Below are positions 1 through 64,000 of a stretch of DNA of 64,000 nt, one piece after another. Within the stretch, counting starts at the first letter, position 1. The number at the start of each line of letters is the position of its first letter. A program made the position numbers and the translations under genes. The notes beneath the pieces were generated by a model, which was given only the letters and a program-made list of their open reading frames with translations, searched no databases and had not been told where the DNA came from. The stretch comes from Candidatus Latescibacterota bacterium (GTDB lineage Bacteria > Latescibacterota > UBA2968 > UBA8231): assembly GCA_965221775.1 (NCBI GenBank), contig CBDCSU010000006.1, positions 1,600,001-1,664,000 on the forward strand, read 5' to 3'.

Positions 1-176
1 ATTGGGTCGCCGAACTCCCTTGCGGTATCGATCCAAAGACCTATGGCTTCATTGACATGCCTGAGAGCAGCTTCTTGCGTGTCGCCGTGGGCCATGCATC
101 CGGATAGCTCCGGCACTTCAGCCACGAAAGCGCTGTCGGCGTCGCTCCAGTAGAGAATGATCTCGTATTTGTACAT
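1..176 (-). CDS. hicB: HicB-family antitoxin (runs off the window edge)
   Basis: Own translation: MYKYEIILYWSDADSAFVAEVPELSGCMAHGDTQEAALRHVNEAIGLWIDTAREFGDP, a classic HicB pattern. Its start overlaps the hicA stop. Confidence 0.9.
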   Translation of the reverse strand, partial: MYKYEIILYWSDADSAFVAEVPELSGCMAHGDTQEAALRHVNEAIGLWIDTAREFGDP

Positions 177-430
177 CAGTCCGGTTCCTCCAGTGTGTAT
201 CTCAGTATCACTCGGCGGACCTGTCGCACCTGATAGGGTTTCGCGTGGCTGCCATCACGTTGCAGATTCAGCCTTTCAGCGATTCCTTCCATCCGGAATA
301 TGTGATGGCTTCCTCGCACCCGCTCGGAGAACCCCAGCCTACGGAGGAGTGAGCGCAAGTCGTCGAAACGGATATTCGCATCCGAGCGACCGTCGACAAT
401 CTGCTGTCGAAGTTGCCTAGGCCGATTCAG
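176..430 (-). CDS. hicA: HicA-family toxin
   Basis: 3' part of ORF 176..1114: NIRFDDLRSLLRRLGFSERVRGSHHIF...AKPYQVRQV, with the GSH motif. Start is uncertain; CTG at 430 is the best candidate. Confidence 0.85.
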   Translation of the reverse strand: MNRPRQLRQQIVDGRSDANIRFDDLRSLLRRLGFSERVRGSHHIFRMEGIAERLNLQRDGSHAKPYQVRQVRRVILRYTLEEPD

Positions 431-677
431 GAAGAAACCCCGATCAACGCGTCCTGCCGCACAACATCCGCGGCCTGTGGAATGGATTGGCGGGCATCCC
501 CACCCCCGACTTGCAGAGTAGAACGGCCAAGGATCTTTCGCAACCCTCTTCTCTATGGGACACGCCGGAAGGCGCTGCGACCGCCAGGAGGGAGGTCGGT
601 TCCCGCCTTGAAGAGCATGGCCCCTGTGCTCGGCCGGCGTGGTCATCTCGCCTGGAGCTGGTCCGGGGGGCCGACGA

Positions 678-724
678 GTTGACCCCGCGCCCCGGAGGCT
701 CGGCCTGCGCCACCGGCACCGCCC
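678..724 (+). repeat. Partial copy (right arm only) of dispersed element A
   Basis: gttgacccc...ggctcggcctgcgccaccggcaccgccc matches the right end of the full copies. Confidence 0.7.
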
Positions 725-760
725 TTGGGGGAAGCACCCAGGTTGTCGTAGCCTGACGCC

Positions 761-3145
761 ATGAAGGAACACCGACATCCGCACCCGCACAGGGATCCGC
801 GGCAGCCCAGGGCGGACGCCAGGCCGGGGACGAATCCCCCTGTCTTCGCCTGGCTTCCCGTGGATTCGGCGTCGGGGTATCGGCTGCAGGTGGCCCGGGA
901 CCCGGGCTTCGAGAACCTCTGCCTGGACCAGCGGGATCTGCAGGATCCCCTGTTTCTGCCCGAGACCGCCTTCGCGCCGGGGAGGTACTTCTGGCGATGG
1001 TCCGCGGGGGATGGCGCGATGTCGGAGGTCTTCGCCTTTGAGATCGCACCGGAGGCGGTGGTCGTGGAGGTGCCGCCGGCAGGGGAGTGGCTGAAGCGGT
1101 TCCCGGCCGGGCATCCGCGGATCTACGTCCGGCCGGAGGAGGTGCCGGCTCTCCGTGGGGCGTCCCTCGGCGACCGCGCTTCAGCTTGGAGAGGGCTGCG
1201 GGAGCAGGCCGAGGCGGTCCTCGCGGAGCCGCATGAGATCGAGGAGCCTCCCTTTCTCCCGGACCGCCGGGAGAGCTATCGGGCGTTCTTCGAGGTCTGG
1301 TCGCCGGTGATGTGGAACTCCCGGCGCTTCGTCAAGGGCGCGGAGACCCTGGCGCTGGCCTACCTCGTGGGCGGGGAGGATCGATTCGCCCGCGCCGCCT
1401 GCCAGCGCATGGCATCCATCTCCCGTTGGGATCCGGAGGGGTCCAGCCACCTCGCCCACAATGACGAAGCCCACATGTCGGTGATCTGGCACGGCTCGAT
1501 CGCGTGCGACTGGGTGTGGGACCGGTTCACCGACGAGGAACGCGAGGCGGTTCTCGCGCAGTTCCGGCGGCGCGGGCAGATCACCTTCGATCACATGCAC
1601 AACCGGGGATCGTACGGGGTCACCCGCTTCGACTCGCACGCCGGCCGCGAGATCGTCTTCCTGGCCCTCATCGCCCTGGTCTTCCACGACCACATTCCCG
1701 AAGCGGAGACATGGCTGGAGTGGCTGCGGCCGGTGCTGTGCGGCATCTGGCCGATCTGGGCCGGCGACGACGGCGCCTGGGCGGAAGGGCCCTCCTATGG
1801 ACTGGCCTACGTGACGATCATGACCATGTTCGCCACGGCGCTGAAACGGGGCGCCGGTGTGGACCTCTACAGGAAACCGTTCTGGAAGAACCACGCCCGG
1901 TGGCGCCGGTACTGCCTGCCACCCTACGCGGAGTGGATGGGATTCGGCGACCACACGGAGCGCTGGGCCAACTCGTGGCGGTCGAATGCCGACCTGGTGG
2001 ATTTGATCGGACGAGAGACGGAGACTGCTGAGTTCGCGCCGTACGTGGAGGCTCTTCGCGCCGAGGCGGAGCACCTGCACACGCCGCCGAAGCGGCAGAC
2101 CTCGGGCGTCCTGTCGCAGCTGTTTCTGGCCCCCGCCGCGAAGACGCAGGTGGGTGAGATCCCGCCGCGGCTCCGGGCGCGGATCCCTCTGACGCACACG
2201 CCGGAAGGGACCGCGCATGGCATGCTCCAAGTCTTCCCGTACGCGGGGTGGGCCGCGGTCCGCACCGACCTGGACGATCCGGCACGGGATGTAGCGATGA
2301 TCTTTCGCTCCTCTCCACTCGGCGCCATCAGCCATTCCCACGCCAACAACAACGACTTCATCCTGCACGCCGGGGGCAAGGTGCTGGCCATGCCCAGCGG
2401 CTACTACGACGGGTACGGCTCGGACCACCACAGCCACTGGGTGTGGCACACCAGGTCCCACAACTGCGCAACCCTCTCCGACGCCTCGCAGATCATGCGA
2501 TCTCACGATTCCACGGGGAAGATCGACAACGCCTTCGAGGACGAACGGCTCCTCTACTTTCGGGGCAACGCCGACGCCAGCTACAGCGACCGAGCGCAGC
2601 GATGCCGGCGGCACGTCTTCTTCCTGAAGACGCAGAGCTGCTTCGTGATGATCGACGAGTTTGCCGCGGCTCCCGGCATCGACTCGGCGTTGCAGTGGAA
2701 CATCCACTCCTGGAACCGCTTTGCCGTCGACGAGGAGGCAAGGACCTTCCTGTTGGAGCGCGACGCCAGTTCCCTCGAAGGGCACTTCATGTATCACAAC
2801 AACGCCTTCTTCTCCCTGAGCGAGGGATGGGACCCCCCGCCGATGCGGGCCGGCAAGGATGACTCGCAGTGGCACCCGCAGTATCACCTGCGGTTCACGC
2901 CCTCCGGTCTGGTGAGCCGGCGCAACCTGGGGGTGGTGTTGTGTCCGGGCCACGGGTCGCTGCATCGAGCCGAAGTGCGGACCGAGCGGTCGGGGGACAC
3001 GGAGGTAGCGCACATCGGGGATGATCTTGTGCTTGTGGGCGGTCGAGGCGGGGTGGCGTACGGCAACCATCGCTCGGACGGACTGGCGCTGCTGGTCGTG
3101 CAAGGCCGGGGGTATGAGCTTGGGGATACGGGCGTGGTTTCATGA
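761..3145 (+). CDS. Heparinase II/III-like polysaccharide lyase with DUF4962-like N-terminus
   Basis: 794 aa; HPRIY, WAEGPSYG, SHSHANNNDF and HTRSHNC motifs typical of this lyase architecture. Confidence 0.8.
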   Translation: MKEHRHPHPHRDPRQPRADARPGTNPPVFAWLPVDSASGYRLQVARDPGFENLCLDQRDLQDPLFLPETAFAPGRYFWRWSAGDGAMSEVFAFEIAPEAVVVEVPPAGEWLKRFPAGHPRIYVRPEEVPALRGASLGDRASAWRGLREQAEAVLAEPHEIEEPPFLPDRRESYRAFFEVWSPVMWNSRRFVKGAETLALAYLVGGEDRFARAACQRMASISRWDPEGSSHLAHNDEAHMSVIWHGSIACDWVWDRFTDEEREAVLAQFRRRGQITFDHMHNRGSYGVTRFDSHAGREIVFLALIALVFHDHIPEAETWLEWLRPVLCGIWPIWAGDDGAWAEGPSYGLAYVTIMTMFATALKRGAGVDLYRKPFWKNHARWRRYCLPPYAEWMGFGDHTERWANSWRSNADLVDLIGRETETAEFAPYVEALRAEAEHLHTPPKRQTSGVLSQLFLAPAAKTQVGEIPPRLRARIPLTHTPEGTAHGMLQVFPYAGWAAVRTDLDDPARDVAMIFRSSPLGAISHSHANNNDFILHAGGKVLAMPSGYYDGYGSDHHSHWVWHTRSHNCATLSDASQIMRSHDSTGKIDNAFEDERLLYFRGNADASYSDRAQRCRRHVFFLKTQSCFVMIDEFAAAPGIDSALQWNIHSWNRFAVDEEARTFLLERDASSLEGHFMYHNNAFFSLSEGWDPPPMRAGKDDSQWHPQYHLRFTPSGLVSRRNLGVVLCPGHGSLHRAEVRTERSGDTEVAHIGDDLVLVGGRGGVAYGNHRSDGLALLVVQGRGYELGDTGVVS

Positions 3146-3807
3146 GCGGCGACGACCACGGATGGGGCGATGAAGTCAAGCCGCGTTCAGGCCACAGCGG
3201 CCGCACCGGTATCGACAAAATCCTGAAAGAGGCCCGCCGCGGAGATCTGGGGTCCGTGAAGCGGCATCTTGGCCAGGACCCGTCCTTGCTGCTGGCCAAG
3301 AGCGGGGGACACAACCGGACGTTCCTCTGGGAAGCGACACGCGGCAATCGGGTCGAGGTCGTGCGGTTCCTGTTGCGGGCGGGAGCCGATCCCAATGTGC
3401 CGGGGCGGACAAGGGCGGAGATCCCCGTGCTCCTGAAGCCCTACTGTATCGCGCGACGCTATCGCCGCCCGCACCTCGCGGGGATGTTGGAAAGGGCCGG
3501 TTCCGTGATGGACATCTACTCGGCCTGCTATCTGGGTGACACGGACCGCGTGCGGCACTGCATCAAAGCCGAGCCCGGCCTGTTGACCAGGGAACAGGAA
3601 GACGACTCGGTCTGGCGTGTGACGCCCCTGCACTATGCCGTGGCCGGAGGCCACGAGCAGCTCACGCGGTGGCTGATCGGGGAAGGCGCAGGGGTGAAGC
3701 CCTATACCCGGCTGTTGTTCGGCGCGGCCGAGCGGACGAAACACGCGGAGCTGATTCCCGTGCTGGTAGAGGGGGGTGCGGACCTGGATCTGGTCAGGCT
3801 GAGGTGA
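3142..3807 (+). CDS. Ankyrin-repeat protein
   Basis: VVRFLLRAGADPN and TPLHYAVAGGH repeats; ATGA overlap with the upstream gene. Confidence 0.8.
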   Translation: MSGDDHGWGDEVKPRSGHSGRTGIDKILKEARRGDLGSVKRHLGQDPSLLLAKSGGHNRTFLWEATRGNRVEVVRFLLRAGADPNVPGRTRAEIPVLLKPYCIARRYRRPHLAGMLERAGSVMDIYSACYLGDTDRVRHCIKAEPGLLTREQEDDSVWRVTPLHYAVAGGHEQLTRWLIGEGAGVKPYTRLLFGAAERTKHAELIPVLVEGGADLDLVRLR

Positions 3808-3864
3808 GGTCCGATCCGGCGACCTGGCAGGCGCTGGCCAGGCCGGGGCGGCGGCCTGGTTTCC

Positions 3865-4158
3865 TCAGGCTACCTGCGGCTCGTAGCGCCTGACCTGGAT
3901 GTTCTCTTCGGTCCGGCGGGCCTGCACCAGATCGTAGGCGATCTGTCGCCGCAGCCAGAACTCCGCGTTGGACCAGCCCGCCTTTTCCAGTCGAATGGCC
4001 ATCTCCGGCGAAATGGCCGCATGGCCGTTCAGGACGCGGGAGAGGGTGTGACGGGCCACGCCCAACACCTTCGCCGCTTCGGTGACGTTCAGGCCGAGGG
4101 GGTCCAGACAGTCTTGCCGGATGCTGCGGCCCGGATGGGGTTGATTCTTCATTGCCAT
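3865..4158 (-). CDS. higA: HigA-family antitoxin (XRE HTH)
   Basis: PHPG...[33 protein letters not shown]...[12 protein letters not shown]. Confidence 0.92.
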
Positions 4159-4187
4159 GGGTCGATCAGGTCCACGTCGTACGCGTC
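4149..4187 (-). pseudogene. Remnant of the HigB toxin C-terminus
   Basis: Translates [12 protein letters not shown], similar to the DAYDVDL.DYH end of HigB toxins, in the expected position overlapping the higA start. Confidence 0.55.
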
Positions 4188-4220
4188 ACTGCGCGGCGCA
4201 GGTAGTGGCGTCGACCGTGG

Positions 4221-5332
4221 TCACAGGAACCGTCCCACCGAGAAAGGGGAGAGGTCGAACCCGGTTCTTCGCCGAGGGCGGCGTCGGCGACGATGTGGCC
4301 GCTGTACGGACCGAGCTGCAGTCCGCTGGCCCCGTGACCGGTGTTGAGGTAGAGGCCATGCCAGCCCGGGACCGCCCCCATGACCGGCATGCCGTCGGCC
4401 GACAGGGGTCGCAGGCCGACGCGGGTCTCGCGGATGGAGGCGCCGGCGAGGCCGGGGGCGACGCGCAGGGCTTCCGACAGGACCTCCACGATCCCGGCGG
4501 CGGTCACTCTCGGCTCGAAGCCGGAGCCGGTCTCGCGGGTGGCGCCGACGGCTACGCGGCTGTCCGTCCAGGGGACCATGTAGTGATCGCGGAAGGCGCT
4601 GACGATCGGCCACGTGGAGGTGTCGGTCCCGCCGAGGTCGAGGTGGATGATCTGGCCGCGCTGGGGGGCCACCGGAATGTCGAGGCCGAGCTGGTCCGAG
4701 AAGCGCCGGGACCAGGCGCCGCCGGCGATGACCACGGTCCCCGCGGATATCCGATCGCCGCCGCTGAGGACGCCGGCGATCCTCCTTCCTTCCAGTATGA
4801 GGCTGTCGGCCGCTGCCGTCCGGCGTTCGAGCCCGCGGCGCTCCGCGCCCTCGAGCAGGGCGCGGGCCAGGAGACGGCCGTCGATGCGGGCGGCGTCCGG
4901 GTTGTGCAGGGCCCGGGCGGATTCGGCGAGGGGCGGGAACATCTCCCGCGCTTCCGCGGCCTCGACGCGGCGCACGGCTGACCCCCGCCCGGGTCGCGAG
5001 AGGATCCGCTGAGAGGCGGCCTCGAAGGGCGCGAACTCGTCGTCGGAGACCGCCGCCAGCAGCAGCCCGCAGTGGGCGAAGCCGGTCTCCGCGCCTTCCG
5101 CCTCGAGCGCGGGGACCAGCGTCGAGAGGTGCTGGTACGCGGCCCGGCTGAAGCGGTACCAGACGTCGGAGTCGCCGCGGTAGGTCGCCGGGGAGACGAT
5201 GCCGGCCCCGGCCGCGGTGGCGCGCCCCTCGTCGCCGCGGTCGAGGAGGAGCACCCGGGCCTCGGCACGGATCAGGTGATAGGCGGTGGCGGCGCCGAGG
5301 ACGCCGCCCCCGATGACAATGACGTCGTTCAT
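4221..5332 (-). CDS. FAD-dependent oxidoreductase, DAO/glycine oxidase family (1-bp frameshift near 4260)
   Basis: DVIVIGGGVLG, GATRE, GLRP and GHGASG motifs. The family-typical end FDLSPFSVGRFL* lies in the adjacent frame. Confidence 0.85.
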
Positions 5333-5502
5333 GGCAGTCGGAGGGACATGGAAGATAGGTGTGGGAGGACCGGCCGGCCCGCCGGTGCTGGCGGCTCGGC
5401 CATGCCAAACGTGCTCAGTCACGTCGCTCATTGCGGCTTGAGGCGGTCTGCGCCCAAGGATAGCTTGTCTCCATGCCATCCATGAGAACGGAGACGGCAG
5501 AG

Positions 5503-5862
5503 ATGAAGAGCACGATTTGGCTCAGCTACGATCTGGGAGTCAACGGCGACTACGAGGGGCTGTATTCCTGGCTCGATACTCACGGTGCCAAGGAGTGTGG
5601 CTCCAGCGTGGCCTTTATGAAGTACGCACACGAGGGCGACTTGGCGGCGGCCTTGATAGACGACATGCAGGCCGCGGTCTCCCTGGACAGGCGCTCCCGG
5701 GTATACCTCATCCACAATCGCAAGGGGCGGTACCTGTTCGGGCGCCGAAAGAGCGCTCCTTGGGAGGGATTCGGCGACAACGGCGACGACGAAGAAGACG
5801 TCGATGACACCACATGCGAGGCCGACCGCTCAGCCTTGTCGATGCCGTGCTCCGCGCAGTGA
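5503..5862 (+). CDS. Small hypothetical protein, possibly Cas2/VapD-like ferredoxin fold
   Basis: MKSTIWLSYDLGVNGDYEGLYSWLD; the SYDL start recalls Cas2/VapD-like proteins. The C-terminus looks extended by read-through into the remnant downstream. Confidence 0.6.
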   Translation: MKSTIWLSYDLGVNGDYEGLYSWLDTHGAKECGSSVAFMKYAHEGDLAAALIDDMQAAVSLDRRSRVYLIHNRKGRYLFGRRKSAPWEGFGDNGDDEEDVDDTTCEADRSALSMPCSAQ

Positions 5863-5957
5863 TCGACGACACAAATGTTGCACTCGATGCACTTCTCACC
5901 TTCAATCGCGCCGATTTCGCGGATGTCTGCCGACAGAATTCGGTTACAGTGCTCTGA
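5814..5957 (+). pseudogene. C-terminal remnant of a PIN-domain protein
   Basis: Own translation: MRGRPLSLVDAVLRAVIDDTNVALDALLTFNRADFADVCRQNSVTVL*, carrying the LSLVD and TFNxxDF PIN motifs. Confidence 0.6.
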
Positions 5958-6044
5958 GGATCTCCCCGTCCTCGGCTTCGTCTGCAGTCTGCAATAGCCT
6001 CGCCCACAGGGCTCCGGCTGATGCCAGCACGACAGGGCCGGGCT

Positions 6045-7139
6045 TCACTCCTCCTTCAGGTGGCGGCAGTCCAGCCGCGCCACCTGCAGCGGCCTCTTGC
6101 CGGACCTCGTCCTCGGCCTCCTGTCCGCCCCCAGTACGATGAGCACCTCGGCCGCCTCGAGCCTGCCTTCGTACGCGGCCCTGTGGAGCGGCGTGCGCCC
6201 CTTTTTGTCCTGCGCGTCGAGATCGGCGCCGTGCGCGGCCAGCAGCCAGACCGCCTCGACTCTCCCCCTCTCGGCCGCCAGGTGCAACGGGGTTCGGTCG
6301 GTAGTGGTCTTGGCATCGACCTCGGCGCCGTGCCGCAGCAGCCACTTCAGGCAAGGGATCGAACCGGAGCGCGATGCCCAGTGAAGGGGGGTCATCCCCA
6401 TCTCTCCCCTCTGCATGACGACCGAGGAGTCCTCCCGGGCCAGCTCGAGCACGCGCTCGAGGTCGTTCATGCCGCAAGCCGAGAAGATGTCGAAGTGCGC
6501 CCCGTGCCCGAGCAGGGCGAGGACCGCATCGGCCACGTCGGGGTTCCAGCCCCCGGTGCCGAAACGCGCCGCAGCTTCCTGCAGCGGGGTGTTGCCGCCC
6601 TCCCCGTTGCCCGAGAACGGCGCCTCTGGGTCGGCCCCGTACGCGAGGGCGAACTCCGTGAACTCCACCGGCCGGCCGACGGCCCAGAACAGCAGCGAGG
6701 TGTTCGCCGGCCACCCGACGTGAGACGTGCTGATGACGGAGGCATCGCTGACGCCGGCCTCGAACACGGTGCGCAGGGTCTCGAAGTTCCCGTGGTAGAA
6801 GGCCTTGGTCACCGGCTCGTGCTGGTGCTTCCTGTAGAGTCCGGTGGCGCAGTCGTAGAATTCCCGGATGCCGCGATCGAGCAGGAAGCGGACGGCGTCG
6901 AGGGTCCCGAAGTAGGAGGCGGCCATGGCGAGGGCGACCGAACCGACCGACTCGAGCAGGGCCGGGTGCTCCCGCAGCAGGGCCTTTATCCGCGGGACGT
7001 CGCAACTGGCATGGCACAAGTCAGTGGCGCCGTGCGCCGCCGCGGTCAGGAACTGCTTCTCGAGGGGGGTGAACTTCCTGCCCTCCCTCATCTCGAAGGC
7101 CCTGGACATCTTCTGCATCAGGTAGTCGGTGTCGTTCAC
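6045..7139 (-). CDS. Ankyrin-repeat protein
   Basis: Several GxTPLHxAA...LLxxGADxxA repeats. Confidence 0.9.
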   Translation of the reverse strand: MNDTDYLMQKMSRAFEMREGRKFTPLEKQFLTAAAHGATDLCHASCDVPRIKALLREHPALLESVGSVALAMAASYFGTLDAVRFLLDRGIREFYDCATGLYRKHQHEPVTKAFYHGNFETLRTVFEAGVSDASVISTSHVGWPANTSLLFWAVGRPVEFTEFALAYGADPEAPFSGNGEGGNTPLQEAAARFGTGGWNPDVADAVLALLGHGAHFDIFSACGMNDLERVLELAREDSSVVMQRGEMGMTPLHWASRSGSIPCLKWLLRHGAEVDAKTTTDRTPLHLAAERGRVEAVWLLAAHGADLDAQDKKGRTPLHRAAYEGRLEAAEVLIVLGADRRPRTRSGKRPLQVARLDCRHLKEE

Positions 7140-7157
7140 TGGTTCCCCTTTGGCCGT

Positions 7158-7209
7158 GTGGCGCCGGGCGGGGGTTCTGTGCCGGGCGGTGTCGCCGGCG
7201 CCACTCGAT
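7158..7209 (+). repeat. Stand-alone hairpin module B
   Basis: gtggcgccgg-spacer-ccggcgccac-tcgat, the same module found downstream of several element A copies. Confidence 0.8.
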
Positions 7210-7394
7210 CCGGTGGCGCGCCTGGACTGATGGGCGCTGTTGGGGGCATGTTCGACTGCTGGAAACCCGCTCCTTACTCTTCGGTTGAGACCGGGGTAGC
7301 GGTGCTTACGTTACGCACCGATGAAGAGCATGGACATGGATAGGGAGAGATCGCTGATGTGTCTTGCAGCCGTGATTCACAGGGCGGAGGCCCC

Positions 7395-8768
7395 ATGGAG
7401 CTGACGCTCTACGACTCCTACTCGCGAAGCGAACGCGTCTTCGAGCCCCTCGGGTCGCCCGTCGGACTGTATGCCTGCGGGCCGACAGTCTACGACTACG
7501 CCCACATCGGCAACCTGAGGACCTACGTCTTCGAGGACGTGCTGCGGCGGGTGCTGGAGCACAACGGCTACGAGGTTCACCATGTAGTGAACATCACCGA
7601 CGTGGGTCACCTGACGTCGGACGCGGACACGGGCGAGGACAAGATGGAGCGGGGAGCGCGGCGCACCGGCAAGAGCGCCTGGTGGGTGGCGGACTTCTAC
7701 ACCCGGGCCTTCGAGGAAGACCTGCGCCGGCTCAACGTCCTCGAGCCGACGGTGTGGTGCAAGGCCACGGCCTACATCGACGAGCAGATCGACGTCATCC
7801 GCTCGCTGGAGGAGCGCGGCTTCATCTACAAGACCTCCGACGGGATCTACTTCGACACCTCCCGGCAGCCGGACTACGGCCGGCTGGCGCGGTTGGATGC
7901 GAAGGGGCTGCAGGCCGGCGCCCGCGTCGAGCTGGGCGAGAAGCGTCTGGCCACGGACTTCGCCTTGTGGAAGCTGAGCCCGGCCGACAGCAGGCGGCAG
8001 ATGGAGTGGGACAGCCCCTGGGGGCGGGGGTTCCCGGGGTGGCACACGGAGTGCGTGGCCATGTCGCAGTCCCATCTGGGCCCGCAGTTCGACATCCACT
8101 GCGGCGGCGAAGACCATCTCGCCATTCACCATGTGAACGAGATCGCCCAGGCCGAGGCCTGCTACGGGACCCGGCTCGCCCGGTTCTGGATGCACGGCCG
8201 GTTCCTGGTCCTCGACGACGAGCGCATGTCCAAGTCGAGCGGGTCCTTCCTGACTCTCGACAGCCTGGTCGAGGCGGGATACGACCCGCTGGCCTACCGG
8301 ATGTTCCTGCTCGGGGCGCACTACCGGCGGCCCCTCAGCTTCAACTGGGAAGCCCTTGACGCGGCGACGGCGGCCCTGGAACGGCTGCGCCGCACCGCCC
8401 ACGCCTGGGGTCCCGCCGGCGAGCCGGACCCGGCCTCCCTCGAGGCGTTCACGCGCTGCCTCAACAGCGACCTCAACATGCCCCGGGCCCTGGCCGTGGT
8501 CTGGGACCTGGTGCGGTCGGAGCTTCCCGACCAGGTGAAGAAGGGGACGCTGCTGGCCTTCGACAGCGTCCTCGGCCTCGGTCTGGCCGACTGGGAACCG
8601 CCCCAGGAGGAGATTCCGCCCGAGGTCGAGGAGATGGTGCGGCGGCGGACCGAGGCCCGGGGGCAGCGGGACTTCGAGACTGCAGACGCCCTCAGGGCGC
8701 AGATCCTCGAGGCCGGGTTCGACGTGGACGACCTGCCGGACGGCCCGAGGGTGAAGAGGCGCTCCTAG
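7395..8768 (+). CDS. cysS: Cysteine--tRNA ligase
   Basis: YACGPTVYDYAHIGN, GFPGWHTEC, DIHCGGED and RMSKS motifs; GGAGG Shine-Dalgarno upstream. Confidence 0.97.
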   Translation: MELTLYDSYSRSERVFEPLGSPVGLYACGPTVYDYAHIGNLRTYVFEDVLRRVLEHNGYEVHHVVNITDVGHLTSDADTGEDKMERGARRTGKSAWWVADFYTRAFEEDLRRLNVLEPTVWCKATAYIDEQIDVIRSLEERGFIYKTSDGIYFDTSRQPDYGRLARLDAKGLQAGARVELGEKRLATDFALWKLSPADSRRQMEWDSPWGRGFPGWHTECVAMSQSHLGPQFDIHCGGEDHLAIHHVNEIAQAEACYGTRLARFWMHGRFLVLDDERMSKSSGSFLTLDSLVEAGYDPLAYRMFLLGAHYRRPLSFNWEALDAATAALERLRRTAHAWGPAGEPDPASLEAFTRCLNSDLNMPRALAVVWDLVRSELPDQVKKGTLLAFDSVLGLGLADWEPPQEEIPPEVEEMVRRRTEARGQRDFETADALRAQILEAGFDVDDLPDGPRVKRRS

Positions 8769-8772
8769 GCAG

Positions 8773-8971
8773 GGGCGGCGCCGGCGGCTCCGGCCGCGCC
8801 TCGACGGCGCGTACGCCGGGCCTGATTGGTGGGGCTATCGACGGGGGTGGTTCGTGGGGTTGGCGAGCCCCTCGCTGCGCTCGGGTCTCTGGGTCCTCTT
8901 GGATGCGGGTGGTTGTTGACCCGGCCGGCGTAATGCGCCGCTCGGCTCGGCCTGCGCCGCCGTCGCCGCCC
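8773..8971 (+). repeat. Dispersed element A, copy 1
   Basis: Imperfect terminal inverted repeats, inner stem ggcgcgtacgccgg/ccggcgtaatgcgcc, core tggcgagcccctcgctgcgctcgggtctctggg. Confidence 0.95.
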
Positions 8972-9044
8972 TGGGCTCCCCGTGCCGGATGAACTTTTCC
9001 CCGCTGACGTCCGCCTTGCAGTGTGGAAGGGTGGACGACGCATC

Positions 9045-10445
9045 ATGACTGGCCCAGGCGACCATGTGTTGGCAGAGCAGGTTCGGCAGGGCTGCGAGGA
9101 CGCCTTCGTACGGCTGGTCCGGCGCTACGAACGGACGCTGGCGCGGCTGATCCGCGACCGGGTCGGTGGCGGCGACCAGGTTGAGGATGTCCTGCAGGAA
9201 ACCCTGGTGCACCTCTGGAGCGGCTTGCGCCGGGACACGCCGCGCGATGTGCGGCCCTGGCTGCTGCAGGTGGCCCGCAACCGCTGCCGCGACTACTTCC
9301 GTTCCACCCAGCGTCGCGAGCTGTTCGTCGAGACGGAGGTCTTGGCGCCCATGGTCAACCGCCTCGGCGTGGCCCAGGCCCGGCAGCGGGAAGCCGCCGC
9401 GGCCGTGGTCGAGGCCATGGAGGAGGTCCCCTACCGTGAGCGGGCTGCCCTGCGAGCCTTCTATCTGGACGGTCTGAGCATTGCCGAAATCGCCGCCCGC
9501 CACCGCTGCCCCGACGGCACGGTCAAGCGCCGACTGTCCCACGGGCGCGACCACGTCCGCAGGGTGCTGGGCGTCACCGCCAAGATGAGGAGCAAGACCA
9601 TGGGCGCTGGACAACAACGGCCCTTTCCCCGGTTCCGGCCCGAAATACGCATTGCCTCGAGCCAGGAGGACCCCTTCCGCATTGACTTGAAGGAGATGGC
9701 CTGGTGGTTCATCGTGCCCGAGGTGGGCGACCGCGTTCGCCACGGCTCATACGGGCCTTCCAGAGACGGCGAGGCGCCTTGGAGGCTGTCCCAGACCGTC
9801 TCCCTTGCGGCCAGCCGCCCCGCGGTCATCCACGGCCGTCCCTGCGTTGAGGTGGAGGTGGAGGAGCACCATCTCGCGGCGATGGCGGGGGACCACACGC
9901 CCACCGAAAAAAAGGACCGCATCGTGAAGGTCTGGGGCCGCCTTGCCGATGACTCGGTGGAGTGGATGGCGGTGGAGTCGTTGGGCGCGGACGGCACTCG
10001 GGAACTGATGACCTTTCTCGACGAGGGGTTCCACGACGACTGGGACCCTTCGCCGCGCCTGATCGAGGATCGCGGCTGCCTTCGCCCCCAGGCCGACGGC
10101 TCCCTCACCGTTCAGGCCGCCATCCCCCAGATAACCGGAGCCGGGGTGTTCGAGGTGCGCATCGGCGAGCGGTGCTTCACCTGCATGCGCGTCTTCGACC
10201 TGGAGAAAGAGACCAGCGAACGCGACGTCCTGGTCGAAGCTTATGTCACACGCACCGGACGCACGGTGCTGTTCCGACGCTACAACGGCAACCGATGGGG
10301 CAAGAGAGACGCCCCTCCGCACGGTTGGGGCGAGGAGATGACCTGGGAAGAGGACCTTCCCCACAACCACCGCATGGTCATCGGCGGAATGACCTTCGTG
10401 CACTACTACGACAGCCTGACGGACACGGCCTGCGTTACGGAGTGA
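9045..10445 (+). CDS. ECF sigma-70 factor with a long C-terminal extension
   Basis: Region 2 (EDVLQET...WLLQVARNRCRD) and region 4 (LSIAEIA...GTVKRRLSHGR), followed by ~280 aa I do not recognise. Start approximate. Confidence 0.85.
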   Translation: MTGPGDHVLAEQVRQGCEDAFVRLVRRYERTLARLIRDRVGGGDQVEDVLQETLVHLWSGLRRDTPRDVRPWLLQVARNRCRDYFRSTQRRELFVETEVLAPMVNRLGVAQARQREAAAAVVEAMEEVPYRERAALRAFYLDGLSIAEIAARHRCPDGTVKRRLSHGRDHVRRVLGVTAKMRSKTMGAGQQRPFPRFRPEIRIASSQEDPFRIDLKEMAWWFIVPEVGDRVRHGSYGPSRDGEAPWRLSQTVSLAASRPAVIHGRPCVEVEVEEHHLAAMAGDHTPTEKKDRIVKVWGRLADDSVEWMAVESLGADGTRELMTFLDEGFHDDWDPSPRLIEDRGCLRPQADGSLTVQAAIPQITGAGVFEVRIGERCFTCMRVFDLEKETSERDVLVEAYVTRTGRTVLFRRYNGNRWGKRDAPPHGWGEEMTWEEDLPHNHRMVIGGMTFVHYYDSLTDTACVTE

Positions 10446-10510
10446 CGGCCGCGGCCGATCCTTGAATCACCCATAGCGCATGGGTCGACGGGCCTGGCGA
10501 GCCCCTCACT

Positions 10511-10849
10511 TCACTCGGGACGCCACGCCGGGTGGGTGACATGCAGCAGAAAGGCCCGTTCCGGCACGGTGATGATCGTCTGCGTCCCCTTCTCGATGAA
10601 GCCCAGGTCCCCCGCCTCGTATCGCACCGGATCCTGGCCCTCGACCTGGACCTCCAGGTGCCCCTCCAGCATGTAGAAGACCTCGTCGTAGTCGAAGTTC
10701 CACGTCAGCCGGCTGGGCTCGACATACTCGGTGAAACCGGCCGACAGCCTGTCGCCGGCGCTTCTGATGGGATCGGAAACCCGCACGGTGGCGCCGGGCG
10801 CATCATAGGCGGCCAGGCCCCTCTGATCCTTCTGCACTCTCCAGATCAC
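10511..10849 (-). CDS. EutQ-like cupin
   Basis: LSAGF...WNFDYDEVFYMLEG...AGDLGFIEKG...HPAW. Confidence 0.8.
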   Translation of the reverse strand: MIWRVQKDQRGLAAYDAPGATVRVSDPIRSAGDRLSAGFTEYVEPSRLTWNFDYDEVFYMLEGHLEVQVEGQDPVRYEAGDLGFIEKGTQTIITVPERAFLLHVTHPAWRPE

Positions 10850-10862
10850 GACGCAACTCCTT

Positions 10863-11741
10863 TCAGATGTATCCCGCCGAGGTGAGAATGTCGATCTCGT
10901 CGCTCAGCCGTTCGAGGACGTGATCGGGGTAGATGGACATGCGCTGGAAGGGAAGGTTGTCCCGCCCGATGGCCGGCATGTAGTTGAAGAACACCGAGCG
11001 CCGGATCGAATCGTTGGTGACGGGAAAGGCGTTGTGGGTCATCCCCTCCGAGAAGATGACGACGTCCCCGGGCCCGGCCAGCACCGGCACCGCCATCGGG
11101 TTCCTGCTCGCGTCGGTCATGTCGAAGGGACAGGGGAAGTTCGCCTTGTGGCTCCCCGGGATCGCGGCGAAGGGGCCGTTCTCCACGCGGGTCATGTCGG
11201 AGAGGATCACCACGCTCTTGGTGCTCTTGCAGGCGAACCGCCCCTGCGTGTGGTCGTAGTCGTAGTAGATGTCGCGGTCCAGCGGAAAGCCGCCGTTGTG
11301 GAGCCCGCCCCCGGCAACAGGTCCCACCTTCTCGATAAAGTAGGTCGCCGAGATGTAGACCGGGCCGCCGGCGAGCTCGCGGTGGATCGACTTCATCACC
11401 GGATCGCGCACGATGCGGTCGAACCTCCCGGTGCCGCACAGGGCGTGGTCGACCCGCCCGATGCCGCCGGTCCCGGGGTTGGGGCGCCGGTCGGGGCGGT
11501 GATCCCCCTTCCAGAAGGGGTGTTCCGGGTCGGACATCGCCGCGGCCAGAAAATAGCTGGCGACCCCGAGCCGGGTGTAGGTCTCGTAGTCGACGGGGAT
11601 CGCCTGAAGCTCGTCGATGCCGGCGTGGAACTCCGCCACCGCCGCCTCGTCGTAGTGGCCCTTCAGAACGATGTACCCCCGCAGGTCGAACTCGTACTTC
11701 TGCTCCGGGGTCAGGGCGAGGGCGGAATCAGTGGAGGTCAT
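10863..11741 (-). CDS. PhyH-family Fe(II)/2OG oxygenase, HxG variant
   Basis: QKYEFDLRGY, LHNGG, NGPFAAIPGSHK, GDVVIFSEGMTH, RRS. Confidence 0.88.
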   Translation of the reverse strand: MTSTDSALALTPEQKYEFDLRGYIVLKGHYDEAAVAEFHAGIDELQAIPVDYETYTRLGVASYFLAAAMSDPEHPFWKGDHRPDRRPNPGTGGIGRVDHALCGTGRFDRIVRDPVMKSIHRELAGGPVYISATYFIEKVGPVAGGGLHNGGFPLDRDIYYDYDHTQGRFACKSTKSVVILSDMTRVENGPFAAIPGSHKANFPCPFDMTDASRNPMAVPVLAGPGDVVIFSEGMTHNAFPVTNDSIRRSVFFNYMPAIGRDNLPFQRMSIYPDHVLERLSDEIDILTSAGYI

Positions 11742-11903
11742 GTTTCGGGTGCTCCTTTCTCGGCTCCTCGAGTCACTCATGCCGCAGCGCGTCGACGGGG
11801 CTCGACCACGCCGCCCGCAGGGTCTGCGAGCAGGTCGTGAGCACCGCCAGGACGAGGACGGCGGCGGTGGCGGCGGTGAAGACCCCCGGCCCGGGCGCGG
11901 CAA

Positions 11904-11932
11904 TTGACCTGGTTACTTGACCAAGTTAGTCT
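11904..11932 (+). promoter_or_regulatory. sigma70-like promoter with an operator palindrome for the phd-vapC pair
   Basis: TTGACC-N17-TAGTCT, with ACTTG-AC-CAAGT (11915-11926) inside the spacer. Confidence 0.6.
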
Positions 11933-11978
11933 ATCGCCAGACTGGAAACACCCCATTCCGGTGGAAGGTGAGCGGACC

Positions 11979-12212
11979 ATGAAAACCATGGGCATCTCGG
12001 AGTTCAAGGCGAAGTGCATAGAAGAGTTGAAGACCGTTCACGCTACGGGGGAATCCCTGGTCGTCACCTTGCGGAAGCGTCCCATCGCGACGGTCGATCC
12101 CTACCGGGAGACTCCACGCAAGCGGGAGCTGGGGACCCTGCGCGGGCGCATGACCATTCACGGCGACATCGTGGACTGTGATTTCGCGGACCACTGGGAG
12201 TGGGAAGGTTGA
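11979..12212 (+). CDS. Phd/YefM-family antitoxin
   Basis: MKTMGISEFKAKC...TGESLVVT...RELGTLRG. Confidence 0.88.
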   Translation: MKTMGISEFKAKCIEELKTVHATGESLVVTLRKRPIATVDPYRETPRKRELGTLRGRMTIHGDIVDCDFADHWEWEG

Positions 12213-12610
12213 ACTTCCTGATCGATACCCACGTGTGGATCTGGACCCAGGAGTCTCCGGAAACCCTGGGTCCCCATGCGCGCAGGGCCCTCGCCGCGGA
12301 AGAGAACCGCCTCTTCGTATCCCCGGTGTCGTCACTGGAGCTGGCGCAGCTCGCACGGGCAGGGCGCCTGACCCTGGCGGGCCGGCTGCAGACGTGGGTC
12401 TCGGAGTCGATGCAGGCGTTGCTTGCGGAGACGATCTCCCTCGACCACGAGACAGCGGTTGCGGCGTACGACCTGCCCGGAGAGTTCCATCGGGACCCCG
12501 CCGACCGCATCCTGGTCGCCACGGCGAGAGTCCACGACCTCACCGTGGTGACCGCGGACAGCCGCATCCTCACCTATCCTCATGTGATGGCGCTCGACGC
12601 GCGCGACTGA
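12209..12610 (+). CDS. vapC: VapC-family PIN toxin
   Basis: LIDTHVWIW, SPVSSLE, HRDPADRILVATA and VTAD motifs; TTG start overlaps the antitoxin stop. Confidence 0.9.
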   Translation: MNFLIDTHVWIWTQESPETLGPHARRALAAEENRLFVSPVSSLELAQLARAGRLTLAGRLQTWVSESMQALLAETISLDHETAVAAYDLPGEFHRDPADRILVATARVHDLTVVTADSRILTYPHVMALDARD

Positions 12611-12638
12611 TTCCTCGAGCCGCTGGCGCGCCGATCTC

Positions 12639-12683
12639 TGGGTGACAACCGCCCTTGACGTGGGTGATTATCACCCATATCGT
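12639..12683 (+). promoter_or_regulatory. Promoter with a palindromic operator upstream of DUF4143 ATPase 1
   Basis: TTGACG (12655-60), a 17-bp spacer that is the palindrome TGGGTGATTATCACCCA, then TATCGT. A 12/17 degenerate copy lies 22 bp upstream. The ATG is 6 nt after the -10, suggesting a leaderless transcript. Confidence 0.65.
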
Positions 12684-12689
12684 GGGTCC

Positions 12690-13919
12690 ATGGACACGGA
12701 TCACCTGCTGCCCCGTTTTGCCTCCGAGAGCCTGGAGCAGGCGCTGAGAGTCATGCCCGTGGCTGTTCTCACCGGCGCCCGACAGACCGGCAAGAGCACC
12801 CTCGCCCGCATGGATCCCATCGGGGCGGACAGATCCTACTTCACCCTGGACGACTTCGGCGTCCTCGAGCAGGCTCAACGCGAGCCCGACGCCCTTGCCG
12901 CACGGGCCGTGCGGATCACGCTCGACGAGGTGCAGCGGGTGCCGCACGTGCTGCTCGCCATCAAACGCCTCGTCGACGCGGACCGGGTCGCCGGCCGCTT
13001 CCTCCTGACCGGGTCGGCGAACCTGCTGCTGATGAGGGAGGTGGGCGAGACCCTGGCCGGCCGGGCCAGCTACCTGACGCTCTGGCCCATGACCCGCCGC
13101 GAGCAGGGCGGGTCGGCCCGGCCAGGGATGTGGACGGAGCTCCTGGATGCGGCTCCCGGCGCATGGCGGGATCTCCTGCTCGAGGAACCGGCGGAACCGG
13201 AGCCGTGGGCGGCCCTGGCCCGGCGCGGAGGCTACCCCGTGCCCGCCCTTGAGCTGACGGACGATGACGACCGGCGGCTGTGGTTCGAAGGCTACGCGGC
13301 CACCTACCTGGAGCGGGACATCCCGCGTCTGTCCGCCATCGAGGGCATCACCGACCTGCGCAGGTTGATGGCGGCCTCCTGCCTGCGCATCGGCGGGCTC
13401 TTGAACCAGGCGGACCTGGCCCGGGACGTGAGCCTGGCCCCGTCCACGGTGCAGCGGTATCTCGACTTGCTGGAGGTCTCGTTCCAACTGGTGCGGCTGC
13501 CCGCCTACTCCGTGAACAGGACGAAGCGGCTGGTCAAGTCACCCAAACTCTACTGGAGCGACACCGGCCTGGCCCTGCACCTGGCGGGCGACGCCCAGCC
13601 CCGCGGCGCCCACCTGGAGAACCTGGTGGTCTGCGACCTGCTCGCCTGGGCGGGGGCCCGCTTCGACAGGCCGGAGATCCTCTTCTGGCGGACCACCAAG
13701 GGAGCCGAGGTCGACTTCGTCATCGAGACCGGCCGGCGCCTGCTGCCGGTGGAGGTGAAAGCCGCGGCCACCGTCCACCCCGGGGACGTGCGGCATGTTC
13801 ACACCTTCCTGGAGGAGTACTCCGACATGGCGCAGTGCGGGATCCTTCTCTACGACGGCGACGAGACATTCTGGCTCACCGACCGCGTGCTGGCCGCCCC
13901 GTGGTGGCGGGTGCTCTGA
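12690..13919 (+). CDS. AAA_14 ATPase with DUF4143 domain (COG1373)
   Basis: GARQTGKS, LDEVQ, LLTGSA, GGYP, YLERD, KSPKLYWSDTG and EVDFV...PVEVK motifs. Confidence 0.93.
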   Translation: MDTDHLLPRFASESLEQALRVMPVAVLTGARQTGKSTLARMDPIGADRSYFTLDDFGVLEQAQREPDALAARAVRITLDEVQRVPHVLLAIKRLVDADRVAGRFLLTGSANLLLMREVGETLAGRASYLTLWPMTRREQGGSARPGMWTELLDAAPGAWRDLLLEEPAEPEPWAALARRGGYPVPALELTDDDDRRLWFEGYAATYLERDIPRLSAIEGITDLRRLMAASCLRIGGLLNQADLARDVSLAPSTVQRYLDLLEVSFQLVRLPAYSVNRTKRLVKSPKLYWSDTGLALHLAGDAQPRGAHLENLVVCDLLAWAGARFDRPEILFWRTTKGAEVDFVIETGRRLLPVEVKAAATVHPGDVRHVHTFLEEYSDMAQCGILLYDGDETFWLTDRVLAAPWWRVL

Positions 13920-13931
13920 CGACCGCTGCCC

Positions 13932-15851
13932 ATGAAGAGTCGATCCGATCTCGAGTTCTGGAGCCGACGCTCCAGCGCCGGCTCCATCGCCGCCAACCTG
14001 CGCTGGGCCTGGAGCCACATCCGGGCCCATGGGAGGGGGGCGGCCGTCGGTCTGGTCGGCGTCCACCTCCTGCTGGGCCTGCAGCCGGCCCTGCTCATCC
14101 ACGTCACACAGAACCTCGTCGACACCGTGGTCGCCGCCGCCGGGGACGGCCCCCAGGACTTCGGCGACGCCCTCCCCTGGCTGATCGCCTTCGGCCTGAT
14201 CCTGCTGCTCACCAACGAGGTCCTGTGGAACGTGCGGGACACCCTCAATCTGCGGCTGGAGCAGAACCTCTCCGCCGTCATGGGCCGCCTCGTCCTGGCC
14301 AAATCCTCGCGGCTGCCCCTGCTGTTCTTCGAGGCCAGCGGGACCTACGATCTCCTCCAGCGGGCCCGGGACCCGGGGCGCAAGATCGACCGGCTGTTCT
14401 TCTCGGTCCTGCACTTCTCCCAGGCGGCGATCACGGCGGTCTCGGTGGCCGCCATGTTCGCCCCGGTCTCGCCGTGGATCTCCCTGGCCCTGCTGGGGGT
14501 GCTGGTGCCCCAGGTCCGCCTCGAGGTCGGGCAGAGCCGCAAGTTCATGGCCTTCACCTACGGCGCCACCCCGGAGGAGCGCCGGGCCGGGTACGTGGAC
14601 CGCATCCTCACGGGGCGGGCGGAGCAGAAGGAGATGCGCCTCTTCGGCCTGCACGCGCCGCTCACCGAGCGCTGGCGGGGGATGCGCGGGGTGCTGCGCA
14701 GGCGAATCCTGGACCAGCGCCAGCGCTTGGTCGTGGGCGGGCTCCCGCTCGCGGGGCTGCGCGTCGCCGTGGGGGTCGGTGTCGCCGGCGCCCTGGCGTA
14801 CCTGCTCGGCGACCGGGTCCTGACTCCGGGACGCTTCGTCGCCCTCTTCCAGGGGGTCGACGACATGCTGGAGGCCGGCAGCAGTCTCGGGTTCAGCTCC
14901 TGGGACCTGCAGGTCCAGTCGGGCGAGGTCGGTTACGTTCGGGAGTTCCTCGACCTGCCGGAGCAGGGCGGCGCGGGAACCGCGATGGCGGGAGTCGCGC
15001 GGACCGGGGACTCGCCCTTCCCCAGACCGCTGCGCCAGGGGATCCGGGTCGACGACGTCCACTTCACCTACCCGGCGGCAGGGTCCGTCGGGGCGGAACC
15101 CGGCAGGGCTCCCGCCGTGCTTAGGGGTGTCGGCTTCCACCTGGCGCCGGGGGAGCGCGTCGCCCTCGTCGGCGAGAACGGATCCGGCAAGTCGACCCTG
15201 GCCAAAATCCTTCTCGGCCTCTATCCGCCCACGGCCGGACGCGTTCTCGCCGACGGCCTCGACTACGCCGGGATCGACCCCGACAGCCTGGCCGGCGCCG
15301 TGAGCGCCGCCTTCCAGGACTTCTACCGGTTCGAGCTGACCCTCGGGCAGTCGATCGGGATCGCGGCGCTGGCCGCGGTACCGGGCGAGGCCACCGACCT
15401 GTGGCCCTCCTGGCTGCACCCGGACCCGGCGGTGGTCGCCGACGCCGCACGCCGCTCCGGGGCCGAAGATCTGGCCCGGCGGCTGCCCGGCGGGTACGAC
15501 ACCCCCGTCGGCCACACCCTCGACGGCGGCCAGGGCCTCTCCGGCGGCGAGTGGCAGCGCCTCGCCATCGCCCGCGCCTTCACCCGCGATCCCGAGCTGC
15601 TCATCCTCGACGAGCCGGCCGCGGCCCTCGACCCCGTGGCCGAGGCCGAGCTCTACCGGCAGTTCGCAGAGCTCCTCGAGGGGCGCACGGCCCTGCTCAT
15701 CAGCCACCGCCTCGGCTCGGCGCGGATGGCCGACCGCATCCTCGTGCTGCAGGATGGCCGCATCGTCGAGCAGGGCCGGCACGACGAGTTGGTGGAGGCG
15801 CGGGGAGTGTACGCCGCCATGTGGGAGGAACAGGCGTCGTGGTACCGGTAG
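13932..15851 (+). CDS. ABC exporter, fused permease/ATPase subunit 1
   Basis: TM helices; GENGSGKS, LSGGEWQR, LILDEP, SHRL. Confidence 0.92.
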   Translation: MKSRSDLEFWSRRSSAGSIAANLRWAWSHIRAHGRGAAVGLVGVHLLLGLQPALLIHVTQNLVDTVVAAAGDGPQDFGDALPWLIAFGLILLLTNEVLWNVRDTLNLRLEQNLSAVMGRLVLAKSSRLPLLFFEASGTYDLLQRARDPGRKIDRLFFSVLHFSQAAITAVSVAAMFAPVSPWISLALLGVLVPQVRLEVGQSRKFMAFTYGATPEERRAGYVDRILTGRAEQKEMRLFGLHAPLTERWRGMRGVLRRRILDQRQRLVVGGLPLAGLRVAVGVGVAGALAYLLGDRVLTPGRFVALFQGVDDMLEAGSSLGFSSWDLQVQSGEVGYVREFLDLPEQGGAGTAMAGVARTGDSPFPRPLRQGIRVDDVHFTYPAAGSVGAEPGRAPAVLRGVGFHLAPGERVALVGENGSGKSTLAKILLGLYPPTAGRVLADGLDYAGIDPDSLAGAVSAAFQDFYRFELTLGQSIGIAALAAVPGEATDLWPSWLHPDPAVVADAARRSGAEDLARRLPGGYDTPVGHTLDGGQGLSGGEWQRLAIARAFTRDPELLILDEPAAALDPVAEAELYRQFAELLEGRTALLISHRLGSARMADRILVLQDGRIVEQGRHDELVEARGVYAAMWEEQASWYR

Positions 15852-17665
15852 GGCCCGACCCGATCCTGCAGCGCCCGCCGGCGCCGCGGACCCTGCTCCG
15901 CTTCCTGGTATGGATGGTCCGCACCGATCCCCGCCGGGCGATCGCCTCGCTGGCGCTGCAGTTCGCCGCCGGACTGCTGCCGGCCGCCACGGTCTGGATC
16001 GTCCGGGAGATCTTCGACCGCGGCCTCGACGTGTACGAGGGCCGGCTGGCCGTCGATGCCATGCTCCCGTGGCTGGCCCTGTGGGGCGCGCTGAGCCTGG
16101 CCGGGCACGGGATCTGGACGTGGTCGCGGACGATCCTGCTCGAGCGCCTGAAGCAGGCGATGGAGGACCGGCTCCTCGAGCAGCTCCAGGCCAAGTCCCG
16201 GTCCCTCCGCCTGGAGGTCTTCGAGCGGGCCGACTTCCACGACCTCCTGCGCCGCGCCCAGGAGGCCGCCACGCCCGGCTTCTTCCTCAACCTCCTCTTC
16301 GAGAGCTACACCATCCTCACGGGAACGGTGACCGCGGTCTCGGTGGCCGTCGTCGTCGGCCTCTGGGACCCGCTCCTGCTCCTCGCCATCGTCCTCGTCT
16401 CGCTGCCGTCGCCCATCGCCGGCGCGATCCAGAGCCGGTCCAGGTTCTACCTGCAACGCGAGCAAACCCAGTCACAACGCCTGCGCGGCTACCTGGAGAG
16501 CACCCTCACGGGGAGGGACGCTGCCAAGGAGGTGCGCGTCTTCGGCCTCGGTCCGGTCCTGATCGGATGGTGGGAATACCTCTACTGGAGGGTGGCGGAC
16601 CGGATCTACCGCCAGAGCCGGAGGCACTACGCCGTCGCCGGTACCCTGTCGGCCTTCAGCCTCCTGGGGCTGGCCGCCGGCGTCGGCTGGGCGGCGTGGA
16701 CGGTGCTGGACGGCGGTCTGTCGGCCGGGCAGTTCGCCGCCATGATCGTCGCCCTGCGCCAGGTGCGGCACGGCGTGGACGAGATCGTGGGCCGCATGGG
16801 CTTCCTCTCCCACTACCTGCTCAACATCGCCGACCTCTTCATCTACCTGGACCTGGGTCCGGAGGAGCCGCGGGGAGGCAGGAACATCGGCGCCCTCGCC
16901 GGGAGACCGATCGCCGCCCGCGGCCTCTGCTTCCGCTATCCCCAGGCGGAACGCCCCGCCCTCGAGGAGGTCGCCTTCACCATCCGCCCCGGGGAGCGGG
17001 TCGCACTCGTGGGTGCCAACGGCTCCGGCAAGACCACCCTCGTCAAGATCCTGCTGGGGCTGTTCCGGCCGACCGCGGGCGAGCTGCGCTACGGCGATCT
17101 CGAGGCGGAGGAGGTGGACCGCGACCGGCTGCGGGACCAGTCGGCGGCGGTCTTCCAGGACTACACCCGCTTCGCCTTCAGCCTCGGCGAGAACATCGGT
17201 TTCGGGCGGACCGAGAGGATGGGGGAGCGAAGCGAGATCGAGCACGCCGCGCGCCAGGGCGGGGCCGACACCGTCGCCAGCGGGCTCCCGGAGGAGTACG
17301 ACACCCTGCTCACCCGGGAGTTCGAAGGCGGCACCGAGCTGTCCGGCGGCGAGTGGCAGCGGGTGGCCATCTCCCGGGGGTTCATGCGGCGGGCCGACTT
17401 CGTCGTCCTCGACGAGCCGACCGCCTCCCTGGACCCGCAGGCCGAGGCCGACGTCTTCCGCCGATTTCTGTCCATGGCGGGAGGACGCACCACCATCGTG
17501 GTCTCCCACCGCCTGGGCTCGGCGCGCCTTTGCGACCGGATCCTGGTGCTGAAGGAGGGCCGGCTGGTGGAGAACGGCACCCACGACGAGCTGGTCGCCG
17601 GGGACGGGGAGTACGCCCGCATGTGGGGTCTGCAGGCGGGGTGGTATGACCGGGAGGTGCTGTAG
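15839..17665 (+). CDS. ABC exporter, fused permease/ATPase subunit 2 (probable heterodimer partner)
   Basis: GANGSGKT, LSGGEWQR, VVLDEP; GTG start after GGAGGA. Confidence 0.9.
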   Translation: MVPVGPDPILQRPPAPRTLLRFLVWMVRTDPRRAIASLALQFAAGLLPAATVWIVREIFDRGLDVYEGRLAVDAMLPWLALWGALSLAGHGIWTWSRTILLERLKQAMEDRLLEQLQAKSRSLRLEVFERADFHDLLRRAQEAATPGFFLNLLFESYTILTGTVTAVSVAVVVGLWDPLLLLAIVLVSLPSPIAGAIQSRSRFYLQREQTQSQRLRGYLESTLTGRDAAKEVRVFGLGPVLIGWWEYLYWRVADRIYRQSRRHYAVAGTLSAFSLLGLAAGVGWAAWTVLDGGLSAGQFAAMIVALRQVRHGVDEIVGRMGFLSHYLLNIADLFIYLDLGPEEPRGGRNIGALAGRPIAARGLCFRYPQAERPALEEVAFTIRPGERVALVGANGSGKTTLVKILLGLFRPTAGELRYGDLEAEEVDRDRLRDQSAAVFQDYTRFAFSLGENIGFGRTERMGERSEIEHAARQGGADTVASGLPEEYDTLLTREFEGGTELSGGEWQRVAISRGFMRRADFVVLDEPTASLDPQAEADVFRRFLSMAGGRTTIVVSHRLGSARLCDRILVLKEGRLVENGTHDELVAGDGEYARMWGLQAGWYDREVL

Positions 17666-17669
17666 AGGT

Positions 17670-18473
17670 CTACTGCTTCTTGCCCCGCGCGTTGGCGAGA
17701 ACCCAGACATCCCGGAAGAACTGCTGGCGAGCGGCGGACAGGCCGCCGATCACCTGTGGATTCATGCAGGGCTTGGGCTCGTGGTAGCGGACGGTCACGT
17801 GGTTGTACGCGATGAGAATGGCTCGGCGGGGGTGATCCGGGATGGTCCAGGGAGCAGCGGAGTGCCGCACCCCTTCCGAGAAAACGACGAGGCTGCCCGC
17901 CGGACAGCCGTAGGTCTCCCAGATCCCGGAGTCCGGATCATCCGCCTCCTCCGGCCACGCTCCGTCCTTGTGTGAAGCCAGATTCGCCTTGTGCGAGCCG
18001 GGCACGAGGCAGGTGCCGCCCCGACCCTTCTCGACCTCGTTCAGCTCCCAGACGATGCGCGTCATGCCGCTGTAGATGCGGCCGTCCTGATAGCGGTAGG
18101 ACAGGGAGGGATCGAGGTTCGCGCCGCCCGCGTGGGGCCGCCACGGGTCCTTGCCGCCGGCGGAGCGGCTGGAGACGAAGACGCTCTCCAGGCGGATGTG
18201 CTCGCGCTTGGGGGCGAGCACCGTCTGCAGGAGCCCCATGACCCTTGGATGATCGATGAGGAACTCCGCGGGCCCCGCGATCAGCGCGCGGTGATGCTCG
18301 GGCAGGCTCTCGGGATCCCGCAGCAGGATCTCCGTGTGCTGGCGCACCGTGCGGGTCTCCTCGTCGGTGAGCACTCCGGGGATGACCAGGAAACCCTTGA
18401 GGTCGAAGAGGAACTTCTCGTACTCCGTCATGGGCTGAACCGCGCCATCCGGCGCTGCACTTTGCGTGGGCAT
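17670..18473 (-). CDS. PhyH-family Fe(II)/2OG oxygenase, HxG variant
   Basis: EKFLFDLKGF, PHAGG, GGTCLVPGSHK, GSLVVFSEGVRH, RRA. Confidence 0.88.
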   Translation of the reverse strand: MPTQSAAPDGAVQPMTEYEKFLFDLKGFLVIPGVLTDEETRTVRQHTEILLRDPESLPEHHRALIAGPAEFLIDHPRVMGLLQTVLAPKREHIRLESVFVSSRSAGGKDPWRPHAGGANLDPSLSYRYQDGRIYSGMTRIVWELNEVEKGRGGTCLVPGSHKANLASHKDGAWPEEADDPDSGIWETYGCPAGSLVVFSEGVRHSAAPWTIPDHPRRAILIAYNHVTVRYHEPKPCMNPQVIGGLSAARQQFFRDVWVLANARGKKQ

Positions 18474-18543
18474 CGTTCAGACCTCTGGACTGGGAAGCGG
18501 CGACCGTCCCCCAATGAACCATGTCAGAACATGTGCTGCCAAC

Positions 18544-19584
18544 TCATGGCCCCACGGCGTACCGCCGCACCGCATCCTCGTCCAGCTCGACCCCCAGCCC
18601 CGGCTTGTCCGGGACCACCGCATGGCCGTCCCGGACCAGCGGTTCAGCGAGCAGGCTGTGCTCGTGGACGAAGTTGCCGCAGAGGTCGCTGGCCAGGGTG
18701 CAGTTGGGAGCGGCGGCGGAGGCGTGGAGGCGGAAGGCGTCGAAGATCCCCAGGTCGACGTTGGAGGCCTGCCATACGGGGATGCCCGCGGCCTCGGCGA
18801 TCCGCGCCATGTCGAGGAAGGCCCAGTCCGATGGGGCGACGTTGATCCCGTCCACGGCGTCGCGGGACACCATCTCGATCACCTGACGGGGGTTCTGCAG
18901 GTGGGGGGCGATGAGGATCGATGTCGCTTCCTTGAGGCGCCGGTAGTCGTCCACGTCGTCCTTGGGGATCGGATCTTCGAAGACGACGTCATACGCCTCG
19001 ATCTCGCGGGCCAGGGCCAGGGCCTGCTCGACGGTATGGAACCGGTGGCCGGGATCGAGGACGATGCGCAGCGTTGGCGCGGCCTCGTGTATGGCGTGCA
19101 CCCGGTCCGCCACGTCTCCATGGTCCAGGGAGCACTTCACCTTGATGCCGCGGAAGCCCTGTTCCGACGCCCGTCTGGCGGCGGCGGCTGACGCTTCCGG
19201 TCCCATGCGCGCGATCCAGTAGTCGACCAGAACGCGGTCCTGGGCCTTGCCGCCGAAGATGCGGTAGAGGGGCCAGCCGATCGCCTTGCCGATCAGATCC
19301 AGCAGGGCGATGTCGAATCCGCCACCCCCCAGGCTGCGGGGCTCGAAGTCGAGGGGGTTCTTCCCGATCAGGTCCGGGGCGGGATGCTCGTGGTCGCCGT
19401 AGTAGGGCCCGCTCATGCCGAGGCCGGTGATTCCCTCGTCGGTGTGGATGTGGAGCACATCCTGGTTCCTCTCGCCGAGGGCGGCGGGATAGGACTCGGT
19501 GAACTCCTCGTACCGGGGTGGGGGCAGGATGCCGGGCCGAAAGGGGACGCGGACTGCGGTGCGTTCCAGGTGCGTGATCCTCAT
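18544..19584 (-). CDS. Mandelate racemase/muconate lactonizing enzyme family
   Basis: DIALLDLIGK, IKVK, FEDP, VPDKPGLGVELDE. Confidence 0.9.
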   Translation of the reverse strand: MRITHLERTAVRVPFRPGILPPPRYEEFTESYPAALGERNQDVLHIHTDEGITGLGMSGPYYGDHEHPAPDLIGKNPLDFEPRSLGGGGFDIALLDLIGKAIGWPLYRIFGGKAQDRVLVDYWIARMGPEASAAAARRASEQGFRGIKVKCSLDHGDVADRVHAIHEAAPTLRIVLDPGHRFHTVEQALALAREIEAYDVVFEDPIPKDDVDDYRRLKEATSILIAPHLQNPRQVIEMVSRDAVDGINVAPSDWAFLDMARIAEAAGIPVWQASNVDLGIFDAFRLHASAAAPNCTLASDLCGNFVHEHSLLAEPLVRDGHAVVPDKPGLGVELDEDAVRRYAVGP

Positions 19585-19611
19585 GGGTCTCCTCGTGGGG
19601 TCTCCTCGTGC

Positions 19612-19814
19612 TGGCGGTGCCCGGCGGCTCCGGCCTCGCCTCGGCGGCGCGTACGCCGGGCTTTAGTGGTGGATCTATCGCCTTGGGTGATCCTCAGGGC
19701 TGGCGAGCCCCTCGCTTCGCTCGGGTCTCTGGGCCTTCTGGATGAGTTTGGTTGTTGACCCCGGCCCGGCGTAAGGGCGCCGCTCGGCTCGGCCTGCGCC
19801 GCCGGGCACCGCCC
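19612..19814 (+). repeat. Dispersed element A, copy 2
   Basis: Arms ggcggtgcccggcggc/gccgccgggcaccgcc; core variant ctcgcttcgctc. Confidence 0.95.
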
Positions 19815-19855
19815 AGGGTTCGGATTGCTGCCCACCCCTCGCTTCTCTTGTGGGT

Positions 19856-19905
19856 GTGGCGCCGGGTGGGATTCTGTGCCGGTGGTGGATCCGGCGCCAC
19901 TCGAT
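19856..19905 (+). repeat. Hairpin module B following copy 2
   Basis: gtggcgccgg...ccggcgccactcgat. Confidence 0.85.
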
Positions 19906-19964
19906 GCGGTGCCCGCAGGCCAGCGGTTGCCGCTGTCACCGCTGAGCCGCACGAAGGCAGGCCG

Positions 19965-20537
19965 CTACCGCTCTCCGCGCTGCATCCGCTCAAACTCTGC
20001 CCGTGAGATCTCGAAGTCCAGCACCCTCCCACCATCCACTTCCCTGGCGATGGTCAGACCGAGGGAACGCCACAGGGCCACGGAACGCGCATTGTCGGAA
20101 GACACATCCATCGCGCAAAGCCGGTCGATTCCCAAGTCTTCGAAGGCGTACGCCATGAGGCGCTGCGCCGCCTCCTTTCCGTATCCCCTTCCCCACAGGG
20201 ACTTGTCCCAGATTCCGATGGGCAGGCGCATCACCTTCTCACCCGGCACCTTCCCCCGATCCTGGTTCATCCACTGAAGACAGACTTCGCCGATGGTGCG
20301 GCCGCTCGCCTTCTCGACGATGGCGAAGAGGAATCCCTGCTCCGCCATGGCCTTTCCCGCGCGTCTGAGATAGCCGGCCGTGACGGGTTCCTCCGGAGGC
20401 TCCCCTTCCATCGCATTCAGGAAGTCGGGATCTCGATAGTACGGAACGGCCAGATCGAAGTCCCCATCCTCGAATGGCCGGAGTCTCAGGCGCGCTGTTT
20501 CCAGGTGGAGGTTGTGACGGGCGAAGTTGTCCATCAT
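19965..20537 (-). CDS. GNAT acetyltransferase, RimJ/RimL-like
   Basis: LETARLRLRPF, WGRGYGKEA, NARSVALWRSLG. Confidence 0.9.
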   Translation of the reverse strand: MMDNFARHNLHLETARLRLRPFEDGDFDLAVPYYRDPDFLNAMEGEPPEEPVTAGYLRRAGKAMAEQGFLFAIVEKASGRTIGEVCLQWMNQDRGKVPGEKVMRLPIGIWDKSLWGRGYGKEAAQRLMAYAFEDLGIDRLCAMDVSSDNARSVALWRSLGLTIAREVDGGRVLDFEISRAEFERMQRGER

Positions 20538-20560
20538 CTCGAGGGTGGGTCTCCTCCTGG

Positions 20561-20762
20561 TGGGCGGTGACTGCGGCTCCGGCCTCGCCTCGGCGGCGCG
20601 TACGCCGGGCTGCGTTGGTGGATCTATCGCCTTGGGTGATCCTCAGGGCTGGCGAGCCCCTCGCTGCGCTCGGGTCTCTGGGCCTTCTGGATGAGGCTGG
20701 TTGTTGACCCCGGGCCGGCGTAATGCGCCGCTCGGCTCGGCCTGCGCCGCCGTCACCGCCCA
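20561..20762 (+). repeat. Dispersed element A, copy 3
   Basis: Arms gggcggtgac/gtcaccgccc; interior nearly identical to copy 2. Confidence 0.95.
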
Positions 20763-20784
20763 GGGGTTGGATCGCTGGCCACAT

Positions 20785-20814
20785 GCGCCGGTGGTGACTC
20801 CGGCGCCACTCGAT
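20785..20814 (+). repeat. Truncated hairpin module B following copy 3
   Basis: gcgccggtggtgactccggcgccactcgat. Confidence 0.7.
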
Positions 20815-20955
20815 GTGGTGGTGCGCTGCCCTGGTGGGGCCGCGTCGTCACAGAAGCCGTACAATAGCGCAAGCCAGCTGCGGCTGGTCCCGATGAATTG
20901 CCGACGATTCGCCGGTTCCCGGTCCCCTTCGTCGAAAATGTACCCATTGCGAATA

Positions 20956-23217
20956 ATGAAGATGATCTTGTTCCCTTTGGCCCTCCTGCTCGGCACCCTG
21001 TCCATCCCGCCGGGCAGCCAGGCTCAAGACCATGCCCGCTGGGGGTTGCCGGAGGGTGCCGCCCTCCGTCTGGGCAAGGGGCGCACCGGTGAAGGCGACC
21101 GGGCCGTGGCTTACTCCCCCGATGGCACCCGGCTGGCGGTGGCCGGCAACCTCGGCGTCTGGCTCTACGATGTCCACACGGGTGCCGAGGTCGCCCTGCT
21201 CACAGGCCATGCTGCTCCCGTAAACTCCGTGGCCTTTGCGCCGGATGGACAAACCCTCGCCAGTGCGAGTGCCGACCATACGGTGAGGTTGTGGGACATC
21301 GAGACGGCACGGTCAGAGGTCACCCTCGAAGGCCATCTGAAGGATGTCCTCTGCGTCGCGTTCTCCCCGGACGGACAAACCCTGGCTACCGGCAGCAGGG
21401 ACCAGACAGTGCGGTTGTGGCAGGCGGCCACCGGAGAGCCGAAGGCTACCCTCCACGGAGAAGCGTCCTCGGTCAATGCTCTGGCCTTCTCCCTCGATGG
21501 TCAAACCCTCGCCAGTGGCTACCGAAACGGCACCGCTCGGTTGTGGGACGGATTTACCGGAGAACCCGGGGCCGCCCTCGAAAGAGGCCGAGCGGGGCGC
21601 ATCAATACGGTAGCCTTCGCGCCCGATGGTCAGACCCTGGCCACTGGCAGGCAGCAAACGATCGACTTGTGGGACGTCAACAGCGGACAGCCGCGAGCCA
21701 CCCTGCACGACATGGGCGTGCATACATCCTGGGTCAACTCCGTAGCCTTCTCACCTGATGGCAGGACCCTCGCCAGCGTGGGCTCGAACCACGTGATCGC
21801 GTTGTGGGAGATCGACTCCGTGCAACGAAAGGCCAAGTTCAAGGAGCGAGGCGCCGACTTCACTTCCGTGGCCTTCTCGCCCGATGGAACTACACTCGCC
21901 AGTGCCGGGAGGGACAACAGAATACGGCTGTGGGACGTCCGCACCGGACTGGAGGAGATCACTATCCTGGACCATGGGCATGGGGACAGGGTCAGTTCCG
22001 TTGCCTTCGCCCCCGATGGCACCACCCTCGCCAGCAGTAGCTGGGACGGGACGCTGCGACTGTGGGACCTCGGCACGGGACAGGCAGAAGCCACCCTGAA
22101 GACCCCTTGGGGGCCTGTCAGTTCTGTTGCTTTCTCGCCCGATGGCGAAACCCTCGCAAGTGGCCATTGGGTTTACTTCGTTATGCTGCTGGACATCGCC
22201 GCATTCCGGAAGGCCACCTTGGAAACCTCGACCATCTCCTGGAGAACGTCGTTGACGAGGATCCTCAAAGGCCATCGGAATGATGTGCTCTGCGTGGCGT
22301 ACGCCCAGGATGGAGAGACCCTGGCCAGCGGCGATGAGAACGGGATCGTGCGGTTGTGGGACGTGTCCAGCGAGCAGGAACGGGCTACCCTGCAGGAACA
22401 TGGTGAACGTGTCCTGTCCGTGGCCTTCTCGCCCACTGGAGAGGTGCTCGCCAGCGCCAGCGGAGACGAGACGGCGCGGGTCTGGGATGCGGACAGTGGA
22501 CAACTGAAGTCCACTCTGCGGCACACGGGCTGGGTCACTTCCGTTGCTTTTTCGCCGGACGAGAGAACCCTCGCCAGCGGGGGCTGGGATCAGAAGGTCA
22601 GGCTGTGGGAGCTGAGCAGTGGCCAGCAAGTGGGCACCCTCGAGGTCGATGGCTCCTGGATCAATGCGGTAGCCTTCTCGCCTCGCGGAAACGTCCTTGC
22701 CAGCGCCGGTTCGGACCAGACCGTCAGGCTGTGGGAAGTGAGCACCGGGCAGCCAAGGGCCGTCTTCAAAGGCCATGTGGAATCGGTCCTTTCGGTGACG
22801 TTCTCGCCGGACGGGAACCTCCTTGCCAGTGCCAGCACGGACGGCACGATTCTGCTGTGGGATACGTCCCCATCCGCCGCTCCGCCCGCGCCGACGGCGA
22901 TTCGGGTTGCCACGCCGCTGCCGGCGCGGACGGCGCTGCTGGCCAACTTCCCCAATCCCTTCAATCCGGACACCTGGATTCCGTTTCAGCTCCACGCGCC
23001 GGCTCACGTACGGCTGAACATCTACGATGTGCGGGGAGCCTTGGTGCGCAGAATCGACCTGGGTCATCGTGCGGCGGGCCAGTACCTGACCCGTGCCGGC
23101 GCCGCCCACTGGGATAGCCGCAACCATCGCGGTGAACGGGTGTCCAGCGGCGTCTATCTGTACTCCCTGCAGGCAGGGCCGGCCACCCACGTACGCAAGA
23201 TGGTCCTCACCAGGTAG
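20956..23217 (+). CDS. Secreted WD40-repeat protein with a C-terminal FlgD-Ig/sorting-like domain
   Basis: Signal peptide; WGLPEGA.LRLGKG; roughly 13-14 VAFSPDG.TLAS...RLWD repeats; LLANFPNPFNPDTWIPF...SSGVYLY...RKMVL tail. Confidence 0.92.
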   Translation: MKMILFPLALLLGTLSIPPGSQAQDHARWGLPEGAALRLGKGRTGEGDRAVAYSPDGTRLAVAGNLGVWLYDVHTGAEVALLTGHAAPVNSVAFAPDGQTLASASADHTVRLWDIETARSEVTLEGHLKDVLCVAFSPDGQTLATGSRDQTVRLWQAATGEPKATLHGEASSVNALAFSLDGQTLASGYRNGTARLWDGFTGEPGAALERGRAGRINTVAFAPDGQTLATGRQQTIDLWDVNSGQPRATLHDMGVHTSWVNSVAFSPDGRTLASVGSNHVIALWEIDSVQRKAKFKERGADFTSVAFSPDGTTLASAGRDNRIRLWDVRTGLEEITILDHGHGDRVSSVAFAPDGTTLASSSWDGTLRLWDLGTGQAEATLKTPWGPVSSVAFSPDGETLASGHWVYFVMLLDIAAFRKATLETSTISWRTSLTRILKGHRNDVLCVAYAQDGETLASGDENGIVRLWDVSSEQERATLQEHGERVLSVAFSPTGEVLASASGDETARVWDADSGQLKSTLRHTGWVTSVAFSPDERTLASGGWDQKVRLWELSSGQQVGTLEVDGSWINAVAFSPRGNVLASAGSDQTVRLWEVSTGQPRAVFKGHVESVLSVTFSPDGNLLASASTDGTILLWDTSPSAAPPAPTAIRVATPLPARTALLANFPNPFNPDTWIPFQLHAPAHVRLNIYDVRGALVRRIDLGHRAAGQYLTRAGAAHWDSRNHRGERVSSGVYLYSLQAGPATHVRKMVLTR

Positions 23218-23232
23218 AGGCTGGCAGCGCGA

Positions 23233-24195
23233 TCAGAGGAACCGGTCGAACCAGTCGACCACCTGTTCGAAGGCGTCCACCGTGAAGATGTGACCGCCCG
23301 GGGGCCGGTGCACCAGGAAGCGGTCTTCGGCTTCGGCGTAGGCCGGGGTTACGGTGCGGATGAGGTCGTCCACGGCGGCGCTCGGCATGTCGACGTCGTC
23401 GAGAGGGGCGACGGCCATGAAGGGGCGGGGGGCGATGCAGCCGGCGACGATGTCGCCGTGATCGAAGTAGCGCAGCAGGTGTGGCACGAAGACCAGGGAG
23501 CTGTGGCGCCAGATGTTGCCCTCGTGGATCAGGCGGGCCAGGCTGCCGAGGACCCCGCAGACGGCGGCGCTGGCGCGGATGGTGGGATCGCACGCCATCG
23601 CCGTCCAGGTGGCCATGCCGCCCAGGGACATGCCGGTCAGGCCGATGCGCGCGCCGTCGACCCCGGGGAAGGCGGCCAGGGCGCGCGCCGCAAGCAGGGC
23701 TTCCTCCGCGACGATGCCGGCGTGAGGGCGGCCGTACGCCTCCAGCAGCTTCGCCTCCTCCTCCCATGCTTCCTCGGTGGCGCGGCGGACCACGGACCCC
23801 TTGAGGGAGATCGAGATCGTCGCGTATCCGCGGTTGGCCAGCTCACGGCCCCACCCCCGCAGCTGTCCGCTCTCCGGGTCGATCTCGAGTCGGCCGGCGA
23901 GGACGTTCGCCGTCGTTCCGCCGGTGCCGTGCATGCAGACCACGCCGGGGACCCGGTCGCCGGATGGATCGAGGGGCACGAGAGCGGTGCCGGTCAGCGT
24001 CTCGCCGAGGGAGTTCGCATAGGAGAGACGCAGCTCCCGGTGGACTCCGTCCTCGGCCACGGTTTTCGCGGCGGCATCCACCTCCCCGGGAATGCGGTCC
24101 ATTCCGAGAAGCTCCAGAAACCGGGCGCGTACCTGGCCGGACGGCGTGTCCCGCGGAAAGGCGGGGCGAATGCCGCGGGGCAGGGGGTTGGTCAT
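23233..24195 (-). CDS. Alpha/beta hydrolase (dienelactone hydrolase-like)
   Basis: CMHGTG, GMSLGG nucleophile elbow, GGHIF. Confidence 0.85.
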   Translation of the reverse strand: MTNPLPRGIRPAFPRDTPSGQVRARFLELLGMDRIPGEVDAAAKTVAEDGVHRELRLSYANSLGETLTGTALVPLDPSGDRVPGVVCMHGTGGTTANVLAGRLEIDPESGQLRGWGRELANRGYATISISLKGSVVRRATEEAWEEEAKLLEAYGRPHAGIVAEEALLAARALAAFPGVDGARIGLTGMSLGGMATWTAMACDPTIRASAAVCGVLGSLARLIHEGNIWRHSSLVFVPHLLRYFDHGDIVAGCIAPRPFMAVAPLDDVDMPSAAVDDLIRTVTPAYAEAEDRFLVHRPPGGHIFTVDAFEQVVDWFDRFL

Positions 24196-25811
24196 CGTTT
24201 CCCTCTCCGGTAGGTGATGTCGATCTCGAGGCCGATGAGTGATACGTGGCGCTCAGAGGCGCGGGCGTCCGAGAGCAGACGGACCTCGATCTCGTTCTCA
24301 CCCTGTCGCAGCGGCGGGGCGGTGACGGCGTACGAGGCGCTCGATCCCTCCATGTGCTGCTCCACCGGCTCGGCGGGGTAGCTCAGCCAGAACAGGGACG
24401 CCGCGGTCAGCTCCTTCCAGCCGTCGTAGGAGACCTCCGCCCCGCTCCAGTCCAGCTCCCTCCCGTTGAGGCGGACGCGGAGGGAGTCGCTCTCCTCCAG
24501 GGCGTCGAACCGCAGGGTCAGCCGGCAGGGGCCCAACTCGCCGGCCTCGCGCGCCTCTTCCAGATCGTCGGCGATCGCCAATCGCAGGACCGGTCCCTCG
24601 CCGGGGTAGTTTGGCTGTGGGCGCACCGGCAGTTGCGTCTGCGACTGGGCCAGGGCGAAGGCGCTGCTGTGGCCGGAGGAGCCGTACGCGGAGCCGGTGG
24701 TTTCCAGCTCGTAGCGCTTGTCGAGGCGGCGGAGCTTCTCCCGGTCGGTCAGCTCGGAGGCGATGCGGCGGTTCCACTCGCGCGAGCGCGTAAAGAAGTT
24801 GTAGAGGTAGACACCGTGGGCGCCGTCCTCGAGCCAGCGGAGAGCCAGGGCGCGCAGCTTGCGGTCGTCGCTGTCCCGGGTCGCCTCGATGCATCCGTAC
24901 ACCAGCGCGCCGGTTCCCGAGGCCGCCGCGACGAACTCGTCCACCCGCGTCTCGAAGGAGATGAAGCCGCCCCCGACGACGACGATGTCCACCAGGCCCT
25001 CCTCCAGCCAGCGGACGACGTCGAGGCCGACGCGGTTGCAGTCGGCGATCCCCGGAGGCACGCGGACCCCGAGCAGCAGGCGGCGCCCGCGGTCGGCGGA
25101 GACGGTCTGCATGCGGGCGCGTACCTCGCGCACGAGGCCGGTCATGTAGTGGCGGTTGGCGTAGCCCTCCTCGACGCGGAAGAAGGCCGGGTGGCGCATG
25201 AAGTCGAGCTCGACGCCGTCGACGTCGAAGCGCTCGAAGCACTCGCAGATGATGCCGGTGACGAAGGCGCGGTTGCCGGGGTGGGCGTAGTCGAGGCCGG
25301 TGCCGATGCCGTGCTCGATGGTGCCCTCGGCGAAGCGCTCGCCGGGGCGGGCGATGAGGCGGTCCGGGTGGCGGCGGCGGTAGTTGCCGTACGCCGGGTG
25401 GCGGGGGTCGATAACGTAGTGGCTGTTCATGCGGACCCGCGGAAAGAAGGGGATGCCCCGTTCCCGGCAGAGGCGCAGGAGGGCGGTCAGGGGGCCGCCG
25501 CACTCCTCGATGAGAGAGCGGACGTTGGCGGCGACCTTCGGGTAGGTGTCGTCATCGCCGGCGGAGTGAACGAAGGAGTAGAGGTCGTCGAGGCCTTCGA
25601 GGGTGGGCTGCTCCTGTCCGAAGATCTCGCCGATTTGGGTCTCGAAGTGGTAGACCTCGTGATCGCCGGTCGACCACCAGAGGGCGCCGCCGGTGCCGGC
25701 GTACCCGGCGACGACTTTGTCGCGCAGGTCGGACTCGGTGACGGGGGGGTCGGAGTTGAGGATCCAGGCGTCGTCGGTGAAGATGATTCTTGGGAAGTCG
25801 GGTTTGGCCAT
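24192..25811 (-). CDS. Putative glycoside hydrolase-like TIM-barrel protein (GHL10-like)
   Basis: VRMNSH, LDYAHP, FDVDGVELDFMR and GVYLYNF motifs; paralog of 34071..35678. Confidence 0.7.
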   Translation of the reverse strand: MAKPDFPRIIFTDDAWILNSDPPVTESDLRDKVVAGYAGTGGALWWSTGDHEVYHFETQIGEIFGQEQPTLEGLDDLYSFVHSAGDDDTYPKVAANVRSLIEECGGPLTALLRLCRERGIPFFPRVRMNSHYVIDPRHPAYGNYRRRHPDRLIARPGERFAEGTIEHGIGTGLDYAHPGNRAFVTGIICECFERFDVDGVELDFMRHPAFFRVEEGYANRHYMTGLVREVRARMQTVSADRGRRLLLGVRVPPGIADCNRVGLDVVRWLEEGLVDIVVVGGGFISFETRVDEFVAAASGTGALVYGCIEATRDSDDRKLRALALRWLEDGAHGVYLYNFFTRSREWNRRIASELTDREKLRRLDKRYELETTGSAYGSSGHSSAFALAQSQTQLPVRPQPNYPGEGPVLRLAIADDLEEAREAGELGPCRLTLRFDALEESDSLRVRLNGRELDWSGAEVSYDGWKELTAASLFWLSYPAEPVEQHMEGSSASYAVTAPPLRQGENEIEVRLLSDARASERHVSLIGLEIDITYRRGKR

Positions 25812-25843
25812 GGGTCTGCCTTCTTGGGGGTCTCGCCTCGGGC

Positions 25844-26041
25844 GGGCGTCGCCGGCGGCTCCGGCCGCGCCTCGGCGGCGGCGTACGCCGGAGTGGTTGG
25901 GGGGACTATCGCTGAAGGGGATCCTTGGGGCTGGCGAGCCCCTCGCTGCGCTCGGGTCTCTGGGCCCTCTGAAATGAAGGAGGTGATGACCCCCCGGCGT
26001 AATGCGCCGCGACGGCGCGGCCTGCGCCGCCGGCGACGCCC
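25844..26041 (+). repeat. Dispersed element A, copy 4
   Basis: Arms gggcgtcgccggcggc/gccgccggcgacgccc; conserved core. Confidence 0.95.
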
Positions 26042-26140
26042 TTGGAGGGGAGGGTTTGTGGTCGGCGGCGTGGCCAAGTGCAGAGGAGGACTCGCGACGG
26101 GAATGTGGTGAAAGATGGACATGGGACTTTGGTGCCGGGA

Positions 26141-26652
26141 TCATGCATCGGGTCTGGTGAGGAGAGCGGGGAGTGTGTCTGGCAGGGATCGGAGGTCGTG
26201 GATGGTCCGGTAGAGCTGCCCGACTCTCGATTCGTTTGATGATTTGTTCAGCCAGATGCTGCGGATTCCCGCGCGGGTGGCTCCGAGGATGTCGTTCTCG
26301 AAGTCGTCGCCGACCATGACGATGCGGTCTCTGTCCATGGGAAGGTCCGTGACGATGTGGTCGAAGAAAGCGGGGGCCGGCTTCTTGTGGCCGATCGTCT
26401 GGAAGCAGAACACCCGGTCCAGCAGGTGGGCGATGCCGCCGCGGTCGAGGGCTCTCCAGACGGAGGGCTCGTCCGAGGCGACGGCGTTGGTGGCGAGGGC
26501 CAGGGTCCAGTGTGGATGTAGTTGAAGCAGGATGTCCTCGACGCCGGGAAGGGTCTCCACCCGGGGCCAGTCGGCCATGGGCCCTCGGCGTCGGGGAAGT
26601 CCCGCATCAGGGTGTTGCCCCAGTCGAAGAGGATGCAGCGGCTCTCTCTCAT
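26141..26652 (-). CDS. HAD-family hydrolase (1-bp frameshift near 26580)
   Basis: ILFDWGNTLM in one frame; ATN, KKP and MVGDDFEND in the next frame. Confidence 0.82.
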
Positions 26653-27881
26653 GGGGCGGCTTCCTCTCTCCGGCTCACGAATCCGCGCAGGAAGAGGGCC
26701 GTCGCCGCGATCCCCAGGCCCCCCAGGGCGGCCATGATGCCCACGGAGCCCTGGGCGCCCCAGGTCTCGGCCAGGGCGCCGCTCTGCAGGCGGCCGAAGG
26801 GGCCGACGCCGATGGCCACGACCAGGGTGCCCATGGCGCGGCTGCGCATCTCGTCGGAGGACCTCACCAGGATGATGCTGCTCTGCATGATGCTGAAGCC
26901 GGCCTGCCCGAGGCCGGAGCAGAACAGCATCACGAGGGCCAGGCCGAGGCCGCCGCTGAAGGCGAAGGCGGCGATGCCCAGGCACGACAGCAGCGAGCCG
27001 CCGACGAAGACCCACTCGTTGCTCAGGTTCCTGCGGCCGAGCTGGACGGCGATCAGACCGACGATCGTCCCGGCGCCGCTGGCCGCGCCCAGCCACCCCA
27101 TCGCTTCCGGGCCGAGGCCGTACACGTCGCGGGCGAAGACGGGCAGCAGGTTCATGTAGGGGAAGGTCCAGATGTTCATCAGGACGGTGACGAGGAAGAC
27201 GCCGAAGATCGGGGCCGAGGCCCGCAGGCTCGTCCATCCCTGCCGGCCCGCCCACCCCGACGACCATGTGGCCCCGGCGGGGGCCCTGGAGTCGGTCTTC
27301 ATGCCGGCCAGGAGGATCAGGCCCAGGAAGCCCAGCGCGACCAGCACCAGCAGGGCGCCCAGGCTGCCGTAGGCGGCGGTCACGTAACCCGCCGCCAGGG
27401 GGCCGCCCACGCGCGTGATCCCCTGGATGACGTTCTCCAGCACCATGGCGTCGACGGTGCGGGCCTTGCCGACGAGATCGGGCACCATGCTGCGGCGGGT
27501 GGGCCAGTCCAGGGCCCAGACGGCCCCGAGCACCAGCGACACCGCCGACAGGTGCCAGATCTCGAGCTCTTCGCGGTAGAGGAGGAGCGCCAGCAGCCCC
27601 ATCCCGAGCACGTTGATCAACTGCAAGGTCGAGACGATGTAGCGGCGCCTGAAGCGGTCGGTGATCACGGCGCCGAAGAGACCGACGATCAGCAGCGGAA
27701 TGGCGCGGTAGAAGGCGATGACCTGGACCCACCACGGGGAGTTGGTCACCTCCAGGGCCAGCCACCCCAGGGCCAGCATCTCCATCCACATGGACTGCCA
27801 CCAAAGGCCGTTGGCCAGCCACAGGCGCACGAAGTCGCCGCTGGCCAGGGGTTCGAGGACGCTGCCTCTGGCAAGTCTCAT
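26649..27881 (-). CDS. MFS transporter
   Basis: About 12 hydrophobic segments; GAVITDRFRRR motif A; EMRSRAMG. Confidence 0.9.
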   Translation of the reverse strand: MRLARGSVLEPLASGDFVRLWLANGLWWQSMWMEMLALGWLALEVTNSPWWVQVIAFYRAIPLLIVGLFGAVITDRFRRRYIVSTLQLINVLGMGLLALLLYREELEIWHLSAVSLVLGAVWALDWPTRRSMVPDLVGKARTVDAMVLENVIQGITRVGGPLAAGYVTAAYGSLGALLVLVALGFLGLILLAGMKTDSRAPAGATWSSGWAGRQGWTSLRASAPIFGVFLVTVLMNIWTFPYMNLLPVFARDVYGLGPEAMGWLGAASGAGTIVGLIAVQLGRRNLSNEWVFVGGSLLSCLGIAAFAFSGGLGLALVMLFCSGLGQAGFSIMQSSIILVRSSDEMRSRAMGTLVVAIGVGPFGRLQSGALAETWGAQGSVGIMAALGGLGIAATALFLRGFVSRREEAAP

Positions 27882-27918
27882 GGGGCGGCCTAAATTACGC
27901 GCCAGCCGGCCCAGAGCC

Positions 27919-29370
27919 ATGAACCGCCCCAACATCCTCTTCATCCTCTCCGACCAGCACAGCAAGCACCACCTCGGCTGCTACGGCGACCCGGTGGTGC
28001 GCACCCCGCACCTGGACCGCCTGGCCGGGGAGGGGATGCGCTTCACCAATGCGTACACCGCCTCGCCTTTGTGCGTGCCGGCGCGCATGGCCTTCATGAC
28101 CGGGCGGCGGCCCAGCGCCAACGAGGCCTGGCTCAACGAGCACATCCTCAGCTCGGCCCTGCCCACCTGGGCTCACGCCCTGGGCGCCGCCGGATACGAG
28201 ACCGCCCTCATCGGCCGCATGCACTTCGTCGGCCCCGACCAGCGCCACGGCTTCGAGCGCCGGCCCATCGGCGAGTATGCCATGTATCCCGGAGCGGCCC
28301 GGCAGGGCGCGCCCATGTTCAAGACGATCCCCGCCAGCACCTCGGGCCAGACCCGCGAGTCCGTCGAGATCGCCGGCCACGGCCGCACCACGTACCAGTC
28401 CTTCGACGACCGCGTCGCCGACGCGGCCTGCGCCTACCTGGAGGAACAGGCGCAAGGGCGGGGCCGGCCCTTTGCCGCGGTGGCCGGCTTCCTGCTGCCC
28501 CACTGCCCGTTCTTCGCGCCCAGGGACCTCTACGACTACTACTACGACCGCGTCGACGTGCCGCAGCCCGACCCGGCCGGGGAGCCGGCGGCGGTGACCA
28601 ACTTCAAGAAGCACCGCGGCATCGCCGAGCCCCTGCCCGAAGAGCGCATCCGCGTGGCGCGGGCGGCCTACTTCGGCCTGTGCGAGTACTTCGACCGCAA
28701 GGTCGGCCAGCTCCTCGACACTCTCGACCAGACCGGTCTGAGCGACAACACCCTGGTGGTCTACGCCAGCGACCACGGCGAGATGGCCGGCGAGCACGGC
28801 TGCTGGTGGAAGAGCAACTACTACGAGGGCTCGGTGGGCGTCCCCCTCATCGCCCGCCTGCCCGGGGTGGTGCCCGCCGGCGTGGAGAGCGCGGCGATCT
28901 GCAATCTGCTGGACTGGGCCCCTACCGCCGTGGAAGTGGCCGGCGGCACACCCATGCCCGCCCTCGACGGCCATTCCCTGTGGAGCGAGATGCGGGGCCT
29001 GCCGGACGAGTCCCGGCCCGATGTCACATTCAGCGAGCTGGGGCCGACTCGGGGGGATCCTCCTTCACGGATGATCCGGCGCGGACCGTGGAAGCTGTAT
29101 GCGTATCACGGGGACACGCCTCCGGCGTTGTTCAATCTGGAGGATGACCCGGGGGAGTGGAACGACCTGGCCGGAGATGACGCTTGCCGCGCCGTGCGGC
29201 AGGAGTTGCTGGAGCAGCTCTACGAGGGCTGGGACCCGGAGCGGGTGGCGCGGCGCAGCGCCGAGCTGATGCGGGACTCGGAGGTTCTGGTGGCATGGGG
29301 GGAGGCGGTGCAGCCGGTGCATGAGGATACGCTGGCGGTGGAGGATGTAGAGGATGTGGTGCGCTGTTGA
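27919..29370 (+). CDS. Formylglycine-dependent sulfatase (choline-sulfatase-like)
   Basis: PNILFILSDQH, CVPAR (CxPxR), GRMH, SDHGE. Confidence 0.93.
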   Translation: MNRPNILFILSDQHSKHHLGCYGDPVVRTPHLDRLAGEGMRFTNAYTASPLCVPARMAFMTGRRPSANEAWLNEHILSSALPTWAHALGAAGYETALIGRMHFVGPDQRHGFERRPIGEYAMYPGAARQGAPMFKTIPASTSGQTRESVEIAGHGRTTYQSFDDRVADAACAYLEEQAQGRGRPFAAVAGFLLPHCPFFAPRDLYDYYYDRVDVPQPDPAGEPAAVTNFKKHRGIAEPLPEERIRVARAAYFGLCEYFDRKVGQLLDTLDQTGLSDNTLVVYASDHGEMAGEHGCWWKSNYYEGSVGVPLIARLPGVVPAGVESAAICNLLDWAPTAVEVAGGTPMPALDGHSLWSEMRGLPDESRPDVTFSELGPTRGDPPSRMIRRGPWKLYAYHGDTPPALFNLEDDPGEWNDLAGDDACRAVRQELLEQLYEGWDPERVARRSAELMRDSEVLVAWGEAVQPVHEDTLAVEDVEDVVRC

Positions 29371-29396
29371 GGGGTGGTGGGTGGTTCCGCTTGGCC

Positions 29397-29601
29397 GGGC
29401 GGTGCCGGCGGCTCCGGCCGCGCCTTTGGCGGCGCGTACGCCGGGCCTGGTTGGTTGGGGCTATCGACTGGGGGTGGGTTCGTGGGGCTGGCGAGCCCCT
29501 CGCTTCGCTCGGGTCTCTGGGCCCTCTTGGATGCGTGCAGGTGGTGACCCCGCCCGGCGTAGTGCGCCGCCCAGGCGCGGCCTGCGCCGCCGGCACCGCC
29601 C
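29397..29601 (+). repeat. Dispersed element A, copy 5
   Basis: Arms gggcggtgccggcggc/gccgccggcaccgccc; core ctcgcttcgctc. Confidence 0.95.
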
Positions 29602-29642
29602 TGCGTGGGTGAGATCCGGCACACTCTTTCTTGTGAACCGGG

Positions 29643-29692
29643 GTGGCGCCTGACGGGGTCCTGGGCCGATGGTGGGTCCGGCGCCACTCGAT
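29643..29692 (+). repeat. Hairpin module B following copy 5
   Basis: gtggcgcc...ccggcgccactcgat. Confidence 0.8.
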
Positions 29693-29747
29693 CTGGTGGG
29701 GCGCCAGCTTGGTGGCCTGTTGTTGACGGGGTAATCATCACGAAGGC

Positions 29748-31826
29748 ATGGAAATGGGAGCACCTCGCCGCCTGAGCCGCATCATCGAGCACTGGACCCT
29801 GCCTCGGGCGTCCCAGGTGCTCGATCATGTGCGTCGGGCGCGGATCGAGCTGGTGCAGGTGGGGAACTTCGGGGCCGACTTCTATTCGCTGGCCGGCGAC
29901 GAGAGTGTCCCGGCGTCGTGGTCGGGCATGCCTCTCGGCAGCGTGAAGGCCAGTCTCGATCTGGCGGCGGAGGTCATTCCCCGGATCCAGGAAGCCGGGG
30001 CCCTGGTGACGGGGCAGTTGTCGACGACGATGCACTTCGGCAACCACGAGGAGGGCATTGGTCTCTTCGGCCCGAACTGGTCTCGCATGTGGACCGAGGA
30101 TCTGCTGGGCCCGCCGCCGTGCGCTTCCGCCGAAGAGGTGACGCAGCGCGATGCCGACGGCTCCCTGCGGTGGCGCACCATCCCGGGGCGCCCCTACCGC
30201 ACCTATCGCGGCTGCATGAGCAACCCCGGCTGGCTGGCGGTCCTCAAGGCGATGGTGCGCAAGGGGATCGCCCTCGGGCTCGACGGCTTCAACGCCACCC
30301 ACCACTACGAGTCCCTGTGCCACTGCCGGCACTGCTGCGACTATGGGCGCCGCTACCTTGGCGCTCGGCTGACCGAAGAGGAGGTTCAGGCGATTTTCGG
30401 ATGCGCCGACCTCGAGGAGGTGCCCGACGTGTTCACCGCGCGGCCGGATGGCCCGCCGGAGCTGGCCGCCCGGCTGGAGCTCCTCCTCGCCCAGGGCTCG
30501 GCCCTCAAGCGCAAGGAGTCCTTCGACGAGGTCTTCATCGAGTTCGGGCGGTCTCTCAAACCCGACCTGCTGCTGGCGCAGTGGTACCACAAGTACGACT
30601 TCCGGCCCCACGACGAGCGGTCGCTCCTGCCGCGGGAAATGTGGGCCCGGGGCGAGGACTATCTGTGGTACAGCCAGGGGCCGTCCAAGGCGGTCTGCTC
30701 CCTCTCCCAGGGCTACCTGGCGGACATGGGGCTGCCGTCCCGGTTCCTGTACGCCGCCGGCGGCGGCCGGCCCTTCGTCATCAACAAGTACGACTACCGG
30801 CGCTGGCGTATCTGGGCCGCCGAGGCGATGGCCCATCACGGCACGGCGCTCGCCTTTCACGCCGGACCTCCGCGCCTGGATCAGGAGGAGAGCGGCAACG
30901 TCGCGCCGGAGGACTACTACGGGCCCGTCATCCGCTGCCAGCGCTTCATGTTCCAACACGAGGAACTGCTGCACCCGGCGGACCCGTGGTCGCAGGTCGC
31001 CCTCGTCTACCCGGGAAGGGCGGAGATGCAGGCGGAGATGGACTGCCTCGACGCCCTCAAGCGGCTCGGGCAACACCTGGAGGACGGCCACTGGCTCTTC
31101 GACATCCTCCTCGACGAGCAGCTGCTCGAGCGCGCCGGCGACTACGAGGCCCTCGTGCTGCCGGAGGTTCAATGGCTGAGCGCCGCGGAGGGCGAGCGGC
31201 TGGAGGAGTTCGTCCGCGGAGGAGGCCGCCTGGTCTTCACTGGCAACTGCGGACGCCTGGATGTGGACGGGTCGCCCCGCGAGGAGCCGCTGCTTCAGGC
31301 CCTGAGAGCCCCTCCGGCCGCCGGAGCGATCGGCGGCCTCACGGACGGTGCCATGCACATTCCCGATGGACCCTGGGCTCCCGAGGTGCTGCCGATCAAG
31401 GGGCTCCCGCAGGAGATGCCGGTCTTTCCCCGGCTCGAGGACGACCCCTTCGGCCAGCGGTTCCTCGCGGAGCTGGAGGATCTCCTCGGCCGTCCGCGGC
31501 TGGTCACCGACGCACCCTGGTTCGTGCGGGTCCGCGCCTGGCGCCCGCGGGAGGTGGACGCCGTGGTCATCCACTGGATCAACTACCGGCAGGACGAGGA
31601 CGCCGCCATCGAGGTGCCGATGCCGGTGGGGCCGATCGAGGCCGAGTGCGAGGTGCCCGAGGGCTGGCGGGTGAAGCGGGTCGAGTGGCGCTACCCGGAG
31701 ATGCGGGAGCCGGAGGCGCTCGCGCACCGGGAGAGCGAATCCCGCGTCCGCTTCACGATTTCGCGCCTCATCGTCCACGGCATGTGCGTTCTGCATCTGG
31801 GGCCGAGCGGCTCGGGGAGCCGGTGA
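29748..31826 (+). CDS. Hypothetical glycoside hydrolase-like protein (TIM barrel plus GH42-like trimerization domain)
   Basis: 692 aa; CMSNPGW, CHCRHC, and YEALVLPEV.WLS...LEEFVRGGGRLV (GATase-like domain). Confidence 0.6.
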   Translation: MEMGAPRRLSRIIEHWTLPRASQVLDHVRRARIELVQVGNFGADFYSLAGDESVPASWSGMPLGSVKASLDLAAEVIPRIQEAGALVTGQLSTTMHFGNHEEGIGLFGPNWSRMWTEDLLGPPPCASAEEVTQRDADGSLRWRTIPGRPYRTYRGCMSNPGWLAVLKAMVRKGIALGLDGFNATHHYESLCHCRHCCDYGRRYLGARLTEEEVQAIFGCADLEEVPDVFTARPDGPPELAARLELLLAQGSALKRKESFDEVFIEFGRSLKPDLLLAQWYHKYDFRPHDERSLLPREMWARGEDYLWYSQGPSKAVCSLSQGYLADMGLPSRFLYAAGGGRPFVINKYDYRRWRIWAAEAMAHHGTALAFHAGPPRLDQEESGNVAPEDYYGPVIRCQRFMFQHEELLHPADPWSQVALVYPGRAEMQAEMDCLDALKRLGQHLEDGHWLFDILLDEQLLERAGDYEALVLPEVQWLSAAEGERLEEFVRGGGRLVFTGNCGRLDVDGSPREEPLLQALRAPPAAGAIGGLTDGAMHIPDGPWAPEVLPIKGLPQEMPVFPRLEDDPFGQRFLAELEDLLGRPRLVTDAPWFVRVRAWRPREVDAVVIHWINYRQDEDAAIEVPMPVGPIEAECEVPEGWRVKRVEWRYPEMREPEALAHRESESRVRFTISRLIVHGMCVLHLGPSGSGSR

Positions 31827-31827
31827 G

Positions 31828-32694
31828 GTGAACGTGAGTCAGCCCGAGCGAACCTTCAAGACAGGGCCCAGCCCGGATCAGCTGCGGGCCATGGACCGCG
31901 ATCTGCGGTTCCACCCCAGCACCACGCGGGAACCCGCCGCCCTCACCCGCCCCCAGATCGAGTCCTTCAACCGGGACGGCTACATCAAGGGCCTGCGCAT
32001 CTTCGACGACGGCGAGATCGCCGCGCACCGGCGCTACTTCGACCGCCTGTTGGCGGATACCATGGCCGCCGGCGGCACCAGCTACGCTATCTCCTCGGCC
32101 CATCTGAAGTGCGGCCGGGTGTACGACCTGATGCGCCACCCGCGCTTGGTCGCCTGCGCCCAGGACATCCTGGGCGGGGAGATCGTCGGCCTGGCGTCGC
32201 AGTTCTTCTGCAAGATGCCCCACGATCCGGTGAGCATCTCCTGGCACCAGGACGCCAGCTACTGGCCGCTGACGCCATCGAAGACGGTCACCATCTGGCT
32301 GGCCTTGGACGATGCCGATACGGAGAACTCGTGCATGCGCTTCGTCGCGGGATCGCATCGGCACGGGCATCTGCCCTACCGCCAGAGCGGGGAAGAGGAG
32401 AACAACCTGTTCAACCAGACCGCCCTGGATGTGGAGAAGTACGGCGAGTGCGTGGATGTGGAGCTGAAGGCGGGGGAGATCTCGATGCACTCCGACCTGC
32501 TGCTGCACGGCTCCGAAGGCAATCGCTCGGCCCGCCGGCGCTGCGGTCTGACCCTGCGTTACTGCGCCATGGAGGTGCGGGCCCTGCCCGGCTTCGGCTG
32601 GGCCGAGGAAGGCGTCGTCATCAGCGGCGTGGACTCCGCCGGCCACTGGGGCAATCCGCCCCGCCCCGAGCGCGACCTGATCCTGCCGGACTGA
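31828..32694 (+). CDS. PhyH-family Fe(II)/2OG dioxygenase
   Basis: WHQDASYW, TIWLALDD, GSH, LLHGS, RRCG. Confidence 0.92.
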   Translation: MNVSQPERTFKTGPSPDQLRAMDRDLRFHPSTTREPAALTRPQIESFNRDGYIKGLRIFDDGEIAAHRRYFDRLLADTMAAGGTSYAISSAHLKCGRVYDLMRHPRLVACAQDILGGEIVGLASQFFCKMPHDPVSISWHQDASYWPLTPSKTVTIWLALDDADTENSCMRFVAGSHRHGHLPYRQSGEEENNLFNQTALDVEKYGECVDVELKAGEISMHSDLLLHGSEGNRSARRRCGLTLRYCAMEVRALPGFGWAEEGVVISGVDSAGHWGNPPRPERDLILPD

Positions 32695-32820
32695 ACTCGA
32701 TCAGGGGGCACCGCACGCGATCGTTGGTCTCGACCGGCCGGTGGCCTCGCCCAGGGTGAATGACGGCCAGGTCCGGCCCTCTCCGGCGCCGAGTTGCCCC
32801 GCAGGGGCGTGGCTCCGCCG

Positions 32821-34074
32821 TCAGCTCCCGCCGCCGCCCTCCAGCACCGGCCCCTCCCGCTCGAGGCGCGCCATCATGGCGCTGAACCCGGCCGAGCCGT
32901 CGTCATCCCAGTACTCCGTCTTCAACGGCGCCGCGAAGCTCACGGGCATCAGCTCCCGGCTCCAGTCCGGCCGGACCATGAAGTGCGGGTTCTCCGGGTC
33001 GGGGCGGGCGTAGAGGGTGGTGCCGTTGTCGTAGCGGCTGACGAGGATAAACCGCGGTTTCGACGCCGGCTCGATCTGCTCCAGGCGCCTCACCTCGTCC
33101 ATGTCCAGCTCGACCCCCAGGCCGGGCCGCTCGGGCACGCGGATGAAGCCGTTCACCGGGTTCAGCGGCTCGGTGACGAAGCGCTCGCTCGAGACTTCGG
33201 TGGTGGCGTTGACGAAGTGGAAGCTCGCCGAGGGAAAGGCCGCCATCATGTGGGCGTTCATGGCGCGGGTGATGTCGCTGCCCGTGTTCTGCAGCATGAA
33301 GGGACTGTCGCCGGCGGCGAAGAGGCCGGCCTTGCGCACCGCGTCGCCGATCTTCGAGTGGCCGAGCATGTAGGCGTCGGCGGGCCGGCGCAGGACCTCG
33401 TAGGTAGCCCCCGTGGGGAAGTGGTGCAGGACGATGGGCAGGCGGGAGCGCAGGCGCAGCTCGATGTAGCCGTCGATGTCCTCGCCGGGCAGGGGGTCCT
33501 CGAAGCAGCCGGCGATCTCGTACCCGGCGAGTCGGTCGAGCAGCTCCGGCATGTGGTCCTCGGTGCCGTGCATGGTGAAGTCGTAGTGGAGCTTGAACCC
33601 CTTGGGAGCCACCGCCTGCATCGCCTCGGTCTGGTCGAACACGTTCTCGAAGGGCGAGAGGTGGAACTTCATCCACGTGTGCCCCTGCTGCGCGTAGGCC
33701 GACACGGCCCGGGCCATGCGCTCGGGATGGGTGCTCACCGTCCACGCCGCCACGGGCACCCAGGAGCGGTACTTCTGGCCGAAGAGCTTGTACACCGGCA
33801 CGCCGGCGGCCTTGCCCATGAGGTCGTACATCGCCGTCCCCAGGCCGAGGGAGGTCTCGTCGCCCAGCCAGTCGAAGGGGTTCGAGCCGATGTACCGGTC
33901 CAGCACCTCCTCTCTCTCGATCCCCTCCGACTCGCCGAGGCCGGTGAGGCCGCTGTCGGTGCGGACCACGTAGATGGTGCGTTGAGTCAGGTCGTGGTAG
34001 TGGAGCAGCTCGTAGGCCCTGGCCTCGTCGTAGGGCAGGGTCACCCGGTGGATGTCGATCTCCGTGACTCTCAA
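32821..34074 (-). CDS. Mandelate racemase/muconate lactonizing enzyme family
   Basis: AMYDLMGKAAGVPVYKLFG, MKFH, FEDP, PERPGLGVELD; TTG start. Confidence 0.88.
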   Translation of the reverse strand: MRVTEIDIHRVTLPYDEARAYELLHYHDLTQRTIYVVRTDSGLTGLGESEGIEREEVLDRYIGSNPFDWLGDETSLGLGTAMYDLMGKAAGVPVYKLFGQKYRSWVPVAAWTVSTHPERMARAVSAYAQQGHTWMKFHLSPFENVFDQTEAMQAVAPKGFKLHYDFTMHGTEDHMPELLDRLAGYEIAGCFEDPLPGEDIDGYIELRLRSRLPIVLHHFPTGATYEVLRRPADAYMLGHSKIGDAVRKAGLFAAGDSPFMLQNTGSDITRAMNAHMMAAFPSASFHFVNATTEVSSERFVTEPLNPVNGFIRVPERPGLGVELDMDEVRRLEQIEPASKPRFILVSRYDNGTTLYARPDPENPHFMVRPDWSRELMPVSFAAPLKTEYWDDDGSAGFSAMMARLEREGPVLEGGGGS

Positions 34075-35678
34075 GTTGGACTCCCCTCTCCCTTTGGATA
34101 CCGCACCACGAGCTCGACGTCGGTGAGAGTCAGGGATGAAGCGACCTGCGGATTGCGCTCCTCCACGACAACTCGCACCATGTGCTCCCCCGCCGGCACA
34201 TCCCTGTCGCTGAAATCCCAGCTGAGCCACACGGCGGTGCTCCCTTCGGCGATCTCCCGCCAGCGCGGCAGCGGCTGAAAGGCGCCGCCAGGGGGCGAGG
34301 GACTCTCCAGCCGGCAGTAGTCGATCCGCGGCGCCTCCAGCTCGACTCCGTCCCACCACACCCGCAGCGCGTCCCTGTCCGTCCACTCGGTCACGCGCAG
34401 CCGCAGCTGCAGCGCCGTCGGCGGGTGGGTCTCGAAGTCCTCGGCGATCTCGAGGGTGATCTTGGGCCCCTCTCCGGTCAGCGTCCGCACGAGGTCGACG
34501 GGCACCTGGCCGTAGATGCGGTCGATGCGGTAGGCGCCGCGCCAGGCTCCCTCCCGCTGTATGAAGCGATGGGCGGCGGCATGGATCTTGTCGGCGGCGG
34601 CCAGGCTCTCCGGGGATCCGATCGTCGTCAGCAGGGGCCGCTTCATGTCGCGGTTGGCGTGCCAGTTGAAGACGTAGATCCCCGAGGCCCCGGCGCGGTG
34701 ATAGCGGCTGGCGATGGCGCGGGTCCGCAGGCGGTCCTTCTCCTCCGGCTCCTCCGGGCCGACGAAGGGATCGGGAAGGTTGCTGTCGAAACCGGGGTAG
34801 ACGGCGACGTCCGTTCCCTCGCACAACTCCACGAATTCCGCCGCGTCGATGCTGGCGTCGGTGACCGCGTTTCCCGCCGGGATGAGCACGTCCACCAGAC
34901 CTTCCTCGACCCAGGCGGGCACGTCGTAGCCGATGCGGCGGCACATCTCCAGCGATCCGGAGACCCGCGCCGCCAGGAAGACGGGGCGGCCCCGCTCGCG
35001 CCCGAGGGCCTCGGTCATGCGGCGGACGGCGCGCTGCAGATCGGTGAGCAGGTAGCGCAGGCGGTACCCGTGTCCGTCGGGGAAGTGGAAGGCGTGACGC
35101 TGCCAGTCCAGCTCGACGCCGTCCCAGTCGTAGCGCCGGCAGACCTCCTCCACGTGGCGGAAGCGGCGCTCGCGGATCTCGGGGACGGCCATGTTCCAGG
35201 AGAGGGCGAACCACTCCGAGGTTTGCTCCCCCAGGACCCACTCCGGGTGCTCGTGGCGCAGGGCCTCGACGCGGTGGGCCTTGCGCAGCGCCTCCAGGTC
35301 GGCGACCTGGGCGCCGCCGAAGTGATTGTCGTTCATGCGCACCGAGGCGTAGACGTGGAGACCGAGCTCGCGGCCGCGCTCGATCAGGGCCTGCTGGGGG
35401 TCCTCGCCGCGGTCGTACATGCGCAGGATGTTCTCTGTGGCGTTGTAAGCGCCCGCGCTCGGATAGGGGCGCTCCCGCGCTTGGCCGATGAACTCCACCA
35501 CGTCGCTGGGCCAGCGCGAGCCCTGGCCGCCGACGCTCCAGAACAAGGCGTCCACCTGGGTCTCTTCGAGAGGCGCGTAGACCTTCTCGAGGAAGTCCTC
35601 CATCGACTGCGGCGCCGGCGAGTAGCCATGGGGGGCGCCGTCCCAGTTGTAGATGATCCGGTAGGGGGGGACCGGCAT
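34071..35678 (-). CDS. Putative glycoside hydrolase-like TIM-barrel protein (GHL10-like)
   Basis: IIYNWDG, SVRMNDNH, YDWDGVELDWQR, GIYVFNW. Confidence 0.72.
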   Translation of the reverse strand: MPVPPYRIIYNWDGAPHGYSPAPQSMEDFLEKVYAPLEETQVDALFWSVGGQGSRWPSDVVEFIGQARERPYPSAGAYNATENILRMYDRGEDPQQALIERGRELGLHVYASVRMNDNHFGGAQVADLEALRKAHRVEALRHEHPEWVLGEQTSEWFALSWNMAVPEIRERRFRHVEEVCRRYDWDGVELDWQRHAFHFPDGHGYRLRYLLTDLQRAVRRMTEALGRERGRPVFLAARVSGSLEMCRRIGYDVPAWVEEGLVDVLIPAGNAVTDASIDAAEFVELCEGTDVAVYPGFDSNLPDPFVGPEEPEEKDRLRTRAIASRYHRAGASGIYVFNWHANRDMKRPLLTTIGSPESLAAADKIHAAAHRFIQREGAWRGAYRIDRIYGQVPVDLVRTLTGEGPKITLEIAEDFETHPPTALQLRLRVTEWTDRDALRVWWDGVELEAPRIDYCRLESPSPPGGAFQPLPRWREIAEGSTAVWLSWDFSDRDVPAGEHMVRVVVEERNPQVASSLTLTDVELVVRYPKGEGSPT

Positions 35679-35682
35679 GGGG

Positions 35683-36558
35683 TCAGTCTCCCGGGCGCAG
35701 CTGGTGGAGGGCCTCCAGCAGCCGCGGCGACAGCGGCCCGGCCCGGGCCCGGCGGGCGTTCTCGGCCGCGTGGGCCGGATCGCTGGTGCCGACGATGGCC
35801 GAGGTGATCACCGGATGGGACAGGGTGAAGCGCAGGGCGCACTCCAGCGGATCGTCCCAGGCCCCTTCGGCGGTCAGCAGGGGGCGCACCGGATCCCACC
35901 AGGGCCCGCCGTGGTGGTGGGGCGAGTCCTCGCGCAGCAGCCTGGCATTGGCGATGGGCCGTTTGGCGACCACCCCCAGGCCCGCGGCTTCGGCGGCGGG
36001 CAGCACCTCGTCCAGGGCCTCCTGGCTGAGGATGTTGAAGGTCACCTGCAGGGCGTCGAAGAGCCCCATGGAGATCGCCTGCAGGGCGTCCTCGCCGTCG
36101 CCGCTGTAGCCGGTGCAGCGCACCTTGCCGGAGTCGCGCGCCCGCAGCAGCGCCTCCGCCGCCTCGCCGGCGCGCAGGATCTCCGCCGAGCAGGTGTGCA
36201 GGAAGACGAGATCGAGCGACTCGACCCCCAGCCGCTCCAGCGACCGGTCGATGCTGCGCTCGATGACGGGGCGGGAGTACGCCTCGCCCTCTTCGCCGCC
36301 GGTGATGCAGCCGCACTTGGTGGCGATGACGAACTCGCCCATGCGGCCTGCGAGACAGCGGCCGATGAGCTCCTCGCTGCGGCCGTAGCAGTCGGCGGTG
36401 TCGATGAAGGTGATGCCCAGGTCCGGGAAGCTGTCGAAGAGGGCCTCCACCCGATCGAGGGGGGCGCCGCCGATGCGCGCCGCCCCGAAGCCGTGGCGGC
36501 TGACCTCGAGATCGGTGGACCCGAGCCTGGCGAGCTGGGCTGCGCCCGCGTCAGCCAT
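35683..36558 (-). CDS. Aldo/keto reductase
   Basis: FIDTADCYGRSEE, IATKCG, SLERLGVESLDLVFLH. Confidence 0.92.
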   Translation of the reverse strand: MADAGAAQLARLGSTDLEVSRHGFGAARIGGAPLDRVEALFDSFPDLGITFIDTADCYGRSEELIGRCLAGRMGEFVIATKCGCITGGEEGEAYSRPVIERSIDRSLERLGVESLDLVFLHTCSAEILRAGEAAEALLRARDSGKVRCTGYSGDGEDALQAISMGLFDALQVTFNILSQEALDEVLPAAEAAGLGVVAKRPIANARLLREDSPHHHGGPWWDPVRPLLTAEGAWDDPLECALRFTLSHPVITSAIVGTSDPAHAAENARRARAGPLSPRLLEALHQLRPGD

Positions 36559-37378
36559 AGGCGCCCTTGGCGTGGCGTCCGAGCATGCGCTGCAGCCGCG
36601 GCGAGGCGCCCTCCCAGACGTGGTCGGGCACGCGGTAGTCGATGAAGGGGTAGAACTTCTGCGCCACGAAGCGCTTGCTGTAGGTGACGCCGGCCATGAG
36701 GCGGGTGCGGTCCGAGCTGTTGGGGGCGCCGCGGTGCCAGACCTGGTTGTTGAACATGTAGGCGTGGGTCCGGCGGGCGAGGAAGGAGTGGGGGCCGTTG
36801 CCGTCGAAGGCAGGCTGGTCCTGCACCTCGGGCCTGCGGCCGGCGTAGTGGCTGCCGGGGACGATCTGCGTGGGCCCGTGCTTCAGCTCCTCCACGTCGG
36901 TCAGCGGCGTGAAGATCTGCATGACGAAGCAGGGCAGCGGCACGTCGGGAGAGTGGCGGGGGATCTCCGGCGGCAGCGGGAAGTGGATGAGGTCGTCGAT
37001 GTGCCAGCCCCCGGGGCCGTCGGTGACGGCTTCGGGGTTCGGGGGAGTGTAGAGGGCGTTCTGGGACATGCAGTGGCAGTCGTCCCCGAGGATCGCCTCG
37101 GCGAGGCTGGCGAAGGGCTCGCGGACGATGAGGTCGCGGAAGGCCGTGGAGTACTCGAACATGCGCATGAGGCTGCGGCCGCGGATCTGGTCGCGCGCCG
37201 GCTCGTGCATGACCGGGTCGTCCCACTTGCGCTGCATGTCCGCCTGCAGAACCTCGATCTCCTCTTCCTCGAGCACGGGCCCGAGGTCGCAGTAGCCCTC
37301 GCGCTGGAACCGCGAGAGCAGGTGTTCGGTCTCTTCCGCGGTGAAGGGCTCACCGGCGCGGATGGCGCTCTCAACCAT
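36551..37378 (-). CDS. PhyH-family Fe(II)/2OG dioxygenase
   Basis: GWHIDD, GPTQIVPGSH, VWHRG. Confidence 0.9.
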   Translation of the reverse strand: MVESAIRAGEPFTAEETEHLLSRFQREGYCDLGPVLEEEEIEVLQADMQRKWDDPVMHEPARDQIRGRSLMRMFEYSTAFRDLIVREPFASLAEAILGDDCHCMSQNALYTPPNPEAVTDGPGGWHIDDLIHFPLPPEIPRHSPDVPLPCFVMQIFTPLTDVEELKHGPTQIVPGSHYAGRRPEVQDQPAFDGNGPHSFLARRTHAYMFNNQVWHRGAPNSSDRTRLMAGVTYSKRFVAQKFYPFIDYRVPDHVWEGASPRLQRMLGRHAKGAYG

Positions 37379-38486
37379 GGCGGCTCTCCCGGTATTGCTT
37401 CAGCAGCTCGTAGTCCGGCTCCATCCCCAGGCCGGGGCGGTCGGGGACGGTCACGCAGCCCTCGGAGTCGAGCTGGAGGGGTTCTTTGAAGATGCGGCCC
37501 CGCAGGGGGTCGACGGTCTCGCGGTAGAACTCGAGGATCAGGCCGTTGGCGATCGCCGCCACCAGGTGGATGTGGATCTCCTGGGCCCCGTGGGGGGCGA
37601 TGCGCAGGTCCTGGGCCGCGGCCAGGGCCGCCACGTTCATGAACTCGGTGACGCCGCCGAGGATCTGGGCGTCGGCGTTGAAGATGGCGGCGGACTCGTG
37701 CTCGATGAGGTCGCGGAATCCGTAGCGGGTGTACTCGTTCTCACCCGTGGCGATGGGGATCGTCGTTGCCTTCGCCACCTGGGCGTGGCCGCGGTAGTCG
37801 TCGGGAGCCACCGGCTCCTCGAACCAGAAGATGTCGTAGGGCTCCATCTTCCGGGCCAGCTCGATCGCCTCGTACGCGGCGTAGGCGTTGTTGGCGTCGA
37901 CGAGGAGCTTGATGTCGGGGCCGATCGCCTCGCGCACGACCCGCACGCGCTCCACGTCCTCGTTGATCGGCACGGCGCCGACCTTCATCTTCACTGCCCT
38001 GGCGCCGAGGTCGAGGCTCTCCTCCATCTCCCTGGCCAGCTCCTTCAGCCCCTTCCCCTCCTCGTAGTAACCCCCGGCCACGTAGGCCGGGATGCGGTCG
38101 GTGAAGCCGCCGAGCAGCTTGTGCACCGGCTTGCCGAGGGCCTTCCCCATCAGGTCCCACAGGGCGATGTCGATGGCGCTGATGATGTGCGTCGACATGC
38201 CGCGGCGCCCGACGATCTTGGGCAGCCACATGTTCGCCCAGATGCGGCGGTAGGCGAAGGGGTCCTCGCCGATGAGGGCCTCCTTGAAGTGGGCCACCAG
38301 GGCCTCGCCCACGGCCCCCGGCCGGGTGGCCGCGGTGCCGCCTCCCCAGCCGATCCCCGACAGGCCCTCGTCGGTATGCACGTGCACGAGGTTGAACACC
38401 ACCGTCCGGTAGGTGTACTTGCCGTTGCTGATCGGCTTCGGCTTCGGCCAGGCGTAACAGTCGATGGTCACGTCCGTGATCTTCAT
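37371..38486 (-). CDS. Mandelate racemase-like sugar-acid dehydratase
   Basis: SAIDIALWDLMGK, VKMKVG, LVDAN, WFEEP, ATGENE, APH. Confidence 0.92.
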   Translation of the reverse strand: MKITDVTIDCYAWPKPKPISNGKYTYRTVVFNLVHVHTDEGLSGIGWGGGTAATRPGAVGEALVAHFKEALIGEDPFAYRRIWANMWLPKIVGRRGMSTHIISAIDIALWDLMGKALGKPVHKLLGGFTDRIPAYVAGGYYEEGKGLKELAREMEESLDLGARAVKMKVGAVPINEDVERVRVVREAIGPDIKLLVDANNAYAAYEAIELARKMEPYDIFWFEEPVAPDDYRGHAQVAKATTIPIATGENEYTRYGFRDLIEHESAAIFNADAQILGGVTEFMNVAALAAAQDLRIAPHGAQEIHIHLVAAIANGLILEFYRETVDPLRGRIFKEPLQLDSEGCVTVPDRPGLGMEPDYELLKQYRESRHG

Positions 38487-39706
38487 AGCCACTCGTCCTC
38501 GAAGACGCGGCACCCGACGCCGTCCTGCCCCATGGCGCCGCGCGCGTAAAGGGTGATGTGCCGGGATTCGTCCAGTGGGCCCACCGTGCTGTACGAGAAG
38601 GTCTCCGGGTCGATGACCTTGTGGCGCCAGGTGCGGCCCTCGTCGTCGCTGTGATAGATGGCGCCGCACCGGCGCTCGGAGATGTGCGATCGACCGGACG
38701 CCGGCAGGCCCGAGCCGTTGGGAATGGAGAACAGCAGGCGCCGGCCGCAGCGGGCCAGCGTGCCGTGGCAGAGGACGCCGCTGATGTCGAAGAGGAAGGG
38801 CGGGGACCAGGTCCTGCCCCAGTCCGCCGAGGTATGGGCGATGCGCTGCATCGGACCGGGACTCACCTTCCCGGCGAGGGACCGCTCCGCCAACCTGTCC
38901 GGTGGATTCATCCGGCGTACGATCAGCAGCTCCTCGCCCTGGCGGACCGAGACGGCGGAGGCCTCGTTGGCCAGGTAGTCGGTGAGAAAGCCGTCGGCGC
39001 GCCAGGTCTCGCCCTGGTCGTCGCTGCAGAGGACGGCGGAGCCGGACTGGGGATGGTGCCGGAAGTGGTTGCTGACCGTTTCGCCTTGGGGCACCACGGT
39101 GACCGGGCCGCCGAGGATGTAGCGGCCCCGGTGGGGACCCTCGGGAACGACGTGCACCTGGCCTACCGGGTTGAACATGATCAGCGTGCCGTCGGGGTAC
39201 CGCCGGTTCAGGGGCGACCGCTCGCCGAGGAGCGTCTCCATGGTCCAGGTCTCGCCGCCGTCGTCGGAGTCGAAGCGGCAGAGCACCATCGGGGTGCCAC
39301 GGCCCACGGCGTCGATGTCGATGCCGGTCCGCTCCCGCATCCTGCCGTGGTCGTTGCCGTAGTGACTCTCCGTGCCGCGCATGTCCACCATGGTCAGAAC
39401 GGAGACGCGCTCCCGTCCATCCCGTTGCGAGCGGTACGCCGACATGGCGTAGTGATGGAGCGGGCTCGAAACCGCCTTCGCGGGCGACCATGTGGCGCCC
39501 TCATCGACGCTCCGGCTCATGAGGACGGCCTTCGGATCGTCGTCCCGTCCTTCGCGCAGCCGCCCCTGGCAGAAGGCGAGCAGGGCGCCGTCGCCCATGA
39601 CGACGTACGACGGCTGGAAGGTGCGGCACACCACCTCGCCGTGAACCTCGAAGCCCGGCTCGAAGGCGAGGGTCCGTTCGCTCAGGCCGTCCCGGAGCGT
39701 CCTCAT
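38483..39706 (-). CDS. Sialidase-like BNR (Asp-box) repeat protein
   Basis: Five SxDxGxTW Asp boxes. Confidence 0.8.
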   Translation of the reverse strand: MRTLRDGLSERTLAFEPGFEVHGEVVCRTFQPSYVVMGDGALLAFCQGRLREGRDDDPKAVLMSRSVDEGATWSPAKAVSSPLHHYAMSAYRSQRDGRERVSVLTMVDMRGTESHYGNDHGRMRERTGIDIDAVGRGTPMVLCRFDSDDGGETWTMETLLGERSPLNRRYPDGTLIMFNPVGQVHVVPEGPHRGRYILGGPVTVVPQGETVSNHFRHHPQSGSAVLCSDDQGETWRADGFLTDYLANEASAVSVRQGEELLIVRRMNPPDRLAERSLAGKVSPGPMQRIAHTSADWGRTWSPPFLFDISGVLCHGTLARCGRRLLFSIPNGSGLPASGRSHISERRCGAIYHSDDEGRTWRHKVIDPETFSYSTVGPLDESRHITLYARGAMGQDGVGCRVFEDEWL

Positions 39707-39716
39707 GCCCGCGGCG

Positions 39717-41198
39717 TCAGCTGTCCCCGAGGCCGGGGAAGGCCGCCTCGTTGATGCTGAACAGGTCGCCCGTGCCGGCGGGCAGGGTGATGGTCAAGCG
39801 ATGGTCGTCCAGGGCGACGGCCTCCACGGCGCCGGTCTCGCGGTCGAGCCGGTGCAGCCCCTTCACCGATGGATCGAAGGTCAGGGTCACCTGCTGGTGC
39901 GAGTCGTCGGCGCCGACGCCCGCGGCCCGGTAGAGGTTGGTTACCATGAGGTAGGCGCCGCCGTCGTCGTCCCGGAAGAGACCGATCAGCGCGTCCTGCC
40001 GGGGGCCGGCCACGGAGAGGGCGATCGCCTGAATCGGCCCCACCGGCTTGCGGGGATCGTGGGCCGCGAGCCCGTGGGGGGTCAGGTTGAAGTCGGTGCT
40101 GCTCTCGGCGCTGCTGTGGCCGGCGACGAAGCGCATGTCGGTGCTGGTGAGGAACCGCAGGGTGCGGCCGAGGTTGGCCACCTCCACGCTGGCACGGGCC
40201 GCGGCGTGGTAGAGAGGGGTGGTCTCGTGGGTCTCCTCGCCCCGCAGCAGGGCGCCGTCGAAGACGTGGTCGTAGGTGAAGTAGGTGATCCCCGTGAAGC
40301 CGAAGGTCAGAGCCGCGAAGAGCTGCATCCTCAGGTCCGACTCGCTCGGCATGCGCCGGTAGCGCTCCTTGCCGTAGGCCTGCACGAAGATCCAGTAGGG
40401 CACGTCCAGCTCCAGGCCGACGCGGCGGACATCGGCGAGGCACTTGAAGTAGGTGTTGTGCAGGTACTCGGCCTCGATGCCCTCGGGCGGAACCTTGTAG
40501 GGGTAGGCGTCGACCATCACCAGGTCGGACCCGATGATCTGCACGAGGTCGCGCAGGTATTGGGGGTAGTCGTAGGGGGAGGTCGGCTTCTGGTAGGTGC
40601 CCGGGCCCTCCCAGCGGCCGCCGAAGTACTTGCCGGTCTGCGCCCCGTACGGATAGGCGTTGGAGTAGACCAGGGCCTCGGGGAATCTCCCCTTGAGCCA
40701 GGAGACGACCTTCCCCGCCGTCTTCATGGACGGCCGCTTCGGCTCGTCCCAGACGATGAACGCCTCGGCTCCGGGATAGGTGTCCACGAGCTGGTCGATG
40801 CGCGCCCGCAGCTCGTCGCCCATGGGGTCGGGGCGGCTGGCCTCCATGGCCGCGGCCTTCTCGGCGGGGTCCATCTCCTCGTAGCGGTGGCGCTCCTTGC
40901 GCATCAGCGCGCCGCCGAGCAGCCCCTTGCTGAGGTGGCAGTGGTAGGGGATGCCCATGCGCTGCGCCTCCGGGGCCAGCCTCTCCCAGCGCTTCCACGC
41001 CAGCATGGCGTTGCAGCCGACCTCCACGTAGCGGTCGTCCTGTACCGCCTGGGGGCGCTGGGTCAGGGCCATGATCGTGAAGGGGTGGGAGCGCACCCAT
41101 CGTTTGCCGAAGTCGGCCGGTCGATCGCCTGCCTCGGCCGAGGCGGTCAAGGCAGTTCCCGGCACGAGGGCGCAGAGCAGGAGCCGAGGGACGAGCAT
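39717..41198 (-). CDS. Secreted hypothetical glycoside hydrolase-like protein
   Basis: Signal peptide; WDEP, DAYP, YWIFVQA and GITYFTY motifs; GGAGG upstream. Confidence 0.6.
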   Translation of the reverse strand: MLVPRLLLCALVPGTALTASAEAGDRPADFGKRWVRSHPFTIMALTQRPQAVQDDRYVEVGCNAMLAWKRWERLAPEAQRMGIPYHCHLSKGLLGGALMRKERHRYEEMDPAEKAAAMEASRPDPMGDELRARIDQLVDTYPGAEAFIVWDEPKRPSMKTAGKVVSWLKGRFPEALVYSNAYPYGAQTGKYFGGRWEGPGTYQKPTSPYDYPQYLRDLVQIIGSDLVMVDAYPYKVPPEGIEAEYLHNTYFKCLADVRRVGLELDVPYWIFVQAYGKERYRRMPSESDLRMQLFAALTFGFTGITYFTYDHVFDGALLRGEETHETTPLYHAAARASVEVANLGRTLRFLTSTDMRFVAGHSSAESSTDFNLTPHGLAAHDPRKPVGPIQAIALSVAGPRQDALIGLFRDDDGGAYLMVTNLYRAAGVGADDSHQQVTLTFDPSVKGLHRLDRETGAVEAVALDDHRLTITLPAGTGDLFSINEAAFPGLGDS

Positions 41199-41257
41199 GG
41201 GGATACCTCCTTGTGGGGGATCGTCATCGCTGACCGTGCCGGGGACGCGCCACCGGC

Positions 41258-42664
41258 CTAGAAGGTGCTCTCCTTCGTCGTCAGGGGGCACCATCTGGAG
41301 GTCTCGAGGAAGGGCAGCACCGCTTCCCGGGCCTGCCGGGTGCCGATCCTCAGCAGGGCCTGGGCCGCATCGCCGCGGACGTACCTGTCCTCGTCGTAGA
41401 GCACGTCTCGCAGGGCGGGAATCGCCTCTTCCCCGTGCGGCCCCAGGCGGACCAGGGCGAAGGCGGCGTTGCGGCGCACGCTGTCGTTCTCGTCGCCGAG
41501 GGCCTCGGCCAGGGGCGGGGCTGCCGCGGCGTCGGCCTGGGCGATCGTCCCCAGCGCCTCGGCGGCCTGGGCGCGGACCTGGGGCGACTCGTCCCGCAAC
41601 CGCCCGGTCAGGGCCGGAACCGCCGGCCCCGCCGCCAGGCCGATGTCCCCCAGGGTCTCGGCCGCCTCGGCGCGCTCGTGCTCGGCGGCGCCGGCCTGCA
41701 GCGAGTCGACCAGGGGTCCCACGGCCGCCTCTCCCATGGCGCTCAGGGCATGGCAGGCGTTGCGGCGCAACTCCTGGGAATCGGCGTGCAGCAGCCGCGT
41801 CAGCCCGGGGACCGCGGCGGCGCCGGCCCCGCTCAGGGCATAGGCGGCGCGCAGTCTGGCGCCCTCGCAGCCGTTCTCCATCCCGGCCAGCAGCTCCGCC
41901 AACTCCGACGAATCCGCGGCGACCTTCCCGTTCGGCGCCGCCCCGTTGCTGGTCCTGCCGAGGTGCCAGTCCCAGACGTGCTCGTACATCTTCCGGTCCA
42001 GCGCGCTCCCGTCCGCCGGCCAGCCGGAACCCTTGTTGCGCCAGCTCGGGGACCGCGGCTCCGCCGTGCGCGCGAAGAGGAACTTCATCATGTAGCGGTT
42101 GCGGTCGGTGCGGTTCGGGGTGGCCCGGTGGAAGAGGTCGTAGTGGACGATGGCCACGGTCCCGGCCGGGCCGCACAGGGGCAGCTCGGGGAAGGAGTCC
42201 ACGCCTTCCCGGGTAGCGTAGAAGTGGCTCCCGGGGACGACGGCGGTCGGGCCCAGTTCCTCCGGAGTGTCCTGGGGGTAGTAGAAGAGCAGGATCCGGC
42301 GAGTGTGGTGGGACCACCGGCTGGAGCCGTCCTGGTGCAGGTGCTGCCCCTCGCTGCCGGGCGGATTGAAGTGGCAGTGGCGGTGCGGCTGCGTGTAGTA
42401 GTCCTCCCCGAGAATGCTGGTCAGCCCTCCCCGAACCTCGGGGGAGTCGAGGACCTGCTGCACCGCGGGGATCCTCGGCACGAGGTTGTTGCCCGGGTTG
42501 CCCTCCTTCTCGAAGACCGTCTCCGTCTCGCCATGGATCCTCTCGTGCAGTCCGGCGTCCAGCTCCGGGCGCACGACCACGTATCCGTCGACGATGAACT
42601 GCCGCAGCTGATCGTCGGTCAGAAGTCGAAGCTCGGCCATGCTCTCGCAGTCCTTTCTATCCAC
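41258..42664 (-). CDS. PhyH dioxygenase fused to HEAT/PBS-lyase repeats
   Basis: LHQDG, GSH, LFHRA, then repeated VR..AA.ALG.IG helical repeats. Confidence 0.88.
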   Translation of the reverse strand: MDRKDCESMAELRLLTDDQLRQFIVDGYVVVRPELDAGLHERIHGETETVFEKEGNPGNNLVPRIPAVQQVLDSPEVRGGLTSILGEDYYTQPHRHCHFNPPGSEGQHLHQDGSSRWSHHTRRILLFYYPQDTPEELGPTAVVPGSHFYATREGVDSFPELPLCGPAGTVAIVHYDLFHRATPNRTDRNRYMMKFLFARTAEPRSPSWRNKGSGWPADGSALDRKMYEHVWDWHLGRTSNGAAPNGKVAADSSELAELLAGMENGCEGARLRAAYALSGAGAAAVPGLTRLLHADSQELRRNACHALSAMGEAAVGPLVDSLQAGAAEHERAEAAETLGDIGLAAGPAVPALTGRLRDESPQVRAQAAEALGTIAQADAAAAPPLAEALGDENDSVRRNAAFALVRLGPHGEEAIPALRDVLYDEDRYVRGDAAQALLRIGTRQAREAVLPFLETSRWCPLTTKESTF

Positions 42665-43664
42665 GGTGACTCTCCCACACCTCCACGTCGACGCGGCCTG
42701 ATGCGCCGCGGCCGGCGGCCACCCGCTTGCTCAAGGTAGCGCCGCGGCGGAAGCCCGCCGCGCCCAAGGCCTCGGCCTTGGGGTGCAGACCCGCGTCGCA
42801 GTAGGCCAGACAGGGGTGGCTTGCGGGTAGCTCCAGCTCCCGGAGCAGGGCCGCCCCCTGGTCCCAGAACGCCGGATGGCAGTACAGGTCGACGAGGCGG
42901 GCGTCCGGCCACAGGGGATGGTCCGACCACATGGCCAGGCCCACCACGGCCCGGGTCTTCTGCTGCACCAGGGCCACCGCTCGGGGAGGAAGTCCGTCGG
43001 CCTTGCGCTCGAGGCTGTCCTGCATCAGGGGCAGGAACGGCCCCTCGGTGGTGCGGCGGCCCCACAGCCCCAGGCCGGTGCCGCGCACGACGCCAGGGAA
43101 ATCACCCGCGAAGAGGGGCGTCGACGCCGGCCAGTGCAGCCAGCCGGCCGGTTCCGCGGCGGTCTCGCCCGGGGCGAAGAAAGCCGCCTCGAACTCCTCC
43201 CGGGAGGTGGTGTAGTACGACATCTGGCCGCTCTCCGGCTCGATGCTCGCGAAGCCGTGGGCCCGGTAGATGTGGTACGCCGGGGAGTCGTACCCCGTGC
43301 CCAGGAACAGGGCCTGGCCGCCGCGCCGCCGGAAGTCGTCCATGAGGCGGGCCTGCAGCTGCGTGGCCGCCCCCTGGCGGCGGTCCTCGGGGCGGGTGTA
43401 GACGTGGCCGAGGAGCCCCGCGCCGCGGTGCTCGATGGTCATGATGTTGGCGAAGGGATCGCCATTCCGCGACAGCAGGTAGTAGAACACGCCGAGGCCC
43501 GTCCCGGTGCGCAGGACCTGCTCGTTGCCCCAGCGCCAGTGCGGGCCCTTGTGGCTCAGCAGACCTTCCACGCGCGGGGCCCATTGGAGGTCGGGGCCCT
43601 GCACGACGCCGGCGTCCACGGTTTCACCCGACTTGAGGGCGATGCGGTCGAGAGGGCGGTACAT
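42657..43664 (-). CDS. GNAT acetyltransferase (probably tandem domains)
   Basis: HVYTRPEDRRQGAA...AYHIYRAHGF. Confidence 0.8.
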   Translation of the reverse strand: MYRPLDRIALKSGETVDAGVVQGPDLQWAPRVEGLLSHKGPHWRWGNEQVLRTGTGLGVFYYLLSRNGDPFANIMTIEHRGAGLLGHVYTRPEDRRQGAATQLQARLMDDFRRRGGQALFLGTGYDSPAYHIYRAHGFASIEPESGQMSYYTTSREEFEAAFFAPGETAAEPAGWLHWPASTPLFAGDFPGVVRGTGLGLWGRRTTEGPFLPLMQDSLERKADGLPPRAVALVQQKTRAVVGLAMWSDHPLWPDARLVDLYCHPAFWDQGAALLRELELPASHPCLAYCDAGLHPKAEALGAAGFRRGATLSKRVAAGRGASGRVDVEVWESHRG

Positions 43665-44899
43665 CAGCCGGCCTCTCCCAGCACCTCGCGCGCGACTCTG
43701 AGGATGTTGCCGCCGAGGATCTTGCGGATGTCGTCATCCGCATACCCCCGCTGCACCAGGCCGACCGTGAAGAGAGGGAAGTTCGTCCACGCCATGCTCT
43801 GCACCATGGGCTCCCGGCGCCACTCCGGGCGCCCCACGGGATCGTCGGCCGGCCACAGGGCCTCCCAGCGCCGGCGGACCCCGCGCCGACCCCGGACCTT
43901 GGCGTTCTCCTCCCGGGAGCGGCAACTGACGTAGGCGCGGTCCGTGCCGATCGTCACGTGATCGACGCCGACGACCTTCACCGCGTGGTCGATGTGGTCG
44001 AGCATGGCGTCGACGCAGCCGCTGCCGCCGAGGAAGGCGGGCACGTTGGTGATGCCCAGGGTCCCGCCCTTGTCGGCGATGGCCCGCATCACCTCGTCCG
44101 GCTTGCCGCGGTGGTGGTGGTTCAGGGCGGCGCAGGCGGAGTGGCTGGAGACGATCGGCTTCCGCGACGCCTCGGCCGTCTCCAGGCAGGTGCGCCACCC
44201 GGTGTGGGCCACGTCGATGATCACGCCGACCCTGTTCATCTCGGCGATCACCGCGCGGCCGAAGTCGCTCAGACCGGCGTTGGCCGGCTCGGCGCAGCCG
44301 TCGCCGATCGGATTGCGGCGGTTGTAGGTCAGGTGCATCATGCGGCAACCGAGCTCGAAGAGCAGGCTGATGAAGCGCAGCTCCTGCTCGACCGTGGCCT
44401 GCTCGCCCGGCAGGGGGACGCCGTTGCAGGTCTGGTAGATGCAGTGCCGTCCGGCGGCCTTGGCGGCGGCGATGTCGCCGGGGAAGGCGGCGCGGGAGAC
44501 GTGGTCGCGCATGCGGTCCGTCAGGTGGGTGTAGTGGGCCAGCCGCCCCAGCATGCGCATGGGGTCGTTGCCCTCCTCGCCGGTGTTCTGGAAGGAGCAG
44601 GTCACGCCGGAAGCCTCCCAGGCCGCCAGGTACTCCGCCTTCAGCTCGTCGTCGGCGGCCCAGCGGGTCATGCGCATCCGCTCCGACAGGTACTGCAGCT
44701 CCACCTCCGAGGCCCCCGACTCGACGGCTTTCGCCACGGCCTCGCCGTCGATCGGGGCCTGCAGCCCGAGGCTGTACGACTCGCAGACGACGGCGTCCCG
44801 GTGCAGGGCCAGCCCGTGCTCCAGCTGCGACTCGGACGGCTGCAGGATCGCGAGGGCCGCGTCCCTCGCCTGCTGGATGCCCTCTTCCCAGGGATTCAC
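43664..44899 (-). CDS. Membrane dipeptidase (peptidase M19) family
   Basis: LTYNRRN, GLSDFGR..IAEMNRVG..IDVAH, SSHS, HIDH...GVDHV.IGTD, KILGGN. Confidence 0.88.
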   Translation of the reverse strand: MNPWEEGIQQARDAALAILQPSESQLEHGLALHRDAVVCESYSLGLQAPIDGEAVAKAVESGASEVELQYLSERMRMTRWAADDELKAEYLAAWEASGVTCSFQNTGEEGNDPMRMLGRLAHYTHLTDRMRDHVSRAAFPGDIAAAKAAGRHCIYQTCNGVPLPGEQATVEQELRFISLLFELGCRMMHLTYNRRNPIGDGCAEPANAGLSDFGRAVIAEMNRVGVIIDVAHTGWRTCLETAEASRKPIVSSHSACAALNHHHRGKPDEVMRAIADKGGTLGITNVPAFLGGSGCVDAMLDHIDHAVKVVGVDHVTIGTDRAYVSCRSREENAKVRGRRGVRRRWEALWPADDPVGRPEWRREPMVQSMAWTNFPLFTVGLVQRGYADDDIRKILGGNILRVAREVLGEAG

Positions 44900-45741
44900 A
44901 CGACGCCCCACTTCACCCGTCCCAGCTCGCGCGACCGCTCCCCGTCGTACGCGGGATCGATGTCGAAGTCGCGATCCAGCCACAGCACCTCGCGCTGCTC
45001 CGGAGTCAGCGCGTCGACCAGCTCGGGGGTCAGGTAGTCCCCCCAGGTGAAGCGATGGTTGTCGACCGTGTGGGGGTGGAACAACCAGTGGCTCATGTAG
45101 CGGCCCTCGTTCGTGCGGTTGAGCCAGGTCGCGTGGAACAGCCTCGAGTGGCGCACGATCAACTGGTGGGGCTCCACCTCGAGGGAGATCTCCTCGGCGA
45201 GGGGGACGTCCTCCCAGCCGTCGTCGGCCGGGGACCCGGGGATTCCACGTTCATCGCGGAGGCGGGCGGCCCTCTCCTGCAGAGAGGCGGGCGGCGCGGC
45301 GTGACTGCCCGGCACGATGCGCAGGCACCCGTTCTCCCGCGAGGCTCCGGAGAAGTAGTGCATGAACTCCGCCCACTCGGGCCCGCCGTCGACGTGCCAC
45401 CCAACGGACCGGTCCGGCGCCTGCTCGTTGATGCCGCCGTTGCGCAGGTAGATGTCGCTCGCTCCGTTCAGCTGGCGGGCGAGCTCCACGATCTCGGGAT
45501 GCAGGATGATCTTCAGGAACGGCAGGGAGTGATCGAGGGCGCACCAGTAGGAGTCTTCCACCTGGGGCCGCAGGCGGAAGTGATTCCTCTTGCTGCCGTC
45601 GGCCGGACCCTCCGATGGATCCCGGGTCGTCCTCTCGACCGCTGCCATGCACTCCTCGGTGAGGCTCTCGGGGAACGGACAGTCGACGATCACGTAGCCG
45701 AGGGTGCGGTACTGCTCGAGTTGTCGCTCGCTGAACTTCAT
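44896..45741 (-). CDS. PhyH-family Fe(II)/2OG dioxygenase
   Basis: WHVD, NGCLRIVPGSH, LFHA. Confidence 0.88.
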   Translation of the reverse strand: MKFSERQLEQYRTLGYVIVDCPFPESLTEECMAAVERTTRDPSEGPADGSKRNHFRLRPQVEDSYWCALDHSLPFLKIILHPEIVELARQLNGASDIYLRNGGINEQAPDRSVGWHVDGGPEWAEFMHYFSGASRENGCLRIVPGSHAAPPASLQERAARLRDERGIPGSPADDGWEDVPLAEEISLEVEPHQLIVRHSRLFHATWLNRTNEGRYMSHWLFHPHTVDNHRFTWGDYLTPELVDALTPEQREVLWLDRDFDIDPAYDGERSRELGRVKWGVV

Positions 45742-45863
45742 GCTTCCACCATGACCCGCTCGAGGCCGTCCTGCTCCTCGCTGCCGTGGTCGTCGAGGAA
45801 CAGCTGCCGCTCGCCGCCGATGTGGATTGTCATGGGTCTGAGGCCCGATGCCACCCCGCTCGT

Positions 45864-46367
45864 CTACTGGCCGGGTTGCAGACGCGAGGAAAACCTCCGC
45901 AGGACTTCTCTCGAGATGTGATGAGGATTGTTGGCATGGATCCTCTCCGCCGCCGCCAGAGCACGCGAGGCCGAGAGAGCCCCTTCCGAAACCAGATCGA
46001 GCATGAGTTCCAACCCCCACCTCGTCCGGACATTGTGTTCACTGCAGATTCGACGAAGAAGGCGGTCATTGGTCAGGCAGACCCAGTCGTTCTCCCGGCA
46101 GACGTGGAGCGACAGGCGATCGTAGCGTGAGAGTCTTCGTGGGAGTTCCTCCAATTGGAGCAGGGTCTCGGGTCCAACCTCGATCACCCTCAGTCCGATT
46201 TCTCCGCACCGTGCGAGGCTCAGGTCATCCACTTCATCGACAACGTCTCGCAGGACATGGACCGGGGCGAGATGCTGAACGACCAGCGCAAGAATCGCCA
46301 AGTCCGAGTCCCGGTAATCGATCAGTACATTCGCGTCCGACAGAAGTACCGCCGGCCGGTCGGGCAT
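45864..46367 (-). CDS. PIN-domain protein (putative toxin)
   Basis: LLSDANVLID, VVDEV, LSRYD, LTNDRLLR. Confidence 0.75.
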   Translation of the reverse strand: MPDRPAVLLSDANVLIDYRDSDLAILALVVQHLAPVHVLRDVVDEVDDLSLARCGEIGLRVIEVGPETLLQLEELPRRLSRYDRLSLHVCRENDWVCLTNDRLLRRICSEHNVRTRWGLELMLDLVSEGALSASRALAAAERIHANNPHHISREVLRRFSSRLQPGQ

Positions 46368-46368
46368 C

Positions 46369-47496
46369 TCATGCTGCCCATTCTGCGGCCAACTGGCGCA
46401 TGTCCACCAGGGACATGCCCAGGATCTCGGCCCCCCGGCCGAGTGAGATCTCCTCGGCCTCGACACCTCGGCGGACCAGGCGCCGAAGTCTGTCGTCGAG
46501 GCAGTCGGCAGCAGAGAGACGGTCCGGCTCAAGCCCCCGTTTGTCGCTGAACTCGCTCTCTGTCAACGGCTGAGGTTCATCTACCTTCTTCAGGGTCCGC
46601 CCCCACCGCCTACGGTGCTGCACCTGGAAGATACCGAAGACCTCCCGAGGGGCTTCTTCCATCTGCACCAAGCGGAGCAGCACCGTCTTGTAGCTCACGT
46701 GGAAGATCCGCTTGACTTTGAGGACGCGTTCGTACAGTGGGTGCCCGCTTGAGTCACACCACTCCCGCTCAAAGGAGTCCTGAGGCATCAGGAAGAAGCT
46801 GGCGAACTCATCCGCCTGCCTCTCCTCATCCATGGGTTCCTCCTCCTGCCTGTAGTCGTATGCGCCCGGGTGCAGAAGCAAGTGGCCCAGCTCATGCGCA
46901 GCAGAGAAGATCCACCGCTCGACAGAAATCCGCTCCCAAGTGTTGATGACGATCGCGGGTCCTCCGTCGTCTTCCTTGACCGAGAGCCCGAAGAACGCCT
47001 CGGTCGCTCGTGGGAGACGGAGCACCTTGACGCCGCATCCTTCCAGCAACCCGCAGATGTCGTAGATGGGCTGATGGTCGTACTCAAGGTGCTTCCGAAC
47101 CCTCTCGGCCACGGCCCGCGGGCCTCCTTGCCGCTGATTACGGAGCCCTTGGAGTTCAAAGGGCGCGGTATCCTCCAGCAACTCCTCAAGGAATCCATAG
47201 TCCTCGAGCCAATTCGAAACCTCGGCCAGCAGCTGCTCCCGCTCTCGCACCCGCTTTCGAGCGCGGAAGCGTACGGTGCTCAGGGGCCGCACGGTGGCCG
47301 CGAGTTGGGCAGGAGAGACCCCTAACGCGCGCGCCAGCGCCCGCATGGTGGAGGTCCGCGGCAGCGCCTCGCCCCGTTCGATCTTGCCCAGTCCAAGACG
47401 TGACAGCCGTGCGCGCTCAGCAAGTGCCTTCTGGCTCATGCTTTTCGAAACCCGCAGCCGCACCACATTGGTGCCGATCACGTTCTCTATGGACAT
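46369..47496 (-). CDS. XRE HTH fused to an ImmA/IrrE (M78) zinc peptidase
   Basis: N-terminal HTH; RWIFSAAHELGHL and EERQADEFASFFLMP. Confidence 0.92.
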   Translation of the reverse strand: MSIENVIGTNVVRLRVSKSMSQKALAERARLSRLGLGKIERGEALPRTSTMRALARALGVSPAQLAATVRPLSTVRFRARKRVREREQLLAEVSNWLEDYGFLEELLEDTAPFELQGLRNQRQGGPRAVAERVRKHLEYDHQPIYDICGLLEGCGVKVLRLPRATEAFFGLSVKEDDGGPAIVINTWERISVERWIFSAAHELGHLLLHPGAYDYRQEEEPMDEERQADEFASFFLMPQDSFEREWCDSSGHPLYERVLKVKRIFHVSYKTVLLRLVQMEEAPREVFGIFQVQHRRRWGRTLKKVDEPQPLTESEFSDKRGLEPDRLSAADCLDDRLRRLVRRGVEAEEISLGRGAEILGMSLVDMRQLAAEWAA

Positions 47497-47807
47497 CCTG
47501 GCTCCCTGCTGGGGGAATTGCTGGGCGGGGAGGTCGCCCCGCTTAAGTTATCTTCGCGACACCGCACTGTCCAGTTGTATATTTCTCTCTGTGTTTTGGG
47601 CCCGCCTCAAGCAGCCCATCGATACCTCGGATACCTCATGGAGCTTGCCGTTACCTGGACGATCTGCTGTGCGCCTCACCTACTAAACCCCGATCCTGTC
47701 CATGTCAATCTCTCCCTCCAAGGATCGAGGCCACCGTCTTGAGAGCCTAGTAGCGGCTCTCTATAGTAGCCTCAAGACACGCAAGGAATCGGACGGGAGA
47801 AACCATC

Positions 47808-48551
47808 GTGAAAGTGGCCGTCATGGGCGCCGCGGGGTGGGCCGGGCGGGCGGTGCTCGAGAACTTCGCCGGCCGCCACGAGGTGCGCGCCTTCGATCAC
47901 AACCCCGAAGCCTGGTCGGTGTACCGCAAGTTCGACGGCGACTGGGAGGGCGACAAGCACTACGGGGACCTGGCCGACTTCCACGCCGTCCACAGAACCC
48001 TCGAAGGCATGGACGGCGTCGTCCACCTGGCCGCCTACTTCGGGTACGAGGGACCCCACGAGGACGATGTGAACCCCTTTCTCATCAACGTCAAGGGGAT
48101 GTGGAACGTACTGGAGTCGGCCCGGCGGCACGGGCTCAAGCGCGTCGTGCACATGAGCTCCTGCGTCGTGCAGCATCCGGACGGGCGGTTCCTGTCGTCG
48201 GACGTGCGCAGCAAGGAAGGCACCCTCTACGGCATCACCAAGCGCCTGCAGGAGGAGATGTGCCGCCAGTTCCACGACGCCTACGGCCTGCGCATCATCA
48301 TCTTCCGTCCGGCCAGCATCGGTGACAGCCGGCTGGGGATCTCTCGCGACGGCGGCCCCGCCCGCGGCGGCATCAGCTGGGTCTGCCGGCACGATCTGGC
48401 CGAGGCCTGCCACCTGGCCCTCGAATCGGAGACCATCGACTTCGACATCATGCACACGGCCAGCCACCCGGAGGCGGACCGCTACTGCAACGTCGCCCGC
48501 TCTCGGGAGCTGCTGGGTCTGGAGTACAAGGGGCACTTCCCCGGCGACTGA
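47808..48551 (+). CDS. NAD-dependent epimerase/dehydratase (uronate dehydrogenase-like)
   Basis: GAAGWAG, VVHLAA, YGITK. Confidence 0.88.
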   Translation: MKVAVMGAAGWAGRAVLENFAGRHEVRAFDHNPEAWSVYRKFDGDWEGDKHYGDLADFHAVHRTLEGMDGVVHLAAYFGYEGPHEDDVNPFLINVKGMWNVLESARRHGLKRVVHMSSCVVQHPDGRFLSSDVRSKEGTLYGITKRLQEEMCRQFHDAYGLRIIIFRPASIGDSRLGISRDGGPARGGISWVCRHDLAEACHLALESETIDFDIMHTASHPEADRYCNVARSRELLGLEYKGHFPGD

Positions 48552-48601
48552 CTGCCGCCCGGCCGGCGGAAACGCCGCGCCCGCCGCTCCTGCCAGCCCT
48601 C

Positions 48602-50567
48602 ATGACGCGCCTCGGCTTTCGCTGGGTAGTCCTCTACTTCCTCTCCATCCTCCTGCCGGCCTCCCTGCTGGCCTTCCTGAGCGTGCGTTCCCTGAGCGAT
48701 GTCCGGGAGAGTGTGCTGCGGGAGTTGCGCTCCAAGGCCGGGCTGGCGCAGGACGCCTTCGACCGCGTCATGCAGAGCCGCGCCCAGCTCCTGGCCGCCT
48801 ATGTGGAGGAAGGCGGCATGGACCCGCGCCGGTACGCGGGCTTTTCCGAGATCGCCCAGATCTTCGTCGTCGATGCCGCCGGCGTGCTGCGTCACCCATC
48901 GGTCCGGCCTCTGAGCCTGCAGGAGCCCCGGGCGGCCTTCGCGGCACAGATGGAGAAAGCCGGAGAACGCGAGTTCGGCCGCCGGGACCTGGCCGGCGCC
49001 GCAAGGCTCTACGACCAGGCCTGGAAGGAGGCCCTCAGTCCCGCGGAGGAGGCCGAAGCCCTCAACGCCCTCTCCCGCTGCGCTCTCGAAGGGAAGGACG
49101 AGGTCACGGCCGAGGAGGCGCACCGAAGGCTGGTGGCCCTCCACGGCCAGGTCTTCGACGCCGACGGGGCCCATCCCGTCACCCTGAGCCATCTGCGCCT
49201 GGGCCGCCATGCCGCGCCGCCGCGGGCCCAGGCGAGTCTGATGGCCTGGACAGGGGCCCTGCTCCAGGGCCGCTATCCCCTCTACGCCGGCTGCGGGCAG
49301 GCCCTGCAGGAGGTCCGCGCCCTGGCCGAGGGCCGGCTGGCGGAGATGGAGGACCGGCCCGTCCTGCTGGAGAGGTTGAGCCTGATCGAGGAAGCCCTGG
49401 ACTTCGCGCAGCACTTCGGCCCCCTGTTGGAGGCCCGGTGGGACACGGCCCGGGAGCGGGGCTACCTGTCCGGAGCGGGCGACGACGGGGAGAGTTTCCT
49501 CATGCTCCTGGATGCGGTCGAAGGAGGCGGCGCGGCGGGCATCCTCTTCGACTGGGAGGCGCTCACCGGCCTGGTGCGGGAGCAGGTGGCGGGCCTGGAG
49601 GACCGGGGGTATGCCCTCGCTCTCTTCGACGCCGACGCGGAACCCGCCTTTGCGGCCCTCCATCGGGAGACGATCCACGAGACCGGACCGGCCAGCCGCT
49701 GGATGGACCGGGTGCGGGTCGGCATCTGGGCGCCCGACACCACCGCGGCCACCGGCTACTATCACACGCGCAACTGGCTGGTGGGGGGCGGCATCTTCGC
49801 CCTGGCCGTATCCGTGGTCCTGGGAGGGCTCCTTATCCTGCGGGACGCGGGACGAGAGGTGCAGGTGGCCCGCCTGCGGTCGGAGTTCGTCGCCAATGTG
49901 TCGCACGAGCTGCGCACCCCGCTCACCACGATCCGCATGTACGCCGAGACCCTGCTCCTGGGCCGCCACCGGTCGGACCAGCAAATGCGGGACTACCTGA
50001 CCACCCTCCTGCACGAGAGCCGGCGCCTCTCCCGCCTGGTGGACAATGTCCTCGACTTCGCCCGCATCGAGCGCGGCGACCGGACCTACCAGCGCCGGCC
50101 CTGCGACCTGGGGGAGGCGGCCCGGGCGGCCCTGGAGACATTCGGCGGCGTCTTCGCGACGGAAGGCTTCGAGGTGGAGGAGGCGATCGCCGGGCCGCTG
50201 CCCCCGGTACTGGCCGATCAGGAGGCGGTGGAAGGCGCGGTGGCCAACATCCTGGGCAACGCCGTCAAGTACTCGCCCGGGACGAAGGCCGTCCGCGTGG
50301 CCGTGGAACAGCGCGAAGCCGAGGTGATGGTGGAGGTGGCCGACCGCGGCATCGGCCTCCCCGCGGGCGAGGAGAAGCGCATCTTCGAGCAGTTCCACCG
50401 GGGGGCCAACGCGGCCAGCACGGCGGGGACAGGCCTGGGCTTGTCCCTGGTCCGGAACGTGGTCGAAGCACACGGAGGCCGGGTGGAGGCAGCCCAGCCG
50501 GCCGGGCGGAGGCAGCGTCTTCCGCCTCTACTTCCCGCTCCATGAGGGGGACACGGACCATGCCTAG
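48602..50567 (+). CDS. Membrane sensor histidine kinase (1-bp frameshift near 50494)
   Basis: Two TM helices; SHELRTPL, NAVKYS, DRGIG, GTGLGL. The typical end SRPGGGSVFRLYFP is in the adjacent frame. Confidence 0.9.
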
Positions 50568-51241
50568 GATCTCTGGTCGTCGAGGACGAGGCGGCCATCG
50601 CCCGGGTGCTGGTCGACAACCTGATCTACGAAGGCCACGAGGCCGAGGCGGTCGCCGACGGCGCCGAGGGGCTGGAGCGGGCCCTGGCCTGCAAGCCGGA
50701 CCTGATTCTCCTCGACGTGGTCCTGCCCACCATGGATGGATACGAGGTCTGCCGCCGCCTGCGCGCCCGGGGATCGGCGACGCCCATCATCATGCTCACG
50801 GCCCGCGGCGAGGAGGTGGACAAAGTCCTGGGCCTGGAGCTGGGAGCCGACGACTACGTCACCAAGCCGGTGGGGGTCCGAGAGTTGATGGCCCGCATCA
50901 AGGCGGTGCTGCGACGGGGCGAGCCGGAGGCCGCGGCCGGGGCGGTGCTGGAGTTCGGCCCGGCGCGGGTCGACTTCGACCGCCACGAGGCGACCATGGA
51001 GGGCGGCACTGTGCACCTGTCCCCCAAGGCCTTCGGGGTGCTCCGCCTTCTGTGGGAGAGCGGGGGCCGCACCCTGACGAGGGCGCAGATCCTCCAGCAG
51101 GTATGGGGGTACGTGGTCTACCCCACCACGCGAACGGTGGACAACCACATCGCCGAACTGCGGAGCCGCCTGGAGCCCGACCCGTCGCGCCCGCGCCACC
51201 TGCTCACGGTACACGGGGTGGGGTACCGCTTCGTGGAGTGA
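50560..51241 (+). CDS. OmpR-family response regulator (1-bp frameshift near 50571)
   Basis: MPRI/LVVEDE split across frames; LLDVVLP, GADDYVTKP, RTVDNHI, TVHGVGYRF. Confidence 0.9.
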
Positions 51242-51264
51242 TGCCTCGGCCGCCAGGCCCGGCA

Positions 51265-51302
51265 GTACAACCTTTTTGCACCTCCATGACATATCCGTGA
51301 CA
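51265..51302 (+). promoter_or_regulatory. Putative OmpR/PhoB-type binding site
   Basis: 11-bp periodic repeats gtaca, ttgca, TGACA, TGACA between the regulator and the next gene. Confidence 0.45.
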
Positions 51303-51380
51303 ACCCGGATCGCCCCGGTCCGCAGGTTTGCGGGTGAGCCTGACGACGCGCATCCGCCCACCCGAACCGGGAGGTCCACC

Positions 51381-53030
51381 ATGAGACGTCTCTTGCCGAT
51401 TCTCCTCGGCCTGCTCTTGACCGCCGACTGCGTGCCGGCCGGTACCGCGCAGGAGCACTATCAGGCGGCCCTCATGCAGGAGAAGGGCAAGGGCGATCTC
51501 GAGAAAGCCATCCTCCTGTACGAGGACGCGATCGGGTCCCATGAGGAGGGTGAGGAGGGCACCGACAGCCTGGCGGCCCGGGCGAAGCTGCGCATCTGGC
51601 TTTGCCAGCAGAAGCTGGGCCTGGCCCGGGCGCGCCGGACCTACGAGGCCGTGATCGAAGAGTACCGGGAGGAGCCGCAGGCAAAGATCGAAGTGGCGCG
51701 CAACCTGAGATCCACTCGGCGCCGGCAGGTCGTCGACTCCCTAGCCCTTCCCAAGAAGCTCAAGGATCTCCTGGGGCAGGCAGCGACAGATTCTCTCCTC
51801 CAGGAGATCCAGCAACTTCAGATCGAAGCCCGGCAGCATCCGGAAGGGGTCAGTCCCCAGATTCGGGTCATCAGGGGTTCTCCCCGGACCTCACCCACCT
51901 CCGATCAGCGGTACCACGAGTACGCCAATACGCCCGTGGTGGTACCCTACTCCTATGAGGAGGTGGCCGAGGTGCCCTTGCACTGGAAGTTCCGCCTCGA
52001 GGTGGACGACCCGCATCCGCAACGCCAAGCCTACTCCGCCCCGGGATTCGACGATACGGACTGGTCGATCATCTCCATCGGACGGGCCTGGGAAGACCAG
52101 GGATACGCCGGTTACGACGCGGGAGCCTGGTACCGGACCACCATCACCGTGGCCGCCGACTCCGTGCGGCCGGTGCTCATGGCATTCGGCGGCGTGGACA
52201 ATGACGCCTTCGTGTATGTCAACGGCCGGCTTGCTGGCCAGCACCACTCATGGGATCTCCCGTTCATTCTCGATGTCAGCGACCATGTGGTGCGCGATGG
52301 CGAGAACGTTGTGGCCCTCTTTGTCTACGACGGGGCCAACATGGGAGGGGTGTACGGCCTGATCAACGTGCATCAGCCCACGGAAGAGGTTGATATCGGC
52401 TACTACGCTGCCAATCGGGGTGGACGCATGCACACGGTTTACAGGAGAGGTGACCGGCCGTATTTCGTACACCTCACGCGCTATGAGAAATACGCGAACC
52501 GCCCCCCGCGGGTCCCCTATCCCCACCAGATGGTGGCCGAGGTGCCCATGGAGTGGGCGTTCCGTCTCGACGTGGGGACGATGAACCCCCAGCGGCGTCG
52601 CCAGTACGCCGACCCGGACTACGACGATTCGCAGTGGACGGTTATCAGTATCGGACAGGCCTGGGAAGACCAGGGCTACCCATATGACGAGGGGGCCTGG
52701 TACCGGACCCGGTTCGTGGTGGATGCGGAGGAGGGCCGGCCCGTGCATCTGGCCTTCGGCGGGGTGGACAGAGACGCCTATGTGTACGTCAACGGCCATC
52801 TGGTCGGTCAGCACCACGTGCGGGACCGGCCGTTCATCCTCGACATCAGCAGCCAGGTGGTGCGCGACGGCGAGAATACGGTGGCGATCTACGTGTACGA
52901 CGGAGCGGACATGGGAGGTGTGTACGGCCTGATCCAGGTAGTGCAGCCCACCGGGGAAGAGAACCTCGACCGCTACCTGGTCAATCGCGGCGGCGAGGTG
53001 AAGCGGAGCTTCTGGAGCCGCTTCTTCTAG
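51381..53030 (+). CDS. Secreted protein with a TPR-like N-terminus and two tandem galactose-binding-like (GH2 N-terminal type) domains
   Basis: Signal peptide; duplicated W.FR...DD..W..I.IG.AWEDQGY..GAWYRT...FGGVD..A.VYVNG...GEN. Confidence 0.8.
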   Translation: MRRLLPILLGLLLTADCVPAGTAQEHYQAALMQEKGKGDLEKAILLYEDAIGSHEEGEEGTDSLAARAKLRIWLCQQKLGLARARRTYEAVIEEYREEPQAKIEVARNLRSTRRRQVVDSLALPKKLKDLLGQAATDSLLQEIQQLQIEARQHPEGVSPQIRVIRGSPRTSPTSDQRYHEYANTPVVVPYSYEEVAEVPLHWKFRLEVDDPHPQRQAYSAPGFDDTDWSIISIGRAWEDQGYAGYDAGAWYRTTITVAADSVRPVLMAFGGVDNDAFVYVNGRLAGQHHSWDLPFILDVSDHVVRDGENVVALFVYDGANMGGVYGLINVHQPTEEVDIGYYAANRGGRMHTVYRRGDRPYFVHLTRYEKYANRPPRVPYPHQMVAEVPMEWAFRLDVGTMNPQRRRQYADPDYDDSQWTVISIGQAWEDQGYPYDEGAWYRTRFVVDAEEGRPVHLAFGGVDRDAYVYVNGHLVGQHHVRDRPFILDISSQVVRDGENTVAIYVYDGADMGGVYGLIQVVQPTGEENLDRYLVNRGGEVKRSFWSRFF

Positions 53031-53297
53031 AGCGTCCGCCCGTTCAGTCGAAACCGCGCAAGGCCGACGCCGACTGCAGAAGGTCCGGATAGTCCTCGAC
53101 GAACTGCTCCTGGACTCCCGCGGCCGGAGCGAGGCGGATCGTGTGGAGCTCCACACCGACGTGGCGCCTCCAGTGCTTCCAGTGCCGCCGTCCCGTCATG
53201 CCATGGTCGATCGCGGTGAAGATCCGGCTCACGGACTCTTGCCCGCACGGGGGTGACCGGCGATAATGGCCCACCCCCGATCCCGATCCGAGGCCCC

Positions 53298-54170
53298 ATG
53301 GAAGACCACTCCACACTCAAGCAACTGCTCGCCCGCGACCGCATCCTGGTCGCCCCGTGCTGCTACGACATGATATCGGCGCGCCTCATCGAGCGGGCCG
53401 GCTTCGAGGCCGTCTATCTCGGCGGCTACGCTCACGTGGCGTCCCACGTCGGGCTGCCCGACGCCGGGCTGGCCACATTCTCCGAGATGCTGGAGCGGGT
53501 CCACAATCTGGTCCGCTGTGTCGGCATTCCCGTCCTCGCCGACGGCGACACCGGGTACGGGAACGCCCTGAACATGCGCCGCACCGTCCAGGAGTACGAG
53601 CAGGCCGGCGCCCAGGCGATCCAGATCGAGGACCAGGAGATGCCGAAGAAGTGCGGCCACACCCCGGGCAAGCGGCTGATCGGGGCGGAGGAGATGGCGC
53701 TGAAAGTCGAGGCGGCCGCCCATTCCCGGCGTAGCGACGACTTCCTGATCGTCGCGCGGACCGACGCCATCGCTGTCCTGGGGCTGGAGGAGGCCGTGGA
53801 GCGGGGGAAGCTCTACGAGCGGGCGGGAGCGGACGTCGTCTTTCTCGAGGCGCCGAGAACGGTGGAGGAGCTGAAGGCCGCGGCCGGATCCTTCGGCGTC
53901 CCGACGATGGCCAACCTGATCGAGGGCGGGAAGACGCCCTTCCTCTCGACGGCGGAGTTGCAGGAACTGGGGTTCAGGATCGCGGCGTATCCGCACTCCC
54001 TGATCCTCGGCTGCATCCGCTCGATCCAGAAAACGCTCAGGGCGCTCAAGGAGGATGGAACGACGCGGGCGGTGGCCGGGGAGATGTCGGATTTCGCGGA
54101 GCTGGACGAGCTGATCGGCTTTCCCGAGGCGCGGGCCTGGGAGGCGAGGTACACGCCCAAGGAGGCCTGA
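53298..54170 (+). CDS. Isocitrate lyase/PEP mutase family (PrpB-like)
   Basis: GLPDAG, ADGDTGYG, QIEDQEMPKKCGH, ARTDA. Confidence 0.92.
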   Translation: MEDHSTLKQLLARDRILVAPCCYDMISARLIERAGFEAVYLGGYAHVASHVGLPDAGLATFSEMLERVHNLVRCVGIPVLADGDTGYGNALNMRRTVQEYEQAGAQAIQIEDQEMPKKCGHTPGKRLIGAEEMALKVEAAAHSRRSDDFLIVARTDAIAVLGLEEAVERGKLYERAGADVVFLEAPRTVEELKAAAGSFGVPTMANLIEGGKTPFLSTAELQELGFRIAAYPHSLILGCIRSIQKTLRALKEDGTTRAVAGEMSDFAELDELIGFPEARAWEARYTPKEA

Positions 54171-54182
54171 TCCGCCTTCCGG

Positions 54183-54379
54183 TCGGCGCCGGCGGCTCCG
54201 GCCGCCTTCGGCGGCGCGTACGCCGGGCATCGTTGGGGGATCTATCGTGGGGGTGGTTCGAGGGGTTGGCGAGCCCCTCGCTGCGCTCGGGTCCCTGGGC
54301 CTCCGGGATGAGTAACAGTTGTTGACCCCGCCCGGCGTAGTGCGCCGCAACGGCGCGGCCTGCGCCGCCGTCACCGCCC
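54183..54379 (+). repeat. Dispersed element A, copy 6
   Basis: Conserved core and inner stem; the right arm overlaps the stop codon of the convergent gene. Confidence 0.93.
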
Positions 54380-55873
54380 TGAGGCAGAGTCGAAGCCGTA
54401 GGCGTAGAGCCGGGCCCTTCCGTAGAGCCAGAACTTCAGCCGGAAACGCTGCTCCCCCACGTCGCGGAGCCTACCCCCGCGCCAGCGCACTGCCTCGCGC
54501 CAGCCGTCGGTGCACAGGTCCCGGCAGTCCTCCCGCCGGAAGCCCTCCAGGGGCTCCAGGGTCTCGGCGTCCAGCACTTCCACCTCCACCCAGCTGCGGT
54601 TCTGGCGCACCTCTCCCACGTTGACCGTCAGCGCCGTCGAGTGGTCGATCCGCTCCACGGGAGCGGTGACCGCCCAGCCGGGCACCTCCCGGTCGGCCGA
54701 CTCGAGGCAGGTCCAACCGTCCTCCCGCAGGGTGGCCAGCCCCAGCCGCGACAGGCGGACCTGGCCGGTGCTCCCGTAGGGGTAGTGGTCGGGCGTGTTC
54801 TCGCCGGGCCAGCTGGTCCACTCCTCGCCGTTGCCGCCGTAGAAGAGGTGGATCACGCCGTCCTTGATGGCCGGCTTGTCGGCGATCACCAGCAGGCCGC
54901 TGTCCCACTCCTGGGTGCCCCCGCGCGGGATGAGCGGCTGGTGTCGGTCGACCCGCTCGAAGCGCTCGCCGTCGGCGCTGACCGCCAGGCGCACGTCGGC
55001 GTAGTAGGTGCCGTAGACGCCGTAGCCGTTCGGCACGTACCAGCCGAACTCGTAGGGCATGGCCCAGGCGCCGCCGTAGGGCGCCAGCATGACGTGATGG
55101 TTCTCGTACTCGAAGCCGTCGGCGGGGGAGAGGATCGGGTTGTGGTCCGCTTCCCGCAGGTCCTCCATGTCCGGCCCCCAGGTGAGGAACTTGGCGCGGC
55201 CCCCTTCCTTGTCCGGCTTGTCCATGGGCACCAGGGCCTGCCACACCAGCTTGAACCGCCGCGAGGGATCCGGCTCCTGGTCGTCGCGGATCAGCGCGCC
55301 GGGGTCGCCGTAGGCGAGGGAACGGTCGCGCCAGTCGGGCTGGCGCAGGCCCGGTCCCTCGGTCCAGTGGATGCCGTCCGGCGAGTAGTTCAGCCGCATG
55401 CCGCGGTTCTCGCCCGCCGCCACGGCGCCGTCGGTGCGCGGCCTCGGCCCTCGCAGGATCATCTTGTAGCGCCGGGCCGGGTCCGGCTCGGCCGGGTCCT
55501 TGATCACGGGGCCGTAGCCCATGACGACGATGTTGTTGTCGCGGGAGCCGCGGAACTCGTGCAGCCCCAGGCGCGGCTTCTCCCAGGTCACGCCGTCGGT
55601 GCTGGTGGCGTAGCCGACCGCGGTCCAGCGTTCCGGCGCGATGTCGGAGCCGGAGTACCAGGCCTTGAAGACGCGGTCCTCCTCGTCCCAGATGACCGTC
55701 GGCGACGACCACGGCCGGGCCTGGGCGGAGTCCCACTCGTGCATGTCCCCCAGGGGCAGGACCGGGTTGTTGGGGTGCTTCTCGGCCTCGCAGACGCGGC
55801 GGACGACGTGGTGGGTCTGTTCGATTCCGTTCAGAAGGAGGAAGCCGTCGCGGCTCCCGGCGGAGGTATCCAT
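54371..55873 (-). CDS. Hypothetical beta-propeller glycosidase-like protein
   Basis: KHPNNPVL, YATSTDGVTWEKP.LG, SPDGIHW, GLATLREDGW, ARLYAY. Confidence 0.65.
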   Translation of the reverse strand: MDTSAGSRDGFLLLNGIEQTHHVVRRVCEAEKHPNNPVLPLGDMHEWDSAQARPWSSPTVIWDEEDRVFKAWYSGSDIAPERWTAVGYATSTDGVTWEKPRLGLHEFRGSRDNNIVVMGYGPVIKDPAEPDPARRYKMILRGPRPRTDGAVAAGENRGMRLNYSPDGIHWTEGPGLRQPDWRDRSLAYGDPGALIRDDQEPDPSRRFKLVWQALVPMDKPDKEGGRAKFLTWGPDMEDLREADHNPILSPADGFEYENHHVMLAPYGGAWAMPYEFGWYVPNGYGVYGTYYADVRLAVSADGERFERVDRHQPLIPRGGTQEWDSGLLVIADKPAIKDGVIHLFYGGNGEEWTSWPGENTPDHYPYGSTGQVRLSRLGLATLREDGWTCLESADREVPGWAVTAPVERIDHSTALTVNVGEVRQNRSWVEVEVLDAETLEPLEGFRREDCRDLCTDGWREAVRWRGGRLRDVGEQRFRLKFWLYGRARLYAYGFDSASGR

Positions 55874-55882
55874 GGTGTCCTT

Positions 55883-57142
55883 TCAGTTGAGGAGCAGGTC
55901 GGCAACCGGGAGTGCGAGCACCCGGGAGCTGAGCGCATGGGGCTCGGAGCAGCCGCAGGCCAGAACCCCGAACGGCGCCTCCGGATAGCTGTCGAGAAAC
56001 GCTTCGAGGCCTCGGGCGTCGTCTCCCCTTGGCCGAGCGGTCGTCTTGACTTCGAGCGGCAGGGGCGTGCGGCCGGATTCCAGGACGAAGTCCACCTCCT
56101 CCCCGGCGGCGGTGCGCCAGTGGCAGAGGGAGATCCGCGGCACCTGAAGCGACGCGAAGGCCAGGAGGTGAATGCACACCCAGTTCTCCAGCCAGGCCCC
56201 CCACTCCCGGCTCTCCTGCAGCGCTTCCGCGTCGAAGATGCCGGCGAGGTGCGCGGCGAGCCCGGTGTCGGACCAGAACAGCTTCGGCGCCTTGACGAGA
56301 CGCTTGCCGCGATTGACCGAGTATGGGGGGATTCGCAGCAACTGGAAGGAGACCTCGAGGGTTCCCAGGTACCGCCGTGCCGTCGCCGCCGAGAGACCGG
56401 CGTCGCGCGAGAGGGAGGCCGCATTGGCGAGACGTCCGTTGTGGCCGGCGACGATCTGCATGAGACTGCGAAAGTCGACGAGGTTGTCCGTTGCCGACAG
56501 GTCGCGCAGGTCTCGCTCGAGATAGGTCTGCATGTAACCGTCGAACCACCGGGTCCGGAACTCCGCATCCGGGCTCAGGCTCGGAACGGGATAGCCTCCG
56601 GCCATGATCGCCTCCCGCAAAGGGCGGGAGGGCGCGGGGGCCCGCTCGAGCCCGGAGAGGACGGCCTCGAGGGACCGCTCGCCCACCAGGAGGGAGAGAT
56701 TCCTTCCGAACTCGCGGCCCTCAACCTCGGCCCAGGTCAGTCCCGGCAGCTGGAAATACACGGCGCGACCCGCAAGGCTCTCCGACACCCGGCGCATGAG
56801 AAGCAGATTGGCGGAGCCGGTGAGAAGGAATCGGCCGGCCCGGCGGTCGGCGTCTACCGCCCGCTTGACCGCGAGCAGGAGATCCGGCTCCCTCTGAACC
56901 TCGTCGATGGTGACGCGGTTGCGGCCGATGAACAAGGCGTCGGGATCCCGTTGCGCCACCTCGCGGGTCTGGAAGTCATCGAGGGTGAGGTAGACTCGTT
57001 CCCGGGAGACCTCGGGGAGGGTGGCGATTGTCGTCTTGCCCGTTTGACGCGCCCCCTGCAACACGACGACCGGGTGTTGGCCGAGGGTGTGGGCGAGGGC
57101 GGAGGTCTGATACCTCGAAACGGTCTTGTGCAAATCGATCAT
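55883..57142 (-). CDS. AAA_14 ATPase with DUF4143 domain (paralog of 12690..13919)
   Basis: GARQTGKT, IDEVQ, LLTGSA, YLERD, KAPKLFWSDTG, EVDFV...PLEVK. Confidence 0.93.
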   Translation of the reverse strand: MIDLHKTVSRYQTSALAHTLGQHPVVVLQGARQTGKTTIATLPEVSRERVYLTLDDFQTREVAQRDPDALFIGRNRVTIDEVQREPDLLLAVKRAVDADRRAGRFLLTGSANLLLMRRVSESLAGRAVYFQLPGLTWAEVEGREFGRNLSLLVGERSLEAVLSGLERAPAPSRPLREAIMAGGYPVPSLSPDAEFRTRWFDGYMQTYLERDLRDLSATDNLVDFRSLMQIVAGHNGRLANAASLSRDAGLSAATARRYLGTLEVSFQLLRIPPYSVNRGKRLVKAPKLFWSDTGLAAHLAGIFDAEALQESREWGAWLENWVCIHLLAFASLQVPRISLCHWRTAAGEEVDFVLESGRTPLPLEVKTTARPRGDDARGLEAFLDSYPEAPFGVLACGCSEPHALSSRVLALPVADLLLN

Positions 57143-57178
57143 GTCTTGATGGATAATCCGTCACGGCATGATTGTCAA
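57138..57178 (-). promoter_or_regulatory. Promoter with a palindromic operator upstream of DUF4143 ATPase 2
   Basis: Minus strand: TTGACA (57178-73), then TGACGGATTATCCATCA (57163-47), flanked symmetrically by ATCATG/CATGAT. Confidence 0.6.
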
Positions 57179-57221
57179 GCGGCCAGGGCCTGGAGTCTAT
57201 TGGCGGCAGGGGGTCCCGCGA

Positions 57222-57424
57222 GGGGGCGGCGTCGGCGGCTCCGGCCGCGCCTTCGAGGGCGCGTACGCCGGGCATGGTTGGGGGAGCTATCGCCGAGGGG
57301 TGATTCGGTGGGCTGGCGAGCCCCTCGCTGCGCTCGGGTCTCTGGGCCTCCGGGATGAGGACAGTTGTTGACCCCCCCGGCGTAATGCGCCGCTCGGCGC
57401 GGCCTGCGCCGCCGACACCTCCCT
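57222..57424 (+). repeat. Dispersed element A, copy 7
   Basis: Arms gtcggcggc/gccgccgac; conserved core. Confidence 0.95.
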
Positions 57425-57475
57425 GGGGGGACCTGACCCCGGGAGAGCAGTCACCACCCGCCTTGTGTTTGCGGG

Positions 57476-57519
57476 GTGGCGCCTGCAAGGGGACCTGAAC
57501 CGGCGCAGTCCGGCGCCAC
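57476..57519 (+). repeat. Hairpin module B following copy 7
   Basis: gtggcgcc...ccggcgccac. Confidence 0.75.
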
Positions 57520-57683
57520 GCCATGGGCCTTGCGCAGGGCCGTGGGGCGGGCGGCAACCCGACTCCAGCTCGTCGTAGAAGCCGAACTCCAGGGTTTCCC
57601 CGAGGCCGAGGCCGACCGGGGCGCGGGCCGGGATCACGTATACCGCTTGCTCGGTCCGCCGGCTCGCCAGGCCGCAGGACATA

Positions 57684-58238
57684 ATGATGAAGATCGATCA
57701 GACAAGGACGGAGCGGGAATGGATCCGGAAGATCCGGCTGGGCGATGGAGCGGCCTTCGAAAGACTGTTCCGCTTCTACTGCCAGCCCCTGGTGCGCTTC
57801 GTCCGCCGTTACGTGGGGGATACATCCATAGCGGAGGACCTGGTCCAGGATCTCTTCCTCGCCGTGTGGTCGAACAGGCCGCGTCTGGATCCCGAGATGA
57901 ACATCAGGACCTATCTGTATGCAGCGGCGAGAAACCGGGCGCTGAAACATCTGCGACACGGTGAAGTGGAACGCCGGAGCGCGGCAGATGTGGAACAGGC
58001 GCTGCCCCGCCAGAAGACCCCCGAGGAGGAACGACAGGGAAAGGAACTTGCCGACGGCGTTGCGGAGGCGATCGAGGCGCTCCCCGAGAGGACCCGGATC
58101 GTCTTTTCGATGAACCGGTTCGACCGCCTGACCTATGCCGAAATCGCCGAAATCCAGGGTGTCTCCATCAAGACGGTCGAGACCCAGATGGGGCGGGCCC
58201 TGAAATTCCTGCGCCACCGCCTCTCGCACTTTCTCTGA
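57684..58238 (+). CDS. ECF sigma-70 factor (FecI-like)
   Basis: AFERLF, AEDLVQDLF, YLYAAARNRAL, LTYAEIA...SIKTVETQMGRALK. Confidence 0.93.
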   Translation: MMKIDQTRTEREWIRKIRLGDGAAFERLFRFYCQPLVRFVRRYVGDTSIAEDLVQDLFLAVWSNRPRLDPEMNIRTYLYAAARNRALKHLRHGEVERRSAADVEQALPRQKTPEEERQGKELADGVAEAIEALPERTRIVFSMNRFDRLTYAEIAEIQGVSIKTVETQMGRALKFLRHRLSHFL

Positions 58239-58351
58239 ATTCCCACCGCCGCCTCCGGGTGGTTCCTTGTCAGGGTATTGGCCGCCTCGGGGGTTGTACG
58301 GATGATTGCTCCGCTCACATGTTGCTTCCTCTGAACCCGGAGATCCGGCTG

Positions 58352-59029
58352 ATGAAAAGGACCATCGGAACATTCACCCTGCTGTCTTGCGCCTTCATGC
58401 TGTACCCCGGCGAAGGATCCGCTGCAGACGGGGTCAACAGTGGAGGGGACGTGCTCAACGAGGCCCCCATCTGGCCGGTTCCGCCCGGGATGACCCTCGA
58501 GGAATACACCGACGCCAATCGCAGACTGGGCGTCGGCCTGGCCCTGATGTCCGTGCCCATCCCCGGGGCGCTGCACTTCTATGCCGGTGAAAGGAGAGAA
58601 GGGTGGATGCATGTCGGGGCCGCTGCACTGGGAGGCGCTTCCATTCTGCTCGGAGCAGCCATGCTCGACGGGAAAGAGAATGGCTGGAAAAAGACGGACT
58701 TTGAAACCGTCGACATAGAAGGAACAAGTGGTGAGGTAGTGAGATATGAGAAGATCCCTGTCGAGGAAGAAGGCGGAGTGTATACCTACCGGCTGAAAGA
58801 GCTCGAGCGCAAAGCCGAGGGGGCCGGAGCTGCATTGGTGGCTCTGGGAGCAGGATTGCTGGTGGGTCAGTTGTTGCACGACTTGGTCGACGGCATAAAG
58901 ACGATCGAGCGCAAGAGGGACGCAGTGAGGTACAAGTACGGCAAGGCAACGGGCTATGAGTTGAGCCTGAATCCCGATGCGGATATCGAGCAGGGCCGTC
59001 TCGGGGCGAGGCTTTCGCTGCGTTTCTGA
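58352..59029 (+). CDS. Hypothetical exported/membrane protein
   Basis: Signal peptide, PGALHFYAG, hydrophobic segments, C-terminal LSLRF. Confidence 0.7.
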   Translation: MKRTIGTFTLLSCAFMLYPGEGSAADGVNSGGDVLNEAPIWPVPPGMTLEEYTDANRRLGVGLALMSVPIPGALHFYAGERREGWMHVGAAALGGASILLGAAMLDGKENGWKKTDFETVDIEGTSGEVVRYEKIPVEEEGGVYTYRLKELERKAEGAGAALVALGAGLLVGQLLHDLVDGIKTIERKRDAVRYKYGKATGYELSLNPDADIEQGRLGARLSLRF

Positions 59030-59033
59030 AATT

Positions 59034-60092
59034 GTGAACAAGCCATCCGACTGGGCCTTGCTGGCGCGGTACCTGTCCGGCGAGTGCACTGAAGAGGAGA
59101 AGGCGGAGGTCGAGTCGGCGATCGCCTCGGATCCTGAAAAACAGCGCCTCACCCGCTTCATGCGCTCCTTGTGGGATACCCCGGAGCCGCCGGCCCGCCC
59201 CTCTGATGTAGACAGGCTGTGGGACGAACTCGCCGGGAAGACCTGGATGGCCGCGGGGTCCGGAGCGGTTCAGCACCCCGGCCGTCGCGGGATCGGCAGG
59301 CGCCTTGTCGAGTGGCTTCAGCCGCAGCCGAAGCTCGCCCGGTACTGTGCGGCCGCGGCGTCCCTGCTCATCGTCTCCTCGCTGGCGTACCACGGATTCC
59401 AGGAGACCGGGATCTACCCGTCTTCCCGGCCGGCTCGACTGTTGACGCTGGCGGTTGAGAGCAGCGCAAGCGACGAGCTCACCCTGAGCGACGGAACCCG
59501 GATCCGCCTCGACGCCGGCAGCACTCTGCGCTACCCGGAGAGCTTCCGCGGCGACGGCCGCTCGGTCTTTCTCAGCGGCGAGGGGTATTTCGAAGTGGCG
59601 CCGGACGCGGACAGGCCGTTCAGGGTCCACCTCGACGGGGCGGTGGTCGAAGTGCTCGGGACCCGGTTCAACGTCAGGGCCTGGGAGACGGAACAGAGGG
59701 TCACCGTCGCCGTGGCGGAAGGGCGGGTGGCCTTCCATTCCGAGCGGGAGAAGAGAGATGTCGAGATCGGCCCCGGGCAGATGAGCACCCTGACCGAGAG
59801 CGGTCCGCCCTCCGGACCGAGCCCCGCCGATATCGACAGGCACCTGGGGTGGATGCGCCGGGAAGCGTTCTTCGACGACGCGCCGTTACGGGACGTCCTG
59901 TTCCAGCTCGAACGCTGGTACGGCGTGCAGTTCGCTCTCGAGGATACCTCCCTGGCCGCCGAACGGCTCAGCGTGTACATCAAGGGGGAGTCTCTCGAGG
60001 ACGTTCTCGAGCTGATCTCGGTCCTGACGGGACTGGACGGCCGGCGCGATGACCGCCGGATCCTGCTGCAACCGGGAGGCATGGGCGATTGA
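59034..60092 (+). CDS. FecR-family anti-sigma factor
   Basis: LLARYLSGECT.EE, TM helix, LSDGT.I.LDAGS, LSGEGYFEVA, VLGTRFNV, LERWYGV. Confidence 0.92.
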   Translation: MNKPSDWALLARYLSGECTEEEKAEVESAIASDPEKQRLTRFMRSLWDTPEPPARPSDVDRLWDELAGKTWMAAGSGAVQHPGRRGIGRRLVEWLQPQPKLARYCAAAASLLIVSSLAYHGFQETGIYPSSRPARLLTLAVESSASDELTLSDGTRIRLDAGSTLRYPESFRGDGRSVFLSGEGYFEVAPDADRPFRVHLDGAVVEVLGTRFNVRAWETEQRVTVAVAEGRVAFHSEREKRDVEIGPGQMSTLTESGPPSGPSPADIDRHLGWMRREAFFDDAPLRDVLFQLERWYGVQFALEDTSLAAERLSVYIKGESLEDVLELISVLTGLDGRRDDRRILLQPGGMGD

Positions 60093-62650
60093 TGGATCGA
60101 TTGAGGGGAGGGGTGATCTGGATGCTGGCGGCGGTCGCCACCGCCGCGCTGAACGACACCTCGTCGGCGCGGACGCCGGAGTCCCTTCTCACCGTGATTT
60201 CCGTCGATCTCGAGAACGTCTCTCTCGAGTCGGCGCTGGCGGCGATCGCGGCAAAGGGGGACTTCGACTTGAGCTACAACCGCAGCCGCCTTCCGGTGGG
60301 CGAGAAGGTGACCGTGAGGATGGAGGAGGTCAGCGCCCTCAAAGCCCTGTCCTACGTGTTGGAGGAGACCGACGCGGAACTTGCCGTAACCAGCGACGGA
60401 CAACTCGCGGTCGTTCCCTCCGCGGCTGCCGGTGACCGGCGGACGAAGATCCCGGCCACCCTCAGCGGTTTCGTCCGCGACCGCAGCGACGGCGAGCACC
60501 TGCCGTATGCCTCGGTCGTGGTCGGGGACCAGCAGATGGGCACCCTGACCAACGTCGACGGCTACTACGCTCTGCCGGGCCTTCCGGCCGGGACCTGGGT
60601 GATCACCGTCTCCTCCATCGGCTACGCCGCTTACCGGGACACCCTCCACCTCGCCGCCGGCCAGGAGCTGCGCCGGGACATCGAGCTGATCAGGGAGTCC
60701 CTGGAGCTGGAGGCGGTGGTGGTGAAGACGGAGGCGGACCGGGTCGAGAACGAGCTGAGTCCGCAGTCGAGTGTCGTCGTCCTGCCGATGAAGTCGCTGC
60801 GGAAGATGCCGGCCATGGGCGAGCCCGACCTGCTGCGCAGCCTGCAGCTGCTGCCCGGCGTCCAAAGCGCTTCCGACTTCAGCAGCGGCCTCTACGTGCG
60901 CGGCGGCGGACCCGACCAGACCGGCATCCTGCTGGACCAGGTGCGGCTCTACAACCCGGCCCACGCCTTCGGCTTCTTCTCCACCTTCAACCCGGATGCC
61001 ATCAAGGACGTGACCTTCTACAAGGGGGCCTACCCGGCCCGCTACGGCGGCAACCTCGGGGCCATCCTCGACGTCCAGAACCGCGACGGCAACCGGCGCC
61101 GGTTCAGCAACAGCGGCGGCGTCAGCCTGATCTCCAGCCGCTACATGAGCGAGGGGCCCCTCGGCCAGGGCTCGTGGATGGTGGCCGGGAGGCGCACCTA
61201 CATCGATCCGGTGCTGCGGGCGGTGGGCCGCAGCGCCGACGGCCTCGACCTGGGCTACTGGTTCTACGACCTCAACGCCAAGATCAACACCCAGCTGACC
61301 CCCGACGACAACCTCATGATCAGCGCCTACGGGGGTGAGGACCATCTCGACATTTCGCTGAGCGACAGCACCGACGCCGACAACAACACCCTCTCCTTCG
61401 GCAACGAGTGGGGCAACCGCGCCCTCACCGGGCGCTGGACGCACCTGTTCTCGCCGGCGCTCTTCGGGCGCGCCATCCTCCTGTATTCCAAGTACCACAG
61501 CGACATCATCATCGATTTCTTCGGCACCCCGGTCGAGATCCGCAACAAGGTGCGGGACGTCACCTTCAAGGGGGACTTCGACTGGTTCGCCTCCCCCGAG
61601 CACACCTTGCGCGCCGGTGTCGACCTCACCCGCTTCCGCTTCGACTACGGGGTGCGCTTCGACGAGTACGAAGAGGACCAGGTCGTCCGTCCCTATCTGC
61701 TGTCGGCCTACATCCAGGACGACTGGCAGGTGACGCCCCTGACCGAGGCCTTGGTGGGTCTGCGCGGAACCTTCTACGAGGAAGGCCGACGCCTGTCCCT
61801 GAATCCGCGTCTCTCGCTCAGCCGCGTCCTGCACGACGGCTGGCGCCTCAAGCTCGCCGGAGGAAGCTACCAGCAACTGCTTCAACTGGTGTCGACGGAA
61901 GGCTTCGAGAGCGGCAACCTCTGGATCCCCCTCGACGAGACCGTGGATCCGGGGCGCTCCTACCAGGTGGTCTCGGGACTGGAGTGGGATCCCTCCGTCA
62001 CCTGGCGGGTCACCGTCGAGTCCTACTACACCGGCCTGACCAACCTGGTGGTCCTCGACGAGGACCAGGAGGAGAATGCCGAGGAGGTGACATCGGAGGA
62101 CATCTTCAAGACCGGGGGGAAGGGATACGCCACCGGCCTGGAAGTGTTCGCCGAGAGACGACGCGGGCGCCTGACCGGCTGGCTGGGCTACACCCTCGGA
62201 TGGACGCGGAGGAGATTCCCGGAGATCGACGAGGGCCGCTCCTTTCCACCCAAGTACGACCGGCGGCACGACCTCTCGCTGACCGCCAGGTACGGATCGG
62301 GCCCCTGGACCTGGACGGCCAACTTCGTCTACGGCACGGGCCAGGCCTTCACTCCGGCGGCGGCGCGCTACACCCTCCGCGACCCGGCGTCCGGCCGGCC
62401 CGTGGACCGGTTCCTGGCGGCGTCGCGCAACAGCGCCCGGCTGCTGCCCTACCACCGCCTCGATGCCGGGGTGCGGCGCCGGTCGCGCCTCTTCGGCGCC
62501 GAGGTCGAGTGGTACCTGCAGGTCTTCAATCTCTACAGCCGCCGCAACGAGTGGTTCATCCAGTACGATCCCGGGAATCCCGACCGGGAGGCGAGCGTTG
62601 TGAAGATGCTGCCCATCCTGCCGACCTTCGGCTTCGACTTCAGGTTCTGA
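60089..62650 (+). CDS. TonB-dependent receptor with an N-terminal signalling (STN-like) domain
   Basis: GTLTNVDGYY, GEPDLLRSLQLLPGV, YVRGGGPDQ, YKGAYPARYGG, C-terminal Phe. Confidence 0.92.
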   Translation: MMDRLRGGVIWMLAAVATAALNDTSSARTPESLLTVISVDLENVSLESALAAIAAKGDFDLSYNRSRLPVGEKVTVRMEEVSALKALSYVLEETDAELAVTSDGQLAVVPSAAAGDRRTKIPATLSGFVRDRSDGEHLPYASVVVGDQQMGTLTNVDGYYALPGLPAGTWVITVSSIGYAAYRDTLHLAAGQELRRDIELIRESLELEAVVVKTEADRVENELSPQSSVVVLPMKSLRKMPAMGEPDLLRSLQLLPGVQSASDFSSGLYVRGGGPDQTGILLDQVRLYNPAHAFGFFSTFNPDAIKDVTFYKGAYPARYGGNLGAILDVQNRDGNRRRFSNSGGVSLISSRYMSEGPLGQGSWMVAGRRTYIDPVLRAVGRSADGLDLGYWFYDLNAKINTQLTPDDNLMISAYGGEDHLDISLSDSTDADNNTLSFGNEWGNRALTGRWTHLFSPALFGRAILLYSKYHSDIIIDFFGTPVEIRNKVRDVTFKGDFDWFASPEHTLRAGVDLTRFRFDYGVRFDEYEEDQVVRPYLLSAYIQDDWQVTPLTEALVGLRGTFYEEGRRLSLNPRLSLSRVLHDGWRLKLAGGSYQQLLQLVSTEGFESGNLWIPLDETVDPGRSYQVVSGLEWDPSVTWRVTVESYYTGLTNLVVLDEDQEENAEEVTSEDIFKTGGKGYATGLEVFAERRRGRLTGWLGYTLGWTRRRFPEIDEGRSFPPKYDRRHDLSLTARYGSGPWTWTANFVYGTGQAFTPAAARYTLRDPASGRPVDRFLAASRNSARLLPYHRLDAGVRRRSRLFGAEVEWYLQVFNLYSRRNEWFIQYDPGNPDREASVVKMLPILPTFGFDFRF

Positions 62651-62654
62651 GACG

Positions 62655-63644
62655 ATGCCCCTATTCCTGTCGCTTCTGGCTCTCGTGCCGCTCCTCTCCT
62701 GTGACGCGCCCGGCCCCCTGGCGGCCAACCGGGGTCCCGGGCAGCTGTTCGGTCCCGCCGAGGACGAGATCATCGTGGTCGACGCGACCCTGATCGTCGA
62801 CGCGCCGCTGCCGCCGGTCATGCTGCGGCTCACGGAGGCGCCCGGGGTTCCCTACGAAGCCGCGGCCACCGGTCTGGCCGGGGCCGAGGTCCTGATCCGG
62901 AGCGGCGACGCCTCCTTCGAGTACCGCCCCGACCCGGCCACGGCGGGGCGCTACCTGGCCCCCGACGGAGCGCCGCCCGTGGAGCCCGGCCGCGACTATG
63001 AGTTGCAGGTGACCAGCGGTGACGCTCCCGTGGTGCGCGCCCGGACCCTGACGCCGGCGCGGCTGCGCATCGAGGAGCTGGTGTGGCTCGACGACGACCT
63101 GGAGACCGAGCTGCAGCAGCTCAGGCTGTTCTCCGAAATCGGGGAGCAGGTCTACGACGCCAGGGAGAACCAGGTGGAGTACATCCGGGGACTGCTGATC
63201 GCCCGGCTCGAGGAGGCCGGAGAGGCCGGGTTCTACCAGTTCGCCACGTCCAACCTCGAGAGCTCCAGTCCGTACTTGTTCGACAGCGATTGGATCGAGG
63301 AGGAAGAGGAGGAGTTCGACCTGGAGCGCGACAGCACCTCCCCTCTCTTTCGCGCCGAAGAGGGCGAGCTCTACGTCCCCTGGGACGGCATCTACTACGC
63401 CGGCCGCTACAAGGTCAGGCTCTACGCCGTGGACCGGAACTGGTACGACCTGGTGCGGACCGACAACATCGATGCCGATCGCGGCACCGGGGAAGCGGGC
63501 GAGTCCTTTCAGCGGCCTCTGTTCCACGTCGAGAATGGGATCGGTCTGTTCGCCTCGGCCTCGGTGGACTCCTTCGGCTTCTTCGTGCGGCCCAGTGGGA
63601 GTGCGGCCTGCTCGGGGTGCGAGTGCTGGGAGTGCGGGGAGTGA
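62655..63644 (+). CDS. DUF4249-like lipoprotein
   Basis: Lipobox LLSC; GRDYELQV and HVENGIGLFAS motifs; follows a TonB receptor. Confidence 0.72.
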   Translation: MPLFLSLLALVPLLSCDAPGPLAANRGPGQLFGPAEDEIIVVDATLIVDAPLPPVMLRLTEAPGVPYEAAATGLAGAEVLIRSGDASFEYRPDPATAGRYLAPDGAPPVEPGRDYELQVTSGDAPVVRARTLTPARLRIEELVWLDDDLETELQQLRLFSEIGEQVYDARENQVEYIRGLLIARLEEAGEAGFYQFATSNLESSSPYLFDSDWIEEEEEEFDLERDSTSPLFRAEEGELYVPWDGIYYAGRYKVRLYAVDRNWYDLVRTDNIDADRGTGEAGESFQRPLFHVENGIGLFASASVDSFGFFVRPSGSAACSGCECWECGE

Positions 63645-63662
63645 TGGGGAGTTCTGGCGGGG

Positions 63663-63865
63663 GGGCGGTGCCGGCGGCTCCGGCCGCGCCTTCGGCGGCG
63701 CGTACGCCGGGCTTGGTTGGTGAGGCTATCGCCGGTGGTGGATTCGTGGGGCTGGCGAGCCCCTCGCTGCGCTCGGGTCTCTGGGCCTCCTGGATGTGTA
63801 CAGTTGATGACCCCGGCCCGGCGTAATGCGCCGCTCAGGCGCGGCCTGCGCCGCCGGCACCGCCC
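63663..63865 (+). repeat. Dispersed element A, copy 8
   Basis: Arms gggcggtgccggcggc/gccgccggcaccgccc; conserved core. Confidence 0.95.
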
Positions 63866-63901
63866 GAGGGGTCCGATCCACCCACACTCTATCTGTACCG
63901 T

Positions 63902-63952
63902 GTGGCGCCGGGCACGGGACCTGAACCGGGGGTGAACCCGGCGCCACTCGAT
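63902..63952 (+). repeat. Hairpin module B following copy 8
   Basis: gtggcgccgg...ccggcgccactcgat. Confidence 0.85.
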
Positions 63953-63959
63953 GGGTCTT

Positions 63960-64000
63960 GCGCCGGGCTTGGTGAGGGGCTATCGCTGGGGTGAATCCGA
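63960..64000 (+). repeat. Partial element A interior cut by the window end
   Basis: cgccgggcttggtgaggggctatcgctggggtg matches the segment after the left inner stem. Confidence 0.55.

Follow-up and report, generated by a model that had tools for sequence, protein, structure and literature searches.

A strand-asymmetric palindromic repeat family tipped by a d(GCGNAGC)-type mini-hairpin in one genus of Latescibacterota

A 25-base hairpin core singled out by a first-pass annotation of 64,000 nucleotides of Candidatus Latescibacterota DNA (the window, C6:1600001-1664000 of a six-contig, 5.36-Mb assembly) is the invariant apical tip of an imperfect, strand-asymmetric palindrome of ~200 nt. The original observation was right, and was upheld on a five-fold larger sample. 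It is better framed as a family of ~200-350-nt strand-asymmetric palindromic repeats, the tip of which is a recurrent DNA mini-hairpin module. The family is confined to one genus, with one array per genome. A DNA-level, strand-specific role is the best-supported reading of the element and is put forward here tentatively.

The repeat unit and its hairpin tip

The flagged core lies on the minus strand at 8865-8889 and reads GAGACCCGAGCGCAGCGAGGGGCTC (25 bases). The parse first given for it, GAG-A-CCC-GA-GC-GNA-GC-GA-GGG-G-CTC with GNA as the loop, is exact. Allowing three or fewer mismatches, the 25-mer matched eight times in the window, each time on the minus strand; shuffling predicts 0.01 matches, and none of 100 shuffles reached eight. 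The loop is GCA in six of these copies and GAA in the two at 19705 and 29493 (copies 2 and 5), as originally counted. The copy at 54271 carries G instead of A at core position 2. The element corresponds to the window's repeat families D1, D2, D9-D13 and D16. The features located in the window are listed below, with the evidence for each in brackets.

8772..8971, minus strand: element copy 1, starting 4 nt past the stop of a cysS-like gene at 7359-8768 with Pfam domain tRNA-synt_1e (nhmmer 172 bits, alignments A1 and A2, core match)
8865..8889, minus strand: flagged core, GAG-A-CCC-GA-GC-GCA-GC-GA-GGG-G-CTC (sequence read, core match, RNAalifold on 37 copies)
10484..10523, minus strand: degenerate core remnant of 40 nt, in which both mini-stem GC pairs read as GT (nhmmer E=0.015, repeat family D8)
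19617..19815, minus strand: element copy 2, with a GAA loop and a tandem GA/AG in the outer stem (core match, A1, nhmmer)
19816..19950, ends approximate, minus strand: accessory 5' module of copy 2, with hairpin GTGGCGCC...GGCGCCAC (all-against-all flank BLAST and alignment; D14 at 19853-19911)
20561..20762, minus strand: element copy 3, missing at the matching site of relative G007 (core match, nhmmer)
25843..26042, minus strand: element copy 4, with a compensated change, GTCG/CGAC, in the outer stem (core match, A1, nhmmer, covariation)
29396..29602, minus strand: element copy 5, with a GAA loop (core match, nhmmer)
About 29603-29740, minus strand: accessory module of copy 5 (flank alignment; D14 at 29640-29698)
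54180..54380, minus strand: element copy 6, occupying the entire gap between two convergent genes (core match, nhmmer)
57223..57424, minus strand: element copy 7, 81 nt upstream of the start of a minus-strand gene (core match, nhmmer)
63663..63865, minus strand: element copy 8, followed by its accessory module (core match, nhmmer, flank alignment)
63943..64000, running off the window (contig C6:1663943-1664128), minus strand: a further copy, truncated so that the 3' arm is missing, and joined to the module of copy 8 (genome profile search, flank alignment)

Read on the minus strand, which serves as the model, the first and last ~45 positions of the element are mutually complementary. The interior ~100 nt are non-palindromic and comprise the invariant core hairpin together with C/A-rich stretches, in which CATCC, CGATAG and CCACCAAC recur as conserved unpaired motifs. 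Over 40 distinct copies gathered from several genomes, the termini read GGGCGGTG... and ...CACCGCCC. A 5' module of ~130 nt, the carrier of the hairpin listed above for copy 2, adjoins the palindrome in 9-10 of 13 copies compared by BLAST of upstream flanks and alignment, and similarity in a 3' tail extends ~20 nt beyond the palindrome in five of 12 copies inspected. Palindrome, 5' module and tail together make up a unit of ~350 nt. Because similarity runs past the inverted arms on both the 5' and the 3' side, the arms are not the termini of the repeated unit. The side-hairpin string gcc-GAA-ggc or gcc-AAA-ggc, earlier described in copies 5, 6 and 8, is present there in alignment A1. Flanking direct repeats or a target-site duplication were not seen at any of 12 copies. 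Three presence/absence comparisons with relatives yielded no clean empty site, the intergenic DNA being replaced there; four more distant genomes of the same genus (G001, G003, G008 and G009), at ~70% cysS identity, are too far for an empty-site comparison.

Beyond the 25 bases the core stem continues into a GGC/GCC helix with a bulged CCA (about 8859-8895). Of the 40 distinct copies, 39-40 retain the core G.A positions and 35 the loop-closing G.A, with C, A or T as the loop N. These 35 fit the d(GCGNAGC) motif, defined in PMC13037366 and PMC3201870 as GC-G-N-A-GC closed by a C-G pair, N being free. The fold first proposed is not the sole candidate, since two alternative 5-bp hairpins, GCGAG-GGG-CTCGC and CGAGC-N10-GCTCG, compete for the same core bases. 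RNAalifold on 37 copies independently yields the outer stem and the proposed core hairpin. In the two core helices, six pairs are invariant, two vary on one side only and three depart by unpaired cells only; two-sided changes were absent from these helices across the 37 copies of alignment A2. As the core is invariant, covariation speaks neither for nor against its fold. Nearest-neighbour energies of the 39-nt core, on either strand and as DNA or RNA, were no better than those of shuffles, with z between -0.13 and -0.69 on the minus strand.

The review PMC13037366 describes GCGNAGC and GCGNNAGC DNA as extraordinarily stable mini-hairpins with a sheared G.A pair, and states that nearest-neighbour models do not account for this DNA motif. 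The stability of d(GCGNAGC) to which the first-pass annotation appealed is thus in print: the melting temperature given there is 76.5 C for GCGAAGC DNA and 39 C for its RNA counterpart r(GCGAAAGC). The same review places such mini-hairpins at the phage G4 origin, at ssiA and at the promoters of the phage N4 virion RNA polymerase. Loops of d(GCA) and their closing pair are the stated subject of PMC3201870.

G.A mismatches, covariation and conservation

The strand asymmetry claimed from the eight window copies, whose absence from a larger alignment the first-pass annotation named as refuting, holds in the alignment of 40. The consensus there has ten mismatches, nine of them G.A as read on the minus strand and one A.C. 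In the outer part of the element these comprise an A.G at one outer position, a G.A and an A.G flanking a C-G pair, and a tandem G.A/A.G beside a bulged C; in the core they are an A.G, the core tandem and the loop-closing pair. Two further details of the outer stem were also borne out in alignment A1: GCA opposite GGA resolves into G.A, C-G and A.G, and the tandem GA of copies 2 and 3 is present, as GA/AG. Seven of the nine G.A positions are retained in 35-40 of the 40 copies. One outer position is often Watson-Crick (A.G 17, C-G 10, A-T 6, G-C 2 and T-A 1) and the others never are. Frequent conversion of this outer A.G to a Watson-Crick pair indicates that "repair" is possible where it is allowed.

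Mismatches were also tallied at positions with a Watson-Crick consensus. There, G.A or A.G occupies 34 cells (13 of them from one column) against eight for C.T or T.C. G.T or T.G occupies 36 cells against 32 for A.C or C.A, so that the G-U signature expected of an RNA is not seen. Since the copies are related, mismatch cells are not independent events.

Pairing in the stem was assessed on alignment A2, in which 37 of the 40 copies were re-aligned by reference, the three truncated copies being excluded. Across 53 Watson-Crick pairs, 96.3% of cells pair. Two-sided changes occur at nine pairs, compared with 2.4 in shuffles (0 of 500 reached nine) and with 1-4 when partners were slid. All nine covarying pairs are located in the ~45-bp outer stem.

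Sequence identity was compared in 15 orthologous copy pairs from three genomes. It is 97% in the core, 92-94% in the arms and 78-82% in two interior segments, against 87-94% for the surrounding DNA of the same genomes. Identities between paralogues within a genome resemble those of orthologues. With the interior falling below the flanking DNA while core and arms remain high, the latter two are constrained. The pattern of identities indicates that core and arms are under purifying selection and that the interior apart from the core drifts.

Distribution, gene context and the module in other genomes

A profile search of the whole 5.36-Mb genome found 13 copies that are full or nearly so, a half copy and the 40-nt remnant of the core. 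All nhmmer matches with E<1e-10 (14 copies) lie on the minus strand within C6:1587110-1664128 (77 kb); the other genome matches are weak palindrome self-matches on the opposite strand and one match at E=0.11. Among 40 relatives searched, matches at E<=1e-10 occurred only within the same genus, in six of nine other species genomes, one of these being a short 43-nt match. Four further genomes gave short GC-rich matches only, at E about 5e-4. Two complete or near-complete relatives, G007 and G006, each hold a single one-strand array, at 2675957-2741358 and 3896409-3956906, respectively. Each genome thus has one co-oriented array of 12-15 copies in a gene-variable region of 60-77 kb, and in all three complete or near-complete genomes it lies 141-218 kb from dnaA. 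The core pattern had no matches in the viral contigs searched. We found no description of the element in the literature; full-text matches to core 12-mers were, among the matches listed, vector or primer sequences only.

Elements occur at the 5' and 3' ends of genes and between convergent or divergent genes, and their direction is independent of the neighbouring genes. Pfam assignments for 70 ORFs in or beside the array include ankyrin and HEAT repeats, nine PhyH-dioxygenase-domain proteins, a sulfatase, heparinase-like and BNR proteins, and TonB-dependent receptors with ECF sigma and FecR. A PIN protein, two DUF4143 ATPases, an AAA_15 plus DUF4435 pair, a cysteinyl-tRNA synthetase and an IlvD/Edd dehydratase were also assigned. 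The array genes are of accessory and defence type; the flanks contain metabolic genes only.

Candidate enzymes were sought in several ways. Pfam identified no recombinase or transposase among the 70 ORFs in and around the array, and the seven tyrosine recombinases of the genome are all encoded away from it. The integron integrase model TIGR02249 had no match over its cut-off in the whole genome, the best scoring 62.9 bits against 265 and the weak matches lying on other contigs, none near the array. Y1_Tnp, the Y1 HUH transposase domain, had no matches in any of the four genus genomes searched (G000, which is the present genome and 96.8% complete, G002, G006 and G007), which does not support the HUH-nuclease substrate offered as an example by the first-pass annotation. 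Neither that proposal nor the companion one of a priming signal has support; the mini-hairpin motif is the only link to single-strand initiation signals.

The element was compared with several known systems. Like the REP/BIME sequences served by RAYT (a Y1 HUH enzyme whose gene typically lies between such repeats), it is an intergenic, GC-rich, non-coding, multicopy imperfect palindrome, and REP hairpins are read as single-stranded DNA. Unlike them, it lacks a Y1_Tnp gene in the four genus genomes searched, its unit is far longer (200-350 nt), and it forms a one-strand, co-oriented array within 77 kb where REP sequences are dispersed and often in inverted pairs. With MITE and ERIC/Correia-type repeats it shares a length of ~100-350 nt, a non-coding, intergenic position and long inverted termini. 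It departs from them in showing no target-site duplication at the 12 copies inspected, a unit that extends past its inverted arms, arms that covary, and one locus with one orientation. The exact GC-GNA-GC with variable N and strand-specific hairpin formation are common to the element and to the d(GCGNAGC) sites of the phage G4 origin, ssiA of RSF1010 and the N4 promoters. Those are single phage or plasmid origin or promoter sites with a known enzyme, whereas the present case is a chromosomal repeat family with additional tandem G.A pairs.

The mini-hairpin module recurs outside this family. The 15-mer CCGAGCGNAGCGAGG has matches in 48 of 168 genomes of the phylum, and by hand count about 92 matches lie outside the genus compared with about 15 for a reversed control. 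Two of these genomes, G026 (24 matches) and G078 (nine), contain a different, Y-shaped repeat of ~75 nt that consists of an outer stem, a first hairpin and then a module arm. The arm is exactly CC-GA-GC-GNA-GC-GA-GG, with A, G or T as N. The alternative core folds are unavailable in this repeat, which, for the 15 bases at the centre, supports the fold originally proposed. Other hairpins flank the Y1 genes in both G078 and G026, and in G078 the module-bearing element is not among them.

A metagenome scan with a 19-base core pattern returned 86 stretches, and 80 loci were examined (L068-L147). The true element was found in one (L127). The remainder were mostly coding or chance, and in about 20, judged by eye, the motif caps hairpins unrelated to the element; one of them, a 51%-GC contig (L139), has an identical 27 bases within a different outer stem. 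In ten of 12 loci from the scan the stem is longer by one pair or more, compared with 26% of random spans.

In G078 the module follows a replication-strand rule. Its dnaA lies at 3.08 Mb and GC skew flips sign around it. In eight of nine exact copies the G.A strand is the C-rich strand, and copies located by BLAST are mostly on the minus strand to the right of dnaA and on the plus strand to the left, in regional clusters. The rule also applies in the present window, where by GC skew the plus strand is G-rich and the minus strand, which bears the G.A mismatches, is C-rich. Provided that G-richness marks the leading strand, the foldable G.A strand would serve as the template of leading-strand synthesis, and that template is less exposed. 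The cumulative skew minimum, at about 1.38 Mb, and dnaA, at 1.806 Mb, imply opposite replication directions at the array; gene-strand bias was too weak to use for locating the origin.

Possible functions of the element

We hypothesize a strand-specific role at the DNA level, in which the minus (C-rich) strand would fold as DNA into a long hairpin, either while transiently single-stranded or in one arm of an extruded cruciform. Fixed-position G.A pairs, together with the d(GC-GNA-GC) mini-hairpin, may let this strand fold better than its C.T-mismatched complement. We further infer a putative protein that would read the invariant tip along with the conserved unpaired motifs (CGATAG, CATCC and CCACCAAC), an interaction that could drive orientation-preserving local copying, local recombination, or both.

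Several observations were counted for this DNA reading. They are the one-strand array, the covarying stem, the fixed G.A positions, the constrained core, the module elsewhere, the strand rule of G078, the lack of RNA signs, and the far greater stability of GCGNAGC as DNA than as RNA given in PMC13037366. Counted against it were the failure to find a reader-protein gene, the position of the core fold outside the covariation, and energies no better than those of shuffles. Also on this side were a G.A strand that by GC skew is the little-exposed leading-strand template, the disagreement of skew and dnaA on direction, the lack of a mobility signature, and G.A pairs that are not specific to DNA.

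A structured RNA is an unlikely alternative, and the first to be weighed. The element would be expressed as a minus-strand transcript of ~200-350 nt, with its long stem, tandem G.A pairs and C/A-rich loops binding a protein or targeting G-rich sequences. Tandem G.A in a C-GA-G context is a classic RNA motif, and sheared G.A pairs are common in RNA too. The covarying stem is consistent with this explanation, as are the coherent fold that RNAalifold gives with RNA parameters and the C/A-rich loops with their recurring CCACCAAC motif. Contigs from two metatranscriptome runs, mapped on 7300-10600, touch the element. However, the element is covered about 5-6 fold over its flanks in the RNA runs and about 15-22 fold in two DNA runs, so that RNA shows no excess; the comparison is weak, being made on contigs, which give no strand, ends or level.

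Further evidence argues against RNA. Rfam 15 had no match in the whole window at the gathering score. Over 19400-21000 and with E up to 5, it gave two chance-level matches only (E 0.3-1.2), neither of them on the element, and promoter and terminator patterns had no sites in that scanned stretch. The window contains no tRNA or tmRNA genes. G-U is not in excess over A.C, and a single array co-oriented irrespective of gene direction has no known RNA reason. The mini-hairpin itself is much less stable as RNA, according to PMC13037366. The original proposal that the functional molecule is the minus strand folded as single-stranded DNA is therefore favoured over RNA, by the G.A asymmetry, the lack of G-U bias, the absence of Rfam, promoter and terminator matches and the independence from gene direction; the part that cast it as an HUH substrate is not supported.

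It is quite unlikely that the elements form an array of duplex binding sites, at which a nucleoid, segregation or regulatory protein would occupy the invariant ~45-bp core and adjoining motifs and the origin-proximal array would organise a region of the chromosome. In agreement with this, the core is invariant in sequence and not merely in pairing, the unpaired motifs are invariant as well, the core contains a GCGAG-GGG-CTCGC dyad, and the distance to dnaA is kept in the three complete or near-complete genomes. A duplex site would, however, need neither a 45-bp covarying stem nor mismatches confined to G.A. No candidate protein gene was found beside the array, and the same mini-hairpin module occurs in dispersed repeats elsewhere.

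Comparison of the arrays brings up the very unlikely prospect of an integron-like cassette platform, in which the elements would be folded single-strand recombination sites for a recombinase encoded elsewhere and gene blocks would be gained, lost and shuffled. The arrays of this genome, G007 and G006 are largely syntenic at 87-94% identity and differ by indels and reordered blocks. Two elements directly bound a 6.2-kb block of four genes (window 57424-63663) that neither relative has. Between genomes, block order is permuted from A-B to B-A around an element at G000rc 72-75 kb and from X-Y-Z to Y-Z-X next to elements at G000rc 78-85 kb, and a 2.9-kb insertion begins 18 nt past an element. In the comparison with G007, 11 of 34 ends of discontinuities are no more than 250 nt from an element, and in that with G006 the count is 13 of 36. 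The random expectation is about 4.3, and two (G007) and none (G006) of 2000 random trials reached the observed counts, on a baseline that ignores the preference of breaks for intergenic DNA; about two thirds of the ends are not at elements.

Integron attC sites end in R'' (RYYYAAC) and R' (GTTRRRY) and are usually 57-141 nt long. The element resembles attC arrays and CALIN (attC clusters that lack an integrase) in consisting of co-oriented imperfect palindromes between gene blocks, the integron substrate being a folded strand. A single co-oriented array in each genome and an accessory, defence-type gene content are likewise as expected of a platform. The foldable strand is apparently the leading-strand template, the orientation that PMC5371416 gives for the attC folding strand of 25 of 30 sedentary chromosomal integrons.

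The differences from integrons are substantial. There is no intI, no recombinase near the array, and no R''/R' box or terminal AAC/GTT pair in the 40 copies; the element is also longer than attC. Its G.A bases are paired, not extrahelical. The blocks span up to about 20 genes on both strands, cysS included, with element spacing of up to 25 kb. Homologous recombination between 200-bp direct repeats would produce the same picture, and the platform is therefore kept as a minority reading.

Equally improbable is a passive palindromic relic without present function, in which the asymmetry would keep the lagging-exposed C.T strand unfolded or would reflect strand-biased mutation. By GC skew the poorly folding C.T version does lie on the lagging-strand template, here and in G078, and neither an enzyme nor a target duplication was found, but the core of orthologues stays 97% identical where the interior has drifted to 78-82%, the G.A positions are fixed and not scattered (with one variable position often Watson-Crick and the others never), and the same module occurs in unrelated repeat families.

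The preferred DNA-level reading can be extended to a broader and rather doubtful conjecture. The module YY-GA-GC-GNA-GC-GA-RR, a DNA mini-hairpin clamped by tandem sheared G.A pairs, might be a widespread strand-specific handle by which an undescribed enzyme, active on single-stranded DNA, recognises several unrelated repeat families across the phylum and copies or recombines them. In this genus the enzyme may have built one integron-like, co-oriented array that partitions a 60-77-kb accessory region, with the foldable strand on the leading-strand template. If the array were a recombination platform, it would represent a second, integrase-independent route to stockpiling accessory genes.

For bacterial hairpin repeats the usual explanation is a known enzyme, such as RAYT, an integron integrase or an IS200/IS605 transposase. 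The family described here bears clear marks of selection, with a covarying stem, fixed G.A positions and an invariant tip, yet comes without any of these enzymes. Taken with the presence of the module in other repeat families and the replication-strand rule in one complete genome, the element offers a tangible example from nature of a d(GCGNAGC) hairpin whose possible chromosomal role can be tested.

Repeats and hairpins beyond the 200-nt element

The accessory module that lies beside most element copies has a hairpin of its own, GTGGCGCCGG...CCGGCGCCAC (repeat family D14). This hairpin also occurs as a solo copy at window 7157-7215, with no adjoining 200-nt element. The core words of the element recur in a further repeat family on metagenome contigs L089, L108 and L116. 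Here two helices would interleave, CCCTCGC pairing with GCGAGGG and CCCGAGC with GCTCGGG. The helices may form a pseudoknot, or they may belong to two hairpins that compete with each other.

A Y-shaped repeat of ~75 nt was observed in two genomes of the phylum outside the element's genus, G026 and G078 (stretches L166-L185). It comprises an outer stem (GGCCCTCACCCC/GGGGTGAGGGCC), a hairpin (CCCTCTCCC...GGGAGAGGG) and then the G.A mini-hairpin, and is present in 24 copies in G026 and about 20 in G078. The G078 copies are clustered regionally, with their orientation in step with GC skew. AT-centred hairpins such as GCGCGGGAAT...ATTCCCGCGC border the Y1_Tnp genes of G078 (L186, L187), a classic layout of the REP/RAYT type. 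This arrangement is unrelated to the ~200-nt element.

GC skew along the contig

On contig C6, which carries the window, the stretch at 1.36-1.81 Mb holds both dnaA (1805596-1806954) and the minimum of cumulative GC skew. The minimum falls at ~1.38 Mb, ~420 kb away from dnaA, and a second, local dip coincides with dnaA itself. This pattern could stem from inversion of a large segment, from an origin at an unusual place or from a fault in the assembly.

PhyH-domain and repeat-protein genes, and an internal duplication

A PhyH (phytanoyl-CoA dioxygenase) domain occurs in ten proteins encoded in ~110 kb of annotated sequence (window 10863-45000 plus flanks). Seven are in the window and one is inside the array just upstream of it; the remaining two lie beyond the array ends, one in the window and one outside. 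Genes of the window with repeats or an internal duplication include:

3142-3807, ankyrin-repeat gene
6045-7139, ankyrin-repeat gene
41258-42664, HEAT-repeat/PhyH fusion gene
52032-52982, internal duplication of ~570 nt (families D7 and D20) within a glycosyl-hydrolase-like gene (51276-53030)

Between element copies 3 and 4, ~10 units of a 126-nt repeat stand in a row on the plus strand (window 21200-22900). Read by eye, these units would be the blades of a candidate WD40-repeat protein, whose gene was missed by the GC3 filter because its third-codon GC is below that of neighbouring genes.

ATPase and defence-type genes

Just upstream of the window (L026:4420-6650; C6:1590420-1592650), an AAA_15/AAA_21 ATPase gene adjoins a DUF4435 gene, inside the array and in a lower-GC3 stretch. 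This domain pair is characteristic of the PARIS anti-phage system. The window itself holds:

12200-12610, PIN-domain gene, preceding the first AAA_14 + DUF4143 gene
12642-13919, AAA_14 + DUF4143 ATPase gene
46369-47496, HTH + ImmA/IrrE (Peptidase_M78) gene
55883-57142, AAA_14 + DUF4143 ATPase gene, paralogue of that at 12642-13919

The HTH + ImmA/IrrE gene lies within a patch of 62% GC, against ~69% (window 46001-48000), which is probably foreign DNA.

Follow-up and report, generated by a model that had tools for sequence, protein, structure and literature searches.

A family of folded repeats of about 200 bases in a co-oriented array of a Latescibacterota genome

What is the sequence that recurs, always in the same direction, between the genes of one region in the genome of an uncultured marine Candidatus Latescibacterota bacterium, and how might it have multiplied there? 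A previous reading based on the letters of the DNA alone (the sequence-only reading) had described a dispersed family of structured intergenic elements in a stretch of 64,000 nucleotides (the window), and had suspected an undescribed non-autonomous mobile element or a structural DNA or RNA family. This family of 200-base folded repeats has indeed not been described before. A literature search covering Gemmatimonadota, sponge symbionts, attC sites and intergenic or palindromic repeats yielded no description of such an element, and no Rfam family matches it: Rfam 15 gave no matches in the window at gathering score, and the sole match in E-value mode for positions 63600-63930 was to an unrelated vertebrate UTR model (E 1.8).

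Copies, fold and conservation in place

A search for the 33-nt core of the element with up to three mismatches detected eight matches in the window (starting at 8861, 19701, 20650, 25932, 29489, 54267, 57314 and 63753), all of them on the + strand, and none in 100 shuffled sequences. Core search, profile and covariance model confirmed the eight full copies at the positions claimed for them, and the coordinates of full copies given here are those of the profile and covariance-model matches. The full unit measures approximately 350-400 bp and consists of a hairpin (module A) and, in most copies, a conserved extension of about 140 bp on the 3' side, comprising a spacer and a degenerate half copy of the 5' part (module B).

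All copies in the window lie on the + strand. Module A without module B is found in copy c1 (8772..8972; 196.8 bits), which begins 4 bp past the cysS stop and ends 10 bp short of a sigma-70-family gene, in c4 (25843..26042; core, profile and covariance model) and in c6 (54181..54380), which has convergent genes on either side. Both modules, with approximate limits for module B, are present in c2 (19607..19817, supported by core, profile and covariance model, and 19818..19955), whose left end and the start codon of an MR_MLE gene on the - strand are about 30 bp apart, in c3 (20561..20762, supported by core and profile, and 20763..20880), in c5 (29397..29602 and 29603..29745), located 27 bp past a sulfatase stop, and in c7 (57223..57424 and 57425..57560). 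Copy c8 (63663..63865; 207.3 bits) is separated by a 77-bp spacer (63866..63942) from a tandem partner, d1, which occupies 63943..64000 and continues to C6:1664128; d1 has a left arm of the module-B type, and its remainder matches c8. Two partial copies had also been reported, and both exist with corrected extents: the one at 678 is a right outer arm alone (678..725, model positions ~145-204; nhmmer E 0.33; BLAST 687-724, E 6e-6), and the one placed at 63960 is d1, a second copy that starts at 63943 and runs past the end of the window.

The + strand can form an imperfect stem some 45 bp long, with invariant mismatches T.C and C.T flanking one C-G pair, plus a bulged A, and this stem is capped by a branched apical part containing the invariant 33-nt core. 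The predicted fold has a free energy of -147.7 kcal/mol (z = -7.9), and none of 200 shuffled sequences was as stable. The hairpin is approximately 200 nt long, ends in GGGCGG...CCGCCC, and its outer arms of about 28 nt are paired along their length, i.e. terminal inverted repeats are present. Arms, inner stem and core are as the sequence-only reading had described them, and its view that the element exceeds REPs in length and complexity is upheld. A coding function was considered and rejected, as linker indels of 1-3 nt break every frame.

Compensatory changes in the arms, which the sequence-only reading had pointed out, were recovered among 34 distinct copies, where 8 pairs and 27 cells are changed on both sides compared with 3.4 and 7.9 after shuffling; none of 500 shuffles reached the observed values, and slid controls gave at most 5 pairs and at most 11 cells. 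A broad alignment showed compensatory changes at 37 of 50 pairs versus 19.4 in shuffles, counts that lean towards structure since this alignment was fitted to the covariance model. In the stems of diverged members, G.U pairs (18) outnumber A.C combinations (3), and the core hairpin keeps its TGC loop constant on a stem that ranges from 2 to 8 bp.

The copies are also conserved in place. Among 22 orthologous pairs, 590 of 4360 cells (13.5%) show a difference, with third codon positions of the flanking genes being 75-96% identical. The 33 core columns contain 30 differences, half of them at two positions, versus about 95 expected. Because the differences between orthologues avoid the core, the copies are under selection where they stand, and this sparing of the core, together with the compensatory changes (at 8 pairs in the one data set and at 37 of 50 in the other), supports the proposal that folding is under selection. 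Some positions are old and shared: a copy is located upstream of ilvD in both genera in which the family was found, whose IlvD proteins are 84% identical, and the sufB-sufC spacer measures 288-382 bp, including the element, in four genomes of the genus; in other genera it is 2-19 bp at 10 of the 29 loci measured. Conservation in place is explained by a role for the host at least as readily as by an element that copies itself.

One array and its transcriptional context

The family had been called dispersed, a description that does not hold for the genome as a whole. In this 5.36-Mb genome (G000), all 14 profile matches lie on one strand within one 77-kb stretch (C6:1587110-1664128), and the single further copy, a diverged one, is located in the sufB-sufC spacer, so that 14 of 15 copies are found within 77 kb. 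Array copies are within 0.3-25 kb of one another, in direct orientation. The complete genomes of two sister species likewise contain a single co-oriented array each, at C1:2675958-2741357 in G007 and at C1:3896409-3956905 in G006 (all copies on the - strand in both), about 140-220 kb from dnaA, and the distance between array and dnaA is constant in the three genomes. In contig C6 the cumulative GC skew changes direction near 1.35-1.40 Mb, with dnaA at 1.806 Mb; the skew follows the local gene strand and disagrees with dnaA on the direction of replication through the array.

Covariance models revealed a wider, low-copy family in 2 of the 18 genera sampled (g1 and g6). In G091, a genome of genus g6, its members again form local co-oriented groups (contig C29 at 812, 12845 and 20896, all -; contig C88 at 36396 and 48337, both +), and lineage-specific subfamilies exist both there and in the array clade. 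Low-copy members are also found at unrelated places, namely in the suf operon, at rny-ymdB and beside queC. In four more distant genomes of the genus to which G000 belongs (G009, G001, G003 and G008) we found no syntenic locus and only scattered matches of 64-76% identity. The core pattern occurred in no contig of a viral collection and, among metagenomes, in a single contig identical to a genome contig already in our sample.

The copies occupy every kind of intergenic spacer. The twelve full array copies are divided evenly between sense, antisense, convergent and divergent positions (three each), which equals the chance expectation and thus shows no tie to transcription. Half of the array copies begin 4-27 bp past the stop of a + strand gene. 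Upstream of the left arm there is no conserved possible promoter sequence beyond about 20 bp, and a scan around c2 and c3 detected neither a sigma-70-like promoter nor a terminator pattern. A sigma-54 promoter at the left border was considered and dropped, as the GG/GC spacing fits some copies only. An iron or Fe-S regulon, prompted by copies beside ilvD, sufC, PhyH genes and a FecR-type cassette, was set aside given the three copies between convergent genes and the too mixed neighbours. Metatranscriptome contigs (runs X1-X4) cover window positions 44001-64000 thinly and patchily, with strand, ends and level not given; one of 224 nt spans 63782-64000 and, being unstranded, says nothing on expression. 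Among the low-copy members, seven of the eight examined abut the start of a gene reading away from their left end, which hints at a role in expression.

These observations bear on a serious, if rather unlikely, rival to the explanation we prefer, namely that the element is a structured RNA made from the + strand, either as a family of small RNA genes or as an antisense RNA in cis, opposite the 5' leader of its left-hand gene; the core would then bind a protein or an RNA, and the long stem would act as a signal for processing or stability. An RNA would account for the strong covariation (37 of 50 pairs), for the many G.U pairs retained and their excess over A.C on the + strand, for the varying core stem under its constant TGC loop and for selection in place, and it would suit the anciently conserved positions directly upstream of sufC and ilvD as well as the low-copy members abutting gene starts (seven of eight). 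However, no conserved promoter precedes the copies, the scan around c2 and c3 detected neither a promoter nor a terminator-like site, and no Rfam family matches. Given that half of the array copies lie 4-27 bp past a + strand stop and three are located between convergent genes, an independent + strand transcript could arise from every copy only if unrelated genes contained promoters for it, and read-through would carry the fold in just half of the copies. In addition, the strict co-orientation along the chromosome has no explanation at the RNA level.

Turnover of copies and candidate enzymes

The array differs between species. The copy u1 (C6:1587110) has no counterpart in G007, and c3 is missing from its site in both G007 and G006. 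In a tree of copies, c3 groups with c2, u1 with u2 and u3, d1 with c8, and g7_24370 with g7_18643; the lineage-specific copies are thus nearest to a neighbouring copy of their own genome, and homology between grouped copies stops at the edge of the unit of about 380 bp, with the flanking genes not included. This grouping could reflect gene conversion rather than duplication, and as three genomes cannot tell copy gain from loss, the "empty" sites could be hairpin-stimulated deletions.

Gene blocks, too, have been gained, lost or swapped between species exactly at copies. Copies c7 and c8 form the left and right borders of a 6.2-kb block (ECF sigma factor, FecR, TonB receptor and DUF4249 genes) that is absent from G007 and G006; G007 has one copy where c7, block and c8 stand. 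An element-plus-sigma block and a cupin/PhyH block have been swapped between species, with element fragments at the joints, one of which, an apical fragment at 10483..10523 on the + strand (profile and BLAST), marks the joint between the sigma gene and the cupin/PhyH block, the latter being placed elsewhere in the sister genomes. The junction fragments correspond to model positions 80-120 (the fragment just mentioned), 55-117 and 13-50, and these varied positions indicate breaks at many points and not one crossover point. Solitary units also occur at new sites without any cassette. The island itself encodes defence-type proteins, ankyrin, WD40 and HEAT repeat proteins, sulfatases and many Fe(II) dioxygenases, and it is rich in paralogues (at least eight PhyH, four MR_MLE, two DUF4143 and two ECF sigma genes).

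A host cis-element without copying of its own, i.e. a protein-binding site or cruciform serving chromosome organisation, replication or regulation of the island, which was inherited, spread by segmental duplication only and kept alike by gene conversion, would be compatible with the invariant 33-nt core and the selection in place, with the fixed distance to dnaA in three genomes, with the many paralogous gene families of the island and with the signs of gene conversion among neighbouring copies. Yet homology between copies ends at the unit edge and excludes the flanking genes, members are also found at unrelated places (suf operon, rny-ymdB, beside queC), and no candidate binding protein is known, which makes this explanation quite improbable.

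As the sequence-only reading had noted, the window contains no transposase. This genome (96.8% complete) yielded no matches to Y1_Tnp, IS110, RVT_1, Resolvase, the TnpB zinc ribbon or DDE_Tnp_1, and one partial rve match. RAYT/Y1 HUH genes (PF01797) are absent from it, the same search being positive in 6 of 14 control genomes; TnpB was found in none of the five genomes searched; reverse transcriptase (PF00078) gave no match in G000, and the matches in G006 and G007 are far from their arrays. Copies flanking an HUH, recombinase or reverse transcriptase gene had been envisaged; G000 yielded no HUH, reverse transcriptase or serine recombinase match, and the tyrosine recombinase closest to the array lies about 490 kb from it. 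No parent IS was found either, the arms of the element being absent from the rest of the genome. Sister genome G006, with 15 rve and 19 DDE_Tnp_1 matches, has the same copy number as G000, all of it in the array.

The suggestion of a non-autonomous mobile element therefore stands only in part. Copies have been gained or lost between species, with one fairly clean empty site; however, the genome contains no matching transposase among the searched families, an IS-rich sister genome shows the same array-only distribution, and the copies are conserved in place, unlike a decaying MITE. In agreement with the sequence-only reading, no target-site duplication was seen at u1, at c3 or at the c7/c8 borders. 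A classical MITE, in the sense of a cut-down IS with terminal inverted repeats that is moved in trans by a DDE transposase, would explain the inverted arms of about 28 nt, the intergenic position, the size of 200-400 bp without coding capacity and the lineage-specific subfamilies of G091 and of the array clade. It is nevertheless very unlikely: in addition to the lack of target-site duplications and of other sequences with these arms, G000 is nearly free of IS matches, IS-rich G006 has no more copies and none outside its array, no copy departs from the common orientation, the arms covary although independent ends bound by a transposase would have no need to, and selection acts on the copies in place.

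An array of similar, co-oriented folded sites that separate unrelated gene blocks, with these blocks present, absent or reordered at the sites, also recalls an integron-like cassette array, with giant attC-like sites folding on one strand and an integrase located elsewhere or lost. Integron attC sites measure 57-141 nt and carry R''/R' boxes of the form RYYYAAC ... GTTRRRY. The stems described here resemble them in being split by a conserved unpaired spacer and in having a bulged base, but the ends GGGCGG...CCGCCC contain no R box of the GTTRRRY type. In addition, with about 200 nt plus 140 the sites exceed attC sites several-fold in length, the "cassettes" range from 0.08 to 25 kb and contain several genes on both strands, units occur alone at new sites, and the junction fragments speak for breaks at many positions. 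No integron integrase was detected among six of the seven tyrosine recombinases of G000 (the one at C6:1099219 was left out), the best TIGR02249 score being 98.5 bits versus a cut-off of 265. Clusters of co-oriented, single-strand-folded sites without an integrase nearby are common in genomes according to PMC4889954, which counts 279 such CALIN clusters, half of them in genomes without IntI. Taken together, a CALIN-like array is a doubtful explanation, to which we give little weight.

Proposed local multiplication of a folded repeat

The explanation we prefer, tentatively and at a little less than an even chance, is that of a strand-specific hairpin repeat acting at the DNA level, which multiplies locally in direct orientation and serves as a substrate for recombination. 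New units would be laid down close to an old one and in the same direction. The copying step may take place on single-stranded or replicating DNA, by template switching or otherwise linked to the fork; alternatively, it might consist of unequal exchange between tandem units. The core would be read by a putative sequence-specific protein. Ordinary homologous recombination between the resulting direct repeats could then delete blocks, insert them via circles or reorder them, and would in this way turn the locus into a cassette-like variable island.

A bolder version, which we regard as unlikely, is that the hairpin is the recognition site of a new system for copying or recombining single-stranded DNA, which belongs to no known enzyme family and builds an integron-like island. 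Such a system would not depend on any known family of HUH, tyrosine, serine, DDE or reverse-transcriptase enzymes; by setting units beside old ones in the same direction, it might form a cassette-shuffling island from ordinary chromosomal genes.

Several known families share features with this repeat. Bacterial interspersed palindromes (REP, ERIC, MITE-like) are normally scattered and of mixed orientation. A REP is 20-40 nt long and a REPIN doublet about 70-110 nt; their copies number from tens to hundreds and are spread over the whole genome, beside a RAYT gene. Like these, the element is a non-coding, GC-rich intergenic palindrome that is kept for a long time, folds as a single strand and has no gene of its own; unlike them, it has a hairpin that measures about 200 nt and branches at the top, and it is found at one locus and in one direction, in a genome without a Y1_Tnp gene. 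ERIC/IRU and Correia elements also form imperfect palindromes, 100-150 bp in length and conserved at the centre, that recur at orthologous intergenic positions of related species and are co-transcribed with their neighbours; they spread by unclear or trans-acting means, chromosome-wide and in both orientations. The element shares with them the palindrome with a conserved centre at orthologous intergenic sites and differs, by their descriptions, in its local co-oriented arrays, its greater length and its second half-copy module. IS200/IS605 elements and their gene-less derivatives (PMC5027513, PMC6006769) share with the repeat the lack of terminal duplication and, on the explanation preferred here, the recognition of folded single-stranded DNA; their strand-specific, fork-linked insertion leads to uniform orientation within a replichore. 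The repeat described here has one long palindrome instead of two different subterminal hairpins, and neither TnpA, which those elements require, nor TnpB is present.

Strong covariation and an invariant core set this family apart from the usual palindromes, as do its confinement to one locus and one direction in at least three species, the turnover of its copies and the lack of a recognisable mobilising enzyme. It represents a natural case for how a folded DNA repeat spreads locally, and it shows repeats making a chromosomal region a modular, rearranging island. A large class of structured RNA in multi-copy, co-oriented arrays, if true, would be equally novel, and if an RNA or a new enzyme underlies the family, the present alignment and models provide a handle for finding it.

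The repeat unit and its array

The window holds eight matches to the 33-nt core of the repeat, none with more than one mismatch; all are on the + strand (8/8), and 100 shuffled sequences gave none. These matches and the alignment of the surrounding regions bear out the eight full copies (c1 to c8) that had been listed from the sequence alone, and define a unit of about 200 bp (module A). Its outer arms measure about 28 nt, and it further comprises a second stem, an inner stem in which GCGCGTACGCCGG pairs with CCGGCGTAATGCGCC, G/T-rich linkers and the core. Both partial copies of that sequence-only reading are present, but the one at window position 678 is a right arm alone, and the one placed at 63960 starts at 63943, extends past the window end and is the tandem second copy (d1) of c8. 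An additional fragment lies at 10483-10523. In 10 of the 13 copies in the genome holding the window (G000), the exceptions being c1, c4 and c6, module A is followed by about 140 bp of conserved sequence (module B). The 3' part of module B aligns to module A over the left arm and first linker, and in the c8-d1 pair module B runs on into a complete second copy. Because of this alignment and the completeness in c8-d1, the whole unit is a hairpin followed by a spacer and a half copy. Tandem forms exist, and in a genome of the same genus, G005, two full copies lie 339 bp apart on one contig.

A profile made from the eight window copies was used to search the whole G000 assembly (5.36 Mb, 6 contigs). 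The window occupies 1600001-1664000 of contig CBDCSU010000006.1 (C6), and all 14 matches lie on the + strand of this contig between 1587110 and 1664128; the family, which had been described as dispersed, is thus confined in this search to one locus and one direction. Unfiltered searching of G000 up to E = 10 gave no other convincing match, and a weak one at C6:197048-197237 was recognized by a covariance model as a real diverged member. Successive array copies are spaced 0.28 to 24.8 kb apart. Given the direction of the first copy, random orientation would align the 12 further full copies with it at a probability of about 2 in 10,000. The split among spacer types (three sense and three antisense to co-directional genes, three in convergent and three in divergent spacers; 12 full array copies) equals the chance expectation.

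The genes between array copies are mutually unrelated and lie on both strands. They encode heparinase-like, ankyrin, WD40 and HEAT repeat proteins, a cysteinyl-tRNA synthetase (7359-8768, within the variable array and directly followed by c1), two sigma-70-family proteins, at least eight PhyH dioxygenases, four enolase-superfamily enzymes, one sulfatase, a PIN protein, two DUF4143 ATPases, an HTH/M78 peptidase and a FecR/TonB-receptor set; no transposase or integrase was found among them, in agreement with the earlier impression that the window lacks a transposase. An 838-aa protein (20701-23217) consists almost entirely of WD40 repeats (11 stretches), and the genes at 3142-3807 and 6045-7139 encode two ankyrin-repeat proteins; repeat proteins of these kinds are eukaryote-like, here within a bacterial island. 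A complete ECF sigma/FecR/TonB-dependent receptor/DUF4249 set of 6.2 kb (57684-63644), with a repeat copy on each side, occurs only in G000 of three genomes compared, and RNA-library contigs from four runs cover parts of it. Between 46000 and 48000 the G+C content dips to 0.62 (about 0.69 around); this coincides with the HTH and M78 peptidase and a possible PIN gene, and the segment may therefore be recently acquired DNA. Just left of the window (L001:10420-12650, equal to C6:1590420-1592650) an AAA_21/AAA_15 ATPase (455 aa) adjoins a DUF4435 protein (288 aa), a pair which we take to resemble a PARIS-type anti-phage pair; the segment is absent from the closed genome G007 of the same genus.

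Fold and conservation in place

For one copy, a fold of -147.7 kcal/mol was predicted on the + strand (z = -7.9; 0 of 200 shuffles as good) and of -132.4 kcal/mol on the - strand (z = -8.25). Selection on folding, proposed from the sequence alone, was borne out by covariation. Among 34 distinct array-type copies 96.8% of cells pair, and both-side changes occur in 8 pairs and 27 cells, compared with 3.4 and 7.9 in shuffles (0/500 reach these counts) and at most 5 pairs and 11 cells in slid controls. All 34 copies share the outer-stem T.C and C.T mismatches flanking a C-G pair, and all have the same bulged A in the inner stem. When array and diverged members were combined in a 20-sequence alignment, whose fitting to the covariance model makes its counts favour structure, 92.1% of cells pair, and both-side changes affect 37 of 50 pairs and 121 cells (19.4 and 33.7 in shuffles, reached by 0/500; slid controls at most 21 and 38). 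In 11 diverged members G.U outnumbers A.C in the stems (18 vs 3) and in the apical part (26 vs 2), which points to the + strand as the folding strand.

Positional orthologues were compared in 22 pairs; they differ at 590 of 4360 cells (13.5%), with a concentration of differences in the linkers. The 33 core columns hold 30, with about 95 expected at the mean rate, and 15 of the 30 fall at two adjacent positions. Third codon positions of the flanking genes are 75-96% identical. Since differences pile up in the linkers and avoid the core, each site keeps the core and a large part of the stems, which is not the pattern of simple decaying copies.

Relatives, old sites and turnover

Full-length copies occur in five further genomes of the genus (G002, G004, G005, G006, G007). 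The arrays of the closed genomes G007 (C1:2675958-2741357) and G006 (C1:3896409-3956905) are entirely on the - strand, and in both, as in G000, dnaA is some 140-220 kb away, on one and the same side of the array. A core scan of one genome per species found 24 loci, every one in a metagenome-assembled genome, labelled mostly as uncultured Gemmatimonadaceae and in some cases as Latescibacterota or Bacteroidales; the metagenome collection yielded one contig and the viral collection none. Genomes with 85-95% identity at the array locus bear labels of all three of these phyla or orders, and at least some of the labels must therefore be wrong.

The covariance-model scan of relatives that the sequence-only reading had proposed revealed diverged members. 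Over 76 genomes of the family, the first model gave, in addition to the strong matches, full-length ones of 38-65 bits in G001, G003, G008 and G009, which are of the same genus, in G091 of genus g6 and, outside the G007 array, at G007:C1:4270038. A broader later model places the family in 7 of 41 genomes and 2 of 18 genera, with co-oriented local groups in G091 (C29 at 812, 12845 and 20896, all -; C88 at 36396 and 48337, both +). Diverged members retain the inner stem as well as CGAGCC and GTCTC, the latter with G-rich bases after it; the core hairpin stem varies in sequence and length (2-8 bp) around a constant TGC loop.

The diverged G000 copy, antisense to the suf operon, occupies the spacer between sufB and sufC at a distance of 8 bp from the start of sufC. 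The site is also filled in G006, G007, G003 and G005 (spacers of 382 bp in G000 and G006, 314 bp in G003 and 288 bp in G005), G009 holds only a right-arm remnant in 163 bp, and the spacer measures 2-19 bp in 10 of 29 loci. Its sufB-proximal half (L085:2456-2642) contains a second conserved hairpin, also present in G006 and G003, with a loop (TTCGCTGCGCTCA) similar to the middle of the repeat core. SufB of G000 (L078:3423-5996, equal to C6:197423-199996) has 857 aa including an intein with a LAGLIDADG domain; that of G007 has 500 aa and no intein. Both G000 (u2, left of the window; 76 bp) and G091 (142 bp) have a copy a short distance upstream of ilvD, with its relative direction unchanged; identity between the two IlvD proteins is 84%. 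Low-copy members were also located between rny and ymdB, between DUF4838 and amidohydrolase genes, and beside queC. In 7 of 8 low-copy members examined a gene starts at the left end and reads away, and in many left flanks there is a GGGGTCTCCTGG-like motif whose complement is the ribosome-binding site of that gene. These old sites beside gene starts, the conserved loop and the covariation with G.U pairs would suit a structured functional RNA, which we regard as a serious rival, though a less probable one, to the reading preferred below.

The arrays of G000, G006 and G007 and their flanks are mostly collinear at 85-95% identity, with differences located at copies. G007 has nothing corresponding to the leftmost copy u1 (C6:1587110, about 380 bp) between the two genes that flank it; c3 is missing in G007, and G006 lacks both c3 and a GNAT gene. 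Where G000 has c7, the 6.2-kb sigma/receptor block, c8 and d1, G007 has a single copy between the same outer flanks. The order of an element-plus-sigma block and a cupin/PhyH block in G000 is the reverse of that in G007 and G006, and the joints hold element fragments. Some positional orthologues cluster together when 30 copies are placed in a tree, and lineage-specific copies are sister to a neighbour in the same genome (c3 with c2, u1 with u2/u3, d1 with c8, and g7_24370 with g7_18643 in G007), with similarity that stops at the unit edge and does not include flanking genes. With three genomes compared, this grouping fits either local duplication or gene conversion between neighbours.

Possible modes of spread

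In G000 (96.8% complete) searches for Y1_Tnp, IS110, RVT_1, Resolvase, TnpB zinc ribbon and DDE_Tnp_1 gave no match, and that for rve one partial match. Seven tyrosine recombinases are encoded, and those on C6 closest to the array are about 490 kb and 700 kb away; six of the seven were subjected to an integron-integrase test and none came near the cut-off. G006 has 15 rve and 19 DDE_Tnp_1 matches and still shows copies only in the array. A plain MITE is unlikely, because the element ends lack duplications, as already noticed from the sequence, no parent element was found, IS load is unlinked to copy number and location, the arms covary and the copies are conserved in place.

No description of the repeat was found in the literature searched or in Rfam 15, in keeping with its suspected novelty. 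Among the closest kinds are REP/REPIN sequences with RAYT and ERIC- and Correia-type palindromes; the repeat belongs to neither. It is likewise close to, and no member of, attC and CALIN clusters (PMC4889954) and the single-strand transposons of the IS200/IS605 family (PMC5027513, PMC6006769).

A role linked to transcription does not account for the uniform chromosomal direction, with neighbouring genes pointing every way, or for the lack of shared upstream sequence. As this role, a plain MITE and an integron-type system each fit poorly, we tentatively prefer to see in the element a DNA hairpin repeat, specific to one strand, whose local multiplication would yield copies in direct orientation; to this reading we give somewhat less than even weight. 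The invariant core would be recognized by a putative factor, a copying step and exposure of one strand at the fork are presumed, and ordinary recombination could then use the copies as direct repeats. Against an integron-type system speak the integrase, the site consensus and what the "cassettes" consist of, although in its architecture the locus functions like such a system.
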